This document shows positions 1 through 64,000 of a DNA stretch of 64,000 nt, one piece after another (the first letter of the stretch is position 1; the number at the start of each line of letters is the position of its first letter). The stretch is from the NCBI GenBank assembly GCA_963665295.1, contig OY762209.1:64001-128000 (forward strand), given 5' to 3'. The translations under genes and the position numbers were made by a program. The notes under the pieces were generated by a model. That model was not told the origin of the DNA and did not search any database. It worked only from the letters and a program-made list of their open reading frames with translations. The DNA is from Syntrophorhabdaceae bacterium. GTDB lineage: Bacteria; Desulfobacterota; Syntrophorhabdia; Syntrophorhabdales; Syntrophorhabdaceae.

Positions 1-1
1 G

Positions 2-661
2 CACATGGTCCAGGGTGCCCGCCACCGCCTCCTGAGATGAAATGTCGAGATACTCCCCCTTTCCCGTGCCTCTCCTCTTGAAAAGGGCCAGGAGGATACC
101 GATTGCGGCGAAGAGGGAAGCAACATAGAACGACTGTTCGCCGTAAGGCCTGAGGGGCGTTGTCGAGGGGTCACCCGAGACGTACATCTGTCCCCCAAAG
201 GCGGAAGCCACAAGATCGCATGACTTGTAACCGCTCTTGGGCCCCGTTTGCCCGAAACCTGTCACTGAAGCCAGAATGAGCCCAGGATTTGCCTCGTTCA
301 TTGCCCTGTAGGAACAACCGGTCTTCTCCAGATGACCCGGAGCGAAGGACTCCACCACAACATCGGCCTTTTCTATGAGTCTGAAGAAAAGCTTCCTCCC
401 TTCCTCCTTCCCGATGTCGAGGGTAATGCCCAGTTTGTTCGCGTTATGGTAAAGGAAAAAGGAGCGTGCCTCCGGGGAAGACGTGTCCCCCGGTGAGGGC
501 CCCGCCTTTCGGGGATTGTCTCCCTCCGGTTTTTCAATCTTGATGACGAGAGCACCCAGGTCCGCGAGGACCCTGGAACAGAAACATGCCTTTTCGTCTG
601 CGAGATCGAGGATACGTATTCCGTGAAGAAGGCCCTCTTTTTCAGACTGTTCCATTTCCAT
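2..661 (-). CDS. CaiB/BaiF family III CoA-transferase (3' part runs off the window)
   Basis: Manual translation (not in ORF track): MEMEQSEKEGLLHGIRILDLADEKACFCSRVLADLGALVIKIEKPEGD...NANKLGITLD...ADVVVESFAPG...SVTGFGQTGP, typical family III motifs. Confidence 0.9.
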   Translation of the reverse strand, partial: MEMEQSEKEGLLHGIRILDLADEKACFCSRVLADLGALVIKIEKPEGDNPRKAGPSPGDTSSPEARSFFLYHNANKLGITLDIGKEEGRKLFFRLIEKADVVVESFAPGHLEKTGCSYRAMNEANPGLILASVTGFGQTGPKSGYKSCDLVASAFGGQMYVSGDPSTTPLRPYGEQSFYVASLFAAIGILLALFKRRGTGKGEYLDISSQEAVAGTLDHV

Positions 662-1634
662 GGATACCCTCAAGAGAGTACATGATACGGTCTTCCACCA
701 CCTGCCGCCGAACCTCACCGTCTTTCTCCAGGTACGCGAGGTGGGCAACCGTTTCCCCGATTACTATGATCTTTTCGAAAAGAGGCAAAGTGCCCCAGGA
801 ATTATGCCACCCATTCCAGGTCATACGCGATGCGAGCTGAAAGGCGGTCCTTCGCCCGTTTCTCAGGAGAGAAACTACCTCCTTGAGTCTTCGCCCGTGG
901 TTGGCCTTCAGTTCATCAAGCCTTTCCCGGTGGCCCCGGAAAGGCTTTCCATGGCCGGGCAACGTAAGCTCGATGTCCAGGGCACGGATCTTTTCCAGAC
1001 CTGCCAGATACTCCCTCAGGGGCTGCCAACCGTCAACACGCATGAATTCAAGGACGGGGCTGATATTACCGAGAATATGGTCACCCGCCAGGAGTACTTT
1101 CCTGTCCGGTTCGAAAAGGCAGAGGTGCCCTTGCGTGTGACCCGGCGTCTCGATACATCGGAACCGCATATCCCCTATGTCTATCGTGTCCTCTTCCTTC
1201 AGAAAATGGAACCTGAGATTCCGGCGGGAAGAACTTCCGGAAGCGGGCCTGTGCCGGGAAGCCGCATCAAATTCCTCATCGGGAAGACCGTTCAGCCGGG
1301 CGAAGTCGAGCAACGCGGCATAACTATTGTTTCCATCGAACCAGTTCATTTCCCGTTCATTCAGATACACCCTGGCCGTATCTTCGGCGAGGTGGGGAAG
1401 GAGACCGAAATGGTCCGGGTGTATGTGGGTGATGAAGAAATCGGTCCTCTTCAGATCGACTCCCAGTCGGGTCAGTGCGGCCCCCATCACCTCCATGGGT
1501 TCCGTCCCTCCCAACCCCGTATCGACGATGAGGCTCTTTTCCGGACCCCTGACCACGTAGGAGTTCGTAGTCCTCAGGGGAGCCCCGGGCATGGGGATCT
1601 CAACCCTGTAAATATTTGTCGTGATCTGTTCCAC
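642..1634 (-). CDS. MBL-fold metallo-hydrolase
   Basis: THIHPDHFG (HxHxDH), TPGHT, AGDH and PGHG motifs; start trimmed to the GTG downstream of AAGGGG. Confidence 0.88.
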   Translation of the reverse strand: MEQITTNIYRVEIPMPGAPLRTTNSYVVRGPEKSLIVDTGLGGTEPMEVMGAALTRLGVDLKRTDFFITHIHPDHFGLLPHLAEDTARVYLNEREMNWFDGNNSYAALLDFARLNGLPDEEFDAASRHRPASGSSSRRNLRFHFLKEEDTIDIGDMRFRCIETPGHTQGHLCLFEPDRKVLLAGDHILGNISPVLEFMRVDGWQPLREYLAGLEKIRALDIELTLPGHGKPFRGHRERLDELKANHGRRLKEVVSLLRNGRRTAFQLASRMTWNGWHNSWGTLPLFEKIIVIGETVAHLAYLEKDGEVRRQVVEDRIMYSLEGIHGNGTV

Positions 1635-1801
1635 CAACCGGTGACCCCTTACGCGTCCGTCTTTTTCAATATACACACTTAGCGCCAAGGGCAGTATAAC
1701 CCGCAAGTGGCTGTAAAAGCACCCATTTTTAAAGATCGCGACATAAGAACGCGAGATGCCCCGCGCTGCCTGCCCCCAATCAGGTTATCATACGGGCTGC
1801 A

Positions 1802-1942
1802 TCAGTCCGATGAAGGTACAGGCTTCGGCTGCTGGGTTACCATCTCCTTGTCACAACAAGTGGGCAGTTCTTTGCTTCCCTTCGTGCACAGTACCTCCGT
1901 ACCGCACACCTCACAGCGATATCTCTTTCCCAGTTGACTCAC
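1802..1942 (-). CDS. Desulforedoxin-like microprotein (46 aa)
   Basis: GGAGGTG RBS, GTG start; MSQLGKRYRCEVCGTEVLCTKGSKELPTCCDKEMVTQQPKPVPSSD; C-x2-C-x15-CC. Confidence 0.85.
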   Translation of the reverse strand: MSQLGKRYRCEVCGTEVLCTKGSKELPTCCDKEMVTQQPKPVPSSD

Positions 1943-1972
1943 GGGTCACCTCCGTCTACAAAGTATAAGTGT

Positions 1973-2092
1973 CTACTTCTTCTGTTCCATGGCCTGGCCG
2001 CAGCAGGTAATTGTCCCTTCTCCGCCGCGGGTTACAATGTGCTCAGCGCCGCACTTCGTGCAAATGTATCTCTTTCCTGTTTGATTTGCCAT
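1973..2092 (-). CDS. Desulforedoxin-like microprotein (39 aa)
   Basis: AAGGAGG/GAGG RBS, ATG; MANQTGKRYICTKCGAEHIVTRGGEGTITCCGQAMEQKK; C-x2-C-x15-CC. Confidence 0.87.
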   Translation of the reverse strand: MANQTGKRYICTKCGAEHIVTRGGEGTITCCGQAMEQKK

Positions 2093-2133
2093 ACCTCATT
2101 CCTCCTTGCGCTCTATGCCGTCATATGACATTT

Positions 2134-2808
2134 CTACAGCTCAATCTCCTTCAGGTCCGCTGCGATGAGCAGCTTCGGCTCGGTAACCGACTGAATGTCC
2201 CCCGGAGTGAGGCCGGGGTAGATCTCCTTCAACAGAAGCCCCTCTTTCGTAACCTCGATTACCGCGAGATCGGTGAAGATCCAGTGGACCTTCTTCAGCG
2301 CCGTTGCAGGGTACGTCAACTCACGGACGATCTTCGGCTTCCCATCGGTGGTGGTATGTTCCATTGCGATGAAAAGGCTTCGCGCCCCAATGGCGAGGTC
2401 CATGGAACCGCCTACATTACCTACCCCTGCAAGTCCCCTCGACGGGTTGTACCACGAGGCAAAGTCCCCTGCGGCATTCACCTGAAAGGCGCCCATCACC
2501 GTGGCGTCCACATGGCCGCCCCGGATCATGGCGAAAGACTCGACCAGATCGAAATAAACCGATCCCGGCATCTCCGTCACCGCCTGGCAGCTGGCGTTGA
2601 TGAGGTCCTGATCGATATCGCATCCTTCTGCTATGGGGCCCGTTTTCAGCATGCCTATCTCCGCCTGGAGGGCTACATCCCTTCCTTCGAGCCAGTTGCC
2701 GACCAGCGTGGGCATGCCTATACCCAGGTTCACGTAAGACCCGTCTTTAATCTCCTTACTCACCCTCAACGCGATGATCTCGCGGGGGAGCCCTTCGAAT
2801 TTCTTCAA
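2134..2808 (-). CDS. 3-oxoacid CoA-transferase family I, subunit B
   Basis: VNLGIGMPT, LQAEIG (catalytic Glu), MIRGGHVD, GGSMDL; TTG start after GGAGG. Confidence 0.92.
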   Translation of the reverse strand: MKKFEGLPREIIALRVSKEIKDGSYVNLGIGMPTLVGNWLEGRDVALQAEIGMLKTGPIAEGCDIDQDLINASCQAVTEMPGSVYFDLVESFAMIRGGHVDATVMGAFQVNAAGDFASWYNPSRGLAGVGNVGGSMDLAIGARSLFIAMEHTTTDGKPKIVRELTYPATALKKVHWIFTDLAVIEVTKEGLLLKEIYPGLTPGDIQSVTEPKLLIAADLKEIEL

Positions 2809-2825
2809 CGTTATTCCTCCTCTTT

Positions 2826-3566
2826 TCAAAGATTCGTGATATCGAAGGTGATCCTCGGAACCTTCACGACTCTCTGTACGTATATACCAGGGGTATGAAC
2901 CATCTCCGGGTCAATCTCCCCGGTGGCCACAATGTTCTCGACCTCGGCAATCGTCACGCGCGCAGCCGAAGCCATCACGGGGTTGAAGTTCCTCGCCGTC
3001 TTGCGGTACTGGAGGTTGCCTTCGGGATCACTCTTGTAGGCATGGATCAACGCAAAGTCAGGCTTCAGCGCATATTCCAGAACACATGTCTGCCCGTCTA
3101 TCACCCTGACCTCTTTCTTTGTCCTGTTTTCCACGACGTTCGTGAGGATAGCCTCCTCCACCATGGACCCTGCCCCTGCGGGCGTGAAAAAAGCGGGGAT
3201 GCCTGCTCCCCCGGCCCTGTACTTTTCGGCCAGCGTTCCCATGGGGTAGATCTCGAGCTCAATTTCGCCGGACCGCACCGCCTGCTCGAAGGCATGTTGA
3301 AGGCCCTTCGTTGCGGAGCGGAAAAGCCCGTAAGAATCGATGACTTTCTTGATCTGTTTGTTTTTTACCAAACTGTCCAGCTCGCCGGTGGCGCCCAGAA
3401 GAGGACCCGAACCGCACGCTATAGTGAGGCCCTTTACTCCCTTATCGATGAGCGCCCGGATCAGCACCCTGGGCACTCCCGCTGCAAAGAAACCGCCGAT
3501 AGCTACGACCGCACCATCCTCGATGTCCGCTACCGCTTGTTCAATACTTTCCCGTACCTTGTTCAT
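2826..3566 (-). CDS. 3-oxoacid CoA-transferase family I, subunit A
   Basis: IGGF, PMGTLAEKYRAGGAGIPAF, KTARNFNPVMA, VHTPGIYV. Confidence 0.93.
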   Translation of the reverse strand: MNKVRESIEQAVADIEDGAVVAIGGFFAAGVPRVLIRALIDKGVKGLTIACGSGPLLGATGELDSLVKNKQIKKVIDSYGLFRSATKGLQHAFEQAVRSGEIELEIYPMGTLAEKYRAGGAGIPAFFTPAGAGSMVEEAILTNVVENRTKKEVRVIDGQTCVLEYALKPDFALIHAYKSDPEGNLQYRKTARNFNPVMASAARVTIAEVENIVATGEIDPEMVHTPGIYVQRVVKVPRITFDITNL

Positions 3567-3606
3567 GGCCACCAACCTCTTTTCAGTATTGTCTCTCGTT
3601 ATTTAC

Positions 3607-4338
3607 TCACTGATTCCCCGATCTTCTCGTTTTCACGGAGAGCCTCGCCTCCAGGTCCAATCCTTGCTGAAGCGACATGTCCAGACCCTGAAGAACGGCT
3701 TGTTTGGCGTTTCTCACTGCTGCGACCCTGAAGGACGCGATTTTCCCGGCTATCTCATCCGCCGTTTCAAGAAGCCTGTCCACCGGCACTACCCTGCTCA
3801 CGAGACCGGATTCGAGGGCCTCACGGGCATCCATACGCCTATTGGTGAGAAGCATATCAAGGGACCTGGATAGACCGATTATCCTGGGGAGGGTTTGTGT
3901 CCCCCCTGCCCCCGGTATAATGCCCAGGCCCATCTCAGGTAACCCGAAGATCGTGTTTTCCGCGGCAATCCGGATATTGCAGAACAGGGCAATCTCCATC
4001 CCCGAGCCGAGCACGTATCCGTGGAGTGCGGCAATGAGAGGCTGTGCCATGCTCCGGAAGAGCCCCCACAGGTCTCTTAGCACCCTTATCTGTCTTGCCT
4101 TGACCACGGAAGGAGCGGTAAGGAATTCAGACAGATCGGCGCCTGCGCAAAACGCCTTTTCTCCCGCGCCCTTGAGTATCACTGCCCGTATCTCGTCATC
4201 CGCCTTGATGGCACTCAGAACCTCATAAAGGTCGTCCCGCATCTGCACGCTGTATACGTTCAGCACCCGGGGCCTGTTAAGGGTCACGTATCCGATGTTG
4301 CCCTTCCGCTCATAGATGACCGTTTCGAATCCATTCAT
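3607..4338 (-). CDS. Enoyl-CoA hydratase/isomerase family protein
   Basis: AFCAGADL, GSGMEIA, FGLPE, GAGGTQ crotonase motifs. Confidence 0.93.
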   Translation of the reverse strand: MNGFETVIYERKGNIGYVTLNRPRVLNVYSVQMRDDLYEVLSAIKADDEIRAVILKGAGEKAFCAGADLSEFLTAPSVVKARQIRVLRDLWGLFRSMAQPLIAALHGYVLGSGMEIALFCNIRIAAENTIFGLPEMGLGIIPGAGGTQTLPRIIGLSRSLDMLLTNRRMDAREALESGLVSRVVPVDRLLETADEIAGKIASFRVAAVRNAKQAVLQGLDMSLQQGLDLEARLSVKTRRSGNQ

Positions 4339-4347
4339 CCTTTTTCT

Positions 4348-5097
4348 CTATGCCCCTTCAAAATCGGGTTTTCTCTTTTCCTTGAAGGCCGTAATACCCT
4401 CTATGCGGTCCCGGGTCGTAAAAAGAAGCAGGTAAAGGTCCAGTTCCATGCGCATCCCCTGATCGATGGTCAGATCCAGGCCGCTGTGAAGAGCTTCCTT
4501 GACGCAGCCCATTGCCAGGGGGGATCTCTCGGCCATATCCGCCGCAAGGGTCGCGGCGGTATCCATAAGTTCCGGCCCGGGAACTACCCTGTGAATAAGG
4601 CCTATCCGCCGGGCTTCCCGAGCGTCGACCCTTGCGCCTGTCAAAATCATTTCCATGGCTTTGCCCGGTCCTATCAGACGGGGCAGCCGCTGTGTTCCGC
4701 CGGCGGAAGGGATCAGCCCGCCACATATCTGTGGCAGCCCGAAACGCGCGTCCTCTGTCCCTATCCTGATGTCGCAGGCAAGGGCCAGTTCCAGCCCGAT
4801 TCCCATGGCATCACCCTCAATTGCCGCAATGACCGGCTGTTTGAGTTGGGCCACGGGCGCTACAAGGGAAGCCTGTTCCACTTCTCCCCATTCGGTTCCT
4901 TCCACCGTTGAATCGAAGATCTTACCCGGATAGGCAAGGACAACTACCCGGGTCTCATCGTCCCAGTTGACTTCGGCGCACAAATCCTCAAGCTCGTTCG
5001 CTATCCGCGCCGCCCATCCATGGACACTCATGAGGCCGGGAAACCGGACAATCATACAGCGACCTACTTTCTCACAACTCAGCTCACGATACGCCAT
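4348..5097 (-). CDS. Enoyl-CoA hydratase/isomerase family protein (second Glu replaced by Gln)
   Basis: GIGLELALACD, FGLPQ, GGTQRLPRLIG, AFKEKRKP; divergent N-terminus. Confidence 0.9.
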   Translation of the reverse strand: MAYRELSCEKVGRCMIVRFPGLMSVHGWAARIANELEDLCAEVNWDDETRVVVLAYPGKIFDSTVEGTEWGEVEQASLVAPVAQLKQPVIAAIEGDAMGIGLELALACDIRIGTEDARFGLPQICGGLIPSAGGTQRLPRLIGPGKAMEMILTGARVDAREARRIGLIHRVVPGPELMDTAATLAADMAERSPLAMGCVKEALHSGLDLTIDQGMRMELDLYLLLFTTRDRIEGITAFKEKRKPDFEGA

Positions 5098-5237
5098 CAA
5101 TCAACCTGCCTCCCGGCCGATAAAGCCCCTGATCTTTCCCGCGGCGCCCATAACTGTTGTTTCTCCCTGAGTATCCCTAGGTTCGAAATCCGTCTTCCGT
5201 CCTCCACACGGCCCGACCAGGGCCCGTGTTTGTCTCC

Positions 5238-5674
5238 TTACAACTCGACTGATCCCCGGCGTATGGTTCCACTGAATAGCCCTTCGCAGTGACGGTTGAC
5301 GCCTTTGAGTATCGGCTCGAATTCAATATCTGAAGCTCTGTAGTGAGGAATGTCAGGATTACCCATAGATTCCGGTACTCGGACGCGAATTGGCCGTTAA
5401 AGCCGTTGCCCCGGCGCAACGTGTCGAGTGCATTGCCCTCACCGTCATTCGCAAGCCGGGTCATCTCATTAACGTGTCTGATCTTGCACTCATCAATAAT
5501 CCGCAGCAGGAGTTCTGCCTTGCTCTTAAAGTGCCCGTATAAAGAGCCCTTGGTGAGCCCCACCTTTTTCACGATGTCCGTGACGGAGGTACCGTGGTAT
5601 CCTTTGCGTACGAAAAGCTCAAGGGCTGCCTGGATGATCTTTTCCTGCGTCACTACCCCGTCGGCTCTCTTCAC
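5238..5674 (-). pseudogene. TetR/AcrR regulator, frameshifted and C-terminally truncated
   Basis: Close paralog of 27047-27667 up to FLTTEL; homology continues in another frame (DIEFEPILKG vs DIDFEPMLKA) after about 5332 and stops at TAA 5238-5240. Confidence 0.8.
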
Positions 5675-5690
5675 TAGGACCTCCCACTAA

Positions 5691-5733
5691 TACCGTACGT
5701 TCATTATTTAAATTATTTTCATGGGCGTGTCAA
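5691..5733 (-). promoter_or_regulatory. Sigma70-like promoter (TTGACA) with downstream TetR-type operator
   Basis: TTGACA-17nt-TAAATA on minus strand; TACCGTACGTTCATTA at 5691-5706. Confidence 0.6.
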
Positions 5734-6167
5734 GTCTTTTTTCGACTATAAGTAAATTTTCTTACTCCTTTAATTCGCCTACTTATGTTACATAATCCAT
5801 ATCTCACTGACAATATTGGCTTATGCATTATCCGACCGGTCATTTGCTGTAGAGGTACTACGAATATCACGTCGCAGGAAAACAACCATCCTTCGACCAT
5901 TGTGGGGATCGATTCGTGGACCCTGATTTGTTTGCAGGTTTTTCTCGTCTCAAAGGCAAAGCACGAAGACCGCGCCCAATGGTGTGGCGCAGCCTCCGCT
6001 CTTGTCAGTCAACAGGCCTGATTGTGGCAAAGGTTGATTCAGTCACTCTCATCGTAGCCCGTGCCCGTCCTCGCGATCCCGTATTTTCGGCGACGCTCCG
6101 CCTGCCGCCCATGCGTATATTCACCACCCGGGAAATCCTGCCGGATGACGGGTCTCAACGCACTACT

Positions 6168-6950
6168 CTACTCGTTTCTGTAAACCGGCTTTCTCCTCTC
6201 GAAGAACGCGGCCATGCCTTCCTTCATATTGTATGTACCCGTAAGTTTGGAAGAGTATGCGGATTCCAAAACGCCGCCTTCATCGAGCCCTGTCTCAAGG
6301 CCTTCAGCTGTAGCCCGCATGACACCCTCTACGGCCTGGTAATTCTTTTCGGCAATCTCCGTTGCAAGGGCTTTTGCCTTCTCCACGAGGTCGGAGGCAG
6401 GATACACGGCATTCACAAGACCGATATTGAGGGCCTCCTCACCTGAGACCCGCCGTCCCGTCAACATCAGTTCCAAGGCTTTGGGTTGACCGACAAGCCG
6501 GGGCAGCCTCTGCGTACCCCCCAGGCTCGGCATAGTGCCGAGGGTGATCTCCAACAGGCCAAGAGAAGCTTCGGGGCCGGCAAGACGCATATGGCACGAT
6601 AATGCCAATTCCAGACCGCCGCCGAAGCAGTTTCCATTGATCGCGGCAATAACAGGGCGGGGCAGTTTTTCGACTCGCCTGAAAAGGGCTTTCATATCGA
6701 GTGTCATCCGGGTATTGGCTTCTGCGGTTTCCAATGCATTAATGTCTTTGACATCAAGGCCGGAGATGAAGACCTTGGGCGAACCGGTGATGACGACAGC
6801 CCGGGCTTCCTTTTTTTCTACCAGGTTTATTACCATATTACATAGCTCGTGGTAGTAAGTAAGGGGCAATACATTATGGGGGGGTCGGTCGATTGTGATA
6901 AGGGCCACCCCGTTTTCCACGGAACATCTTAAAGCATCATTGTCTGACAT
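6168..6950 (-). CDS. Enoyl-CoA hydratase/isomerase family protein
   Basis: FISGLDV, GGGLELALSCH, GGTQRLPRLVG, AFFERRKP. Confidence 0.93.
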   Translation of the reverse strand: MSDNDALRCSVENGVALITIDRPPHNVLPLTYYHELCNMVINLVEKKEARAVVITGSPKVFISGLDVKDINALETAEANTRMTLDMKALFRRVEKLPRPVIAAINGNCFGGGLELALSCHMRLAGPEASLGLLEITLGTMPSLGGTQRLPRLVGQPKALELMLTGRRVSGEEALNIGLVNAVYPASDLVEKAKALATEIAEKNYQAVEGVMRATAEGLETGLDEGGVLESAYSSKLTGTYNMKEGMAAFFERRKPVYRNE

Positions 6951-7112
6951 GTTATTTCTCCTCTCCGGTAAATCTGCAACCGGGGCAACGCTCCCGGGAA
7001 ATCACGGTTACTGCTCCTAATGCCAACCTCCAAGGTTGAGGGACCACTCCGGACCAGCCGGAAGATATCTCCTGTCCGGTCCGGAGGGCTAGAGTAGACT
7101 CCTGGTTATACT

Positions 7113-8090
7113 TTAGAACGGCATGATCATGCGAAGCACGACTCGCGTGCCTTGTGCCCGCGCCTCAGCCTGACTTTCCGAGTAAGCCTTCAGGCTGAAG
7201 ATCGCCGTAGGCTTCCGCTCACCTTCACGAATATAGGTATAGGATATGCCCGGACCGATGGCGAAAATCCTCTCTTTGGAGTTCGGCACCGTGTTGCTGT
7301 CCAACTGGTCGGCAGTGGTCTGCTGCCCGTAATAGCCTACTACGCCGAACCGCAGTAAAGGCGTGATAAAATCAAGGGACTTTGAAAAGCTGTAATTGAA
7401 ACGCCACATTTCGCCTGCCTGCATGCTGTGAGTAGCGAAGTCCCGTGTAAGGGCCGGGTTCACATAGGAATTGTTCTTTGTATTCCAGAGGTAATGCTGC
7501 CTGGTGCTCAACTCGAAGCCTTTCGGCATGGTCAGCGTCATGGCAACAAAGGGTTCAAAGGTCCAGAAATTCGCACCTGCGTTGAATGCCGCGTCCTTGT
7601 CGTAAGAACCGATCGGGGCGTAGGTGTCGAACTCGCCGAACCAGTGAAAGGTCCAATCCTTCGCCAATGAATGCGAACGGCCCACGAAGGGACCAAAAAC
7701 CGCGTCACCTATCATACCGCTGTCCGCGGTAAGCCCCACATTCGAGCTGGCATTGAGACTGACCAGGGACCACTGGGTCTGCGCTCCCCAGATAAGGCCG
7801 CCGGGCAATGGTTTTGCCGCGGTATAGATGAGCTGCGGCGCAAAGGCAACCAGATTGAGCTTGTTCCTCCCCGGAATGTTGTTCCCGCTGCCGTCTTTAA
7901 AAGTGGTCGCGCTATAGGTTGCTACCTTAGGATTGAAGACAAAGCCCGGGCCCATGGATATAGCTGCCCCGTCCAGGAAGTCCGTGTATCCCCAGTTCAG
8001 GGAAGGATTCTGATTAAAGGCCATACCAGCCGAACACAGCATAGAGAAGAAAAAAACACACCCCAGGAATAGAACACATTTTTTTGTCAT
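7113..8090 (-). CDS. SphA / phenol-degradation MetA-pathway type outer-membrane channel
   Basis: Signal peptide, NWGYTDFLDG N-terminus, GIGD-like MIGD, APIGSYD, GYYGQQTTAD, FAIGPG, terminal Phe. Confidence 0.78.
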   Translation of the reverse strand: MTKKCVLFLGCVFFFSMLCSAGMAFNQNPSLNWGYTDFLDGAAISMGPGFVFNPKVATYSATTFKDGSGNNIPGRNKLNLVAFAPQLIYTAAKPLPGGLIWGAQTQWSLVSLNASSNVGLTADSGMIGDAVFGPFVGRSHSLAKDWTFHWFGEFDTYAPIGSYDKDAAFNAGANFWTFEPFVAMTLTMPKGFELSTRQHYLWNTKNNSYVNPALTRDFATHSMQAGEMWRFNYSFSKSLDFITPLLRFGVVGYYGQQTTADQLDSNTVPNSKERIFAIGPGISYTYIREGERKPTAIFSLKAYSESQAEARAQGTRVVLRMIMPF

Positions 8091-8117
8091 TTCCTTTTTC
8101 TCCTTTTATAGAAAGTA

Positions 8118-8135
8118 TGACTAACTAGTTAGTCA
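8118..8135. promoter_or_regulatory. Perfect 18-bp palindrome, putative TetR operator
   Basis: TGACTAACTAGTTAGTCA, 28 bp upstream of the channel gene start. Confidence 0.7.
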
Positions 8136-8272
8136 CCTTAAGCAGATAGTTACACCTCTCCCCCCTGACCCGCCACTCAAGGAGGCGGAGGGGCAGGGGG
8201 GAGATCTCGCTTTCAATGCTTCTGTCAGCTATCAAGTCAAACTTCACTGCCTCTATCCCTTTATCACGATAC

Positions 8273-10020
8273 TTATGCCTTGCCCCTCATTTTCTGGGTC
8301 GCACTTTCGTAAAGTTCAAAGGTCTCAGGGTCTATACTGACCTTGTACACATTTCGTGCCATCTCGATTGAAACAAGGCCGTTCTTCACGTCCCACCTTA
8401 CTGCTTCGGGGTCTCTCTCCTCGGGACGTCCTACGCCTCCGCCACCGCCGGCCTTGCAACAAAGGTGTCGCCCGCCTTCAGCTGCATGGAGATGTGGGGC
8501 TCCTTGATCTCCATCGTCTCGCCGTCCCGTATGATATAGGCTTTGTTCAGAAGGCTCGGGAAACCGCCCTGCTGACCTTTGCCCGTGGTATGCCACCCAT
8601 CACAGGGCCCCATGTTCGAAAAACACTCTATGGACTCGTTCACCGCTTCCCAATGTACGCCGGGGGCGCTTCGCCACTTTCCCGCGCCGTGTGAATCGGT
8701 CATGAACTCGTATTTTGTCACGCGCCACGGGAACCTCACCATCTCTTCTTCGGCGTCGGCCTTGGCAACGACACCGAGGGTGCTTCCCGTAGCAAAACAC
8801 TGATAACCGTCATTGCCATAGGTCGCCCCGGCCCCGGCATCGGGACAGAAGGTAATGTACACATACAACTCAGGCGGCATCGATCTCATATCCGGGCCGA
8901 TGAACATCAGCTCGAAGGGTCCGGGATGGGCTGCAACTGCCTTCTCCGGGAGGGCTTGTGATAGTGTATCCATCACGCACTCTATGACCTTGGTGCCGAC
9001 GAGCGAGGGTGCGGCAGCCACGAGGGCTCCGGGCCGTGCATTGCACACGGTGCCTTCTTTCGCGATTATGTGAAAAGGTTTCAAGCTTCCTTCATTGTGA
9101 TAAGCCGCGAGTTCGTGTCCGAAGAACATGAAAGCCGCGGCCAGCGACATGCTCAGGGTAACGGAATAGCCCATATTGGCGTAGCCTTTAACCTGTGGGT
9201 CACTCTCCGAGAAATCAAAGGTCGCCTCGTCGCCCTTAATGGTCAACGTACACCTGACTGTCACGGGAGCCCCCATCCGGGCGCCGTCGTCATCGGTCAG
9301 CGCTTCCGCGTAATAGGTCCCATCGGGCCACTTTGCGATCTGCGCGCGCACCGCTTTTTCCGTACGATTGATCATTTCGTCGATGCAGGCATAGAGTGTT
9401 TCCGTGCCGTATCTCTTAAGAACGTCGATGACCCTCTGCTCCGCCAATGTGGTGCTTCCGATAAGAGACCGGATCTCCCGGCCCATCATCTCGGGCAAAC
9501 GGTTGTTGGCAAGGATGAAATTGAGCACATCCTGTCTGTATTCGCCCCGCTCCATGACCTTTATGGGCGGGATATTAAGGCCTTCGGCAATAGAGTCGAA
9601 AGCCAGGTAATAGGCCCCGGGCTGAGAGCCGCCGTTATCCGGTACGTGGGTGCCCATGGCGGTCCAGAACACCAGTTCATCCTCGAAGAAGATGGGCCGC
9701 ACGAAGACCCAGTCGGAAAGGTGGACGGCCCCGGCTGCGAAAGGACTGTTAGTCAGGAACACATCACCAGGATAGATATTTCCCTCGAATTGTTTCTGCA
9801 CTGCCTTTATCTGAAAGGTACTCGAGAGCAGACGGCACGGAAAACCTTCGGGAATTGCTATGGCTTGAGCCCTGGCATCCCATATTCCGTAGGCCAGGTC
9901 GTGAAGGGTACATGCCAGTACATTGGTTGCCGTCCTTTCGATATGTTGACGCATCTCCCTGCAGATCCTCTGCAGGGCATGCCACGTTGTCGCTATGGTA
10001 ATCGGATCAGTCTGTACCAT
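8273..10020 (-). pseudogene. Hydantoinase B/oxoprolinase family subunit with a single-base frameshift near 8453 (or sequencing error)
   Basis: AVHLSD, HVPDNGG, EGLNIPP, SHGAGKWR motifs; the conserved GGGGGVGRPEERDPEAVRWDV tail lies in the adjacent frame (ORF 8273-8596). Confidence 0.8.
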
Positions 10021-10022
10021 GG

Positions 10023-12092
10023 TTATATCCTCCTCACAATAAAATCGCCATACTCGTCGACCGTGCACTGCCACCCTTCAGGTATTACCGTCGTGGTCAA
10101 CGGGTGCTCTATAATCGCATTTCCTGAGATCACATTTCCTGCTTTCAATTTCTTCGCATCGTAGATGTTCGTCTCTTTATAGCTACCATTAAAGCAGCAT
10201 TCCCTCTTCGGTTTCTGTGCTCCCGAAGCGTCTGCCGTCCCGGTTTCTATCTTTTCCATCTTTATCTTCTGTCCCTTGGACTTGGCTATCAATCGCAGAT
10301 TCCTGATTTCCACGGGAACCCATGGCATGGAGAAAGTGTAGAGTTCCTGGTGTGTCTTATGGAACTCCGCAGTGAGCTTTTCAATGTCCTGAGCGGTGAT
10401 ATCCTCCTCAGGAAGGCTTACCTCAACCTCGTGATACTGTCCGGCGTAGCGAATATCCGCAGTCTTGATAAGGGTAAGGTCCTTTCTTGATACGTTCAAC
10501 ACTTCGAATTCTTTCAGGGCTTCCCCTATCATATCTTCATAGAGGTGATTGATGTCGCCCGGATTAGCCTTGGTTGTGGGGCAAATATAGGACCTCACAT
10601 AGTCTCGCCCGATATCGAGGGAGAACATGCTCCACGCGCTGAAGGTTGGGGCGAACCGGGGGATAACGACCTTCTTTATGTTGAGCAGGTCTGCGATAAA
10701 CATGGCGCAGAAGGCGGTGGATCCGCCGATCGCCAACAGGCTGAAATCCCTCACATCATAACCCTTCTTCGTTGATATCTCCGTGATACCGTCTGCCATA
10801 TTCGCATTGACCGTGGTAAACATGGCCTGCGCCGCTTCCTCTACACTCATCTTCAACGGGTCTGCAACCTTCTTTAATGCCGCCCTGGCTGCATCGACGT
10901 CCAGCGGCATTTTGCCGCCCCAGAATTCTTTGGCGGGAAGATACCCCAGGACTACCGCAGCATCAGCAACGGCAGGCTCCGTTCCGCCCTTTTTATAACA
11001 ACAGGGTCCCGGAAAGGCTCCGGCGCTCTGGGGACCGACCTGCAACAGACCGAGGGAGTTGATCCAGCCGATGCTTCCGCCCCCTGCTCCTATGCTTGTG
11101 ACATCCACTGCTTTGATTCCGACCCTCTCCTCTCCAAGCCAATATCCTGAAGTCAAAGAGACGTCGCCTTTATAGATCAAGCTTGCATCGAAGGTCGTGC
11201 CACCCATGTCACCGCCGAGAAGATTGGGTTCCCCTATAAAGTTCCCGAGGAAAACACCACCTGCCGGTGCGGCGGACGGGCCGGAGCCGATCAGATAAAC
11301 CGGTTTCCGTTTCAGTGCGGTCACAGACTGTGCAAGCTGGTTTGCCTGGATGATGAAGAGCTGGCCCTTAAACCCATGGACGTTCAGGCCTTTCTCAAGG
11401 GCGGTGGTGTATCTGGCCACGACAGGACCGACACACGCGCTCACAACGGCGGTGCTTGCCCTCTCATACTCACCCATGGTGGGAAGTATATCGGCCGAGT
11501 AGGTAACGAACACATCGTCGCCCAGGAATTCCCGGCAAAGCTCGGCGGTCGTCCTTTCATTCTCCGGATTGGCGTAGGAGTTGATAAAACATATGGCTAC
11601 CGCCTCCACCTTTTCCTTCTTCATTTTTTCAATGATGACCTTCAGCTCTCCTCTGTTGATGGATTTGCTGACGGTGCCGTCGAAGCGTGTTTCTTCTTCC
11701 ATTACGAACCTCAGGTACCGTGGTACTATCGGGTCGTAAGGGGGGATAAGGGCTTCATACATCGATTTTGTTTCAATCTTGTTTGCCCGGCGCATCTCAA
11801 TAATATCCCTGAAGCCCTTCGTGGTGATCAATGCTGTCTTCGCCAGGTTTCTGGTGACGACAGCATTGGTAGCCACGGTGCAACCATGGACCAGCAATTC
11901 AACCTGGCTCACGAATTTTTCAAAAGGCAGGCCGTAACCGAGGGCAGCCTCGCCCATGGCATCCATAACGCCCTGCTCGAACTGACCATCTTTGGGAGTA
12001 CTCGGCGCCTTGAATTGACGAAGGTTTCCCTGTTCATCCGAAACCACGCAGTCCGTAAACGTGCCCCCTATATCAACGCAGACTTTGTACAT
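10023..12092 (-). CDS. Hydantoinase A/oxoprolinase family, ATP-binding subunit
   Basis: VDIGGTFTD, SGPSAA, DMGGTTFD, SIGAGGGSI, GPQSAGAFPGP, RYAGQYHE. Confidence 0.95.
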   Translation of the reverse strand: MYKVCVDIGGTFTDCVVSDEQGNLRQFKAPSTPKDGQFEQGVMDAMGEAALGYGLPFEKFVSQVELLVHGCTVATNAVVTRNLAKTALITTKGFRDIIEMRRANKIETKSMYEALIPPYDPIVPRYLRFVMEEETRFDGTVSKSINRGELKVIIEKMKKEKVEAVAICFINSYANPENERTTAELCREFLGDDVFVTYSADILPTMGEYERASTAVVSACVGPVVARYTTALEKGLNVHGFKGQLFIIQANQLAQSVTALKRKPVYLIGSGPSAAPAGGVFLGNFIGEPNLLGGDMGGTTFDASLIYKGDVSLTSGYWLGEERVGIKAVDVTSIGAGGGSIGWINSLGLLQVGPQSAGAFPGPCCYKKGGTEPAVADAAVVLGYLPAKEFWGGKMPLDVDAARAALKKVADPLKMSVEEAAQAMFTTVNANMADGITEISTKKGYDVRDFSLLAIGGSTAFCAMFIADLLNIKKVVIPRFAPTFSAWSMFSLDIGRDYVRSYICPTTKANPGDINHLYEDMIGEALKEFEVLNVSRKDLTLIKTADIRYAGQYHEVEVSLPEEDITAQDIEKLTAEFHKTHQELYTFSMPWVPVEIRNLRLIAKSKGQKIKMEKIETGTADASGAQKPKRECCFNGSYKETNIYDAKKLKAGNVISGNAIIEHPLTTTVIPEGWQCTVDEYGDFIVRRI

Positions 12093-12163
12093 ATTATTAC
12101 CTCCTTACGCTTTTTTGCCGTCTCATGTGTCCCCACCTTCACTTTCCGCAAACCGGACCCGGG

Positions 12164-13438
12164 CTACTTCCGACAAACATAGGGTAACATAGCTGCCCCT
12201 TTAAATCCTTCTGTCAACAAGTACTTGGGGTTGTATTTCTCTCTTCCCAGTTCTGCGTTTGCGGAGCATCTGCCGGGCAGACAGAGGTCGAATCCCACCC
12301 AACAGAGGTTATCCTTTTTGCATTTCGTAATGTCTTCTATCCTGCCTTCCTTGACTTTGTTGGGAAGGTCGGGGTCGGCTACGAGGGGTCTTCCAAGGCC
12401 TATCATGTCCGTGATTCCCTCGTTCAGGGCCTCTTCCGCCAGATCGGGTGAATGTACGCTCGCGGTAAGAATGGGAACCTTCACTACGTCCCTGAGCTTT
12501 CTCGACCACTGCAGGAAACCGCCGTCGTTCTTGTCATCCATCCTGCAACCTGGAATAGGCGGAAAACCGGCCGTGGTGCTCCAGTAATCGATACCCAGTT
12601 CCTGCAGTTTCTCAGCCAGCTTTCTCGTGTCGTCGATGGTATATCCGCCTGTACCGCCGCACTCGCTTCCCACTCGTACGCCGATGGTGAAATCCTCTCT
12701 TTCCTCTCTCAATGATTTGATGACCGCCTCGGCATACTCGAGGATGAACCGGTGCCTGTTCTCCCAGCTCTGGGCGCCGTACTGGTCCGTCCTCTTGTTG
12801 AACCTCGGATCACGGAACTGGTCCAATATATAATGATGGCACAAATGCAATTCCACTCCGTCAAACCCCGCGAGGACCGCCAATTTACAGTTCTTGGCGC
12901 TTTCCTGGATGAGCTGCTGCATTTCCGCAACGGTTATCGCCCTTGGCTTGGGATGGGTCATATACTTTTCCGTCAACCATTTGCCTTTCATCCTGCTTTT
13001 GAGAATCGTCTCAGCCTGGCCATGGGATTGATCGGTACCAAACACGTAGTCGATGTCCTCCGACGGGGCGAAGGGCTGTACGTCATCACGCATCGGATTC
13101 CCTCTGCTGCCGCTCGCAGGCAATATCTGCATAATGGCCTTGGATCCGGCCACATGGATACTCTCGGCCAGCATGGTCATCCCGGGTATATGTTCGATCG
13201 AGGTCAGGTACGGCCATGGAATATTTGCAACCGGCTTCCCTATATCAGTACACAGAATTGCGCCGACGATGCAAAGGCCTGCGCCGCCTTTTGCCCTGGC
13301 CACATAATATGCGATGTCAGTCTCGGTGATCAGTCCCGTCCAATCGGGAAACAAAAAATTGCACGGAGCCATGACGTATCTATTCTTGAGTTCTGTTGAT
13401 CCAATTTTTAAAGGCGAAAATAATTTTTCGTAAGCCAT
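12164..13438 (-). CDS. NADH:flavin oxidoreductase (Old Yellow Enzyme family)
   Basis: LKNRYVMAP, AGFDGVELHLCHHY, NKRTDQYG, GRPLVADPDLPNK. Confidence 0.92.
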   Translation of the reverse strand: MAYEKLFSPLKIGSTELKNRYVMAPCNFLFPDWTGLITETDIAYYVARAKGGAGLCIVGAILCTDIGKPVANIPWPYLTSIEHIPGMTMLAESIHVAGSKAIMQILPASGSRGNPMRDDVQPFAPSEDIDYVFGTDQSHGQAETILKSRMKGKWLTEKYMTHPKPRAITVAEMQQLIQESAKNCKLAVLAGFDGVELHLCHHYILDQFRDPRFNKRTDQYGAQSWENRHRFILEYAEAVIKSLREEREDFTIGVRVGSECGGTGGYTIDDTRKLAEKLQELGIDYWSTTAGFPPIPGCRMDDKNDGGFLQWSRKLRDVVKVPILTASVHSPDLAEEALNEGITDMIGLGRPLVADPDLPNKVKEGRIEDITKCKKDNLCWVGFDLCLPGRCSANAELGREKYNPKYLLTEGFKGAAMLPYVCRK

Positions 13439-13550
13439 TTCAGTGTTTCTCCTTTCCATCATAATTATATTTATCTAAGCTGCGTGTATCACCCTGCTTC
13501 AACCACTGCGTGTTATCTTCAAGTCCGCATCTTCCCGCCAAGGTTCTTTC

Positions 13551-14789
13551 CTATTCCGCCATGAGCAAGGGATGAGCAATCATCATATCCTTGCTGGGGA
13601 TTGAGTTGAGAATCTGAACACCCTTGTCGGTCACCACGAGCATCTCTTCCACCTTGATCCTGCCCAGGCTCGGATCGATAGGATCCAAAGCCTCAACAGC
13701 CATGGTCATACCCTTTTCATAGGTTTGAGGATGATCCAACGACCAAAGCCTGTTGGTCACAGGATATTCATAAAGGCTTAAGCCCAGGCCGTGGCCCATG
13801 TCGTCGCACCATGCGGCCTCTTCAGACGTGAAACCTTTCTGTTCAGCCGATTCCCAAAGTCTCGCTACCTCAGCCGTGGTGACGCCGGGCTTGATGGCAT
13901 CCAGGACCCTGTAGAGCCGGTCATTCATTCTTTTGTACTTCTCCTTCATCTTATCTGTCGGTTTTTGTCCCACCACGGCATTACGGTAGAAACAGGTGTT
14001 ATATCCCATGTAGGTGCAACGGACAAAGTCGACCGTTACCACGTCTCCCACTCGTACAATCTTATCGGTAACCTGAGCGGGACCACCGGAACTTACAATC
14101 ACCATCCATATATCTTCCGAACCGGCTCTGTACATGGCATCGTTTGCCACTGCCACCAAGTCCCTGTCCCGAACGCCCGGCTTTAACGCATCGTACAAAG
14201 CGCACCAGCCCACTTCCGCTATGGCCACGGCCATCCTCAGGCAGTTGATTTCATCGTCTGTCTTAACGGCCCGTGCTTCAAGCATCACCGACATTGCGCT
14301 CACAGTCTCCAGCCCGGCTTCTTTCAATGCCAGCCGGCCCGGTTCGTCAACGCTGTCAATACCTATCTTCTCTTTTTCCAAACCCCGTTCTTTTAACTCT
14401 CTCTTTATTTGTTCCGCGAATTTCTTTGCCGAATCCCAGACCGCATCAGGGCCACAGGCCTGGTTCGCCCAGTGAAAAGACTGCCTGATGTTTTCAGGCT
14501 TTATCCAGGGGTGTATTCCCGCGAGGGTGCCGTGAGATTCATAAAGGACAGGGTCATGACCTTCAGTCACAAGGGTGTATCTGCTCTGATCGATGAAATC
14601 CAGACCCCTGCCGCCTGTAGCATACCGAATGTTCTCAGGTCGGGTGAGCACACATGCCGCAATACCGTGCTTTTTCAACGCGGCACGGGCCTTGGCCAGT
14701 CTTTCCTCCCTCATGCGGCTAAAATTGATTCCTTCAGTCCAGTCTGCCCCACTCACCCCAAACGTGAGCTTCGGTGCTGCCTCTATCAT
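13551..14789 (-). CDS. M24 (Xaa-Pro peptidase/creatinase) family hydrolase
   Basis: Creatinase-like N-domain, ARAVKT, GHGLGL, KVEEMLVVT. Confidence 0.88.
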   Translation of the reverse strand: MIEAAPKLTFGVSGADWTEGINFSRMREERLAKARAALKKHGIAACVLTRPENIRYATGGRGLDFIDQSRYTLVTEGHDPVLYESHGTLAGIHPWIKPENIRQSFHWANQACGPDAVWDSAKKFAEQIKRELKERGLEKEKIGIDSVDEPGRLALKEAGLETVSAMSVMLEARAVKTDDEINCLRMAVAIAEVGWCALYDALKPGVRDRDLVAVANDAMYRAGSEDIWMVIVSSGGPAQVTDKIVRVGDVVTVDFVRCTYMGYNTCFYRNAVVGQKPTDKMKEKYKRMNDRLYRVLDAIKPGVTTAEVARLWESAEQKGFTSEEAAWCDDMGHGLGLSLYEYPVTNRLWSLDHPQTYEKGMTMAVEALDPIDPSLGRIKVEEMLVVTDKGVQILNSIPSKDMMIAHPLLMAE

Positions 14790-14862
14790 TTTTCGACCTC
14801 CTTTTCACTTACTGCCCGGATGCCTGAAATCCGCACTGCTCCATCCGGTGCCATCGCATCTC

Positions 14863-15321
14863 TCACGACGCCATTTTCGGAATGTGACAAGCTTTCTTAG
14901 CCATCGCTACGCCCATAGGGGCGAAGATCAGGCTTGCTACGTAAATCGCAACCAGCGCGAAGGGATAAACCTTCAGCCATGCAAAAATGAAGAACGGACG
15001 GGCCGGTGCGGGTAAAAAGTAGAACACCATGGCAAGGGACATGAGCGTTGCCATTACAAGAGTTGCCACGGCCGTTGAGATCAGCGCCGCCGGAAAGGTA
15101 AAGGGTTTTGTTCTGCAGGCAGCCGCCAGCTTGTCGCCCCACACGTTGAACGGTATTACGAGACTCAACACAAAACTGATTACAAAGGAGACGGCGAAGC
15201 CTTCGAGAAATATCGGCCAGTTTACGAAACCAATAGATACGATGGGCAACAAGATGCTCAGCACAACGGAAAGCACGATTGACATCCACAGCGCCATGAT
15301 CACGACGAATTTCTTGTTCAT
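14863..15321 (-). CDS. Small integral membrane protein (about 4 TM, DUF2798-like)
   Basis: GAAGGAGG RBS; four hydrophobic segments. Confidence 0.7.
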   Translation of the reverse strand: MNKKFVVIMALWMSIVLSVVLSILLPIVSIGFVNWPIFLEGFAVSFVISFVLSLVIPFNVWGDKLAAACRTKPFTFPAALISTAVATLVMATLMSLAMVFYFLPAPARPFFIFAWLKVYPFALVAIYVASLIFAPMGVAMAKKACHIPKMAS

Positions 15322-15591
15322 CAATTATCCTCCTTCTTCATAATTTAACCCCCGCTTGAGACCACCCAACATGAACGAGACATCGGCTCGAGCCGAACAT
15401 TCGGCGAGCCTTTTCCGCACACCGATTCTGTCATGTCCACGTTGCCGTAGAACCTGATCTTCCTCTCAGTGACCGTCTTGATTGAGCCTCCCACAGGAGA
15501 CCCCGGACCTGATTCAGACGACCCCGTCACTTCTTATTCACCTCCTTTCCATAAGATTTCACTGCTTTTCCTTCGAGGGACCCGCCCCATA

Positions 15592-16953
15592 TCAGAGGCC
15601 GAACATCTCCTTTGCCGCTTCCCTCAGCTCATCCTGAAAATCCGGGTGGGCTATCGAAATCAATGCCTCCGCCCTTTCCCGAATGTTCTTACAGTCCAGG
15701 TTGGCGACACCGTATTCAGTGACTATGTAATCTGCATAGAACATGGGAACCCCCACTGCGGCCCCGGGCTGCAACCGCGGTACTATGCGGGACGCCTTCC
15801 CGCTCAACGCGGTAGATTGCAGAGCAAATATCGACCGTCCGCCCTTCGAGTAATGGGCGCCGAGACTATACTCCAATGAACCTCCGGGACTGCCGATAGG
15901 CATTGCTCCCACATGGGTAACCACCATCTGTCCGAGAAGATCCACTGCCAGACCGTTATTGATGGCGACCATATTGTTCTGCTGCGCAATTCTGGGCACG
16001 TTGCACATATAGGAGATGTCACGAAATTCAAATGCGGGGTTATTGGTGATGTACTTCAGGGCCTCGGGAACCCGGGAATCCGCACCCGTATAGGTACGGA
16101 AACTCGAACAGACACTTTTCCCTCGATCAACATTCTTGTTGTTGTCGGTGATAATGCCCCGCTGTTTCATCTCGATCAACTGACGGAAGGTGAGTTCCGT
16201 ATCAATGCCGAGATCGTTCTTATCCTCAAGGAAGCTTATGACGCCTTCCGAGGCAGTACCGGTTCCTATTTCCAGTGTGTCTCCATCATTGATCAGCATG
16301 GCTATGTTGACGCCTATCACCTGGGATAACTCCCAGTCCTCCACCGAGGTGGCCGGCGCGTGATCCCCGCCCTTCACTGCATCCTCTTCAGCCGGGGCTT
16401 CGACGAGGTAGTCTATCCTGTCGATGTTGATATATTCCCCATTGACCCACGGAATGGCCGGATCGATTTCCGCTATTATTACCTTCGCCGTCTTGCAGGC
16501 AGTCGGCGAGAACCAGGTTTGATGCCCGAAACAGCAATCACCCTCACTGTTCGGAGGTGTCAGCTTGAGAAAGAAGAAGTCTTTAAAGTGATAAAGCCTT
16601 CCCCTGTTATCATCCAACTGCCTCACGCCGTCGCTAAGCCCGAATACCGTGGGCCTCCAATCGATCCTGTGCTCCTGCACTTCCTTCCGGGTATGTTTGA
16701 GAGGAAAGCCGTCCTGTATATTGAATGCCTTTGCCATCTCAGGATTCTCCCGGGGATGAAGGAAGGGATAATCCTCCACCCAATGGGACGTTATTGTTAC
16801 ATTTTTCAGTTCCTTATATCGTTTGGCCAACTCCAGGCCGATATCCCTGGGTTGGTTCATCATAGAAAACAGCACTTCTGAATCACTGGTAACCAGCTTT
16901 GCCGCCTGTTCGGCGCTCAGCAGCTTATCCTTATACTTGTCCTGCCATCTCAT
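15592..16953 (-). CDS. Acetyl-CoA hydrolase / 4-hydroxybutyrate CoA-transferase family protein
   Basis: DLGIDTE, AINNGLAVDLLGQ, SKGGRS, DYIVTEYGVA, ERAEALISIAHPDF. Confidence 0.92.
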   Translation of the reverse strand: MRWQDKYKDKLLSAEQAAKLVTSDSEVLFSMMNQPRDIGLELAKRYKELKNVTITSHWVEDYPFLHPRENPEMAKAFNIQDGFPLKHTRKEVQEHRIDWRPTVFGLSDGVRQLDDNRGRLYHFKDFFFLKLTPPNSEGDCCFGHQTWFSPTACKTAKVIIAEIDPAIPWVNGEYINIDRIDYLVEAPAEEDAVKGGDHAPATSVEDWELSQVIGVNIAMLINDGDTLEIGTGTASEGVISFLEDKNDLGIDTELTFRQLIEMKQRGIITDNNKNVDRGKSVCSSFRTYTGADSRVPEALKYITNNPAFEFRDISYMCNVPRIAQQNNMVAINNGLAVDLLGQMVVTHVGAMPIGSPGGSLEYSLGAHYSKGGRSIFALQSTALSGKASRIVPRLQPGAAVGVPMFYADYIVTEYGVANLDCKNIRERAEALISIAHPDFQDELREAAKEMFGL

Positions 16954-17065
16954 ATCCCGACCTCTCCTCTATACCAAATGGACGATGACGCACTTTCAAT
17001 GTTTCAAAGGATTTTTCGAAAGCCTGTACCCGTCATCCTCCCTTCGTTCGCGCGCAATGAAGGCT

Positions 17066-18199
17066 CTAATACCCAAGCCGCTCGGCGAGCAGTTTCCTCT
17101 GGAATCGAGCGTCACCGAAGACGATCTCCCCGACCTTCGAGTTCTTAAAATATCGATGCATTTCGTGATCTATTATCAGGCCATAACCCCCATGGACCTG
17201 ATGACCGAGGAGACAAACCCGCCTGTAGGCGTCGCTTGTCCATGTTTTGGCCATAGCCGCCTCTATAGAGAAGGGCATTCCCTCACTGATCCTCCACACG
17301 GCCTCATAGGTGATCATCCGTGACGAATCGACATCGGCCAGCATATTGGAGCAGTGATGCTGAATGGCCTGAAAGCTGCCGATGTGGCGGTCAAACTGCT
17401 TCCTGTCCTTTGCGTACTGAACGGTAAACTCCAGGACCTTCTGGCCCCCGCCCACCATTTCGCAGCATTTTGCCACCGCAGCCCGGTCCAGTATTCTCTG
17501 GACGTCATTCCACCCACCGTCCAATTTACCCAGGATGTTCTTCTTCGGCACCTTCACGTCCTTGAAGACGACTTCGCACACCATGTCGGCGTTATGTGCC
17601 TTCTCGGCCGTGCAGGTCACTCCGGGGCTCTTTGTCTCTACGATGAAGATCGTAATTCCGTCTTCCCCTTTTGCGCCCTCCTTTGTCCTGGCAACGCACA
17701 GCATGTACTCGGATAGGTGAGCATCGGTCACGAACAGCTTGGTGCCGTTCAGCACATAGTCGCCCCCGGAGGCGGTTGCCTTCATGGCGACTCCCTTCGC
17801 GTCATAAGTTCCACTCGCCTCAATAAGGGCCAGGGTAAAGATGGATTCCCCGCCGGCTATCTTCGGTATAAAGGCCCGTTTCTGTTCCTCGTTTCCGAGT
17901 TCCATAATAGGCAGACCACCGAGAATCACCGTGGAAAAGAAGGGACTGATGGGCCGCACCCTGCCGATTTCCTCGAGGAGCAGCGCGAGGTCCTGGAAGG
18001 CCATACCCGCGCCGTCATACTCTTCCGGGAATACCAGCCCCATCCATCCCATGTCGGCCATTTCCTGCCAAATCTCGGGGGAGTAGCCCACCTCTCCCTC
18101 ATCTATCTGATCAATGACTTCTCTCGGATACTTCTGCTCCATAAACTCGCGAGCCGATTTCAACAATATTTCCTGCTCTTCTGAAAGAGTTAAATTCAT
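17066..18199 (-). CDS. Acyl-CoA dehydrogenase (probable non-catalytic subunit of a heteromeric pair)
   Basis: LNGTKLFV, RKQFDRHIGSFQAIQH, QVHGGYG; C-terminal IVFGDA lacks Glu. Confidence 0.9.
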   Translation of the reverse strand: MNLTLSEEQEILLKSAREFMEQKYPREVIDQIDEGEVGYSPEIWQEMADMGWMGLVFPEEYDGAGMAFQDLALLLEEIGRVRPISPFFSTVILGGLPIMELGNEEQKRAFIPKIAGGESIFTLALIEASGTYDAKGVAMKATASGGDYVLNGTKLFVTDAHLSEYMLCVARTKEGAKGEDGITIFIVETKSPGVTCTAEKAHNADMVCEVVFKDVKVPKKNILGKLDGGWNDVQRILDRAAVAKCCEMVGGGQKVLEFTVQYAKDRKQFDRHIGSFQAIQHHCSNMLADVDSSRMITYEAVWRISEGMPFSIEAAMAKTWTSDAYRRVCLLGHQVHGGYGLIIDHEMHRYFKNSKVGEIVFGDARFQRKLLAERLGY

Positions 18200-18218
18200 T
18201 CGCACACCTCCCGAATAA

Positions 18219-19397
18219 TTACTTTGACGGCAACCCCAGTCCTCTCATTGCCATGATATTCCGCTGAACCTCTGATGTCCCGGCAATGATGCCCCATCGG
18301 ACACTGTCAAAGTACCGGGGCAGCATGTCGGTTTCTAATTCGGGAATATATTTTGACCAGTCGCGCAACTGTCCGTAGGGACCTATGCTCTGCATCACGA
18401 CGTTGAACAAATGCAACCGTATTTGTGATGCGTAGAGCTTTCCAAGGGATGCCTCGTAGGTGAGCGGCTTCCCCGTGTCCTGCAGATAGGCCACTCTATA
18501 GATCAGCCACCGTCCTACGCGCAATTCGGTGGCGAGTTGTGCCAGTTCCCCTTTAAGCCAGTCTTCGTCACAGTACAATGTGCCCGCGGCCCTGGCCTTC
18601 GAGACGTACTCAACAAACTCATCGTAGCCTGCCTGCAGATCGCCTACCGTTCCTCCCCTTTCATAGTTCAGTGCGCCGACTATGTAATCCCAGCCTCTGT
18701 TCTTTTCACCGACCAGACGATTTCTCGGTATTTCCACGTTGTCGAAAAAGACTTCGTTTGTTCTCACTCCCGCCATCGTGTACATGGCTCGTATCGTGAT
18801 GCCCGGAGTCTTCATGTCAAGGATAAACAGGGAGATGCCCTTGTGCTTCGGCACCGTGGGGTCGGTTCTCGTCGCCAGCCACATGTAATCGGCGTAGTGG
18901 GCGTGGGTGTTGAAGATCTTCTGCCCGTTGATGATGAACTTGTCGCCACTGTCCACGGCCGTGCTTTCCACCGCGCGTATTTTCAATGAAGCTACGTCGG
19001 AACCGGCCTCAGGCTCGGAGTAACCCGTCGCGAACTCAAGCTCCCCCTTCGCGATTCTGGGGATGAACTCCTTTTTCTGTTCCTCGGTCCCGTAGTGCCG
19101 GATGCCGGGCCCCGCTACTTCCACACAACTCAGGGGATAAGGGCCGTGGTGATACGCCAGTTGTTCACTGAGAATAAACCGGGTTACCGGTGATAACCCC
19201 CGGCCGCCGTATTCCTTGGGCCACGCCGGCGCCATAAGCCTCGCGTCGCCCATTTTGCGGAGCAATGTTCTTGAGTGCGGGCCCAAACCCTTCCCGCTCT
19301 CGTGTTCGTGAACGACTTCTTTTGTGCATTCTTTATCCAGGAATTCTTTTACTTCCTTTTCGAACGCCTCTTCTTCCGGAGTAAATCTGAAATCCAT
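18219..19397 (-). CDS. Acyl-CoA dehydrogenase
   Basis: GYSEPEAGSD, INGQKIF, KHKGISLF, LNYER, IIAGTSEVQRN. Confidence 0.93.
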   Translation of the reverse strand: MDFRFTPEEEAFEKEVKEFLDKECTKEVVHEHESGKGLGPHSRTLLRKMGDARLMAPAWPKEYGGRGLSPVTRFILSEQLAYHHGPYPLSCVEVAGPGIRHYGTEEQKKEFIPRIAKGELEFATGYSEPEAGSDVASLKIRAVESTAVDSGDKFIINGQKIFNTHAHYADYMWLATRTDPTVPKHKGISLFILDMKTPGITIRAMYTMAGVRTNEVFFDNVEIPRNRLVGEKNRGWDYIVGALNYERGGTVGDLQAGYDEFVEYVSKARAAGTLYCDEDWLKGELAQLATELRVGRWLIYRVAYLQDTGKPLTYEASLGKLYASQIRLHLFNVVMQSIGPYGQLRDWSKYIPELETDMLPRYFDSVRWGIIAGTSEVQRNIMAMRGLGLPSK

Positions 19398-19456
19398 AGC
19401 AATCTCCTCTAAGAGATAATCTCTGACTCAACCTGGTTGAGTCAGAGTTACTCGAA

Positions 19457-20614
19457 CTATTTCTTCAAGATGATGACCGTGCAATTTCCGCCGGCCCCCG
19501 AAGCCTGGGCCATGGCCACCTTGGCATCTTTAACCTGACGACCACCGGCCTCACCACGAAGCTGCCATGTGAGTTCCGCTATCTGGCGCAAGGCCGAGGC
19601 GCCCGTAGGTTCCGAGCAGGAAAGCAGACCTCCGCTGGGGTTGACCGGGATGTCGCCCGTGATTTCCGTTCTCCCTTCATCGATAAGCCGACCGCCTTCA
19701 CCTATCGGACAAAGTCCGAACTGTTCATAGAGAATGATCTCAGAGCTTGAATCCGTATCCTGAAGCTCGACCAGACTCAGGTCCTTGGGACCCACGCCTG
19801 CGATCTCATAGGCCTGTCTCGATAATTTCGTTGCCACTTCCTCGTTATGGATCTTTGCGCTCTGGCCCATGCCGCCTATACCGCCGCCGCACCTCGACGT
19901 ACCGTACTGGGCAACGCCTATACATGCCGCAGCCACTTTGACCGCCCTGCTCATGTTGTATTTTCTCGCTACCTCTTCGCTACAGACGATGGCGGCGCCC
20001 GCCCCTTCTCCCGGCGCGGCGAATTCGAGCAATCTCAAGGGATAACAGACCATCTTTGAATTAAGGACCTGCTCGAGGGTCATCGCTTTCTGATACATTG
20101 CATAAGGGTTGTGAACGCAATTCTTCTTGCTCTTCACCGCTACCTTGGCAAGCTGTTCCTCTGTGGTCCCGTATTCCGCCATGTGCCGGCTGGCCCGCAG
20201 GGAAAATTCAAGGGTATTTATCGCTAAACCGCTGAGCACCTGCCATTGCGGATAAGAGGTCATACGCATAAAGCCTCTGGGCATCTTTTCTACGCCGATG
20301 GCGATGGCAATGTCACAAATGCCCGCAGCCACCTGCCTGTATGCCATGATAAAGGCACTGCTGCCCGCTGCACAGCCTGTTTCCACGTTGACAATGGGTA
20401 TTCCTGTCATTCCCACCCGTGCGAGTACCCTGTGTCCTGCCCCGGTGCCTCCGTGCATGGTGCCGCAAAAGGCCGCCTGAACCTCATTCCAGGGCATATC
20501 GCCGGCATCCTTCAACGCCGCTACTACTGCTTCCTGTCCCAAATCCTCAAAAGTTTTACCGTCGAACCGGCCGAACGGGTGTACGCCTACACCAAGTACC
20601 ATTACATCTCTCAT
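19457..20614 (-). CDS. SCP2-type thiolase family protein with atypical catalytic motifs
   Basis: VETGCAAGS, GVEKM, NPYA, ELQDTD, NPSGGLLSCSEP. Confidence 0.88.
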   Translation of the reverse strand: MRDVMVLGVGVHPFGRFDGKTFEDLGQEAVVAALKDAGDMPWNEVQAAFCGTMHGGTGAGHRVLARVGMTGIPIVNVETGCAAGSSAFIMAYRQVAAGICDIAIAIGVEKMPRGFMRMTSYPQWQVLSGLAINTLEFSLRASRHMAEYGTTEEQLAKVAVKSKKNCVHNPYAMYQKAMTLEQVLNSKMVCYPLRLLEFAAPGEGAGAAIVCSEEVARKYNMSRAVKVAAACIGVAQYGTSRCGGGIGGMGQSAKIHNEEVATKLSRQAYEIAGVGPKDLSLVELQDTDSSSEIILYEQFGLCPIGEGGRLIDEGRTEITGDIPVNPSGGLLSCSEPTGASALRQIAELTWQLRGEAGGRQVKDAKVAMAQASGAGGNCTVIILKK

Positions 20615-20664
20615 GGTCGTGCCTCTCCTTTGTCTCTACATATTCTTTCTTTCATGTCAGGCAT

Positions 20665-21090
20665 TCAATTTGAGACAGGCCTAAACTTAAAGCCCACGAC
20701 ATCGTTGCCGTTATCATCGACAAACAGGCTCTCTATCACCAGGTCCATGTCCATATCGATCTTCAACTTCGCGGGGTCGGGCTCCGTTATGTAGCACATT
20801 ACCCTCACTCCATCTACCTCCACCGAGCCTACCCCGTATGGAACCGGCCCTTTGTATCCTTCGGGCACGGGATTGTTTACATTGCTGAAGGAATACAATT
20901 TTCCCCTCGGGCTGAGCAGCAACTCCGCAGCCTCGCCGCCGCAGTTTGCGCACCACGGCTGCTTCGGAAAAGTAACCTCGCCACATGTTTTACATTTGCT
21001 GCCTATAAGGTGAGGCTTCTCCGACGCTGACTTCGGGATGGTGAATAAGCCCTCTCCTACGTAAATCTTCTCTTTACCTTCACTCGACAT
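20665..21090 (-). CDS. Zn-ribbon/OB-fold DUF35 protein (thiolase partner)
   Basis: CKTCG..FP...CANCG, GKLYSFS, PVPY, FKFRP. Confidence 0.9.
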   Translation of the reverse strand: MSSEGKEKIYVGEGLFTIPKSASEKPHLIGSKCKTCGEVTFPKQPWCANCGGEAAELLLSPRGKLYSFSNVNNPVPEGYKGPVPYGVGSVEVDGVRVMCYITEPDPAKLKIDMDMDLVIESLFVDDNGNDVVGFKFRPVSN

Positions 21091-21139
21091 ACTGCACACC
21101 TCCTCTTTTGACCTCATTCCTGCGCTACTTATCTCTCGC

Positions 21140-22129
21140 TTACTCCGTCATCGCTTTTATCTTTTCAGTGAAGGCCGGTACAAAGGCCTTCCAGTCCCCC
21201 ACCACGCCGTAGTGGGCAAACTTGAAAATATTGGCCTCGGGGTCCTGGTTGATTGCGATCAGGGTTTTGGCTCCGGAACATCCTGTCATGTGCTGCGTTG
21301 AGCCGGAGATTGCCACCGCGATATACAGGTCCGGGGCTATGATTTTGCCTGTTATGCCCACCAGCCGGTTAGTGGGATACCAATTCTGGTCAACAGCCGG
21401 ACGACTGGCCCCCACCGCTCCTTTCAGGGCCTTTGCCAGCGCCTCGAGGTCATGGAAACCCTCCGCGCCGCCGATGCCTCTCCCGCCCGAGACCACTATG
21501 CCTGCTTCCTCGAGCTTTACGCCTGCCACTTCTTCCACCACCTTTTCCAGCAGCCTGGTCCTCACCGCCGCCGCATCGATACCGGCATCAACGGTGATTA
21601 CTTCGCCCTGCCGTGCATCATCCGGTTCCAGCGCTGCCATGGCCTTGCTTCGGATGGTGACGATCTGGGGGTCTATATCCGTGGTGATCACCTGCTTGGC
21701 GTTGCCGCCGTAAACCGGCTTCGTTTGCAGCAGACGCCCGCCGTCAATGGCGAGGTCCAGGCAATCCGAAGTGGCCACCGTACCCAGGCGAAATGCCAGC
21801 CGCCCCGCGAGATCGCGACCGATGTCCGTCTGGCCCATGATGAGTATTTGGGTGGATGCCTGTTCCACCAGCTTCTGCATCACCGCCACATAAGGGTCCG
21901 ACTGATAGTCGCTGAACAGAACATCGTCCACCACAAAGACCTTGTCGGCGCCATAGCGGATCGCTTCCTTTGCTATGTCGCCGACCTTATTCCCGACCAC
22001 GAGCGCCACCAGCGATTGACCCAGATTGTCGGCAAGCTTCCGGCCGATTCCGAGACCTTCGGTGGATACGGGGGCTAGTTTGTCCCCCTTTGTTTCACAA
22101 AAAACACTAACATTTTTATATTCAGCCAT
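21140..22129 (-). CDS. etfA: Electron transfer flavoprotein alpha subunit
   Basis: VVSGGRG, VGASRPAVD, VGITGK, LYIAVAISG, AINQDPEANIF. Confidence 0.95.
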   Translation of the reverse strand: MAEYKNVSVFCETKGDKLAPVSTEGLGIGRKLADNLGQSLVALVVGNKVGDIAKEAIRYGADKVFVVDDVLFSDYQSDPYVAVMQKLVEQASTQILIMGQTDIGRDLAGRLAFRLGTVATSDCLDLAIDGGRLLQTKPVYGGNAKQVITTDIDPQIVTIRSKAMAALEPDDARQGEVITVDAGIDAAAVRTRLLEKVVEEVAGVKLEEAGIVVSGGRGIGGAEGFHDLEALAKALKGAVGASRPAVDQNWYPTNRLVGITGKIIAPDLYIAVAISGSTQHMTGCSGAKTLIAINQDPEANIFKFAHYGVVGDWKAFVPAFTEKIKAMTE

Positions 22130-22169
22130 CGGGTTAACTCCTTTCCAGAATCATGATCCCTGGTCGCAT

Positions 22170-22958
22170 TTAGAATAACTTCGCGGCACGAAGCCTCTCA
22201 GTCAGGTTCTCCGCCATCTCCTCGGGAGACTCTCCCTTGATCAATTCGCAATGAGCTTCCGTAACTTCCTGATAGAGTCTCACCATTTTGGATTTTCGCG
22301 GGACCGGGGCGTCCATTCCGATATCAGTCGGCGTATAGACAGTGGGCTTCATCTTCTTCGCGGCCATAATACCCTTCATCGTCGGAAAACGCACCTCGCC
22401 GATTTCATTGCTCACCGTGATCACGGCGGGCAGGGGGACGGTGACAACCTCGTAACCATCGGTGATTACCCGTTGCACCCTGGCCTCGCCGGCGCCGATA
22501 TCGATCTGTTTGGCAAGGGTCACGCAGGGCAATCCGAGGGTTTCGGCAATGCCCGGACCGGTCTGTGCGCCGTTCGTATCGGATGCCTCACGGCCGGTAA
22601 GTATCAGGTCGTATTCGCCTAACTTCTTGATGGCCAGGGATAGTCCGTGGACCGTGCCAAAGGCGTCCATGTCCGCAAAGGCGTCATCTTCCATGAGGAT
22701 CAACTCGTCGGCGCCCATGGCCAGGGTCTTCTTCACCACATTTGCCACCATGTCCGTTCCCATGGTGATCACGGTTACTTTGCCTCCTTGGGCGGCCTTG
22801 AGTCTCAAGGCCCCTTCCAGGGCGTACTCTCCGTATGGGTCAAGCACCGGCGGGCTGCCGTCCGTGTTCAACCCTTTTTTCGTTGCTTCATCGATTTTGA
22901 AGACGGTGCTCGGTGCCTCGGGGTCAATGACCTGTTTCACACACACAACAATGTTCAT
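22170..22958 (-). CDS. etfB: Electron transfer flavoprotein beta subunit
   Basis: MNIVVCVKQV, ALEGALRLK, GREASD, LPAVITV. Confidence 0.95.
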   Translation of the reverse strand: MNIVVCVKQVIDPEAPSTVFKIDEATKKGLNTDGSPPVLDPYGEYALEGALRLKAAQGGKVTVITMGTDMVANVVKKTLAMGADELILMEDDAFADMDAFGTVHGLSLAIKKLGEYDLILTGREASDTNGAQTGPGIAETLGLPCVTLAKQIDIGAGEARVQRVITDGYEVVTVPLPAVITVSNEIGEVRFPTMKGIMAAKKMKPTVYTPTDIGMDAPVPRKSKMVRLYQEVTEAHCELIKGESPEEMAENLTERLRAAKLF

Positions 22959-23028
22959 AACGCAGGCTCCTTCTCGTATGAAGTGTCGTGGCCCATCCAT
23001 CTTTCCGGGATGGGTGGGCCACGGCGTA

Positions 23029-24489
23029 CTAGGCTTTTATGTTGTACTTTTTCCAGTTCTCCCTGACTTTCTTCATGGTTGCATCGTCCGGGTAGGCCAG
23101 TGGAGCAAATCTTTCACCGAACCATTCGTCCGTCCTCGGCCAATCTATGGGCTTCGTGCAGTCGAAGAGCACGCGGTCGCACTTCTTCACTGCCTCGTGG
23201 ACGCGGTCCTTGGGGTGTACGGCAGGGTCCAGGGGGGATATCCATCCCGGGAACTTTATGATGTCTCTTTCCGCGTTCAGCCGGTACCCTATGGCCCACA
23301 TCACCTTGTTCAAATCAAAAATGTCGATATCCTTGTCGAAGACGAAGACGTTCTTTCCTATCATCACCGATGACATGGAACTCCAGATATTGGCCGCTAC
23401 CTGATGGACCTGTCCCACATAGCTGTTGTCGATCTGGACGAACACGTTCGACCATGCCGTGCTGGGGTCCACATTGACTGCCGTCACGCCCTGCATTCTC
23501 TCTTCCAGAAGGTCCCGCATGGAAGCCGAGTGGCCGATGGACTCGATGTGGTGGTCTTCATTGATGGGCACGCCTTCCAGGGTTCCCTGCAGGATGGGAT
23601 CGTTTCTGTGGGTGATGCACGTTACGTTGAACACGGGACGGGTGTGAGGCACGCTGCAGTAGTAACCCGTATATTCGCCAAAAGGTCCTTCCAGCATGAA
23701 GCTGTCTTTATTTGTGTCGAGATATCCTTCATAAACGATCTCCGCCGAGGCCGGCACCAAAAGATCGTTGGTCTCACACTTCACCAATTCCACGGGCTCG
23801 CCCAGAAGACCACCCATTACATCGTACTCACAGGTACCGATGCCCTGGTGAGAACAGGCCACCGCGGGGAGTATAGGGTTCCAGCCGTTCGCCACGGCGA
23901 TGGGTACATTCTCGCCTTTCTTGCTGTAGCTCCTCCAATGTAACCAGGCATGCTGGCCTACGGTGAAGGTGATGCCCAACTGTTTCTTGTTGTGGATTGC
24001 ACGTCTGTAAAGACCGACGTTGATCCAGTCGGAGTCGCGGTCTTTCGTGACTACGCCGTCGAAAGTCCCTATGTAGCGGTGACCGTCCCTGTCGTGCCAG
24101 AAGGGAGCGGGAAACTGGAACATGTCAACATCCTCTTCCTTTATGATGTTCTCTTTTACCGGACCTGTGGCGACGATTTTCGGTTTGACCCGTTTCTTTG
24201 ATCTTTCCCTCCAGATGTCGATCAACTCCCTGTAGGGAGTCTCTTTGGGAAGGCCGAGCATTAAAGCGATTCGAGAAAAACTGGCCAGGGCTCCGGTGAA
24301 GAACTTACGGCCAACGGTATTCTCGTGATCCTTGATGTTCTCAAAGAGAAGTGCGGGGCCTCCCCGGTCAAAAGTCTCCTGCGTGATACCGCCGATCTCG
24401 AGGTTCCAGTCGACTTTCTCCTTTATACGCGCCACTTCACCCTGTTCTTCAAGTTCCTTGATCCACTCCCTCAAATCCTTTATTGCCAT
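23029..24489 (-). CDS. UbiD family prFMN-dependent (de)carboxylase
   Basis: VDWNLEI, GPALLFENI, DGHRYI, NVGLYR, AEIVYEG, EGPFGEYTGYY, SPLDP. Confidence 0.95.
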   Translation of the reverse strand: MAIKDLREWIKELEEQGEVARIKEKVDWNLEIGGITQETFDRGGPALLFENIKDHENTVGRKFFTGALASFSRIALMLGLPKETPYRELIDIWRERSKKRVKPKIVATGPVKENIIKEEDVDMFQFPAPFWHDRDGHRYIGTFDGVVTKDRDSDWINVGLYRRAIHNKKQLGITFTVGQHAWLHWRSYSKKGENVPIAVANGWNPILPAVACSHQGIGTCEYDVMGGLLGEPVELVKCETNDLLVPASAEIVYEGYLDTNKDSFMLEGPFGEYTGYYCSVPHTRPVFNVTCITHRNDPILQGTLEGVPINEDHHIESIGHSASMRDLLEERMQGVTAVNVDPSTAWSNVFVQIDNSYVGQVHQVAANIWSSMSSVMIGKNVFVFDKDIDIFDLNKVMWAIGYRLNAERDIIKFPGWISPLDPAVHPKDRVHEAVKKCDRVLFDCTKPIDWPRTDEWFGERFAPLAYPDDATMKKVRENWKKYNIKA

Positions 24490-24539
24490 AGTTATCTCCT
24501 TTCATCGCAGATATCTTCGCTTCTGCGGACGGTACTCTG

Positions 24540-24597
24540 TTATTGAGACATCGGCCTTCCTTTATCGCTCGCCTGGCCATCGAGGAAGCTCTCACAT
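24540..24597 (-). pseudogene. 3'-end relic of a TetR gene
   Basis: Minus strand TATGTGAGA...GCGAGCGATAAAGGAAGGCCGATGTCTCAATAA matches the end of TetR 27047 (TATGTGAGA...GCGAGCGATAAAGGAAGGACGAAGCCTCAGTAA). Confidence 0.7.
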
Positions 24598-24758
24598 ACC
24601 GTACGGTTATTATCTAACTCGTTTCTCATAAAGGTGTCAAGTTTTTTTTTGAATTTCGCCATATTTTTAATTTAGTCTATTACTTCAATGTGTTATATGT
24701 TTCACGTTGTGTATGAGCGACGACCTTATTTTTTTCCTAATAAACCGAACGGTTATTT
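24597..24758 (-). promoter_or_regulatory. ubiD-cluster promoter (TTGACA) with two TetR-type operators
   Basis: TACCGTACGGTTATTA 24597-24612, TTGACA 24640-24635, AACCGAACGGTTATTT 24743-24758; AT-rich region. Confidence 0.65.
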
Positions 24759-25001
24759 TCATAGTATACAGCAGGGCGCACGATGCAGGCGAAGGAGGGT
24801 GAAATTTGAAGTATTTTTATATATTACGAGTTCAAGACGACAGGCGTCCCCCTGTAATTGACATCCAGGGGGAGGAAGAGCCTGCTTCCACGGCAGCAGG
24901 GTATGTGATTCAGGACTTTTCTTTTTGAGTAGGGGCCGGTTCTCTTCGGCGGTCCCTTTTCAGCGCTTTCCGGGATTCTTCCCTGTACGGGGGCGGCCGG
25001 T

Positions 25002-26030
25002 TTATTTGCCTCGGTTTCCGCCAAGCCTGGGGAAAAGCGCCCGCCCGTTGCGACTCAGGACAGCCTTCCTTTCCTCTTCGCCGATCTCTTCGCACGTGCG
25101 GACCGCCTTGAGGCACTCCGTCGGAACCGCGCTCCCTGCGAAAGGATAGTCCGTGCCTGCCATGACGCGTGATGCGCCGACCTGCTTTACAAGATAGGAC
25201 AAGGCATTGGGACTTACAATGGCGGTGTCGTAGTAAAAGTGACCCAAGTACTCATCGAAGCCCTTCGGAGCAGCTTCCGCGAAGGATTTCCACACCGACG
25301 GCGCCATCCTTCCAAGCCGATAGGAAAGATAGGGCAAGGTGCCGCCCCCATGGGAAAGAATGAAGGTAATGTCGGGATGGCGTTCCAACACACCCGAACA
25401 GACGAGGCTGAACGCCGCACGGGTCGTGTCGAAGGGCGCATCCATTACGGCGGCGGGGATGCCGAACTGCACGCCGGGCGGGTCCGTGGGGTGAACATGG
25501 ACGACCGTTTTCCTTGCATTCAGAGCCCTGTACACCTCTTCAAACGATGCGTCCCCAAGGTACTTGAGACCATAATTGGACATAAGCTCGACCCCGTCGA
25601 GTTTCAGGATATCGAGGGCATAGTCAAGTTCCCGCAAGACCCCTTCCGTATCAATAAGGGGCGGCATGGTTGCGAAGGCGCCATACCGGTCAGGGTGGGC
25701 TTCGACCATCCTGGCGACGAGTTCATTACACAACCGGGCAAGAGCGCGCCCATGTTCCGTTCCGGGAACGTTTGCCGCGGGAGTACTGAAGGATACAATC
25801 CCAACCTGCACGCCGAGTTTGTCCATGAGTTCCATGTCTTTTTCGATCGACCATGCCGGGAAGGAGACTCCGATGCTGCTCGTGACTCCCAGGCCGGAAA
25901 GGGCTTCAAGATACTCGGCTGGTACTACGTGATGGTGCACGTCGATGGCGCCTTCGATCAGCGCCGTCTGTTTGCTTCCCACCGCCCTGCTGCCCGGGTT
26001 CAGTTCAGAGTCGGGTTTCATATATCTCAT
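25002..26030 (-). CDS. Amidohydrolase-2 family protein (non-oxidative aromatic decarboxylase-like)
   Basis: IDVHHH, VHPT, ILSHGGGTLPYL, YYDTA, GTDYPF. Confidence 0.88.
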   Translation of the reverse strand: MRYMKPDSELNPGSRAVGSKQTALIEGAIDVHHHVVPAEYLEALSGLGVTSSIGVSFPAWSIEKDMELMDKLGVQVGIVSFSTPAANVPGTEHGRALARLCNELVARMVEAHPDRYGAFATMPPLIDTEGVLRELDYALDILKLDGVELMSNYGLKYLGDASFEEVYRALNARKTVVHVHPTDPPGVQFGIPAAVMDAPFDTTRAAFSLVCSGVLERHPDITFILSHGGGTLPYLSYRLGRMAPSVWKSFAEAAPKGFDEYLGHFYYDTAIVSPNALSYLVKQVGASRVMAGTDYPFAGSAVPTECLKAVRTCEEIGEEERKAVLSRNGRALFPRLGGNRGK

Positions 26031-26062
26031 CTCCTTTGATGATTTCGAATCCCCTCTCGCCT

Positions 26063-26935
26063 CTATCCGGGATCATCGGGGGTCGCCAGGTTCGTGGCAA
26101 TGCTCAGGAGACGACCTCCGGCTCCCATGTCAAGGATCTCCACGAGACTCAGGACCGTTTCGCTTGTTTTTCGAAGAAGCGTTGTCTTCGTCTGAAAGGG
26201 ACCGATCTCGCCCAGGCTCAGGAAATGAATGGCGAGGTCGGTGGTCGCAAAGGACCTTCCCGCAGCATGGCCCGCCATGGTCTGTCCAGCCAGGTCGGCG
26301 AGAAGGGCAATAACGCCTCCGTGGAGGGCGTTGAAACTGTTTCGCACATAGTCACTCATATCAACCTGGACCAAAGCCTCCGCCTCGTTCAGGACCTTCA
26401 GTCCGACTTTGTCATAGAATGGTTGAATCAGGCCCGCATCGTCCGGGTGGGCATCGGGCGTCCCCTTCGCTACAGGGTCGACCTTGAGCAACGGCGAACC
26501 TTCCCTGGGCGAAAATCGCGTGAAGTCTATCATTGCCTTGGCTATGGTGGTGAAACCGCCCTGTTCACGGGGCGCGTGACGAATATCTGCCATGACGAGG
26601 ACCGTATTTCGTCCCGTTCTTCTCAGTTCACCTTCAGCTTCGATGTACCCCGACAGGGCCCGCCCTGAGGATTGAACGGACAGATGGGTGGTCGCGGCCC
26701 AATCCGGATGGAAGGCTGTAAGCGCCAATCCTCCGCCCAGAACATCCATAAGAGCGGCCAATACGCCCGCGAGCATGGCGCCGTTACAGGCGCGGACTGC
26801 GCTCTGAACAGGCGCGCGAAGGGTAGCCTTGTCCGGCCCCTGGAATGAGATGGAAGGCGAGAGGTCGCGTAACATTCGACTCAGCGGCGGGTAGTAACCC
26901 CTCGCGATAGCCGTGTCCTTTGTTTTTTCTTTCAT
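26063..26935 (-). CDS. PaaI-family double-hotdog thioesterase
   Basis: Two hotdog repeats: NGAMLAGVLAALMD and NALHGGVIALLAD; TTDLAIHFL. Confidence 0.82.
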   Translation of the reverse strand: MKEKTKDTAIARGYYPPLSRMLRDLSPSISFQGPDKATLRAPVQSAVRACNGAMLAGVLAALMDVLGGGLALTAFHPDWAATTHLSVQSSGRALSGYIEAEGELRRTGRNTVLVMADIRHAPREQGGFTTIAKAMIDFTRFSPREGSPLLKVDPVAKGTPDAHPDDAGLIQPFYDKVGLKVLNEAEALVQVDMSDYVRNSFNALHGGVIALLADLAGQTMAGHAAGRSFATTDLAIHFLSLGEIGPFQTKTTLLRKTSETVLSLVEILDMGAGGRLLSIATNLATPDDPG

Positions 26936-27046
26936 ATTTCCGCCCCGTGCGGCGCACAAGGCGCTAAGGAACCCCTCGGGCCCATCCCGTGAATGGACGC
27001 CGAAGTCGGTCCAAAAGCACTCTTCTCTTCCGCCGACAGCGCCCTC

Positions 27047-27667
27047 TTACTGAGGCTTCGTCCTTCCTTTATCGCTCGCGAGGCCGTAAATGAAAGTTTT
27101 CCGGAAGGTTCTCACATATTCCTCGGCATCGATCAGGTTCCTGTTAAGAACCCATTGATGGAGCAGTCCGTCATGGAGAGCCATGAAAGTCAAAGCGGCG
27201 AGATCCGGGTCCGTTTTCTTGTCCACCAGACCCTGGCTGATCCCCTGGCGTACGATGCCGCCGATAAACCTCTGGTAGTCGTTGTAGACGGCCTTCAGCA
27301 TGGGCTCGAAATCAATATCCGCCTTCAGTTCCGTGGTGAGGAATGTCAGGAATACACAAAGATTCTGGTGCTCCGATGCGAACTGGGCGCTAAAAGTTAT
27401 GCACCGGTGCAGCTTGTCAAGGGCATCGCCTTCGCCATCATTTGCGAACCGGATCATCTCGTCGATGTATCTAACCTTATATCGCTCTAAAATCCGGAGC
27501 AAGAGTTCGCCCTTGCTCTTGAAGTGAGCATACAAAGAGCCTTTGGTTAGCCCAACCTTGTTCACGATATCAGTGATGGACGTACCGTGATACCCTTTAC
27601 GCACGAAAAGCTCCAGGGCCGCCAGGACAATTTTCCGGTCTGTCTCTATACCGTCAGCTCTTTTCAT
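27047..27667 (-). CDS. TetR/AcrR family transcriptional regulator
   Basis: ALELFVRKGYHGTSITDIVNKVGLTKGSLYAHFKSK HTH. Confidence 0.95.
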   Translation of the reverse strand: MKRADGIETDRKIVLAALELFVRKGYHGTSITDIVNKVGLTKGSLYAHFKSKGELLLRILERYKVRYIDEMIRFANDGEGDALDKLHRCITFSAQFASEHQNLCVFLTFLTTELKADIDFEPMLKAVYNDYQRFIGGIVRQGISQGLVDKKTDPDLAALTFMALHDGLLHQWVLNRNLIDAEEYVRTFRKTFIYGLASDKGRTKPQ

Positions 27668-27687
27668 CTAAAACCACCTCCCCATAA

Positions 27688-27818
27688 TACTATACGCTTA
27701 TTACTTTAGCTTGTTTGCCATAGACCTGTCAAGTTGCTCGATTACGTCACACTTTTTTACTGATTAAATTCCGTTGGTTAGGCTTCGTGATCTCTTTTTA
27801 CATACCGAACGGTCATTT
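27688..27818 (-). promoter_or_regulatory. TetR promoter with two operators
   Basis: TACTATACGCTTATTA 27688-27703, TTGACA 27732-27727, TACCGAACGGTCATTT 27803-27818. Confidence 0.6.
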
Positions 27819-27979
27819 TCTTATTGACTATCGGGAATCAGTAATATAACATGGAATAGAGTCATACCGATACCCTGAAACCTGTTTTTTCCATTGAAAA
27901 AAGGGTGGACAGGCAGCGCGAAACGACGGGCAGGGTAATGGGATGTCGGCCACGAGGCCGTAAATAATGAGGAGGAGCA

Positions 27980-28153
27980 ATGGCTACGGTGGATATTTGC
28001 ATCTATGACAAGTTCAAGGACATGGTGGAAGACCAGGGAGGCCTGGAGATCATCCGCGACCTCGCACCAGGCACGGATCAATACCGTTCGGTATACCACG
28101 TCGCGAAGGGCGGCAAAGAGCGCATCCGTAAGGTCGCGGGAGGTGTGGAATGA
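27980..28153 (+). CDS. Small protein resembling phenylphosphate carboxylase gamma subunit (57 aa, possibly truncated)
   Basis: GAGGAGGAG RBS; MATVDICIYDKFKDMVEDQGGLEIIRDLAPGTDQYRSVYHVAKGGKERIRKVAGGVE; ATGA overlap with ubiX. Confidence 0.65.
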   Translation: MATVDICIYDKFKDMVEDQGGLEIIRDLAPGTDQYRSVYHVAKGGKERIRKVAGGVE

Positions 28154-28743
28154 GCGGCATTATTGTCGGCATATCAGGGGCCACGGGGCTGATCTACGGC
28201 GTGCGCGCACTGGAGGCTTTGCGCGCCTGCGGTATGGAGAGCCATCTCGTGGTAACGCAATCGGCCGCGCGAATCCTCGCGATGGAGACGGAATACACCA
28301 TCGATTACGTAAGGTCCCTCGCTACCTGTGTCCACGACGTGGACAACGTGGGCGCCTCTCTCGCGAGCGGCTCCTTTAAAGTCGACGGCATGGCCATCAT
28401 GCCGTGCTCGATAAAATCCCTCTCCGCCGTGGCCAACTCCTTTGACTATAATCTCCTCGTCAGAGCCGCAGACGTGACCCTCAAGGAAAGAAGAAAGCTC
28501 GTTCTCCTGGTGAGGGAAACGCCCCTCCACGAAGGCCACCTCGAGCTCATGACCAGGGTCACCCGCATGGGCGGGATCATCCTGCCCCCTGCCCCCGCTT
28601 TCTACCACATGCCGAAGACCATCGACGACATCGTGAACCAGACGGTAGGCAAAGTGCTCGACCAGTTCGGGATCGACGCTCATCTCTTCAGGCGGTGGGG
28701 GCAGGCGGATGATACGCGTATCGCCAGGGCAGGGATAAAATGA
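28150..28743 (+). CDS. ubiX: UbiX flavin prenyltransferase
   Basis: GISGATG, ASGSF, PCSIKSLS, RAADVTLKERRKLVL, RETPL, PAFYH. Confidence 0.96.
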   Translation: MSGIIVGISGATGLIYGVRALEALRACGMESHLVVTQSAARILAMETEYTIDYVRSLATCVHDVDNVGASLASGSFKVDGMAIMPCSIKSLSAVANSFDYNLLVRAADVTLKERRKLVLLVRETPLHEGHLELMTRVTRMGGIILPPAPAFYHMPKTIDDIVNQTVGKVLDQFGIDAHLFRRWGQADDTRIARAGIK

Positions 28744-28833
28744 CGATGTCGGTCATGGTGGTCAGAGGCATGGGCAGTCTCTTCTTTGCTTTTCCACCGG
28801 ACCGTTCGTAAACTACTTAACGAGGAGGTTTTA

Positions 28834-29298
28834 ATGAGAAAAGTAGTATGCACCATGGTAGTGGCACTGGCGGTTGTCTTCGGCGCGGTAAGTCTTTTGC
28901 AGGCTGCTTCCCTCGATGATGCGAAGGCCCTTGCGGAGAAGGCGGCGGCATACATCAAGGCAAACGGAAGAGATAGGGGCATCGCAGAAGTGAACAACCC
29001 AAAAGGCCAGTTTGTAAAAGGCGACCTCTATGTCACGGTAACGGCTTTTGACGGACGGCTTCTGGCGCATCCCATGCAGCCCAAACTGGTCAATCTCGTA
29101 TCCGACCCCACACAGGTGAGGGATGCCACAGGGAAGCAGTTTGTTGTGGAAAACACCCAACTCGCCAAGACAAAGGGCAGCGGCTGGGTGACCTTTGCAT
29201 GGACGAATCCGGCGACGCAGAAAGCGCAGCCCGGAAAGTACTGGATTCAGAGAGTGGAAGGAATGGACATGTACACCATGTGCGGCGTTTTCCAATAA
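28834..29298 (+). CDS. Exported stand-alone single Cache domain protein
   Basis: Signal peptide; F.KGDLYV, LAHP, DATGK, GSGWV..AWTNP, CGV. Confidence 0.85.
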   Translation: MRKVVCTMVVALAVVFGAVSLLQAASLDDAKALAEKAAAYIKANGRDRGIAEVNNPKGQFVKGDLYVTVTAFDGRLLAHPMQPKLVNLVSDPTQVRDATGKQFVVENTQLAKTKGSGWVTFAWTNPATQKAQPGKYWIQRVEGMDMYTMCGVFQ

Positions 29299-29573
29299 CA
29301 GGCGGAGGAGCGCAGGCTCTCTTATGAAGGAAGGACGGCTTTTTCGATTATAGAAACAGCGGCTGCACCCGGATCTTTTGCATCAAAGGCGCCGGGGATG
29401 TGGAAGTCAGGGTTCCAGGAGACCGGCATGGCATTTTCAGCCTCGGGTCCTTCCTGGAGCCCGACGTTATGGGCACACGCAGACGCAGACAGGCCTGCAA
29501 CTCACAAAGGGCGGCAGGTCGTCTTGACGAAGGGGTCCATTTTAACATCCTGTCATCCATTCGAGGTTGGTCA

Positions 29574-30758
29574 ATGCGGGAAAAGCTCTGGTCGAAGCAA
29601 TTCACAGCCATTATCGCGTCAAGTTTATTGATGGCCTGGGCCTTCTTTGCGGTAATGCCGACACTACCCGTATACCTTCTCGAAACGCTGAAGATAAGTC
29701 ACCGCAACGTCGGCTTGGTAATGGCGGCTTTTTCTGTCTCGGCAATCCTTGTCCGTCCTGTTTCAGGCTATCTCATAGATAATTATCACAGGTCCCGGCT
29801 GCTGATTATCGCCCTTTCCCTGATGACCGTGGTATATGGCATTTATCCCCTGATCGGCACTGTTTCGGCACTGTGTTTTCTAAGGTTCGTACATGGCGCC
29901 CTATGGGGTATCTGCAACTCCTCGAGCGCCCCTATTGTTGCCGACATTGCGCCCCCCGCTCACATCGGTGAGGGGATCGGGATATATGCGGTAACGATCC
30001 CCATGGGAATGACCATCGGCCCCTGGTTCGGCCTCGAACTGTTGAAAAGCCACGGTCCCCACGGGATGTTTCTTGCGGCTTGCGGCGTTTCTCTCCTCTC
30101 CTTGCTGGGCGCCGTCCGCGCACGAACCCCCTTCAAGCCCGTGATCAGAAGGAGGTTCTCCTTCCCGCACCTGCTTCACAGGAAGGCCCTCCCCATCTCC
30201 TTTTGCATGTTCTTTGTTATGATTGCCTACGGCGCGATAATCGTCTTCGTGGGTGTTTACGCCACACAAAAGAATTTCACCAACGTGGCCACATTCTTTC
30301 TCTGTTTCGCCGCGGCCGTCTTTCTCTCCCGGCTCTTCTCCGGCAGACTATTCGACAAGGGTTATGTCTCTCACCTCATACTCGCCGGTCTCGCGCTCAC
30401 CGGTGCCGGTATGCTCTGGCTCGGATTTGCGATAAACCCGATGCAGTTCCTGGTGGCGGGCATGGTCAACGGCTTGGGTTTCGGAACACTCACGTCCACA
30501 TGCCAGACTGCCGTGAACAGCTTGGTCAAGCCGAACGAAAGGGGTGCGGCAAATGCCACCTACATGGTTTCTTACGATCTGGGGGCCGGAGTCGGCTCAC
30601 TCTTAATCGGGCTTCTCTCCGATAAGGTTTCCATCGGAGAGATCTACCGATATACCACGGTTCTGATCATACTGTCCGCAGGTATCTTTATGCTTAAAGC
30701 GATTCCCCATTACCATCGCAACAAGCCGGCTGCAGGAACCGGAGGAACGAGTGGCTGA
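29574..30758 (+). CDS. MFS transporter
   Basis: About 12 TM; RPVSGYLID, RFVHG, ERGAANAT. Confidence 0.9.
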   Translation: MREKLWSKQFTAIIASSLLMAWAFFAVMPTLPVYLLETLKISHRNVGLVMAAFSVSAILVRPVSGYLIDNYHRSRLLIIALSLMTVVYGIYPLIGTVSALCFLRFVHGALWGICNSSSAPIVADIAPPAHIGEGIGIYAVTIPMGMTIGPWFGLELLKSHGPHGMFLAACGVSLLSLLGAVRARTPFKPVIRRRFSFPHLLHRKALPISFCMFFVMIAYGAIIVFVGVYATQKNFTNVATFFLCFAAAVFLSRLFSGRLFDKGYVSHLILAGLALTGAGMLWLGFAINPMQFLVAGMVNGLGFGTLTSTCQTAVNSLVKPNERGAANATYMVSYDLGAGVGSLLIGLLSDKVSIGEIYRYTTVLIILSAGIFMLKAIPHYHRNKPAAGTGGTSG

Positions 30759-30994
30759 AGAAAGAACCGGGCCCCACGCGAAGGCATTTCAACCAGGGCG
30801 GGTTCCGCGGGCAACCATACCTGCACGTTTTCGAATTTGTTCCGGCTTTATCCAGGGAGGATGTTGATGAAGGGGAACACTATCGGTTATAACTCAGGAT
30901 TCAGTCCATTGCGGAAAGCATCATCTTTGGTGGCGAAGGTTCCCCCATGGCGGCCCTCAGTGATCTTTCCAGGGAAGGAGGTGCGCGGACACAA

Positions 30995-32524
30995 ATGACC
31001 GTCCCGGATACAAGTGACTTCTTTTATGATGTTACGGTGAGGATATGCAGCAGCCTTCATCTCGAGGTGGCCATGACGAGGGCTGTACGATATATGGCGG
31101 ACTTCATGCCCCTCGACGAAATGTACGTATCGGTCTACAACAGGAATGATGGGGAGCATCGCGTGATCGCCCGGGCCACGCACCGCGAAGGCGAGCTTCT
31201 CAACCGCATCACCCGCGACATGCCGAAGCGTGTGCTGCAAGGCATAAGGGACTTTGACGAGCGGGTCGATAAGCAGCGCGCCCACATAGTCAATGATCCT
31301 CTGTCCGAGCTTCCCATGAGGTTTCTCTACCCCTTTGTCGAGTACGGTACATACTCCTGCCTCATGATGCCCCTGGCAGTGGAAGACTACCTCTTGGGTG
31401 TAGTCCTGCTTTTCGCTCACGGCCATGGCAAATATACCCGTGAACACGCCGGGTTGCTTGAAAAAGTCGCACAACCCTTTACCATCGCCCTTTCAAACAC
31501 CGTCGAGCACCTCGAACTCATGTATCTCAAAAGCCGGCTCGAAGACGAAAACCGCTGCCTGCGCAAGGAGCGCAGCGCAGCGAAGGAAATCGACATCATC
31601 GGAAAATTCAGTAGTCTTCGGTCAGTGATCGAGCTTGCCGAACTCGCGGCGCCCCTTACAAACCCCGTACTCCTTCTCGGCGAAACGGGCACGGGCAAGG
31701 AGGTCATCGCTCATGCCATTCACCGGATGTCGCCACGCAGGGACGAACCGCTGATCGCGGTAAATTGCGGCGCCATCTCACCCACCTTGCTCGACAGCGA
31801 GCTTTTCGGCCACGAAAAGGGTGCATTCACCGGCGCGACAGCACACAAACGGGGCTACTTCGAGCAAGCCCAGCATGGTACGATCTTTCTCGACGAGATA
31901 AGCGAACTACCGGCCGACGCGCAGGTACGCCTGCTGCGCGTCATTCAGGAAAAAGAGGTTCTCCGCGTCGGCGGAGAAAAGAGGATACCCCTCGATGTGA
32001 GGATCATATGCGCGACAAACCGGGACCTCGAAATAATGGTCAAGGAGGGGCACTTTCGCCAGGACCTGTTCTTCAGGGTAAACGTGTTCCCCATATGGAT
32101 ACCGCCCACCAGACAGCGCAGGGAAGATATCCCGCTCCTTGTAAGGGAGTTCATCTCCCTCAAGGCAGCGGACATGGGGCGGCGCCCCGTGCCCTCCATA
32201 AGCGATCACGATATGCAACTCCTCGTCAACTACGACTGGCCCGGCAATGTCAGGGAGCTGCAGAATATCATCGAACGGGCCCTGATCCTGAGCAGGAACG
32301 GCATCATCGAGATTGCGCCGTTGCTCTTTCCCTCCAGGGACAACAAGACGACCCATTCCAGGGAAGAAGGGTTCATGAGGCTCGATGAGTGCATGAGTTC
32401 CAATATACTCTCTGCGCTGAAACAGGCAAAGGGTCGGATAAACGGGCCTGCGGGCGCCGCCGAACTGCTCGGGATAAACCCCAGCACATTGCGTAACAGG
32501 ATGAAGAAGCTAGGATTGAAGTAG
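30995..32524 (+). CDS. Sigma54-dependent activator (GAF-like, AAA+, Fis HTH)
   Basis: [35 protein letters not shown]-terminal HTH. Confidence 0.95.
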
Positions 32525-32591
32525 CTTCTTTTTTCCGCGTCGGATCGCGAAAGGGCGCCTTGATTCCGCGCCCCGCCGTGACTCCTCTCTA

Positions 32592-34970
32592 CTACTTCCC
32601 GGCAGCCTCCGCTGCTTTCTTCTCCTTCATGGCGCGCCATACCTTTTCAGGGGTAAGGGGCAGGTCGTGGAATTTGATGCCCGTGGCCCTGTTGACCGCA
32701 TTGACAATAGCCGGCCCCACGGGGGCCGTAGTCCCCTCGCCCGCTTCCTTGGCTCCGAAGGGACCTTCGTCATCGGGATCGCCGCACAGGATGGTTTGAA
32801 TCTTCGGCATATCGAGGGCCGTAGGGAAGCGGTAGTCACGAAAGCCCGGATTGAGCATCCTGCCTTTGTCGTCGAATTGGGCTTCCTCAAACAGGATGAA
32901 GCCGAAGCCCATCTGGACCGAGCCCTCTACCTGGCCTTCCACCGCCCTTACGTTCAACGGACGGCCACAGTCGTGGGCGAAAATGAAATCCGAGACCTCG
33001 ATGCAGCCCGTCTCATCGTCCACCTCGACCCTTGCCGCGCCGGTACTGAAGCTGTAGGCCGTGGCATAGTTGCCCATATTCGTTCTGTATATCTCCTGGG
33101 TGCCGTCATGGGCAAAAGAACCGACTCCCACGACAGACTTGCCGAAATGCTTTTCCTCGTACATCCAGATCGCGTCGTTGTACGATATATCCTTTTCGGG
33201 ATCACCCTTCTTGAATACCCGGTGGTCCTTCATGGTGATATCTTCGGGCTTGCAGCCCCATTTCTCCGCAATGACCTCGAAGAGTCTGAGCTTCGCCTCG
33301 CCCACGGCCCTGCGGGCTGCGTTGCCCGCGAGAAAGGTTACGCGGCTTCCGTACGAACCCGAATCCCAGGGGGTGAGGGTCGTGTCCGACTGAACGAGCT
33401 TGACTTCATCCATCCTGAGACCCAGTTCCTCGGCGACGATCATGGTCATCACCGTGTCGGAGCCCTGACCGATCTCGTTTGCGCCCGTAAAAACGGTGGC
33501 GTAGCCCTCGCGATTGAGACGGACGGTCGTGCTGTTGGAGGTGTCTGCAGGCGTGACGAGTATGGGGAAGCCTGTGCCGGAAACGAAGCCGCTCCCCCCG
33601 ATGCCGACGCCCTCGCCGGGTTTGAGATTGTTCTTCCGTTCCTCCCAATGGATAGCTTCGGCCGCCTTATCGAGGGTCTCCGTAAAGGCGCAGCTTGTGA
33701 CCTGGAGTCCCGTCGGGGTCAGATACCCGGGGTCGCAGGCGTTGATGCGGCGCAGTTCGACGGGGTCGATGCCGAGTTCCCCGGCGACCTCGTCCATGTG
33801 GACGTCGTGTGCGAAGTGAACCTGACAGGAGGAATATCCGCGCATGGCCCCCGACGCGGGCTTATTCGTGTATGGACGCATGGCTGTCATGTCGATGTTG
33901 GGCACCTTGTAGGGCAGGGAGGCAAAGATGAGAGAGAGGATATTCGCCGCAATACCTGAGCCTCCGTACGCTCCGCCGTCAAGGACATGCCTGCAGCGCT
34001 TGGCGAGCATGGTGCCGTCCTTCTTGAAAGCGCTCTCGATCTCGAACAGGATCGGGTGACGCGACCGTGTCCCGTAGAAGACCTCCTCCCGGGTGAGGAC
34101 AACCTTGACGGGACGACCCGTTTTTATGGCCATCAGGGAGGAGCACAACTCGTAGGGACAGGAGTCTATCTTGCCGCCAAAGCCGCCGCCCACATATGGC
34201 TTGATGACCCTGACCCGGCTCATGGGAAGTCCGAGGCCGTAAGCGATCCAAAAACGGGCGACGTACGCGTTCTGGGTGGTGGTCCAGACCGTGAGTTCGT
34301 CGTTTTCCCACTTGGCGAGGGTGCCGTGAGGCTCGATGGCGCAGTGCATCACGGGTTGCGTGGAGTAATGAACCTTGTCGGTATAATCCGCCTCGGCAAA
34401 GGCCTTGTCGCAGTCGCCCGCCTTCATCTCGGTAAACATGCTGAAGTTGTGCGAGCCGGGATGGTGTACCGCGGGAGCGTCGTCCTTCATGGCGTCAATG
34501 GGATCGAGGACAAAGGGGAGTTCCTCGTACACGACCTCGATGAGGTCGATGGCTTCCTGGGCCGTCTCCTCGTCCACAGCCGCCACAGCCGCCACTTCGT
34601 CGCCCACGAATCTGACCTCCTCCGTGCAAAGACATTCCTTATCCGCAAGCTCTTTGAACGCCTCAGGATTGCCGATCTTGATTCCGGGAAAGTCCTTCCC
34701 TGTAATGACGCACTTTACTCCCGGCAGCGCCTCGGCCTTCGAAGTGTCGATGCTTATGATCTTTGCATGGGCGTAGGGGCTCCGTTTGAGCTTTCCGTAA
34801 AGCATGCCCGGAAGGATCACGTCGTCCGTGTATTTGGCCCTACCCGTGACCTTGTCCTCCGCGTCCACGCGGTGGTACGTCTTGCCTACAAGTTCGTAGT
34901 CCTCGGGCTTTTTATAGATCTTTTTCAGATGGTCGTAGTATTTCCAGTTTTCAGATCTTTCTTTCGCCAT
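32592..34970 (-). CDS. Xanthine dehydrogenase family molybdopterin-binding subunit
   Basis: KVTGRAKY, VGGGFGGK, GAMRGY, EIGQG, GSYGSRVT, EGQVEG, FGAKEAGE. Confidence 0.95.
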   Translation of the reverse strand: MAKERSENWKYYDHLKKIYKKPEDYELVGKTYHRVDAEDKVTGRAKYTDDVILPGMLYGKLKRSPYAHAKIISIDTSKAEALPGVKCVITGKDFPGIKIGNPEAFKELADKECLCTEEVRFVGDEVAAVAAVDEETAQEAIDLIEVVYEELPFVLDPIDAMKDDAPAVHHPGSHNFSMFTEMKAGDCDKAFAEADYTDKVHYSTQPVMHCAIEPHGTLAKWENDELTVWTTTQNAYVARFWIAYGLGLPMSRVRVIKPYVGGGFGGKIDSCPYELCSSLMAIKTGRPVKVVLTREEVFYGTRSRHPILFEIESAFKKDGTMLAKRCRHVLDGGAYGGSGIAANILSLIFASLPYKVPNIDMTAMRPYTNKPASGAMRGYSSCQVHFAHDVHMDEVAGELGIDPVELRRINACDPGYLTPTGLQVTSCAFTETLDKAAEAIHWEERKNNLKPGEGVGIGGSGFVSGTGFPILVTPADTSNSTTVRLNREGYATVFTGANEIGQGSDTVMTMIVAEELGLRMDEVKLVQSDTTLTPWDSGSYGSRVTFLAGNAARRAVGEAKLRLFEVIAEKWGCKPEDITMKDHRVFKKGDPEKDISYNDAIWMYEEKHFGKSVVGVGSFAHDGTQEIYRTNMGNYATAYSFSTGAARVEVDDETGCIEVSDFIFAHDCGRPLNVRAVEGQVEGSVQMGFGFILFEEAQFDDKGRMLNPGFRDYRFPTALDMPKIQTILCGDPDDEGPFGAKEAGEGTTAPVGPAIVNAVNRATGIKFHDLPLTPEKVWRAMKEKKAAEAAGK

Positions 34971-34972
34971 TG

Positions 34973-35443
34973 TTATGCTTCCCTCAGTACTTCCGCGGCA
35001 GCGGAGATCGCTTCAACTATCTTGGCGTAGCCGGTGCAACGGCAGAGATTTCCTGCTATGGCATCTCTGATCTCATACTCCGTGGGGCTCGGATTCGCAT
35101 CGAGCAGGGCCATGGCGGACATAATCATGCCGGGGGTACAGAAGCCGCACTGTAGCGCCCACTTTTCGATAAACGCCTTTTGTACCGGGTTAAGGCGGCC
35201 CTTCTTTGCCACACCCTCGATGGTCTTCACTTCCTGACCGTCCGCCTCAACAGCGAGCATAAGGCAGGAATTTATGGGCGTGCCGTTCAAGAGTATGGTA
35301 CAGGCGCCGCACTCGCCTTCCTCGCAGCCTTTCTTGGTGCCGGTCAGTCCCATATTGTTGCGCAGGAAGTCCAGCATGGTACGGTTGTCCTGTATTAAAG
35401 CCTCGACCGGTTCGTCATTAAGTTTCAGGTGAATAATGCGCAT
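34973..35443 (-). CDS. Xanthine dehydrogenase family 2x[2Fe-2S] subunit
   Basis: GCEEGECGAC, QCGFCTPG, NLCRCTGY. Confidence 0.96.
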   Translation of the reverse strand: MRIIHLKLNDEPVEALIQDNRTMLDFLRNNMGLTGTKKGCEEGECGACTILLNGTPINSCLMLAVEADGQEVKTIEGVAKKGRLNPVQKAFIEKWALQCGFCTPGMIMSAMALLDANPSPTEYEIRDAIAGNLCRCTGYAKIVEAISAAAEVLREA

Positions 35444-35532
35444 TCTGTTTCTCCTTTTTCTATGCTTTGTTACGTGCCCCGCGGCTTCATAACCCCGGAA
35501 GCTGTTTCACGACGGTACACATTCCTCGCGTC

Positions 35533-36429
35533 TTACCCGTTCCGGTTCGCCGTGGGGCAAATCGCTTCGAGCGCTTTCCTGATCGAACGCTTCGTAAAGA
35601 CCCTGATCATATCCCTTCGGTAATCAGCCGAAGCCCGCACGTCGGAGATGGGCGAGCATTCCTCGGAAGCGGCGACCCCTGCCTGCCCGATAATCGCATC
35701 CGTCAACTCCCGGCCGGCAAGCACCTTCTCCGCGCCGGTTGCACGGATAGGCGTTACGGCGACCCCGTTCAGCGCAATGCGGCAATCGAGGCACTTGTTT
35801 CCCTCCATCCTGAGCCATGAGGCCACACCGACGATACCGATGTCCATCGCCTTCCTCACCGCATGTTTGATGTAGGCGGCACATTCGCCCGCCCCCGGCT
35901 CGGGAATGGTGATCTCCGTGACGATCTCGCCCTTGGTGAGGGTTGTCTTTCTTACATCCTTGAAGAATTCGCCCATGGAGATCGTGCGTCCCTTATCGGG
36001 TGAGGTGCGGAAGGTTTTTACCGAAGCGTTGAGCACAAGAAGAATCGGCGCCGTATCCGCGCACGGCGACGCGTTGCAGATGTTGCCCGCCATTGTCGCC
36101 CTGCCGCGCACCTGCGTTGAACCCACGAAATGGGCGGCATCGGCCACGGCGCTGAACTTCTCTTTCACCATTTTGGATGTTTCAATAGTGCGGAGCTTGG
36201 TGAGAGCGCCGATCTTGAGCCCCTCTCCCGGGATATACTCCAACCGGTCCATGCCGGGGATGCGTTTGATGTCGAGGATATACTCGGGTTTGAGCAGGCG
36301 ACTATTCATTAAGGCTACTATGTCGGTACCGCCCGCTAAGACAATGCATTTGTCGCCCAGCTCCGAGGCCAGGTTGCCTGCCTCTTCAATGCTGTGAGCA
36401 GCGACATAATCGAACTTGGGTAGAGCCAT
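35533..36429 (-). CDS. Xanthine dehydrogenase family FAD-binding subunit
   Basis: LAGGTD, ATMAGNICNASPCAD, PISDVRASADYRR. Confidence 0.95.
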   Translation of the reverse strand: MALPKFDYVAAHSIEEAGNLASELGDKCIVLAGGTDIVALMNSRLLKPEYILDIKRIPGMDRLEYIPGEGLKIGALTKLRTIETSKMVKEKFSAVADAAHFVGSTQVRGRATMAGNICNASPCADTAPILLVLNASVKTFRTSPDKGRTISMGEFFKDVRKTTLTKGEIVTEITIPEPGAGECAAYIKHAVRKAMDIGIVGVASWLRMEGNKCLDCRIALNGVAVTPIRATGAEKVLAGRELTDAIIGQAGVAASEECSPISDVRASADYRRDMIRVFTKRSIRKALEAICPTANRNG

Positions 36430-36541
36430 AAAGAAACCTCCTCAGTGCGTGTTGATAAATTTTTGGTCCGGGCACACCTCCGTCCCGGTTACAGCCCTCT
36501 TTCCGGCCGTCACGCGGCATGTGCCGTCTGCCACCGACAAA

Positions 36542-36558
36542 AGCAAAAAGCGTGCCGG
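36542..36558 (-). promoter_or_regulatory. Sigma54 -24/-12 promoter of the molybdoenzyme operon
   Basis: CCGGCACGCTTTTTGCT (GG-N10-GC) about 113 bp upstream of the FAD subunit. Confidence 0.75.
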
Positions 36559-36686
36559 TCGCTGCAAAACAGGGTGTTCCGCGATCCCGGACGAAGCCTT
36601 CATGATCGCCCAAACCAAACCGGGCCTTGCGAATCTGTTCGCGCAGCCCGGAGGGAGGCCGCCCGTGAAGGGGGAACAATTGGTCT

Positions 36687-36747
36687 TCGAAGTTACCGTA
36701 TTTGGAGACTTCGACCATAAACCGGTCTCCAAATACGGTAACTTCGA
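36687..36747. repeat. Perfect 23-bp inverted repeat, 15-nt spacer
   Basis: TCGAAGTTACCGTATTTGGAGAC ... GTCTCCAAATACGGTAACTTCGA. Confidence 0.85.
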
Positions 36748-36946
36748 GGGTCGTTATACAGCCCGGATCATAGCTATTGGGCGGAACGAAGACCACCTGC
36801 AGGAACGGAGGTAAAACCCGCACAGCACACGATTTCCATCTGAATGATGCCGCTTCTCTATTAAATTCAAATTTGAACTTTAAATTCTAACTTTGACTTG
36901 ACAGTCCCTGATTCGGGGTGCTAAGCCATATGGAGGGGACGGAAAA

Positions 36947-37624
36947 GTGATAGAGGAGAAGAACAAATTGACCAACCAGGATATCTTCAGTTCCACCGAC
37001 CGCGGAACCCGCGGCCGCCTCCTCGAAGCAGCGGGCGTCGTTTTCTCCGACAAGGGCTTCGAAGGGGCCACGGCCAAGGAGATATGCGACCTTGCCGGGA
37101 CCAACACCGCCGCAGTCAATTACTACTTCGGCGGTAAGGAGCATTTGTATGTTGAAGTGCTGCGCGAGGCCCACAACCGTACGGTCAGCTTCGGAATGCT
37201 CAAGGTCCTCGCCGAAGGCGCCCGCGCATCCCGACAGAATCTGGAGGAGTTCTTCGTCCGCCTCCTTCATTCGATGCTCGACAACTCTCCCCACAATTGG
37301 GCCGCCAGGATTATGATGCGTGAGATGACGTCCCGCACGGATGCTTTCACCGAACTCCTCGAACTCCAGGTCCTGCCTACCGAAAGGCTTTTCAGAAGTG
37401 TCATTTCAAGGTTCATGGGCCTGCCGGTGGACCACGAGGCCGTAATCCGGGGGACCCTGAGCACGGTATCTCAATTCTTGTTCATTTTGCAGAACAGGGA
37501 GGTCGTCGAACTGGTCAGCCCCGAACTTGATTTCAGGGGTGAAGGTATCGACAGAATGGCGCGGCATATCTGGCGTTTCACCAGCGCGGGGCTTCGAGCC
37601 CTTGCGAATGAAGCGAAGAAGTAA
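36947..37624 (+). CDS. TetR family regulator with CerR/YbiH-type (DUF1956) C-terminal domain
   Basis: TRGRLLEAA..VFSDKGF..AT.KEIC..AGTN.AAVNYYFGGKEHLY; IMMREM; palindrome TTCAAATTTGAA upstream (about 36866-36877). Confidence 0.88.
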   Translation: MIEEKNKLTNQDIFSSTDRGTRGRLLEAAGVVFSDKGFEGATAKEICDLAGTNTAAVNYYFGGKEHLYVEVLREAHNRTVSFGMLKVLAEGARASRQNLEEFFVRLLHSMLDNSPHNWAARIMMREMTSRTDAFTELLELQVLPTERLFRSVISRFMGLPVDHEAVIRGTLSTVSQFLFILQNREVVELVSPELDFRGEGIDRMARHIWRFTSAGLRALANEAKK

Positions 37625-37638
37625 GGGTTGCAAACCGC

Positions 37639-37857
37639 ATGCTGTATTCACGATCAAGGGAGGGTGTTTCAACGACTGAGCGCGTTGCTGTCTCTATTAA
37701 CGGCGTCGATCGCAGTTTCGTGGTCACAGACGGTGAAGGGTGCGTTCCACCGTCCGAAACCCTGCCGCACACGCTCCGGAACAGGCTGGGCCTGACCCCG
37801 ACAAAGCGGGGATACCGGCCTTGCCGTGAGGGAAGCGTCCTTCGTGGGACAGAATGA
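37639..37857 (+). pseudogene. Degenerate N-terminal fragment of a molybdoenzyme [2Fe-2S] subunit
   Basis: INGV...PSETLPHTLRNRLGLTPTKRG resembles TL..TLR..LGLTGTK.GC, but the Cys motifs are lost. Confidence 0.55.
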
Positions 37858-37959
37858 ATACAAACTGCATGACATGAAACAAGCGTTCCTGCGCGCATCG
37901 CAGCGACAACCGGGGAAACGGTTCGCCGTTTTCTATGGTAATCCGAAAAAGAGGAGTAT

Positions 37960-38415
37960 ATGACCCCCATGAAAACCATCGCGCTCCGACCGCACCACCT
38001 GTTGTGCCTGAGATTTCGTATCGTAGTCTTCCCCGACCGTTCGGGTAAATTCCCGGAGACCGAGAAGATGGTTATGGACGCTATCCGGGCGGAAAGCGCG
38101 GTCATGATCCACGTTGCCGAGGGCGTGGATGGCCTCTGCCGGGCCTGCCCGAACTGTGGGGCCGACCGCTGCGACGACCTGAAGGGTAATGAGGAAGTCA
38201 TCAGGGAAAGAGACGCCCTTATCTTGAAAGGCCTGGGGATATCGTACGGCACTGCCATGACGTCGGGGGAGTGGAGTGACCTGATAGCCGGAAAGGTACC
38301 TATGGAATTCTGCCTCACCCTGTGCCCGGCAAGGGCCGAATGCGTCGTGACCCGGGAAAAGGCCCCTCGTCCAGTACCTCTCTCACCTTCAGCAGGAGGT
38401 CGTTCGGCAGGATAG
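37960..38415 (+). CDS. DUF1284-like Cys/His metal-binding protein
   Basis: GAGGAG RBS; LRPHHLLCL, DGLCRACPN, RDALIL, CLTLCP...C. Confidence 0.75.
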   Translation: MTPMKTIALRPHHLLCLRFRIVVFPDRSGKFPETEKMVMDAIRAESAVMIHVAEGVDGLCRACPNCGADRCDDLKGNEEVIRERDALILKGLGISYGTAMTSGEWSDLIAGKVPMEFCLTLCPARAECVVTREKAPRPVPLSPSAGGRSAG

Positions 38416-40819
38416 GTTTTGAGATAAAGTGAAATTTCCTGTCTTCGATGCCTTTATCGAGGATCACATCTCTTGTGTAGCCACTGGTAAAGAGCACCTT
38501 GATAGACGGCCTGATGCTGCTTATCGCGTCATAGGCTTCCCGGCCGTTCTTTATGGGCATCACGGAGTCAAGGATAAGGATGTCTATCTTGTCTGTTGCC
38601 TTGAACCGTTCTATGGCCTCCGCTCCGTTGGTCGCTTCAATAATGGTATACCCGTACCGGCTCAATACGTCCCTTATAAGCCCCCGGACCGCCTCATTGT
38701 CTTCCGCCACCAGGATGGTTTCATTGCCCCTTTGAACCGGCGCCGTAGTCGATTTCGCCTCGGTCACTTTGTCGCTCACCACAGGGAGGTAGATATGGAA
38801 GGTCGTCCCTCTGCCCGGTTCGCTGTACACGGTAACATAGCCGTTATGTTGCTTGACGATACCGTAGACTGTGGAAAGACCGAGACCCGTTCCTTTCCCC
38901 GCTTCCTTGGTGGTGAAGAAGGGGTCGAATATCTTTTCCGTAGTCGGCCCGTCCATGCCCGTGCCCGTGTCGGAGATGGAGAGAAGGACATATCTGCCGG
39001 GCTCGCCGTAACCGTGAAAGTGTTTGAACTTTTCATCCAGTTCCAACGTTTTTGTCTCTATGGTAAAGACTCCGCCCCGAGGCATCGCATCCCCGGCGTT
39101 GGCGGCAAGATTGAAGAGAATCTGGTCGATCTGTGTTGCGTCGGCCATAATCGTGATGTCCTCCGGGTAGAGATGTGTCTTTACGAGTATATCCTCGGTA
39201 AGGAGTTGCTTGAGAAGTTTCTTCGTTCCCCTGATAACGCCGTGTATGTTGATCGGCTTGAGGTCCATGGCTTGCCGTCTGCTGAACCCTGAAAGACTCC
39301 GGACGAGGTCTCTCGCTTTTTGAGAAGCCGATAGGACATGATCCACGTATATCAGCGTGGTTGGGTCATTGGTTTTCGTTTTGAGGAGCCCCGCATATCC
39401 CAGAAGGGCCGTAAGGATGTTGTTGAAGTCATGGGCAATGCCGCCGGTGAGGGTGCCTATGGCCTCCATCTTCTGGGCCTGACGCAGTTGGGATTCGAGA
39501 TGCTTGAACCCGGTCTTGTCAAACAAAGACTCTATGGCACCCACCATGTTTCCTTTCTTGTCGAACAACGGTGCAGCGTGGCCGGCCAGGAAGGCGCCCC
39601 TCCCGTTATACGCGGCGGGTACAAACGCTTCACCGTAGAGTCTGTCCCCGTTTCTTCGTATCGATTGATACTCTTGCGATAACTCGTCGGAATCCATTGT
39701 CACGTAGTCGATCAATAAGGGCCTTCTTACGCCATAGAAAGGAACAGCGTAGGCAAAGTCACCCTTACCGATAATCCCTTCCTTTCCGACCCCCGTCATC
39801 TCCTCGCAGGCACGGTTCCAGGCTACCACCTTCTTTTCCTTGTCGATGACGAAGGTGGCGTCAGGCAAAAACTCTATTATGTCGAAAAGCCGTTGATGGG
39901 TGGCGCGAAGGTCCTCTTCAGCCCGTTTGCGTTCCGTAATATCCCTGCACACCGTATACATAATCTGCTTTCCCCTTATGGGTATTACGGTGAGGGAGGT
40001 GTCGATCCAGAGGTCTTCTCCGTCGAGGGTACGCCGCACCCATTCGAAACGATTCACCCCTTCCTTGAGCGCCACATCGATCAGTTCCCGTGCCTTCTCC
40101 GACGAAAGACGGCCGTCGGGTTGCCGTTTTGGCGCGAGATCGAAGGGGCGCAGTCCGATAAGTTGCTCCTTGGCGCATCGCAGGAGCTTAAGCGCGGCTT
40201 CGTTGCAGTCTATGAATACGACCCCGTCAAGCAACAGTATGGGGTCAGACGACTTCTCAAAGAGGAGCCTGAACTTTTCCTCGCTTTCCTGGAGGGCGTT
40301 CTCTGCGTGCCTGCGCTCTTCAATCTCTGCCTTTAACGCCCTGTTTGCCTGCGCCAGCTCCGCAGTCCTCTCATTCACCCGCCTTTCCAGTTCCTCGTGC
40401 GCCTTCCGAAGCGCCTGATCGGCCGCCTTCCGGGCGATGCGGGTCTCAGCCTCCCGCAATTCCCTGCTGATCGCGGGGACAAGCCTTGCAAGATTGCTCT
40501 TGCAGATGTAGTCGTGGGCGCCCGCTATCATGGCCTCAACCCCCACATCATCGCCGATGGTGCCGGAAACCAGAATAAAGGGTATCTCCATGTTCCGTTC
40601 CCGGTAAAGGTTGAGCGCCGCCCTGCCGCTGAAATGGGGCATGGTATAGTCGGCGATGATAAGGTCCGGGGCCTCCCTGTTCAGGGCGGAGATCATGGCT
40701 TCCGGGGACTCGACCCGCTCAAACACCGGCTTGTAGCCGCCGCGCTTGAGCTCATGAACCATGAGCAGGGTATCATCCTCGGAATCTTCGACGATCAGGA
40801 TGCGAAGGGGTCTCCCCAC
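38315..40819 (-). CDS. Hybrid sensor histidine kinase (REC-PAS-PAS-HisKA-HATPase-REC)
   Basis: LIIADY, GGIAHDFNN, FFTTKEAGKGTGLGL, ILVAEDN. Confidence 0.95.
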   Translation of the reverse strand: MGRPLRILIVEDSEDDTLLMVHELKRGGYKPVFERVESPEAMISALNREAPDLIIADYTMPHFSGRAALNLYRERNMEIPFILVSGTIGDDVGVEAMIAGAHDYICKSNLARLVPAISRELREAETRIARKAADQALRKAHEELERRVNERTAELAQANRALKAEIEERRHAENALQESEEKFRLLFEKSSDPILLLDGVVFIDCNEAALKLLRCAKEQLIGLRPFDLAPKRQPDGRLSSEKARELIDVALKEGVNRFEWVRRTLDGEDLWIDTSLTVIPIRGKQIMYTVCRDITERKRAEEDLRATHQRLFDIIEFLPDATFVIDKEKKVVAWNRACEEMTGVGKEGIIGKGDFAYAVPFYGVRRPLLIDYVTMDSDELSQEYQSIRRNGDRLYGEAFVPAAYNGRGAFLAGHAAPLFDKKGNMVGAIESLFDKTGFKHLESQLRQAQKMEAIGTLTGGIAHDFNNILTALLGYAGLLKTKTNDPTTLIYVDHVLSASQKARDLVRSLSGFSRRQAMDLKPINIHGVIRGTKKLLKQLLTEDILVKTHLYPEDITIMADATQIDQILFNLAANAGDAMPRGGVFTIETKTLELDEKFKHFHGYGEPGRYVLLSISDTGTGMDGPTTEKIFDPFFTTKEAGKGTGLGLSTVYGIVKQHNGYVTVYSEPGRGTTFHIYLPVVSDKVTEAKSTTAPVQRGNETILVAEDNEAVRGLIRDVLSRYGYTIIEATNGAEAIERFKATDKIDILILDSVMPIKNGREAYDAISSIRPSIKVLFTSGYTRDVILDKGIEDRKFHFISKPILPNDLLLKVREVLDEGPFPGSRRIRPLPGTG

Positions 40820-40822
40820 GGC

Positions 40823-41269
40823 CTAGTTACCTCCGCCGGGAGGGGGTTCATTCAGGACGAGCCAGTAGAGGCCAAGTTGCCTGACCGCTTCGATGAAGTT
40901 GTTGAAATCTACGGGCTTGCGGATGTAACTGTTTGCGCCGAAACGGTAGCCGTCGATGAGGTCCTGCTCTTCGCCGGACGTGGTAAGGATGACCACGGGG
41001 ACCAGTCTCGTCCGTTCATCCAGACGCAGCCTCTGCAGCACCTCGATGCCGCTTATCTTGGGCAGTTTGAGGTCAAGGAGGATGAGCACCGGCAGCACAG
41101 TCGCATCCCGGCCTTCAAAGGGGCCCGTGCCGAAGAGGTAATCAAGGGCTTCGGCACCGTCGCGGGCGATGGTTACGTCGTTCGTGATGCCATTCTTCTT
41201 TAAAGCCCGGAGTGTAAGGGTTATATCATTTTGATTGTCTTCAACGAGAAGAATAGTCTTTTCCTTCAT
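40823..41269 (-). CDS. Single-domain response regulator (Rcp1-like)
   Basis: [26 protein letters not shown]. Confidence 0.95.
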
Positions 41270-42755
41270 TCCTGCCTCTCAAAGTTTTCCGTCGTGAAAT
41301 GGTGAAATAGAATGTAGCTCCCTTTCCCACCTGCCCTTCCGCCCATACCTGTCCTTCATGGCGATGGATAATGCGTTGAACCGTGGCAAGGCCGATACCG
41401 GTGCCTTCAAATTCATCATCTCTGTGCAATCGCTGGAAGGGTGCGAAGAGCTTGTTCGCGTACGCCATATCGAAGCCCGCCCCATTGTCCCGCACAAAGA
41501 ACACCTGCATTCCCTGTTCTGTTACCGCGCCGAACTCTATTCTTCCGGGCCCATTACCGGTAAACTTATACGCGTTTCCGAGCAGGTTTTCCATCACTAT
41601 CCTGAGCAGGTTCTGATCCCCCTGCACCGTGATCCCGGAAGCGATGATAAATTCAACCCTGTGTGCGCGATCCGTCTTCCCAAGCTCTGCAGCTATGGCC
41701 GAAGCCATGGAACTCAGGTCAGCTCTCCCATAGTGGACCTCGGTCCTCGAGATGCGTGAAAGTTTCAGTATGTCGTCAATGAGTCGGGCCATACGCTGGC
41801 TCGCCAGGCGGGTCCGTGTCAGGAAGTCCTGGCCTTCCTCATCCAGTTGATCGTGGTAGTCCTCAAACAGGGCCTGGCTGAAACCGTCGATGGCCCTTAA
41901 GGGCGCCCGTAAATCATGGGAGACCGAGTAGCTGAAGGCCTCCAGTTCTTTGTTCAGGTCCTCCAGTTCCGCAGTCCTGCGCACGAGGTTTTCATGGGCT
42001 GTTCTGTTTTCCGCCTCTACCCGTTTTCGGTCCGTTATATCCCGGACTATAGACTGAACAAGGATCTCTCCGCCCAGTTCGATCCGGTTCAGGCTGACCT
42101 CGGCATCGAAGGGGGTTCCATCGATCCGGTAATGCCTCAATTCGAAAGACTGAGGTTCCCCGGAAAGGACTTTGTCCGTCTTCTCAACGAATTGTGCCCG
42201 CGTATCCTTCCCGTCCGGCTGGATGGCCGGTGAGAACTTCAGGATGGACTCTCCCATCATCACCTCGTTTCCGGAGCATCCGAACATTTTCAACGTCTGG
42301 GCATTAAGGTCGATTATTCTACCCTCTTTGGCGATCAGTATCGCGTCGTTGGCGCAGTCGAAGAGGGTTTTGTACTTTGCTTCGCTCTTTTTCAAGGCTT
42401 CTTCGGTCTCTTTGCGACTGGTGATATCCACAATAATGCCTTCGATTACGCCTTGTTCTGCGTAAACCCTAGCGGAATAGGAGCCCCAGAACAGGGAACC
42501 GTCTTTCTTCCTGAACTCGAGTTCAAGGTTGTACACATCCCCTTCTTCAATAAGCGACTCCTTGACCCGGTCTCTTGCCTCATCAGGCCGTACATAGAAA
42601 TCGGTGGCTGTGGTCCCTTCGAAGGAGTCCATGCCGAAGAGGCTTCGCATCGCCGGGTTCGCCTCGATGATCATCCCATCGCGGAGGGAACTCCAAAACA
42701 TGGCAACCACTGAATTCTCGAAAAGATTCCGATATTTGTCCATATGGCCCTTCAT
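41241..42755 (-). CDS. PAS-PAS sensor histidine kinase
   Basis: [29 protein letters not shown]; two PAS domains. Confidence 0.93.
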
Positions 42756-42814
42756 CTCCCTTCCGACCCCGGAACCATCCACCTGTGTTCCTCCAACCCT
42801 CCCCTCTATTCGGG

Positions 42815-43369
42815 TCACATGGGCCCGTATGGGTAATACTCCACTTCCGGCCGCAGGTTTTGCATTTCTCCGTGGCTTTCCGCAAGAAGCGACTGGAAGA
42901 ATCTCTTCACCTCAGGTGATTCTGCGGTGAAGTCCAGTTGTTCCAGGGCCTGGTCGATGGATAATTCTCTGTTCTCGCGGAATGCTGCATCCGCCTTCAC
43001 GCATACGTTCCCCGACTCGTCTTTGATTGACGCGGCGATATGTATGTCCGTGCCCTCCATCCTGATCAATTCACTGGTCACCCTGTATGTTCTGCCGGGC
43101 GCCAGGGGCCTGATAAAATCCGTCCTCACGCTGCGGGTAACGCATATTTTCCTTATATTCGCATGAATTCCGTACCACATAACCACGTCCATTATGCCGA
43201 AAAGGATCGCGTTCGGAGCGGTACCGGTCCCGGCGCCGAATCGTTTATCCAACCGTAAGTCGCAGTATATCTCGTCATTATCCCACACCATCTTCAGTCT
43301 GAGACCGTCGGGCCTCTCCCGACTTACGAAAAATGAATTCTTGTGACCCGGCAACATATCCATAGCCAT
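42815..43369 (-). CDS. Hotdog-fold (PaaI-like) thioesterase
   Basis: GGAAAGGAG RBS; SFFVS...[19 protein letters not shown]...F..P; paralog of 44540-45070. Confidence 0.75.
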
Positions 43370-43679
43370 TTCTCCTTTCCCGCGCCATCTCATTGTCTGC
43401 CGCCTGGAATCCGGACCGTCCGTCCTTCTCCCATCTGCAGCCGCCAACCCTTCCCCGGAAACAAATTGACAGCGCGCGCCACCGGCGGAAACCGGAATAC
43501 CGGGAACACCATAACCGTGGGGTCGTTCCATCGATCTCCCGCAAAGAAAGCATCTCTCTGCCCCCGTCGTAGGGGGGGTACTGGAGGGCCATCTTACCCG
43601 GCGGCCCTCCAGCGAAGGTTGGAGCATGATACACTTTCTTTCTTTTCATAAAGCCCTCGCCCATCAAGGGCGGGCCGGA

Positions 43680-44390
43680 TTAGTCAAGGGCCGTGGTCGC
43701 TTTAGGGACAACGCGCCACTTCGCCCACCCCTTTGCCGCCACTACCACCCCGACGGCCAAAGCAAGTTGAACACCATAATCAAGGAGACGGCTCGGATGC
43801 CCGTGGAACACGGTACGGACCATCCAGGGGTCGCTCACGATCATCTCTCCTGCGACCCTTCCCAGGACTGCCGCGCCGAGGAGCACGATCACCGGAAACC
43901 GGTCCATGAGCTTTGTAATGATACTACTCGCGAATACCACGATGGGGATGCTCGTGGCAAGCCCGATGAGAAGGAGAAGCAGGTCCCCCTTTGCCGCACC
44001 GGCGACCCCGAGCACGTTGTCGAGACTCATCACAAGATCCGCCATGAGGATGGTGATAATGGCCTGACGGAGGCCGTGCACTTCCTTCACGTCTTCATCT
44101 TCGGATTGGGGCAAAAGGAGCTTGAAGGCAATCCAGAGGATGAGGAGACCGCCCGCGAGTTTCACGAAGGATATCTCGAGGAGCTTCGCAGCCACGAAGG
44201 TGAGGCCTATCCTGAGTATTACCGCTCCCGCGGTGCCGAGTATGATGCCCCACTGTCTCTCCTTATCCGGCAGGGTGCGGACCGCCATGGCGATGACCAC
44301 TGCATTGTCTCCGGAAAGGATCATGTTGATAAACATGATGTTGAGAAGCCCGAAAAAGAAGACACCCGTAAATATGTGACCTAAATCCAT
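43680..44390 (-). CDS. TerC/YjbE family membrane protein
   Basis: LSGDNAVVIAMA, ADLVMSLDNVLGVAGAA. Confidence 0.93.
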   Translation of the reverse strand: MDLGHIFTGVFFFGLLNIMFINMILSGDNAVVIAMAVRTLPDKERQWGIILGTAGAVILRIGLTFVAAKLLEISFVKLAGGLLILWIAFKLLLPQSEDEDVKEVHGLRQAIITILMADLVMSLDNVLGVAGAAKGDLLLLLIGLATSIPIVVFASSIITKLMDRFPVIVLLGAAVLGRVAGEMIVSDPWMVRTVFHGHPSRLLDYGVQLALAVGVVVAAKGWAKWRVVPKATTALD

Positions 44391-44539
44391 CTAATACCTC
44401 CCGTATATTGTCCGGCAAGGGTGTCCACACCGGGTCCACACCTTCACGGTACTCTCGCTAAGTGCGGCAAGGGCGGCTCCTTTCGTGTCCATGGGGAACG
44501 CCACGTCCCCGGCCCCTTCGGGGAGAAACCGAAAGGTTT

Positions 44540-45070
44540 TTACACTTTCCATGGCTCATGTTTCTCCTGCATCGTGAAGCCGACTCCAGTGCGCAATGAA
44601 TTGAAGAAGTCCCTCATCCACGGCGTGGTATCGGTGAAATCCAGATTGTTGATGACATCTTCTATATTCGTGTTCCTACTTTCTTTAAAAAGGCCCGATA
44701 CCTTTGTATAGACACGGCCGTCCTGGTCTTCGATCCACGAATCGGCGTAAAAGTCCTTTTCATCGACATCCAACAGCCTGCTCTTCGCGCGATAGGTGAT
44801 ATTACACGGTATGGGCGTAAAACATTCTATGGTGGTCTTTCTGGTCATGCATATCTTTCCTGTTTGCATTATGAGGGCATACCACATGAGGGAGTCCATA
44901 ATCCCGAAGAGGATGCCGTTATAGGGCCTGTCCACTTCGTTTTTGAACCTCTCGTCGATTCGGAAGTCCGCATACACGTGATCACCCGTATAGAGTGCAT
45001 GAAGTCTCAAACCGTCTTTTCTTTTCTGACTGAAAAAAAAGGATTCTCTATAAGCGGGAAGTATCTCCAT
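44540..45070 (-). CDS. Hotdog-fold (PaaI-like) thioesterase
   Basis: SFFFS...GLRL, YNGILFGIMDSLMWY, CMTRK. Confidence 0.75.
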   Translation of the reverse strand: MEILPAYRESFFFSQKRKDGLRLHALYTGDHVYADFRIDERFKNEVDRPYNGILFGIMDSLMWYALIMQTGKICMTRKTTIECFTPIPCNITYRAKSRLLDVDEKDFYADSWIEDQDGRVYTKVSGLFKESRNTNIEDVINNLDFTDTTPWMRDFFNSLRTGVGFTMQEKHEPWKV

Positions 45071-45207
45071 CCGGCACCTCGATGTAGTGATTCGATATCC
45101 TTTTGTGCATCATCCGGAGTTCTGCGCCGAAGACTTGTGTCATGGTCCGGCCCCGGGATGCATTCACGGTTGCGCCCGCATCCACATCAACCCCTCATTC
45201 TAATAAA

Positions 45208-45233
45208 GGGCAGGGCCTCTCCGACCCTGCCCC
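45208..45233 (-). terminator. GC-rich hairpin followed by T-rich tract on the minus strand
   Basis: GGGCAGGGTC-GGAGA-GGCCCTGCCC-TTTATT. Confidence 0.55.
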
Positions 45234-45437
45234 ATTAAAAGGGGGGGTTACAACGAGGTGTGTTGCCACCTCAATTATGGGTTCCTGACTTCCGATGCTG
45301 CACAACCTGCCCCGGCTTTTGCCGGAAAATCCTGTCTGTCCTGTCAACAACATCCTAAATTTGCCGCATTCCCGCTTTCGCGGAAGTAACCCTTGGACTC
45401 CGCTCCTCCTTTTCGCAACTTCATGCTTTTAGGGGGA

Positions 45438-45465
45438 GGACTGGCCCGGCCGGCCGGGCCAGTCC
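45438..45465. terminator. Perfect 28-bp palindrome downstream of the CoA ligase
   Basis: GGACTGGCCCGGCCGGCCGGGCCAGTCC. Confidence 0.5.
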
Positions 45466-45567
45466 CTAAGGAGGAGGGTTACAAATACTACGTGTATAAA
45501 CTCTTACATCTCAAGCGGTCTTAAAGAGGACCGCGCTTTTTCGCTCAACCGGCGCCGGGCGCCTTTA

Positions 45568-47181
45568 TTATTGATGGTCTCCCCACATGCCGTACTTTTC
45601 TCTCAGGACCCTGTGGAGGATCTTGCCCGTAGGTGTTTTGGGCATCTCTTCGTCCTTGATAAAGGCAACCGTCTTGGGAACCTTGAAACCTGCGATCTTG
45701 CCTTTGCAAAAGGCCATTACTTCTTCCGGTGTGGCAGTCTGCCCTTCATGGAGCACTACGAATGCCATTACCGATTCGCCCCATTTCTCGTGAGGCACGC
45801 CGATTACCGCTACGTCCTTGACTTTGGGGTTGCCGCCCACGCAGTTCTCCACTTCGGAAGGATAGATGTTCTCGCCGCCGGAGATGATCATGTTTGCCTT
45901 CCTGTCAACGAGAAAGAGGTAGCCGTCTTCATCCTTGTAGCCCATGTCGCCTGCGCTGAAAAATTCGCCCTTCATTGCCGCCGCCAACTTCTCAGGCTCC
46001 TTCCAATAACCAGAAAGAAGCATGGCGCTTCTCGCGTATACCTCACCGACCTTGTTCGGACCGGTTACGAGGTTCCCTTCTTCGTCATAGAGCCGAATCA
46101 CGCTTGAACCGATGCACTCGCGGCCGCATGAGCCGAGCTTTGTAAGCTGTTCCTCGGGCCTCAGGACGGTGATCGCCCCGGTCTCTGTCGAACCATAGGC
46201 CTCATCCAACTGTGAATTGGGAAACATCTCAAGAACGGCCAGCTTTGTGTCTCTCCGCGCAGGTGCCGAGGAGATGAGAAGTTTCTTGACGCTGGACAGG
46301 TCGTATTTCTTCTTCACGTCGTCCGGCAATGCCAGGATCATGATGTACTGCGTGGGAACGAGGGAGGTGAAGGTCACCTTGTGCTCGGAAAAGGTCTTGA
46401 GCAGGTCTTCCGCGTCGAAACTGACGGTGTTGTAAGCCATAACCGCCGCGCCGATCCAGGTATTCACGAAGGAATAGTAAATCGAGTTGATGTGGCAGCA
46501 AGGCATGACGAGGAGGTTGACGCCGTCCGGCATTGCCGAGAAGCCGTGGTCGTGGATCATAATGAAATACTGGGCAATGCAGGACCGGTGGCTCTTCATT
46601 ACGCCTTTCGGTTTGCCCGTGGTGCCGCTTGTATACATAATGACCCAGATGTCTTCCGGGTCCACTCTTACATCGGGCTCTTCCGGGCCGGCTTTTGCCA
46701 TGGCCTCTTCGTAGTCCGTAAAACCCTCGTACTTGGGGGCGTCAAAGCCGAAGGAAACATAACCCGTTACGCCGGGGATGTCCTTCTTCATGCCGTTCAC
46801 CATATCGATCCAGGGGAATGGTTTCCCGTTCTTCTTGTCGATGCCGCCCTGAACTATAAAAACCTTGCACTCGGCATGGTTGATGTTGTATGCCATCTCC
46901 GCTGCGGAAAGCCTGAACATAAGGGGAACGATAATGAAGCCGCCCTTCGCCGCAGCGGCATAAATCTCCATCCACTCAACGCAATTGTAAGCGAGAGCGG
47001 CAAAGGTGTCGCCCTTTTTCATGCCCAGGGCCGTCAACGCGTTGGCGAGCCTGCACGACCTCTCATTCCACTCCTTGAAGGTATACTCCTTGTAAAGATC
47101 CTTGATGCCGAGCTTGTTGGGCCACTTTGCAGCGTTAACTTCAAGAACTTCTTTTGCGGTTGGCCAGAAATCTGACTTCAT
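45568..47181 (-). CDS. AMP-forming acyl-CoA synthetase
   Basis: YTSGTTGKPKG, YGSTE, GD, DRKANMIISGGENIYP, GKILHR. Confidence 0.95.
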   Translation of the reverse strand: MKSDFWPTAKEVLEVNAAKWPNKLGIKDLYKEYTFKEWNERSCRLANALTALGMKKGDTFAALAYNCVEWMEIYAAAAKGGFIIVPLMFRLSAAEMAYNINHAECKVFIVQGGIDKKNGKPFPWIDMVNGMKKDIPGVTGYVSFGFDAPKYEGFTDYEEAMAKAGPEEPDVRVDPEDIWVIMYTSGTTGKPKGVMKSHRSCIAQYFIMIHDHGFSAMPDGVNLLVMPCCHINSIYYSFVNTWIGAAVMAYNTVSFDAEDLLKTFSEHKVTFTSLVPTQYIMILALPDDVKKKYDLSSVKKLLISSAPARRDTKLAVLEMFPNSQLDEAYGSTETGAITVLRPEEQLTKLGSCGRECIGSSVIRLYDEEGNLVTGPNKVGEVYARSAMLLSGYWKEPEKLAAAMKGEFFSAGDMGYKDEDGYLFLVDRKANMIISGGENIYPSEVENCVGGNPKVKDVAVIGVPHEKWGESVMAFVVLHEGQTATPEEVMAFCKGKIAGFKVPKTVAFIKDEEMPKTPTGKILHRVLREKYGMWGDHQ

Positions 47182-47314
47182 TGCTTCCTCCTTGATAATG
47201 TATTGGGTCATCTGAAGACTTCATCACGTCAAATCCGATGGCCCTTCTAATCGTAGCTAAAGCATTCTGTCGCGTGCCTTTTACTCGCTCTGAATGCCTG
47301 GAAGGCCGAATTAC

Positions 47315-48490
47315 TCATATGCGCTCGATGAGCACTGCGAAACCCATGCCCCCGCCGGCACAAAGGGAGGCTATACCCAGATTAAGATTCTCGGCCATCA
47401 TTTCATAGAGAAGGGTGACGATCAGCCGGCACCCCGTCGCGCCGACCGGGTGGCCCAGAGAGATTCCATTTCCATAAATGTTTACCTTGTTCCGATTGAG
47501 CTTCAATGCTTTTTCGCAGGCCAGGTACTGGGCTGCGAAGGCCTCATTGATTTCGAACCGGTCGATGTCGTCCAGGTTCAGGTTCGCCTTTTTCAGGACC
47601 TCCTGAATGGCAGGCACAGGACCGATGCCCATATAACTGGGATCCACACCGGCCACGTGGTAGGCCCTTATCCGCGCAAGGGGTTTAAGACCCAACTCTT
47701 TTGCTTTTTCCTTGTCGGCCAGAACGATTACCGAGGCCGCGTCATTCATGGAACAGGAATTTCCGGCAGTAACGGTTCCGTCCTTTTTGAAGACGGCGGG
47801 GAGTTTTGCCATCATCTCTACATTTGCGTCCGCCCTTGCGTGTTCGTCCGTGTCGAAAAGAATGGGAGCTTTCTTGCGTTGCGGAATGGGGAAAGGTGCT
47901 ATCTCGGCTTTGAACCTGCCCTCTTTAATAGCCTTCACTGCCCGCTGGTGGCTCAGGACCGAGTACTCATCCTGTTCTTCCCTGGAGATATTATACTGGT
48001 CCGCGAGATTTTCGGCAGTCAGCCCCATCCCCACACCGATGAAGGGTTCCTGCATACCGGTCCAGACCAGATCCTGGGCTTTCAAGTGGCGCAGGCGCTG
48101 TCCCCAGCGCGCTGTCTGCATGAGGTAAGGTGCATTGCTCATGCTTTCCACGCCGCCGGCCAGCATTACATCCGATTCCTCACAGAGAATAGACTGTGTG
48201 GCCGAGATGATTGCCTGAAGAGAAGAGCCGCAGGTGCTGCTGATGGTAAATCCGGGTACCTCTTTCGGAATCCCGGCCCTGTAGGCCGCGCTTCGGGCGA
48301 TGTTTTGCTCGATTGCCCCGAAACTGCAACCAAAGGTCACCTTGTCTATCTGTTCGGGTTGAACATTGGCCCGGACCACAACGTCTCTGATGATATGCTC
48401 CGCCAGATCCAATGGCTGGATGTCCCTGAGAGTTCCACCAAAATCCCCGATGGCTGTCCTTGCTGCTCCTGCTATGACAATCTCCTTCAT
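47315..48490 (-). CDS. Acetyl-CoA C-acyltransferase (thiolase)
   Basis: STCGS, NEAF, GHPVGATG, CAGGG. Confidence 0.95.
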   Translation of the reverse strand: MKEIVIAGAARTAIGDFGGTLRDIQPLDLAEHIIRDVVVRANVQPEQIDKVTFGCSFGAIEQNIARSAAYRAGIPKEVPGFTISSTCGSSLQAIISATQSILCEESDVMLAGGVESMSNAPYLMQTARWGQRLRHLKAQDLVWTGMQEPFIGVGMGLTAENLADQYNISREEQDEYSVLSHQRAVKAIKEGRFKAEIAPFPIPQRKKAPILFDTDEHARADANVEMMAKLPAVFKKDGTVTAGNSCSMNDAASVIVLADKEKAKELGLKPLARIRAYHVAGVDPSYMGIGPVPAIQEVLKKANLNLDDIDRFEINEAFAAQYLACEKALKLNRNKVNIYGNGISLGHPVGATGCRLIVTLLYEMMAENLNLGIASLCAGGGMGFAVLIERI

Positions 48491-48501
48491 ATCTTCCTCC
48501 T

Positions 48502-49290
48502 TTATTTTCCTTTGAATACGGGCTTTCTTTTTTCTATGAAAGCCTGTATGCCTTCCTTCCCGTCTTCTGTGGTACACAATTGCCCGGCAAGGTTCGATTC
48601 CAGCGCCAACCCGTCGGAAAGGGGCAGATAGGCTCCGCTGTTGATTGCCTCCATGGCGAGCTTGATCGAAATGGGCGCATTTTTGATGATTCTTCTCAAA
48701 AAGTGCTCCGATTCCGCGATCAAGTCTGTTGCGGGGACTACCTTGCTTACCAGCCCTATCTTCAATGCTTCATCGGCGCTTATGGTCTCCCCCGTGAGCA
48801 CGAGTTCCATGGCCTTCGTTTTACCGACAATTTGTATAATTCGTTGTGTACCGCCCCAGCCCGGCATTATGCCTACCGATATTTCGGGTAGGCCGAGCCT
48901 TATTTTTTCCGCGGCGATCCTGAACGTACAGGCAAGGGCCAGTTCCAGACCGCCACCCATGGCCATCCCGTTCAGGGCCGCCACAGACGGCTTTCCCAAA
49001 TTCTCAAGGTTCCGCAGCGCGATTTGTCCGTACCGGGACCATTCACGGCCTCCAAGGGCCCTTTGGCTTTCTTCTACAAAAACATTGATGTCCGCACCAG
49101 GACTGAACGACTTGTCTCCCGCTCCGGTAACTATGACCGCACGGCAGTCCGGGTCTTCCTTCCATTTTGACAGGACCTCCACAAGTTCGATGAGGCACTC
49201 CTTGTTGAGGGCATTGAGGAACTTGGGACGATTGATGGTCACATAACCTATGTTGTGTGTCAGTTCGTACAGTATGTTGGCGTCTCCCAT
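48502..49290 (-). CDS. Enoyl-CoA hydratase (crotonase)
   Basis: GADI, GGGLELALAC, GLPE, GWGGTQR. Confidence 0.94.
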   Translation of the reverse strand: MGDANILYELTHNIGYVTINRPKFLNALNKECLIELVEVLSKWKEDPDCRAVIVTGAGDKSFSPGADINVFVEESQRALGGREWSRYGQIALRNLENLGKPSVAALNGMAMGGGLELALACTFRIAAEKIRLGLPEISVGIMPGWGGTQRIIQIVGKTKAMELVLTGETISADEALKIGLVSKVVPATDLIAESEHFLRRIIKNAPISIKLAMEAINSGAYLPLSDGLALESNLAGQLCTTEDGKEGIQAFIEKRKPVFKGK

Positions 49291-49320
49291 TTCCGGCTCC
49301 TTTGCGTTTCTCTTCTCTGA

Positions 49321-50202
49321 TTAGAGGTCCATCGGTTTCGGGTTCTTGGGGTCCGACCAGTCATAGAATCCTTTTCCTGCCTTGAGGCCCAGGGAACCCA
49401 GGGTGACCATGCGCTTCATAAGAGGAAGCGGGGCATAGCGTTTTTCCTTATATTCCTCAAAGAGACTCTTTGCGCCGTTCACGAGCACATCCAGGCCTAT
49501 GAAATCAGCGAGCATAAGGGGGCCCATGGGATGATTGCATCCCAGCTTCATGGAAGCATCGATGTCCGCCACAGAAGCGACGCCGTCCTGTAATGCCCTT
49601 ATCGCGTCGAGCAAGAAGGGGGTGAGCAGGAGGTTGACGATGAAGCCCGCATTGTCTTTTGCAACCACCGGCGTCTTCTTGAGGGATTTGACAAAAGCGA
49701 AGGCCGTGTCAAATACTTCCGGTTCCGTGCGAATGGTCTTTATCACTTCTACCAGGGGCATGACCGTGGCGGGGTTGAAAAAATGAAGTCCTATGAACTT
49801 GTCTTGTCTCGATGTATTCGCGGCAATATCGCTGACCGACAAGGATGACGTGTTGGTGGCAAGAATCGTTTCCGGTCCGCAAAGCGTATCGAGCTTCTTG
49901 AAAACGTCGAGCTTGAGCGACATAACTTCCGGGACAGCTTCAATGATCAGGTCGCACCCGGACAACTCCTGGAGGTCCGTTACACCCGTCAGTCTATGCA
50001 ATGCGCTTTCCTTGTCTTCGACGCTGAGCGCGCCCTTGGCCGCCGCCTTCTCGATGGCGCCTTTCACTCTGCCAAGGCCTTTTTGCAGGAATTCGTCGTT
50101 TATTTCGTGGGCTACCACTTCATACCCTGCCTGAAGTCCGAGTTGAACAATACCTGCGCCCATGGCGCCGCAACCTACCACACCAATTCTTTTAACGGCC
50201 AC
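49321..50202 (-). CDS. 3-hydroxyacyl-CoA dehydrogenase
   Basis: GCGAMGAG, EAVPE, NTSS, HFFNP, HPMGPL. Confidence 0.95.
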   Translation of the reverse strand: MAVKRIGVVGCGAMGAGIVQLGLQAGYEVVAHEINDEFLQKGLGRVKGAIEKAAAKGALSVEDKESALHRLTGVTDLQELSGCDLIIEAVPEVMSLKLDVFKKLDTLCGPETILATNTSSLSVSDIAANTSRQDKFIGLHFFNPATVMPLVEVIKTIRTEPEVFDTAFAFVKSLKKTPVVAKDNAGFIVNLLLTPFLLDAIRALQDGVASVADIDASMKLGCNHPMGPLMLADFIGLDVLVNGAKSLFEEYKEKRYAPLPLMKRMVTLGSLGLKAGKGFYDWSDPKNPKPMDL

Positions 50203-50275
50203 CTGCTCCTCCTTTGAGGGCTCTTTCGCCTCGCCCTCCAAATATGATTTTCTCTCCAGCCTATCAGCTTTAGTT

Positions 50276-50363
50276 TACTAACCAGTTACTTATAACCCGG
50301 TCGTAAAAACCGGAGTAAACCCCCATGTGCTGCCCATCCATTCTAGTTACTAACCCCTTAGTA
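50276..50363. promoter_or_regulatory. Two TetR-type operators upstream of the beta-oxidation operon
   Basis: TACTAACCAGTTACTT 50276-50291 and TACTAACCCCTTAGTA 50348-50363. Confidence 0.65.
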
Positions 50364-50437
50364 ATCATCGGGCCATTTATTTTTTGGCGCGCTCACAAAA
50401 TCGCGAATATCAACCTATGCAATGGTTGAGTCCGGTA

Positions 50438-51037
50438 TTACTTCAGGATGCCGCTCAGGGTAATGTCCCTGTATGCGAGGGCGAATTTGGCCCCGTCGAT
50501 CTCGTCGGCATTGGCGTACCACTCAATAAGGGCGCCATCGTGTATCGCGTTGATGACGTGCACCGCAAGATCGATGTCGAGCTTGTCTTTGATCACGCCT
50601 TCCTTCTTTCCCAGTTCCAGCAGTTCTCTGTAAAAGCTCCGGTATCTGGCCTTTATGGCCTTGATCTTCGTCTCGATCTTCGTCCCGCTGCCCACCATCT
50701 CGGCGCTGATGGTCATGAAACCGACGCAGAGATCCCTGTTATTGTAGGCGAAGTCACTGGCCCACTTATGGGTATATTTCATTTTGTGAAGAAAGTCGCC
50801 TTTCGAATCCCGCACAGCCTTAATGATGGGATCGAGGAACAGGGACTCGTATCTGTCCACAATCGTCTCCAGAAGTTGACCCTTGCTCTCGAAGTGAAGG
50901 TAGAACGCCGCTTTGCTGACGGAGGTGGCGTCGGTGATGTCTTCGACCCTTGTAGCATTGTAGCCCTTCTGGAGGATAAGCTTTATGCTCTTATCGATTA
51001 TCTCTTCTTTCAGCGGTGTTTTCTGGTTTCGCGTCAT
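50438..51037 (-). CDS. TetR/AcrR family regulator
   Basis: KGYNATRVEDITDATSVSKAAFYLHFESK. Confidence 0.93.
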   Translation of the reverse strand: MTRNQKTPLKEEIIDKSIKLILQKGYNATRVEDITDATSVSKAAFYLHFESKGQLLETIVDRYESLFLDPIIKAVRDSKGDFLHKMKYTHKWASDFAYNNRDLCVGFMTISAEMVGSGTKIETKIKAIKARYRSFYRELLELGKKEGVIKDKLDIDLAVHVINAIHDGALIEWYANADEIDGAKFALAYRDITLSGILK

Positions 51038-51057
51038 ATCCTTTTCCTGCCATCTCG

Positions 51058-51296
51058 TACTGACTGGTTAGTAAGTATGTTCTTATATAATCATATAGTA
51101 ACTTCTTTGTCAACAACAAAATATGTAAATTATCACCTTACGATCTTCTTGCCATCCCATTTTTTCGTTTATAATGAGGCAGGAGAGACGTTTTGCCGCA
51201 AACTGCGGGTCTATTCCCGACCTGCCCTGAAAGTTTTTCCTTGACAATTTTTGGAGCGCGGTGTTAATCTTGACAACGCATACCAAACGATTAGTA
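51058..51296. promoter_or_regulatory. Divergent promoters with operators between two TetR genes
   Basis: TACTGACTGGTTAGTA 51058-51073; TTGACA on both strands (51113-51108, 51270-51275); TACCAAACGATTAGTA 51281-51296. Confidence 0.65.
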
Positions 51297-51319
51297 CGAG
51301 TAAAATGATGCCCCACACC

Positions 51320-51931
51320 ATGGAAAACACTAAAGAGAAAATAATTGAAGAGGCGACAAAGCTCTTTGTCCGGAAGAGTTTCAAGGGGACCTCCATACAG
51401 GATATTACTGATGCCGTTCATGTGACCAAGGGTGCCTTTTACTGGCATTTCAAGAGCAAGGATGCGTTGTTGGATACGATCATCGATGAATACGAAAGGG
51501 TCGCCGTGGATCAGGTCATCGTGGAACTGGGGCAGGGTCAGGGCAGCTTCACCGAGAAATACAGGCAGTTTCACAAGATTACAACGGAGTTTGCATTTAA
51601 ATACCGGGACTTTTGTGTGGGGTTCATGACGCTTGCCGCCGAGCTGATGGGAAGCGAAACGCACCATCAGCGAAGAATACTCGCGATCTACGCCAAGCTC
51701 CTTCATTTCTTCGAAAGCCTCATAGAGCAAGGGAAGCGCGAGGGTAGTGTGGGAAAAGATGTGGATAGCGAAATGACCGCCCATTTTGTGAACGCCATTC
51801 AGAACGGCATGCTTCTCGAATGGTACATGTTCTATAAAGGTATGGACCGGGCGCCGACATTAGCCAGGGCATACAGGCAGATCACAGTACAGGGCATCGT
51901 TGCGGACGAAGGGCCGGGCGGAGAGACATGA
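51320..51931 (+). CDS. TetR/AcrR family regulator
   Basis: TKEKIIEEA..LF..KSFKGTSIQDI....VTKGAFYWHFKSK. Confidence 0.93.
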   Translation: MENTKEKIIEEATKLFVRKSFKGTSIQDITDAVHVTKGAFYWHFKSKDALLDTIIDEYERVAVDQVIVELGQGQGSFTEKYRQFHKITTEFAFKYRDFCVGFMTLAAELMGSETHHQRRILAIYAKLLHFFESLIEQGKREGSVGKDVDSEMTAHFVNAIQNGMLLEWYMFYKGMDRAPTLARAYRQITVQGIVADEGPGGET

Positions 51932-52018
51932 TTCGCTGATCGTCGAAATTACCGCTTGCCCGGCGTTCTGTCTCAATCATGCCCCGGCCGGGATCAGACT
52001 CTATTGCATGATGAAGCC

Positions 52019-55000
52019 CTACTTCCTCTGTGTCAGGGTAAAGGTCTTGTTTTTCGAGGGGGTCAGGGTCAGGTACGTCCTGATCTTCCCGGCTCTCTGT
52101 TTTTTTGTCGTGTTCTCCGGGACATCATAGGTAACGGACCCGTTACCGTCCCCCCCGGTCCCCGTAGAGATGCTGAGCCATTGGCCTCCTGAAGTCACCT
52201 CCGCGGTCCACGCACAACCTGCGAGAGAGGTCACGGAGAATGACGCGGAGTGGGGCGACGAGTCAACGGTGTTGCTCGACGGGGATATGGCAAGGGTGCA
52301 GGGCGCTCCTGCCTGGGCAACGGGGAAGGCGGTCCCTCCAATGGTTACAGTCCCGCTTCTCGTGGATGTCATGGTGTTTTTGAGCACCGCGACCCTCACT
52401 GAACCCTTGTTGTTCCCGAATGAAGTCAGCTTCGCTGCTATCCATGTATCGGATGCGGTAACATCCGGACTGCTGCAGCCCGGAGCCCCACCGGCGGTCA
52501 CCCGGACGGTCACGTTTCCTGTGTTGTAAGAGAAGGATTTACTCGCGGGCGCGAGGCCATAGCTGCAAATATTGGAGGCCACAAAGGTGGCGGCCACGGT
52601 CTTGTCCGATTTCATGGCAACCTGACACGTGACGCCGGTGGCTTTGTCGCATCCCGTCCAGCCCGTAAAGGTGGAGCCGGCGTTCGGCGTCGCGGTTATT
52701 CGGACGGCAGTGCCATAGTTGTACTCTCCGGTACAGGAATTCCCCGTGCATGTCAGCCCTTTTGCGGAAACCGTTCCACTCGCGGGATCACTATTTGTCA
52801 CGGTCAGTGTTTCGGTGTCGAGGGTAAACACGGCGGTTACGCTTTTCGCGGCGGTCATGGTCACCGCGCACGCACCGGTTCCTGTGCAGGCCCCGGTCCA
52901 GCCCGTAAAGGTGGAGCCGGCGCCGGGTGTTGCCGTGAGGGTTACGACGGCGCCTTGTGCAAAATTGGCGGAGCAGGTAGACCCGCAGTTGATACCCTTG
53001 GGCACACTTACCACAGTACCCGTGCCCTTGCCGCCCCCTGGTTTTGAGACGGAAAGGGTAAAAGTACTCAGAAAACCGCTGAACTTGGCGATGAAGGCGT
53101 CGGAGCCCCAGGCGTTTGCCCCCTGGAATGGATTTCTGATAGGAAAATCTATGGAAAAAGTCTCTCCTGCCACATAGGCGTTGCCTGAGGAATCGATGGC
53201 CATGGCATTGGCCGCGTCATTAGCGCTCCCGCCCAGGTAGGTAGAATAGACGAGGGTATTGCCTGCGGGGCCGAGCTTGGCGATAAAGGCATCACAACCC
53301 CCGGCGTTTCCCGCCTGCAACGGGTTCACTGTGGGAAAGTTGGTGGAAAAAGTCGCCCCTGTCACCACGGCATTGCCCGAGGAATCGAGGGCCATGGCGA
53401 AGGCCAGGTCATTGCTGCTCCCGCCCAGGTAGGTGGAGTATATAAGGGTATTGCCTGCGGGACCGAGCTTGGCGATGAAGGCGTCCGAGCCCCCGGCGTT
53501 TGCCGCCTGGAAGGGGTTCGCTGTCGGAAAGTTGGTGGAAAAGGTCTCCCCGGCCACGAGGGCATTACCTGAAGAATCGAGGTCCATGGCGAAGGCCAGG
53601 TCATTGCTGCTCCCGCCCAGGTAGGTGGAGTATATAAGGGTATTGCCTGCGGGACCGAGCTTGGCGATGAAGGCGTCCGAGCCCCCGGCGTTTGCCGCCT
53701 GGAAGGGGTTCACCCTCGGAAAGTTAGTGGAAAAGGTCTCCCCGGCCACCACGGCATTACCCGAAGAATCGAGGGCCACGGCGAAGGCCAGATCATGGGC
53801 GCTCCCGCCCAGGTAGGTGGAGTATATAAGGGTATTGCCCGTAGGGCCGAGCTTGGCGATGAAGGCGTCGTTACCCCCGAAGTTTGCCGCCTGAACCGGG
53901 TTCCTCGTGGGGAAGTTCGTGGAAAGGGTCTGTCCCGCCACATAGGCGTTGCCCGAGGAGTCAACGGCGATGGCATTGGCCCCGTCGCTGCTGCTCCCGC
54001 CCAGGTAGGTGGAGTATATGAGGGTATTGCCCGTAGGGCCGAGCTTGGCGATGAAGGCGTCGTTACCCCCGAAGTTTGCCGCCTGAACCGGGTTCCTCGT
54101 GGGGAAGTTCGTGGAAAGGGTCTGTCCTGCCACATAGGCGTTGCCTGAGGAATCAATGGCGATGGCATTGGCGGAATCGTCCGAAGTTCCCCCCAGGTAG
54201 GTGGAATAGACGACGGCAGTACCGGCGGGGTTGAGTTTGGTGACAAAGGCGTCGCCAACCACGATGCCACCGGCGAATGTCCTCTGGAAAGCGTTCCACA
54301 CAGGAAAATCTATGGAAAAGGTGGCCCCTGCCACGTAAACGCTCCCCGAAGAATCGACGGCGACGGCGTAGGCTGAATCATTACTGCTCCCTCCGAGGTA
54401 GGTAGAGTAGACGAGGGCCGGGTCGATCACCAACGGGCGGTTCCTGTCATAGGCGCCGATCTCGAAGCCATAGGTAGCGGCGTCGAGGAGCACGAACCTG
54501 CCCGGGACCTCCGTCTTTTTCCCGTGGGCGCTCTGGTAAATCATGGGCTTCTTCTGAAAAATGGAACCTCCTTTCAGGGTGACCTCGAGTTCGCCCCCGG
54601 AGGTGAGGGAAAGCTTCTCTATGCCTTTGTAGGAGAATCGTATCCTTGAGGGATCGCCATGGGGAGCAACGATGATGTCATATTCAAGTTCGTCGCCGGA
54701 GCCGTAAAACTTTATGTCCACGCCGGGGTAGACGCCCCTGTAACGAATGGCGCCGTAGGTGGGGATATCGGTCTTCCAGTTCATCGGGTCCCCGCCGATA
54801 AAGTAGTTGACCTTGCCTTCCCTTTTATCGAGGGCTTCCACAGCAAAGGAAGAGGCATCGAGGGGGGTGAGGGTTACGATCTCCTGTGACCCGTGTCCCT
54901 TTATCTTCCCTGATCTTGCGAGAGAAAGAGAGATGCCTGTACGGGTGAATGCCGTGGCATGGCCGCTTCCCTGTTCATAGAAGACGACAGCCTTGTGCTT

Positions 55001-55132
55001 TTGTCCTTCGTTTCTTATAAACGAAAGGGGAAGCTTCAATTGGGAGACAGGACGCCGGGTTATGTCGGCCATGACAGTACCCGTACATAGAAGAAGAGAA
55101 ATAACGACGAAGAAAGTAACCTTACGTATCAT
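52019..55132 (-). CDS. Secreted SBBP-repeat beta-propeller surface protein with InlB-B-like and BACON-like C-terminal domains
   Basis: Signal peptide; F..NEGQ...NYFIG...YPGVD...EYD...LVIDP N-domain; seven YSTYLGGS repeats; Cys-rich GSTFTGW repeats; W...RSGTVTIG motifs. Confidence 0.88.
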   Translation of the reverse strand: MIRKVTFFVVISLLLCTGTVMADITRRPVSQLKLPLSFIRNEGQKHKAVVFYEQGSGHATAFTRTGISLSLARSGKIKGHGSQEIVTLTPLDASSFAVEALDKREGKVNYFIGGDPMNWKTDIPTYGAIRYRGVYPGVDIKFYGSGDELEYDIIVAPHGDPSRIRFSYKGIEKLSLTSGGELEVTLKGGSIFQKKPMIYQSAHGKKTEVPGRFVLLDAATYGFEIGAYDRNRPLVIDPALVYSTYLGGSSNDSAYAVAVDSSGSVYVAGATFSIDFPVWNAFQRTFAGGIVVGDAFVTKLNPAGTAVVYSTYLGGTSDDSANAIAIDSSGNAYVAGQTLSTNFPTRNPVQAANFGGNDAFIAKLGPTGNTLIYSTYLGGSSSDGANAIAVDSSGNAYVAGQTLSTNFPTRNPVQAANFGGNDAFIAKLGPTGNTLIYSTYLGGSAHDLAFAVALDSSGNAVVAGETFSTNFPRVNPFQAANAGGSDAFIAKLGPAGNTLIYSTYLGGSSNDLAFAMDLDSSGNALVAGETFSTNFPTANPFQAANAGGSDAFIAKLGPAGNTLIYSTYLGGSSNDLAFAMALDSSGNAVVTGATFSTNFPTVNPLQAGNAGGCDAFIAKLGPAGNTLVYSTYLGGSANDAANAMAIDSSGNAYVAGETFSIDFPIRNPFQGANAWGSDAFIAKFSGFLSTFTLSVSKPGGGKGTGTVVSVPKGINCGSTCSANFAQGAVVTLTATPGAGSTFTGWTGACTGTGACAVTMTAAKSVTAVFTLDTETLTVTNSDPASGTVSAKGLTCTGNSCTGEYNYGTAVRITATPNAGSTFTGWTGCDKATGVTCQVAMKSDKTVAATFVASNICSYGLAPASKSFSYNTGNVTVRVTAGGAPGCSSPDVTASDTWIAAKLTSFGNNKGSVRVAVLKNTMTSTRSGTVTIGGTAFPVAQAGAPCTLAISPSSNTVDSSPHSASFSVTSLAGCAWTAEVTSGGQWLSISTGTGGDGNGSVTYDVPENTTKKQRAGKIRTYLTLTPSKNKTFTLTQRK
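53085..54415 (-). repeat. Seven intragenic 192-bp tandem repeats
   Basis: AGGTAGGT anchor at 53235, 53427, 53619, 53811, 54003, 54195 and 54396. Confidence 0.9.
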
Positions 55133-55307
55133 GTCGTCCCCGCGTGCGCAATGTGTTATTTACCCGAATTATACCACACATGTCGCGGTAACACATAATT
55201 TCCACGCCCGGCGACCGGTGCGGGACGCCCAGGAGCCCTAAAACAAGATCGAGAATCACCGGGGCAGGCATAGAGAAGTTCCCGGTCCGATCCCGGCCGA
55301 GTGTGTG

Positions 55308-55337
55308 GCAGGCCGGGATATCATGGTCCCGGCCTGC
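55308..55337. terminator. Hairpin downstream of the CoA ligase
   Basis: GCAGGCCGGGA-N8-TCCCGGCCTGC. Confidence 0.5.
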
Positions 55338-55390
55338 TTGATAGTGGGGGGGGTTATTCCGTTATTGCGCGTCGGGCTTCGACCGCTCCG

Positions 55391-56962
55391 TTACGCAGCG
55401 TATTGCTTACGCAACTGATGCTTGAGGATCTTGCCGCTCGCGTTACGGGGGAGTTCGGAAACGAAATGAACGACCTTGGGCACCTTGTAGCCTGCGATCT
55501 TGCCTTTGCAGAACCTGATGATGTCCTGGTCGGTGATCTGGTCCCCATTGCTGAGGGTAACCACAACCGCGATCGCTTCGCCCCAGACGGGATGAGGGAC
55601 CCCGATGGCGGAGCATTCCCTTACACCCGGATGTTGATTGACTACCTGCTCTATCTCCAGGGGATATACGTTCTCCCCGCCGGTAATGATCATATCCTTT
55701 TTGCGGTCGATCACGTAGATGAAGCCCTGCTCGTCAATCTCGCAGATGTCTTCCGTATAGAACCAGCCGTTCTTGTAGGCTGCTTTGGTCTGTTCTTCCT
55801 TTTTCCAATAGCCCTTGGTAAGACCGAGTCCTCTCGACCTCATCTCTCCCGTGCCTTTGGTGACTATGTTGTCGTTGCTGTCCACAATCTGTGTTTCCGC
55901 ATCATAGGAAGCCTTGCCGCACGAGGCGAGGACCCGTTCATTCCCCTTTGCAAGCTCTTCGGCGATCTCTTTTCTTGAAAGGAGCGTGGTGCAACCGGTG
56001 GTTTCCGTCGTCCCCATATGCTGGGCCGGAATGCGGCCTACCTTGTCGATGAATTCTCTGTAGACCGACGGTATGATGCCCGCCCCTGCGAACCACAGCT
56101 TTTGCAGGCTCGAATAGTCGTATTTTTTGATTGCGTCGTAGGCGTCGAGTATCATCCGCACCATGGGGGTGGCGAGCATGCCCGCGGAGAGCTTGTAGTC
56201 TTCCGCTGCTTTGAACAGCGTTTCGGGGTCGAACTTCTGAAACAGAATGTTCGGCGCGCCCACGTAGAAGGTGCCGAAGAAGGAGGTATAGGCTGTGGCA
56301 TGATACATGGGGCACACGGTGAAGCCTACATCTTCAGGCCTTATGTCGTGGTGGAGGGCGGTAGTCCGGGCGTTGTGATAATGGTTCAGGTGGGTCTGCA
56401 TCACGCCCTTCGGGAGGCCCGTGGTGCCGCTCGTATACATGAAGAAGGCGCCGTCATCCTCTTCGACTGCCGCCTTCACTTCATCCGTCGACGCAGCTCC
56501 CACAAATTCCTCATAGAGGAGCCAGCCCTCGGGTTTCTGCTCCTTCGGTCCTATGAAGATGAAATGCTTAAGGGAAGGTACCCCCTCTTTCAACTGGTCC
56601 GCAAACTGAGCATACTGTGCGTCGAGGAACAATGCCTTCGATTCGGCGTCATTCATCACCCCAAGCACTTCCGGCAGGGCGAGTCTGAAATTGAGGGGCA
56701 CAAAGGTGAACCCCGCCGCTGGTATGGCGTTGAACAGTTCCGCGTATTCGAAGCTGTTCTGGCTCAACATGGAGACACGGTCCCCTTTCTGCAAGCCGAG
56801 ATCGTACAGAGCATTGCCTATCTGGTTTACCCTGTCCCATAATTCTTTGAATGTCCAGGCCTTTCCCCGTTCATATTCCTTCATGGCAAGTTTCCCCGGG
56901 AGAAGGGCCGCGTTTCTTTTGATCAGTTGCCTCATTGTCTGAAAGGTTCTATCTGCGCTCAT
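55391..56962 (-). CDS. AMP-forming acyl-CoA synthetase
   Basis: YTSGTTGLPKG, MGTTE, DRKKDMIITGGENVYP, PRNASGKILK. Confidence 0.95.
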   Translation of the reverse strand: MSADRTFQTMRQLIKRNAALLPGKLAMKEYERGKAWTFKELWDRVNQIGNALYDLGLQKGDRVSMLSQNSFEYAELFNAIPAAGFTFVPLNFRLALPEVLGVMNDAESKALFLDAQYAQFADQLKEGVPSLKHFIFIGPKEQKPEGWLLYEEFVGAASTDEVKAAVEEDDGAFFMYTSGTTGLPKGVMQTHLNHYHNARTTALHHDIRPEDVGFTVCPMYHATAYTSFFGTFYVGAPNILFQKFDPETLFKAAEDYKLSAGMLATPMVRMILDAYDAIKKYDYSSLQKLWFAGAGIIPSVYREFIDKVGRIPAQHMGTTETTGCTTLLSRKEIAEELAKGNERVLASCGKASYDAETQIVDSNDNIVTKGTGEMRSRGLGLTKGYWKKEEQTKAAYKNGWFYTEDICEIDEQGFIYVIDRKKDMIITGGENVYPLEIEQVVNQHPGVRECSAIGVPHPVWGEAIAVVVTLSNGDQITDQDIIRFCKGKIAGYKVPKVVHFVSELPRNASGKILKHQLRKQYAA

Positions 56963-56975
56963 GTAATACCTCCTG

Positions 56976-58496
56976 TTAGAATATCCTGTCCTCAGTTATC
57001 CACCCCGGGAACCATCGATAGTACTCCTTGGGGTGAGCCTTCTTCAACCCGTCATAGGTTGCCTTGGCGAGGGTGATGCCTTTCTTTGTCCGGTAAAGCT
57101 TGGCGAGGCCCTTGGCCTCCAGGCCCGTGAGGAATGAATCCAGGTGGGCGCCGTTCACCGCAAGCTGGTCCGTCAGGTCTTCACGGCTCATGAAAAGACC
57201 GGGGTTTACCCTGTAATCTTCAGCCAGTATGCCGAGGACTGTGTCCTCGTCCGTCTTCGCCGGCGGCACCACCTTTCCCGTTGCCGGAATCGGGACGCCG
57301 AGTTCGTCGTGGATAACCCTGCGGCGCATCTTAAGGTCTTCTGCCATCTGTTTTACGCCGCTCTTGAAGATCACCTGCCTGCACGCCTCCATGGTGCCGC
57401 CCGAGATGTGCTCTACCTTGGCGACCTGCATTATGGACTGGGCCGGATAGAAGGGTGTCACGCCGTCTCCCCCCATTACCTGAAGCGCGTCGAGGCTCGA
57501 CTGCATGGTGCTCTCCACGTTGAACACCTTGGTCACATTCGAATCGACTGTAATGTCCCATCCCAGGTCCCACAGGTACGCGGTGTAATATACTGCGAGG
57601 CGTGCGAGTTTCAGCCGGATTATGAGGTCCGCTATCTTGGTCTGGTTGGCGGCGATATCGATGGTGGGTTTCCCGAACTGGACTCTTCTTTGCGCGTAGG
57701 GCACCGCGTTTTTCAGCAGTTCCAATTGCCACCCCACGGTCATGGCGGAGATGAGGGTCCGCTCGAAGTTGAGACCCGCAGTCATTATCTTCCATCCTTC
57801 GCCCTCTGCTCCGATACGGTTCTCTTCCGAGACCTCCACGTTGTCGAAGTCGAGCACGCCGTTCTGTATATTCTCGAAACCGAGCACCTCGTTCATCTTT
57901 TCCACGGTAAAGCCGGGAGCGCCCTTCTCGATGATGAAGGCGGTAAGGTGGCGGTATTTTGCAATGTCTTCGGGGTTGCTGCTCGTACGGGCATACACCA
58001 TGTATCTCGTCGCCACGCCCGCAGATACGATGAACCTCTTCTTTCCGTTGATGATGTAAGCGTTGCCTTTGCGTTCCGCCCGCATTTCCATGCCCGCGGC
58101 ATCGGTCCCTGCGAAGGGTTCGGTAATCACGATGGCCCCTATCTCCCCTTTCGCGATCCTCGGGAGGAGACGCCTCTTCTGCTCCTCGGTGGCGGCTTCT
58201 ATGATCTGCCTCAGGCCTCCTATCATATTGCCGACCATGATCCTGCCCGGCCCGGGCATGCGGCAGAACTGCTCGACCACGATGCACGCCCCTGTGGCGC
58301 CGAGTCCCATGCCGCCGTACTCCTTGGGCACGGCCACCCCTGTATACCCCTTTTCAGCTATCCTTTCAAAGATGTCCCAGGGGAATTCCCTCTTCCATCT
58401 GGCCTCGGCATCCCGTGGGATGATTTCTTCCGCAAACTCCCCCACCTCTTTTGCAATCCGCTTCTGCTCGTCTGTCCACCACGGAAAATGTTCCAT
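56976..58496 (-). CDS. Acyl-CoA dehydrogenase with an about 115-aa C-terminal extension
   Basis: ITEPFAGTD, INGKKRF, LNFER, RVQFGKP, QVMGGDG, ISGGT, then extension. Confidence 0.92.
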   Translation of the reverse strand: MEHFPWWTDEQKRIAKEVGEFAEEIIPRDAEARWKREFPWDIFERIAEKGYTGVAVPKEYGGMGLGATGACIVVEQFCRMPGPGRIMVGNMIGGLRQIIEAATEEQKRRLLPRIAKGEIGAIVITEPFAGTDAAGMEMRAERKGNAYIINGKKRFIVSAGVATRYMVYARTSSNPEDIAKYRHLTAFIIEKGAPGFTVEKMNEVLGFENIQNGVLDFDNVEVSEENRIGAEGEGWKIMTAGLNFERTLISAMTVGWQLELLKNAVPYAQRRVQFGKPTIDIAANQTKIADLIIRLKLARLAVYYTAYLWDLGWDITVDSNVTKVFNVESTMQSSLDALQVMGGDGVTPFYPAQSIMQVAKVEHISGGTMEACRQVIFKSGVKQMAEDLKMRRRVIHDELGVPIPATGKVVPPAKTDEDTVLGILAEDYRVNPGLFMSREDLTDQLAVNGAHLDSFLTGLEAKGLAKLYRTKKGITLAKATYDGLKKAHPKEYYRWFPGWITEDRIF

Positions 58497-58577
58497 AATA
58501 CCACTGACCTCCTTACGCCTTTGTAGCAAGCGCCTGTTTTATGATTGATTGCTGCCTTGCGTTCCTTCAGTTGGGTT

Positions 58578-58594
58578 AGCATAAATCGTGCCAA
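58578..58594 (-). promoter_or_regulatory. Sigma54 promoter
   Basis: TTGGCACGATTTATGCT. Confidence 0.85.
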
Positions 58595-58742
58595 CCCCTC
58601 GGGACGGAAAAAACGTGCATTATTGCGTGATTCCAGATTCACCCGTGACTCAATTGACGCATCCGACATAATCGGTTGACATATGTGCCACAATATGTAT
58701 TCATATTATCACATGTGACAGATATGACAAAAAGGAGTCACC

Positions 58743-60284
58743 ATGGACATAGATGAAAACAAATTCTTCAGGGAAGTGAGCGTCCGCATTTGCGGGAGTC
58801 TCGAGATAGAAAAGGCCCTTTCGAGTTGCTTCGAATTCCTCCAGGAAGTGATGCCCGTTGACGAACTCATGCTGGTCGTATATGACCGGGAACTCGGGTC
58901 CACCACCATCACGGCCATTGCGGACGCGAGCGGCGGGAGGTCCTGTTCCGAGCACACCCCGTTACCCGCGTGTCTGAGGCGGGAATTCGAGGAAGTGGAA
59001 GCCCATATCCGCACAAGAAGGATCAATGCCTTTGACGATCCCATCGTCAGTTATGTCGCCCGGCGCAGGCATTGGGAGGAATCATCCCTCCTCGTCAACC
59101 GTCTTATCGTCGATGGGCAGTACATAGGCGCCCTTGCCGCCAGGGTGAGCGGCAGGGACAGATACACGGACCGCCATCTCCACCTGTGGGCCCTTGTAAA
59201 CGAGCCTTCCGCGATTGCCCTCACCAACAACCAGCAATACAGGGAGATATCGAGGTTGAAGGACCTCCTTGCGGACGACAAATCCTATCTCGAGGAAGAG
59301 CTTCGAAAAGGGTCGGGCGTCAGGCTGGTAGGCGGCGAGTTCGGGCTGAAGCGCGTTATGGAAGGGGTGCGTCTCGTGGCGCCTCTCATGAGCCCCGTCC
59401 TCATCACCGGACAGACCGGCACGGGTAAGGAGCTTATCGCCAACGCCATTCATGATCTCTCGCCCCGACGGGAGGGCCCCCTCATCAAAGTGAACTGCGG
59501 CGCCATACCCGAAACGCTTATCGACAGCGAGCTTTTCGGGTATGAGAAAGGTGCTTTCACCGGCGCATACGAACAAAAACGCGGACGTTTTGAACGTGCC
59601 AACAGGGGCACCATATTCCTCGACGAAGTCTCGGAACTGCCCCCCGCCGCGCAGGTACGCCTGCTCCGCGTGCTCCAGGAAAAGGAGATCGAGCGGGTAG
59701 GCGGCGGAACACCGATGAAGATCGACGTGAGGATCATATCGGCCACGAACCGTGACCTCGAGGAGATGGTGGCGCGGGGTCAGTTGAGGGAGGACCTTTT
59801 CTTCCGCCTTAACGTCTTTCCCATCCTTATACCGCCCCTCAAGGAGCGCAAGACGGATATACCGGCCCTCGTCCATCATTTCATAGAAAAGAAGTCCCGG
59901 CAAATGGTGTTGCCCTCCGTCCCGACCCTCGCTTCCGGGGAGATCGACAGGCTCATGGCCTATGACTGGCCGGGCAATGTGCGGGAACTCGAAAACGCAG
60001 TGGAGCGGGCGATCATCGTTTCCAGGGGCAAACCGATCAGCTTCCGCGACATTCTGACCGCCTCCCGGTCCCGGGTGGAAGAGACCGATACCACTGAAGA
60101 GAGCGGCACCACGCTCAGAGAAGGGGAAGCGAAACAGATCCGGCGCGCCTTGGAAAAGGCCATGGGCAAAGTGAGCGGCCCGGGAAGCGCGGCTGAGATC
60201 CTCGGCATAAACCCCGGAACCCTCAGACACAGGATGAGGAAGCTCGGCATCCCCTTCGGCAGGCAGAACCGCACCGCCGCGTAG
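58743..60284 (+). CDS. Sigma54-dependent activator (GAF-like, AAA+, HTH)
   Basis: [29 protein letters not shown]; paralog of 30995-32524. Confidence 0.95.
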   Translation: MDIDENKFFREVSVRICGSLEIEKALSSCFEFLQEVMPVDELMLVVYDRELGSTTITAIADASGGRSCSEHTPLPACLRREFEEVEAHIRTRRINAFDDPIVSYVARRRHWEESSLLVNRLIVDGQYIGALAARVSGRDRYTDRHLHLWALVNEPSAIALTNNQQYREISRLKDLLADDKSYLEEELRKGSGVRLVGGEFGLKRVMEGVRLVAPLMSPVLITGQTGTGKELIANAIHDLSPRREGPLIKVNCGAIPETLIDSELFGYEKGAFTGAYEQKRGRFERANRGTIFLDEVSELPPAAQVRLLRVLQEKEIERVGGGTPMKIDVRIISATNRDLEEMVARGQLREDLFFRLNVFPILIPPLKERKTDIPALVHHFIEKKSRQMVLPSVPTLASGEIDRLMAYDWPGNVRELENAVERAIIVSRGKPISFRDILTASRSRVEETDTTEESGTTLREGEAKQIRRALEKAMGKVSGPGSAAEILGINPGTLRHRMRKLGIPFGRQNRTAA

Positions 60285-60426
60285 CAACAGGACGCTCTTT
60301 TTCCCTTTTCTGTCACATCCGTCATTAGGGACAAAAATTATGGCGAATACGTCGAAAATTTCCGCCACATCCGTCACACTGTATCTCTCCTCGTAAAAAA
60401 CACCGTATCTACACTAACTTAGATGA

Positions 60427-60442
60427 TGGCACGTTTTATGCT
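60427..60442 (+). promoter_or_regulatory. Sigma54 promoter
   Basis: TGGCACGTTTTATGCT. Confidence 0.85.
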
Positions 60443-60494
60443 TCGGGACATGCCATACGTTAACGTGAAAAACTATCTTATCGGGAGGAACGGA

Positions 60495-61892
60495 ATGGCG
60501 AGCAGGACGTTGAGTATAGGAGAGGTTTTTGACACGAGTCGGTTCACGGTGTATCAGACTTTGGTTTGCAGTCTCTGTTTTCTTGTCACATTTCTGGATG
60601 GCTTCGACTTGACGGTTGTGGGGGTGGCGTTACCTAAAATTGCTGATTTTCTGCACTCAAAGCCCAGTTCTCTCGGGTTGGCCCTGGGGGCCGGTCAATT
60701 TGGACCCCTGATCGGCGCAGTCGTTCTGGGCATGCTTGCAGACCGCTGGGGCCGCAAGTGGATGCTCTTCGTCTCCGCGGTGATCTTCGGACTCTTCACG
60801 CTCATGACCGTATTCATCACCACCGTGGAAGAACTTGCCCTCTACCGTTTTCTCGCGGGAGTCGGGCTGGGCGGGGCGGTCCCCAATGCCCTTACCTTCG
60901 GCTCCGAATATTCTCCGACCAGGGCCCGCGCGGGCATGGTGGCCACCATGTACGCGGGTATGCCTGCGGGTGCCATGATAGGGGGACTCCTTGCCGCGTA
61001 CCTGATCCCCCATTTCGGCTGGAAATCGCTTTTCATCCTGGGAGGGGGCATACCCCTTGTCATCGCCCTTATGATTGCCCTCATTCTTCCGGAGTCACTC
61101 GAATTTCTCGTCCGGAAGAGCACCAAGAAGAACCTGACTCGGGCTCGTAAAATCATTGCGAGAATCTCCCCTGCCCTCGCGAACGACAAGGGAGTGACCT
61201 TTATCTCGAGCGCGAAGAAGGTCGCCGGCGTGCCTGCCAAACGTCTTTTCACCGAAGGGCGCGCCCTCACCACGGTGCTCCTGTGGGTCACGTGCTCCGC
61301 GGCTCTCTATATGCTCTGGATACTCAACACGTGGTCTCCCACATTGCTGCGCAAGGCGGGCGCAACGGTTCAGCAATACAGCCTCGCCTATTCCTATCTC
61401 TGTTTCGGCGCGGTAATCTCATCCATATTCGTAGGTCGCATGATGGATAAGCTTAACCCCTTCAGGGTGCTGCAGGTGGGCTTCACTTTCGCCTTCCTCA
61501 GCCTCGTGGCATTCGGTTTTGCCGCCAAGAGCGGTTCCTTCGTCGTTATCGCCGTTCTGTCCGTTATCTGCGGCATTTGCATAAACGGGAGCCAGACCGG
61601 CACCCTGGCGGTTACCACCGTCTCCTATCCTTCCGACATCAGGGGAACGGGGATCGGCTGGGCATACGCCGTCGCCAAGATAGGCGCCATGGGCGCTCCC
61701 ATCGTGGGAGGCATCATGCTCGAAAGGAATTGGGGCGTCACCGAACTCTGCGGCGCAAACGCCCTGGTAGGTATCTTCACCGCTGGCGTCCTCGTAGTCC
61801 TTCAGAGGCACGTGGCAAACAGCAAGGAACGGGCCGCCCGCAACGCCGTGACGGAGCAGCCGGAAACCGTGGCAGCTGTGGAGGCCTGTTGA
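60495..61892 (+). CDS. MFS aromatic acid:H+ symporter (PcaK/BenK-like)
   Basis: FLDGFD, LADRWGRK, GLGGAVPN, SEYSP, LPESLEFL, YPSDIRGTGIGW. Confidence 0.9.
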   Translation: MASRTLSIGEVFDTSRFTVYQTLVCSLCFLVTFLDGFDLTVVGVALPKIADFLHSKPSSLGLALGAGQFGPLIGAVVLGMLADRWGRKWMLFVSAVIFGLFTLMTVFITTVEELALYRFLAGVGLGGAVPNALTFGSEYSPTRARAGMVATMYAGMPAGAMIGGLLAAYLIPHFGWKSLFILGGGIPLVIALMIALILPESLEFLVRKSTKKNLTRARKIIARISPALANDKGVTFISSAKKVAGVPAKRLFTEGRALTTVLLWVTCSAALYMLWILNTWSPTLLRKAGATVQQYSLAYSYLCFGAVISSIFVGRMMDKLNPFRVLQVGFTFAFLSLVAFGFAAKSGSFVVIAVLSVICGICINGSQTGTLAVTTVSYPSDIRGTGIGWAYAVAKIGAMGAPIVGGIMLERNWGVTELCGANALVGIFTAGVLVVLQRHVANSKERAARNAVTEQPETVAAVEAC

Positions 61893-62073
61893 ATTATGCC
61901 TCTCACTCCGGGTCGGGTCTAACCCGGCCCGGAGCATTGCACCCGCTGTTCCCTTTGTGCCCTTCCCTGTGGTGCCGCCTTTCTCCGGCAATCTGCCGTC
62001 TCCTCGGTGAATTTGCTTTTTCCCTCTTGTGGAGGGTAAACTTTACCGTGCAAAATTCGTGGGGAGAGTAATT

Positions 62074-63282
62074 ATGCGAAGAAAAACAGTTGAAGTCGTG
62101 GTGGGTGATATCGGTATCGGCGGGGACAACCCCGTTCGCATACAGTCCATGACCAACACGCCGACTTCGGACATCGACGCCACGGTGAACCAGATAATCG
62201 AGTTGTGGGAAGCCGGCAGCGAGCTTGTGAGGTTCACCGTCAAGGATGACCCGGATGCTCAGGCGGTTCCCCGCATACGGGACAAGCTGCGGCTGAAGGG
62301 CTGCGATGTTCCTATAATAGGAGATTTCCATTACAATGGGCAGAGGTTGTTGACGACCTATCCCGACTGCGCCCGGGCTCTGGACAAATTGCGGATAAAC
62401 CCCGGCAATGTCGGCTTTGGCGATCATAGGGACGCCAACTTCGAGACCTTCATCACACAGGCAATCCTCTACGACAAGCCCGTGAGAATAGGGGTCAATT
62501 TTGGAAGCATGGACAAAAGGGTATTCCAAAAACTCCTTGAGGAGAACGCCGGGAAACCCGATTCGGAGAAAAAGACGAGCGAGGAGGTCTCTGTTGACGC
62601 CATGGTCGTAAGCGCCATGGAATCCGTCAAAGCGGCCGAAAAGATAGGACTGCCTCACAATAAGATAGTCCTTTCCGTCAAGGTCAGCCGGGTTCTCGAA
62701 ATGATAGAAGCCAACCGGTTGCTGTCCGCACAATCCGACCTCCCCTTGCATTTGGGGGTTACGGAAGCAGGAATGGGGATCAAGGGCGCAGTCGCTTCCA
62801 CGGCAGGACTGAGCGTGCTGATCCACGAGGGCATAGGAGACACCATCAGGACGTCCCTCACTCCCTCACCAAAAAGTTCCCGTACGGAAGAGGTAATTGT
62901 CTGCCAGCAGATACTTCAGTTCCTGGGCAAGCGCAACTTTCTTCCCACCGTGACCAGCTGCCCGGGATGCGGCAGGACCGCCTCCTCGGCTTTTCAGGGG
63001 ATTGCCGAAGAAATCACCATCTACCTCAACGAGCGGACGCCTGTCTGGCGAAGGAAGGGATACAGGGGATTTGAAGGGATGGTGGTTGCGGTCATGGGAT
63101 GCGTGGTAAACGGCCCGGGAGAAAGCAGGGATGCCGATATCGGTTTGAGCTTGCCGGGAAGGGGGGAAGATGCGGCCGCGGTAGTCTTCGCGGACGGCGC
63201 CAAAGCAGGCACCTTATCCGGCCCCGACCGGGTTGGGGACTTCAAGAAGATGATTGAAGCGTACGTTCTTCGCCGGAGGTGA
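62074..63282 (+). CDS. ispG: 4-hydroxy-3-methylbut-2-en-1-yl diphosphate synthase
   Basis: IQSMTNT, RINPGN, RIGVN.GS, LHLGVTEAG, SCPGCGRT, VMGCVVNGPGE. Confidence 0.97.
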   Translation: MRRKTVEVVVGDIGIGGDNPVRIQSMTNTPTSDIDATVNQIIELWEAGSELVRFTVKDDPDAQAVPRIRDKLRLKGCDVPIIGDFHYNGQRLLTTYPDCARALDKLRINPGNVGFGDHRDANFETFITQAILYDKPVRIGVNFGSMDKRVFQKLLEENAGKPDSEKKTSEEVSVDAMVVSAMESVKAAEKIGLPHNKIVLSVKVSRVLEMIEANRLLSAQSDLPLHLGVTEAGMGIKGAVASTAGLSVLIHEGIGDTIRTSLTPSPKSSRTEEVIVCQQILQFLGKRNFLPTVTSCPGCGRTASSAFQGIAEEITIYLNERTPVWRRKGYRGFEGMVVAVMGCVVNGPGESRDADIGLSLPGRGEDAAAVVFADGAKAGTLSGPDRVGDFKKMIEAYVLRRR

Positions 63283-63456
63283 CCCTCGTCACATTTTCGC
63301 TTTGTCAAATCATGGTAGCCTTATGACATCGGAGTAAAGGAAGCCTGTCGGAAAAACGTGCAATATAAGGTAGCCATATGGCAAAAGAGGCTGGCCGTTT
63401 TCGTGACCCGTCGATGGCGTGCGTCAAACCGGGCCGTATGGAAGAGGAATAGGGAA

Positions 63457-64000
63457 ATGAAAAGATTCATTGTGGCAAGTATTGTGACACTTCTGGTCGT
63501 CCCCGGTTTCGGAGCGGGGGCCGGGCATTGCTTCAACCCTGCCGACCTTCAGCACCTGAAAAAGACCTTGCGATGCCCGGGATGCGACCTGTCGGACGCG
63601 GGCCTCAATGGCCTCAACCTGAGCCACGCACGGCTTGTGGGTGCCAATCTGACCGGCGCAAACCTTTCAGGGGCGAACCTCGGGGGTGTGACTCTCAGCA
63701 ATGCCGACCTCACGAGGGCAGACCTCACGGGGGCGAACCTGTCCGCCGCCCGTCTCCGCCGTGCGGACCTTGAAGGGGCAGACATATCCGGGGCGGTGCT
63801 CGACCATGCGGACCTGTCCGGGGCGAACCTCACCCATGCAAAATTGTGCAAGACCAAAGGGGCCAATGCAATCATGCGCGGCGCAGACCTGTCGGGGGCA
63901 AGCCTCGATAGTGCCCTCCTCGAACATATCAGTCTCAGGGGAGCAAACCTCTCGAGCGCCGATTTCTCACATGCCAACATTACCAATGCCGACCTGTCCG
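63457..64000 (+). CDS. Exported pentapeptide-repeat protein (runs off the window)
   Basis: Manual translation MKRFIVASIVTLLVVPGFGAGAGHCFNPADLQHLKKTLRCPGCDLSDAGL, then A(D/N)Lxx repeats. Confidence 0.9.
   Translation, partial: MKRFIVASIVTLLVVPGFGAGAGHCFNPADLQHLKKTLRCPGCDLSDAGLNGLNLSHARLVGANLTGANLSGANLGGVTLSNADLTRADLTGANLSAARLRRADLEGADISGAVLDHADLSGANLTHAKLCKTKGANAIMRGADLSGASLDSALLEHISLRGANLSSADFSHANITNADLS

Follow-up and report, generated by a model that had tools for sequence, protein, structure and literature searches.

The window, the whole 64,000-nucleotide stretch of DNA that was analysed, carries a real catabolic gene set that has no match among described pathways and is common, almost intact, to two distant anaerobic bacteria. 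The genes, their families, their joint conservation and their atypical active sites are direct observations. As judged from sequence, the first-ranked reading, which we put forward tentatively, is a horizontally shared island, some 40 kb long, with which an anaerobe would break down a hydrophobic aromatic carboxylic acid, most likely an N-heterocyclic one, via CoA thioesters and without oxygen. The compound whose ring is opened in this way probably contains nitrogen.

Extent and composition of the island

A preliminary description had singled out 14 co-oriented genes on the minus strand in the region 6168-28743. The ORF list, Pfam and NCBIfam confirmed these genes and their stated families except for one small membrane ORF, and 21 of the 23 proteins in the Pfam scan had a family match. 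The neighbours named there, an Amidohydro_2 protein, a hotdog-fold protein (thioesterase), TetR, UbiX and the three Mo-hydroxylase subunits, were also recovered (Table 1). Treating the 14-gene run as the unit did not hold up, since the unit continues left past the window start and right as far as the Mo-hydroxylase; it thereby gains the Mo-hydroxylase, UbiX, two enoyl-CoA hydratases, a 3-oxoacid CoA-transferase and two class III CoA-transferases. The sCache_2, MFS and sigma-54 activator genes are placed in it by position alone, and no TGGCAC-N5-TTGCW site occurs in the window. Gaps inside the run are 13-112 bp bar three, of 267 bp (CoA-transferase/membrane ORF), 340 bp (HyuB/channel) and 162 bp (channel/crotonase), and a single transcript for all 14 genes is therefore only putative.

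Full-text literature searches found no described pathway with the same gene set, in line with the earlier claim of novelty; the described route that comes nearest is anaerobic indoleacetate degradation. Among the scanned window ORFs there were no phenylphosphate synthase or B12 mutase families, as had been stated, and no glycyl-radical enzyme family; the island has no aminotransferase or deaminase gene.

Table 1. Features of the island and its surroundings, in window positions unless locus L059 is given
Feature	Position	Strand	Basis
Second class III CoA-transferase, left of window	L059:16193-17380		Pfam CoA_transf_3
Class III CoA-transferase, 3' part (full gene L059:17441-18748)	1-748	-	Pfam CoA_transf_3
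MBL-fold hydrolase	642-1706	-	Pfam Lactamase_B 85.9 bits
3-oxoacid CoA-transferase subunit B	2134-2829	-	Pfam CoA_trans
3-oxoacid CoA-transferase subunit A	2826-3575	-	Pfam CoA_trans
Enoyl-CoA hydratase/isomerase	3607-4338	-	Pfam ECH_1
Enoyl-CoA hydratase/isomerase	4348-5100	-	Pfam ECH_1
TetR-family regulator	5177-5674	-	Pfam TetR_N
Crotonase (enoyl-CoA hydratase family)	6168-6950	-	Pfam ECH_1, 203 bits
Outer-membrane channel, Phenol_MetA_deg family	7113-8090	-	Pfam 133 bits
HyuB, ATP-dependent hydantoinase/oxoprolinase-type	8431-10074 (start perhaps 10020)	-	Pfam
HyuA, ATP-dependent hydantoinase/oxoprolinase-type	10023-12092	-	Pfam
OYE-family flavoprotein, 432 aa	12164-13462	-	Pfam Oxidored_FMN
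M24-fold protein	13551-14789	-	Pfam Peptidase_M24 + Creatinase_N
Membrane ORF, 153 aa, four-helix	14863-15324	-	Hydrophobic translation; no Pfam match at E<=0.001
CoA-transferase, 4-hydroxybutyrate/acetyl-CoA hydrolase family (AcetylCoA_hydro-type)	15592-16953	-	Pfam; PDB 3eh7 231 bits
ACAD2 acyl-CoA dehydrogenase	17066-18205	-	Pfam
ACAD1 acyl-CoA dehydrogenase	18219-19397	-	Pfam
SCP2-type thiolase, atypical	19457-20614	-	PDB 6hsj (SCP2-thiolase) 227 bits, BbsB 7pxp 218 bits
DUF35 Zn-ribbon/OB partner (zf-ChsH2 + OB_ChsH2_C)	20665-21117	-	Pfam; BbsA 59 bits
EtfA	21140-22129	-	Pfam ETF, ETF_alpha
EtfB	22170-23000	-	Pfam ETF
UbiD-family prFMN (de)carboxylase	23029-24489	-	Three UbiD Pfam domains
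ubiD upstream region	24490-25001	-	Two TAACCGTWCGGT palindrome copies + TTGACA hexamer
Amidohydro_2 decarboxylase-type protein	25002-26030	-	Pfam
Hotdog-fold protein	26063-26959	-	Pfam
TetR regulator	27047-27667	-	Pfam
UbiX flavin prenyltransferase	28150-28743	+	NCBIfam PRK06029 250 vs cut-off 188
sCache_2 protein	28786-29298	+	Pfam
MFS transporter	29400-30758	+	Pfam
Sigma-54 activator with GAF domain	30947-32524	+	Pfam
Xanthine-oxidase-family Mo enzyme, large subunit	32592-34970	-	Pfam
Mo enzyme [2Fe-2S] small subunit	34973-35443	-	Pfam
Mo enzyme FAD medium subunit	35533-36429	-	Pfam

Co-conservation in other genomes

Lack of co-conservation in other genomes had been named beforehand as evidence against the pathway; what was found is that two further lineages, represented by a MAG labelled Desulfosporosinus BRH_c37 and a MAG of Aromatoleum (genomes G429 and G041), carry the orthologs together, with 63-91% identity. 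Gene order and accessory genes vary among the three lineages. Contig C161 of G429 carries, in this order, UbiD (91%), DUF35 (80%), the thiolase (87%), both ACADs (78% each), M24 (77%), OYE (83%), the AcetylCoA_hydro-type CoA-transferase (83%) and a second OYE (the two OYE copies 83-85%). Contig C186 carries HyuA (83%) and HyuB (81%), directly followed by 3-oxoacid CoA-transferase A and B (73% and 80%), with the two enoyl-CoA hydratases of 3607-5100 (87% and 74%), two class III transferases side by side (69% and 80%) and UbiX (49%); the Mo large subunit is 83% identical in this genome. One set in G041 consists of UbiD (75%), TetR (55%), DUF35 (63%), the thiolase (78%), the ACAD pair (64% and 63%), M24 (68%) and OYE (68%), and further matches are HyuA (68%), HyuB (74%) and UbiX (61%), the last adjoining the medium (62%), small (79%) and large (78%) Mo subunits. 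G041 also has genes for DUF1329 and MMPL-type proteins.

Outside the core common to all three lineages lie ETF, the channel, the last crotonase, the membrane ORF and the 4-hydroxybutyrate-type CoA-transferase. ETF is absent from the corresponding G429 position and G041 has only a 32-39% pair; alpha and beta orthologs (75% and 70%) come after a UbiD fragment in locus L015. The channel and the membrane ORF had no match in related loci, the crotonase had just paralog-level matches (36-43%) in G429 and G041, and the CoA-transferase was not found in the G041 loci examined. No ortholog of the MBL-fold hydrolase was seen in related loci either. Identities of 68-87% for HyuA, the Mo large subunit, M24 and the thiolase are confined to G429 and G041; in G023, G035 and G430 these four are at most 46% identical or absent, and each paralog of the Mo large subunit stays at or below 43% (5 genomes). 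None of 150 further genomes from the G041 family had an M24 ortholog, and across 400 further genomes from the phylum of the window no M24 match exceeded 53% identity. UbiD orthologs (60-73%) lie without the remaining genes in G023, G035 and G430, adjoining other beta-oxidation genes, and the OYE-HyuA-HyuB trio of G429 and G041 recurs by itself at a second locus of the window's genome, G000 (79%, 89% and 81%), which thus holds it twice. On these grounds the unit is made up of separable sub-modules. The pathway as first described is partly supported: its lack of a described counterpart stands and its genes are co-conserved elsewhere; its limits, its treatment as a single module and the inclusion of the five non-core components need correction.

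Enzymes and active sites

UbiD scored 304.7 against TIGR00148 (cut-off 244.85), every specific NCBIfam model remaining under cut-off. Its best PDB match was 7pda (252 bits), PhdA according to its paper, followed by PA0254/HudA (206), with phthaloyl-CoA decarboxylase at just 70. Both best relatives are named as acting on N-heteroaromatic acids, which counts for an N-heterocyclic substrate; the modest margin over Fdc1 and UbiD-type structures (252 vs 165-180 bits) counts against it.

HyuA and HyuB gave NCBIfam scores of 589 (CapA) and 246 (CapB) vs 290 (ApcC) and 89 (ApcD), all under cut-offs, and PDB scores of 391 bits (6yra) and 371 (N-methylhydantoinase) vs 253 (acetophenone carboxylase) and 227 (acetone carboxylase). 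The ATP motifs DIGGTFTD, DMGGT and GAFPGP and the spacing H118-x2-D121-x21-H143 were recognised by eye with the motifs given in PMC8453981 as reference. The ORF list has no gamma subunit gene nearby, a subunit said in PMC4959651 to distinguish acetone carboxylases. By these scores HyuAB, for which both types had been named earlier, appears closer to ATP-dependent lactam hydrolases than to ketone carboxylases.

The OYE protein has an FMN domain and four C-terminal cysteines (C381-x5-C387-x6-C394-x4-C399) and lacks an FAD/NAD(P)H domain. It aligned with 2-naphthoyl-CoA reductase 6qkg across residues 7-421 (125 bits), and partially with 2,4-dienoyl-CoA reductase and trimethylamine dehydrogenase; among solved structures, its nearest relative over the full length is thus an aryl-CoA reductase that dearomatises its substrate, which counts against the N-heterocycle. 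So does the Mo large subunit, which is nearer 4-hydroxybenzoyl-CoA reductase alpha (487 bits, its best PDB match) than quinoline (Qor) and nicotinate hydroxylases (312 and 257), CoxL scoring 323. The NCBIfam models HcrA, HcrB and HcrC were all under cut-off (719/994.55, 126.5/404.55 and 202/257.8), and the medium subunit has no Cys-rich (HcrB-type) insertion.

The thiolase retains its nucleophilic Cys (ETGCAAGS) and has lost the catalytic His, GHP being replaced by SEP and HDCF/HDAF by QDTD, with identical altered motifs in 3/3 orthologs. The M24 protein has a D254-C266-H333-E366-E381 site in which, by alignment, Cys replaces the second metal-binding Asp of prolidases; the site is invariant in 120/120 homologs of at least 55% identity, with E381 in 119/120. 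With catalytic residues altered in both proteins, their reactions are not readable from their families. ACAD1 matched pimC_large best (222 bits) and the matches of ACAD2 include pimD_small (185 bits), all under cut-off; the adjoining pair is probably a heteromer. The 3-oxoacid CoA-transferase exceeded the cut-off of pcaI_scoA_fam (230.6 vs 128.5) and fell just under that of pcaJ_scoB_fam (239 vs 243.55), and the class III enzymes had sub-threshold NCBIfam matches only (mesaconate, glutarate and formyl-CoA transferases). The Amidohydro_2 protein was closest in the PDB to 5-carboxyvanillate decarboxylase (LigW, 89 bits) and ACMSD (83). An Amidohydro_3 gene lies at L059:14608-16149 and also adjoins the transferase in L017; these extra C-N hydrolase-type genes (M24, Amidohydro_3) count for the N-heterocycle. 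The membrane ORF matched Pfam DUF2798 at E=0.32 only, and since DUF2798 was also nearest among Atlas clusters (score 0.92) it is possibly DUF2798-like.

Proposed route and alternatives

In the N-heterocyclic route, UbiD/UbiX, perhaps also the ACMSD-type decarboxylase, would remove the ring carboxyl, and the Mo enzyme would hydroxylate the ring beside the nitrogen with water to an unsaturated lactam. The Fe-S OYE would reduce the lactam C=C and HyuAB would open the saturated lactam at the expense of ATP. The resulting amino-aryl alkanoate may be activated by the CoA-transferases and its side chain shortened by the ACAD pair (electrons passing to ETF), the hydratases and DUF35/thiolase to an (amino)benzoyl-CoA-type product, and the Cys-bearing M24 protein could cleave another C-N or C-C bond. 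Genes for uptake of hydrophobic compounds, the Phenol_MetA_deg channel here and DUF1329 and MMPL-type genes in G041, count for this route, as do the gene families, their co-conservation, the HyuAB scores, the recurring OYE-HyuA-HyuB trio and the enriched palindrome. Counting against it are the missing aminotransferase or deaminase gene and the altered catalytic residues of the thiolase and M24; the sub-modules also differ in distribution and may therefore not serve one substrate.

A route for enones or ketones of the alicyclic or aryl-alkyl type, which we consider improbable, would have HyuAB form a beta-keto acid by ATP-dependent carboxylation of the ketone, OYE interconvert enone and ketone, the 3-oxoacid CoA-transferase activate the keto acid and a thiolase cleave it, the Mo enzyme act as an MhyADH-like enone hydratase/dehydrogenase and PimCD-like ACADs oxidise the resulting dicarboxyl-CoA. 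The gene after HyuB is indeed the 3-oxoacid CoA-transferase in G429 and a thiolase at the second locus of G000, an arrangement that also fits ketone carboxylation and so counts against the N-heterocycle. CoA ligase, HCDH/ECH and thiolase genes after HyuB in G041, the pimC_large and pimD_small matches and a BaiCD match of OYE (NCBIfam, 162 bits) favour the ketone route too, as does the hydration of enones by a Mo enzyme of the same superfamily, MhyADH (PMC3044224). According to that paper, however, MhyADH resembles CO dehydrogenases, whereas the island's large subunit is closest to HcrA. The scores of HyuA and HyuB against lactam hydrolases are moreover roughly double those against carboxylases, genes for a gamma or epsilon subunit are absent from their surroundings, and UbiD, M24 and the amidohydrolases would be left without a role. 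Very doubtful is a polycyclic or substituted aromatic acid whose ring is (de)carboxylated by UbiD, whose ring hydroxyl is removed or added on the CoA ester by the HcrA-like Mo enzyme, and whose reduced ring the remaining enzymes open by beta-oxidation-like steps. The full-length alignment with 6qkg, two OYE paralogs each in G429, G041 and G000, the nearness of the Mo large subunit to 4-hydroxybenzoyl-CoA reductase and the start of anaerobic PAH degradation with UbiD enzymes (review PMC12016498) favour it. Yet OYE has 432 aa without an FAD/NAD(P)H domain vs 714 aa for 6qkg, the HcrB-type insertion is missing, HyuAB and M24 would be idle, and none of the thn genes that the review gives as defining (for a BCR-type reductase, MaoC hydratases and AtuA-like lyases) turned up in the ORFs scanned.

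Unrelated small operons (UbiD/UbiX; OYE-HyuAB; thiolase-ACAD-M24; Mo enzyme; CoA-transferases) with different substrates, co-transferred only as a block, are also unlikely. Solitary UbiD and OYE-HyuAB, a gene order different in all three lineages, and gaps of 267, 340 and 493 bp with three TetR genes, which suggest several transcription units, fit such a mosaic. The matching identity levels of HyuA, the Mo large subunit, M24 and the thiolase within each other lineage, their joint absence from three genomes and the rarity of M24 make chance joint presence in unrelated hosts unlikely.

Regulation

A PpcG-like ORF claimed next to the 14-gene run is unsupported, its sole candidate (57 aa, 27980-28153) having no Pfam, NCBIfam or, in related loci, tblastn match, and a 92-aa ORF at 27821-28099 appears non-coding. 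The operator-bearing promoter proposed before ubiD is partly confirmed: a candidate operator palindrome recurs there, and the promoter scan called no promoter. Exact copies of TAACCGTWCGGT lie at 24598-24609 and 24744-24755 and the TTGACA hexamer at 24640-24635; between tetR and ubiX, the palindrome appears once more with a single mismatch (27804-27815). Across the window 5 matches were counted where 0.28 would be expected, and 0/100 shuffles reached 5. The TetR regulator at 27047-27667 has an 85% ortholog in L017, and ubiD and ubiX are probably under the control of a TetR repressor that recognises TAACCGTWCGGT.

Gene content and extent of the island

Judged from its sequence, the region around ubiD is a catabolic island of anaerobic, aromatic type in which several of the enzymes are atypical. 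The run of 14 co-oriented ORFs reported in the preliminary description is borne out, 13 of the 14 belonging by Pfam and NCBIfam to the families named there. The ORF described as a membrane protein (153 aa) is indeed hydrophobic, lacks a significant Pfam match and is DUF2798-like according to the protein atlas. The neighbours named for this run were also recovered, namely an Amidohydro_2 protein, whose top solved relatives are the LigW and ACMSD decarboxylases, and after it a hotdog protein, the TetR regulator (27047-27667) and UbiX. No support was found for a "PpcG-like ORF". As listed in the table, the island is bigger than the 14-gene finding, and a second class III CoA-transferase gene and an Amidohydro_3 gene sit outside the window, to the left of its start. 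A 453-aa family-less ORF in this outside region (L059) was rejected as a gene, being an antisense frame of the 513-aa Amidohydro_3 gene; its tblastn match (50%) to L017, a Desulfotomaculum-titled MAG contig, stemmed from the Amidohydro_3 gene on the opposite strand.

Features of the island, its surroundings and related loci, with window positions unless a locus is named
Feature	Position	Strand	Assignment or remark
Run of 14 co-oriented ORFs	6168-24489	minus	Pfam, NCBIfam
UbiD	23029-24489	minus	Pfam, NCBIfam
EtfB, EtfA; DUF35 (ChsH2-type Zn ribbon and OB fold)		minus	Pfam, NCBIfam
SCP2-type thiolase; two acyl-CoA dehydrogenases; 4-hydroxybutyrate-type CoA-transferase		minus	Pfam, NCBIfam
M24 protein; OYE flavoprotein; hydantoinase A; hydantoinase B		minus	Pfam, NCBIfam
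Phenol_MetA_deg outer-membrane channel; crotonase		minus	Pfam, NCBIfam
Left flank: TetR gene, two more enoyl-CoA hydratases, 3-oxoacid CoA-transferase A/B, MBL-fold hydrolase, two class III CoA-transferase genes			
Right flank: UbiX	28150-28743		
Right flank: Cache protein, MFS transporter, sigma-54 activator			
Right flank: three-subunit xanthine-oxidase-family Mo enzyme	32592-36429	minus	
453-aa ORF	L059:14560-15921	minus	rejected
513-aa Amidohydro_3 gene	L059:14608-16149	plus	
Stem-loop	19421-19447	minus	
CecR-type TetR gene	36947-37624		
Operator-like palindrome copy	37174-37187		within CecR-type TetR gene
Acyl-CoA ligase gene	45568-47211		
Thiolase, ECH, HCDH trio	47315-50241		
1037-aa protein	52019-55132		
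Acyl-CoA ligase gene	55391-56962		
517-aa acyl-CoA dehydrogenase gene	56976-58529		
Second operon in the same genome	C1:5302416-5309183 (L064:16416-19000, L065:868-4183)		
ubiD start with neighbours	L017:4312-10673		Desulfotomaculum-titled MAG contig
ubiD end with etfB/etfA	L015:10016-12178		Syntrophorhabdus-titled MAG contig

Conservation in other genomes

The check by cluster synteny was positive, since island genes recur together in G429, a MAG labelled Desulfosporosinus BRH_c37, and in G041, an Aromatoleum MAG; the labels are as in their records, and the contig joins in both were inferred from overlapping gene fragments. In G429 one contig carries HCDH, ECH and thiolase genes and then UbiD (91% identity to the window gene, as for all percentages here), DUF35 (80%), thiolase (87%), two acyl-CoA dehydrogenases (ACADs, 78% each), M24 (77%), OYE (83%) and CoA-transferase (83%), after which a second OYE begins. 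The second contig opens within this second OYE, followed by HyuA (83%), HyuB (81%), CoA-transferase A/B (73%/80%), two ECH (74% and 87%), two class III transferases (69%/80%) and UbiX, and a third carries the Mo large subunit (83%). At a contig end of G041 are found UbiD (75%), uptake genes (DUF1329, MMPL-type), ECH, TetR (55%), DUF35 (63%), thiolase (78%), two ACADs (64%/63%), M24 (68%) and OYE (68%). Another contig of G041 starts with an OYE fragment and goes on with HyuA (68%), HyuB (74%), a CoA ligase, HCDH/ECH, thiolase, an ETF pair with FAD oxidoreductase, UbiX (61%), a thioesterase and the medium (62%), small (79%) and large (78%) Mo subunits. The island is common to unrelated anaerobes, namely the window's genome and these two MAGs.

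The UbiD ortholog occurs without the rest in three further genomes, G023 (72%), G035 (60%) and G430 (73%), where HyuA, the Mo large subunit and thiolase matched at 46% at most and M24 was unmatched; the ubiD context there consists of CoA ligase, ACAD, Amidohydro_2 protein and ordinary beta-oxidation genes. The window's phylum was sampled with 400 other genomes, of which 10 had an M24 homolog at E<=1e-60 (best 53%); none of the 11 genomes of its family had one, and the six phylum contexts fetched did not contain the cluster, only a 33% HyuA (L048) and a 30% EtfA (L047). None of 150 other genomes of the G041 family had M24 at E<=1e-100, and in the plasmid collection neither M24 nor UbiD matched above 36%. 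A metagenome scan with M24 gave 10 loci, eight of which (L019-L026) were compared with the window proteins. The cluster was found only in L019, which is not independent evidence because it repeats L013 with identical identities, and in the other seven the M24 homolog (38-43%) was the sole cluster gene. Relatives in metagenomes were nevertheless numerous, with 404 proteins for M24 at E<=1e-40, the best 120 of these at 55% identity or more, and 665 for HyuA at E<=1e-150. Among sampled genomes, then, M24 is a rare marker, whereas in metagenomes it is common. Horizontal transfer of a block of sub-modules would therefore seem to have spread the island.

Homologs named for the cultured sulfate reducer Desulfotignum balticum were found for M24 (81%, P0135) and for HyuA (72%, P0281), the latter a partial protein of 637 aa recorded as "putative 5-oxoprolinase". 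A 2009 study of D. balticum reportedly sequenced a fosmid surrounding ETF genes that are induced by benzoate. Two MAG contigs carry pieces of the gene set. L017 has TetR (85%), then a ubiD cut down to its first 45 codons (96%), part of a class III transferase gene, an Amidohydro_3 gene, fragments of Amidohydro_2 and ubiX matched in two pieces, and L015 has only the last 95 ubiD codons (94%) followed by etfB/etfA (70%/75%). These may be rearranged or broken versions of the island, either as assembly chimeras or by real decay.

UbiD and the Mo enzyme

UbiD and HyuAB were placed by family-model and PDB bit scores. UbiD has the UbiD_N, UbiD and UbiD_C domains and scores 304.7 with TIGR00148 (cut-off 244.85), its partner UbiX reaching 250 bits against a cut-off of 188. 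Its LYR and EGPFGE stretches are compatible with the Glu-Arg-Glu catalytic motif of the family. All equivalog models gave scores below their cut-offs (score/cut-off: VdcC 289.6/650, PpcB 259/469, PpcA 247/565, mena_SCO4490 251/496, BagN 214/1000, UbiD proper 193/788), so that the protein passes only the general family model and its clade is, by these models, uncharacterised. The top solved relatives are 7pda (PhdA, 252 bits), a phenazine-1-carboxylate decarboxylase according to its paper, and then PA0254/HudA, which the title of its paper gives as a pyrrole-2-carboxylate decarboxylase. Phthaloyl-CoA decarboxylase (8oz5, 8pmk) was the weakest of 40 PDB matches at 70 bits.

The closest solved relative of the Mo large subunit is 4-hydroxybenzoyl-CoA reductase (487 bits). 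The enzyme has the three-subunit organisation of HcrABC but falls short of all three equivalog models (score/cut-off: alpha 719/994.55, beta 126.5/404.55 in two stretches, gamma 202/257.8). The HcrB-type FAD subunit carries an extra Fe-S insertion, and the FAD (medium) subunit here differs in lacking this Cys-rich cluster, the corresponding stretch containing just two Cys.

HyuAB and its OYE partner

For HyuAB the preliminary description had left lactam hydrolase and carboxylase as alternatives, and the former scores higher in both NCBIfam and PDB comparisons. The best NCBIfam matches, at family level only, were CapA (589.4) and CapB (245.6; cut-off 1000 each), and the ketone carboxylase models were not reached (ApcC 290, ApcD 89; cut-off 1500 each). 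PDB scores were 391 and 371 bits for the lactam-hydrolase type versus 253 and 227 for ketone carboxylases. By eye, against the motifs in PMC8453981, HyuA has the ATP motifs DIGGTFTD, DMGGT and GAFPGP and HyuB the Asp-His-Asp-His metal site (D59, H118, D121, H143). In the ORF survey of the window no gamma or epsilon subunit gene adjoins hyuAB; according to PMC4959651, it is the gamma subunit that sets acetone carboxylases apart from hydantoinase-type enzymes. By these sequence comparisons HyuAB is nearer to the ATP-dependent lactam hydrolases (CapAB, 5-oxoprolinase, N-methylhydantoinase), with which it has in common the A/B architecture, the ATP motifs and the H-x2-D-x21-H metal motif, than to ketone carboxylases. 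It differs from CapAB in scoring far below the cut-offs, in always occurring with an Fe-S OYE gene and in its place in a CoA-dependent anaerobic cluster.

This OYE consists of an FMN barrel, of the type seen in the dienoyl-CoA/naphthoyl-CoA reductase branch, and has four Cys near its C-terminus. It aligns over its full length, Cys-rich stretch included, with 2-naphthoyl-CoA reductase (6qkg), but unlike this enzyme and 2,4-dienoyl-CoA reductases it has no FAD/NAD(P)H domain and its Cys spacing is C-x5-C-x6-C-x4-C. With this domain structure, the enzyme would need a separate partner for electron exchange. Trimethylamine dehydrogenase is the model for pairing of ETF with an OYE-type flavoprotein, and by this analogy ETF would be one candidate. 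A second, smaller operon in the window's genome encodes OYE' (79%), HyuA' (89%) and HyuB' (81%) together with an ordinary thiolase. Genes for a PAS histidine kinase/response regulator and for a PAS-LuxR regulator come before this operon, and formate dehydrogenase genes after it. OYE-HyuAB recurs at this second locus and thus probably represents a functional trio.

Thiolase, acyl-CoA dehydrogenases and M24 protein

A DUF35 Zn-ribbon/OB gene beside an SCP2-type thiolase is the arrangement of BbsAB and SCP2-type thiolases, to which the island thiolase matches with 218-227 bits. It keeps the nucleophilic Cys of these enzymes but, unlike BbsB, lacks the GHP His, GHP being replaced by SEP (His to Glu, SCSEP) and HDCF/HDAF by QDTD, and these changes are the same in 3 of 3 orthologs. 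The dinuclear metal site of prolidase and aminopeptidase P is Asp-Asp-His-Glu-Glu; this site is incomplete in the M24 protein, where Cys266 stands in place of the second metal-binding Asp and Tyr340 in place of the His of the HE motif, both residues being invariant in all of the best 120 of the 404 metagenomic homologs. The two ACAD genes are adjacent with pimC/pimD-like matches and have the ChsH2-type DUF35 nearby, as compared with steroid side-chain beta-oxidation, in which an adjacent ACAD pair forms an alpha-beta heteromer beside a DUF35 partner. Inspected by eye, neither ACAD has the Glu of a YEGT-type motif. The likeness of the second ACAD to prolyl-carrier-protein dehydrogenases was discarded as a clue, since an unrelated window ACAD scores the same or higher (196, 189 bits), and so was a DddP/acryloyl-CoA reductase (DMSP) reading, for which the generic top matches lie far under the cut-offs.

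Comparison with known pathways and proposed route

The gene set is accounted for by no known pathway and is undescribed in the non-subscription full-text literature searched. The earlier statement that it matches no characterised pathway holds for the iaa, thn and phthalate systems, each of which falls short. Anaerobic indoleacetate degradation in Aromatoleum aromaticum (the iaa pathway) likewise uses a hydrolase of hydantoinase A/B type, IaaCE (PMC8453981). According to PMC8360864 it further includes an acyl-CoA dehydrogenase and the class III CoA-transferase IaaL, and its last steps, resembling beta-oxidation, lead to 2-aminobenzoyl-CoA. The families of IaaCE and IaaL are present in the island when compared at family level. 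Unlike the island, the iaa pathway needs the B12-dependent benzylmalonyl-CoA mutase IaaGH, a family absent, as had been stated, among the Pfam-scanned window ORFs (some small ORFs excepted), and it is not known to have UbiD/UbiX, M24, OYE or DUF35/thiolase, all found here. The phthaloyl-CoA decarboxylase system likewise has two class III CoA-transferase genes with the UbiD-type Pcd and UbiX (PMC9516798); it shares only this transferase pair and UbiD/UbiX logic. The island's UbiD gives 70 bits to Pcd versus 252 to PhdA, and the transferases lie 23 kb from ubiD. The thn operon, for the lower pathway of anaerobic naphthalene degradation, is marked by AtuA-like lyases, MaoC hydratases and a tetrahydronaphthoyl-CoA reductase of BCR type (PMC12016498), and none of these families was found among the Pfam-scanned ORFs. 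Isophthalate and limonene literature contained no matching cluster, and a paper on the Geobacter aromatic island mentions neither hydantoinase, oxoprolinase nor UbiD.

Degradation of an N-heterocyclic aromatic acid is ranked first among the possible functions, and is held tentatively. The acid would be decarboxylated by UbiD/UbiX, perhaps also by the ACMSD-type enzyme, and hydroxylated by the Mo enzyme to a lactam, which after ene-reduction by OYE would be opened by HyuAB at the expense of ATP; CoA transfer and beta-oxidation, with electrons passing to ETF, would follow. By analogy such a scheme would mirror the iaa pathway, and it is compatible with 3,4-dihydro-2-quinolinone. The latter is an anaerobic quinoline metabolite. 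Against this reading stand a Mo subunit resembling HcrA and not Qor, the lack of an aminotransferase encoded in the island, and the gene order after hyuB, where a 3-oxoacid CoA-transferase (in G429) or a thiolase (at the second locus of the window's genome) suits ketone carboxylation equally. A ketone-carboxylation route is considered unlikely, the ketone carboxylase scores of HyuAB being the lower ones. A reductive aryl-CoA route, to be seen beside the Hcr likeness of the Mo enzyme, is less probable still. That the island is a mosaic of unrelated operons is about as unlikely as ketone carboxylation; partial gene sets and the joint recurrence in G429 and G041 both bear on it.

A more specific form of the N-heterocyclic reading appears doubtful, namely that carboxylates of N-heteroaromatics, benzo-fused or other (such as those of quinoline, indole or phenazine type), are degraded independently of oxygen by means of an ETF/ferredoxin-linked Fe-S OYE and two new catalysts. 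Here prFMN-dependent decarboxylation and water-dependent Mo hydroxylation would yield the lactam, to be reduced by the new ETF- or ferredoxin-linked OYE and opened by ATP; the new catalysts would be the Cys-containing M24 hydrolase and a His-less DUF35/thiolase cleaving a ring or side-chain C-C bond. If true, this would be the long-sought oxygen-independent N-heteroaromatic route. To our knowledge the genes for anaerobic breakdown of N-heterocycles (quinoline, indole, pyridines) are largely unknown, and beyond the iaa pathway none was found in the full-text literature searched, for which the island offers a concrete, testable candidate. Whatever the substrate, the altered-site thiolase, the M24 protein and the truncated Fe-S OYE, together with the uncharacterised UbiD clade, point to undescribed reactions.

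Regulatory elements and neighbouring genes

Of the operator-bearing promoter claimed upstream of ubiD, the repeated palindrome stood, while a consensus promoter was not called there by the promoter scan. The palindrome TAACCGTWCGGT occurs in two copies upstream of ubiD, and a further copy with a single mismatch lies between tetR and ubiX; altogether 5 matches were found in the window versus 0.28 expected, which fits a putative TetR operator. The motif was matched in 3 of 59 loci (the window, L017 and L040) and is not conserved in the G429 or G041 loci. The sigma-54 promoter pattern TGGCAC-N5-TTGCW had 0 matches in the window. An operator-like copy, CAACCGTACGGTCA, with one mismatch per strand, lies within the CecR-type TetR coding sequence adjoining the Mo enzyme genes. 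The thiolase and first ACAD genes are separated by 59 bp, and this gap contains a stem-loop (perfect stem of 12 bp, loop of 3 nt) with a weak T-run; inside the operon it could act in attenuation, or in the processing or stability of the RNA.

A trio of thiolase, ECH and HCDH genes is located 23 kb from ubiD, its thiolase being 77% identical to the G429 thiolase directly upstream of ubiD and its HCDH 58%, and may belong to the same regulon as the island. Near it are two acyl-CoA ligase genes and a 517-aa ACAD gene. A 1037-aa protein unrelated to the catabolic genes combines DUF7948, SBBP beta-propeller repeats and InlB-type B-repeats; it is encoded in a stretch where G+C is raised to 0.60 from about 0.55.
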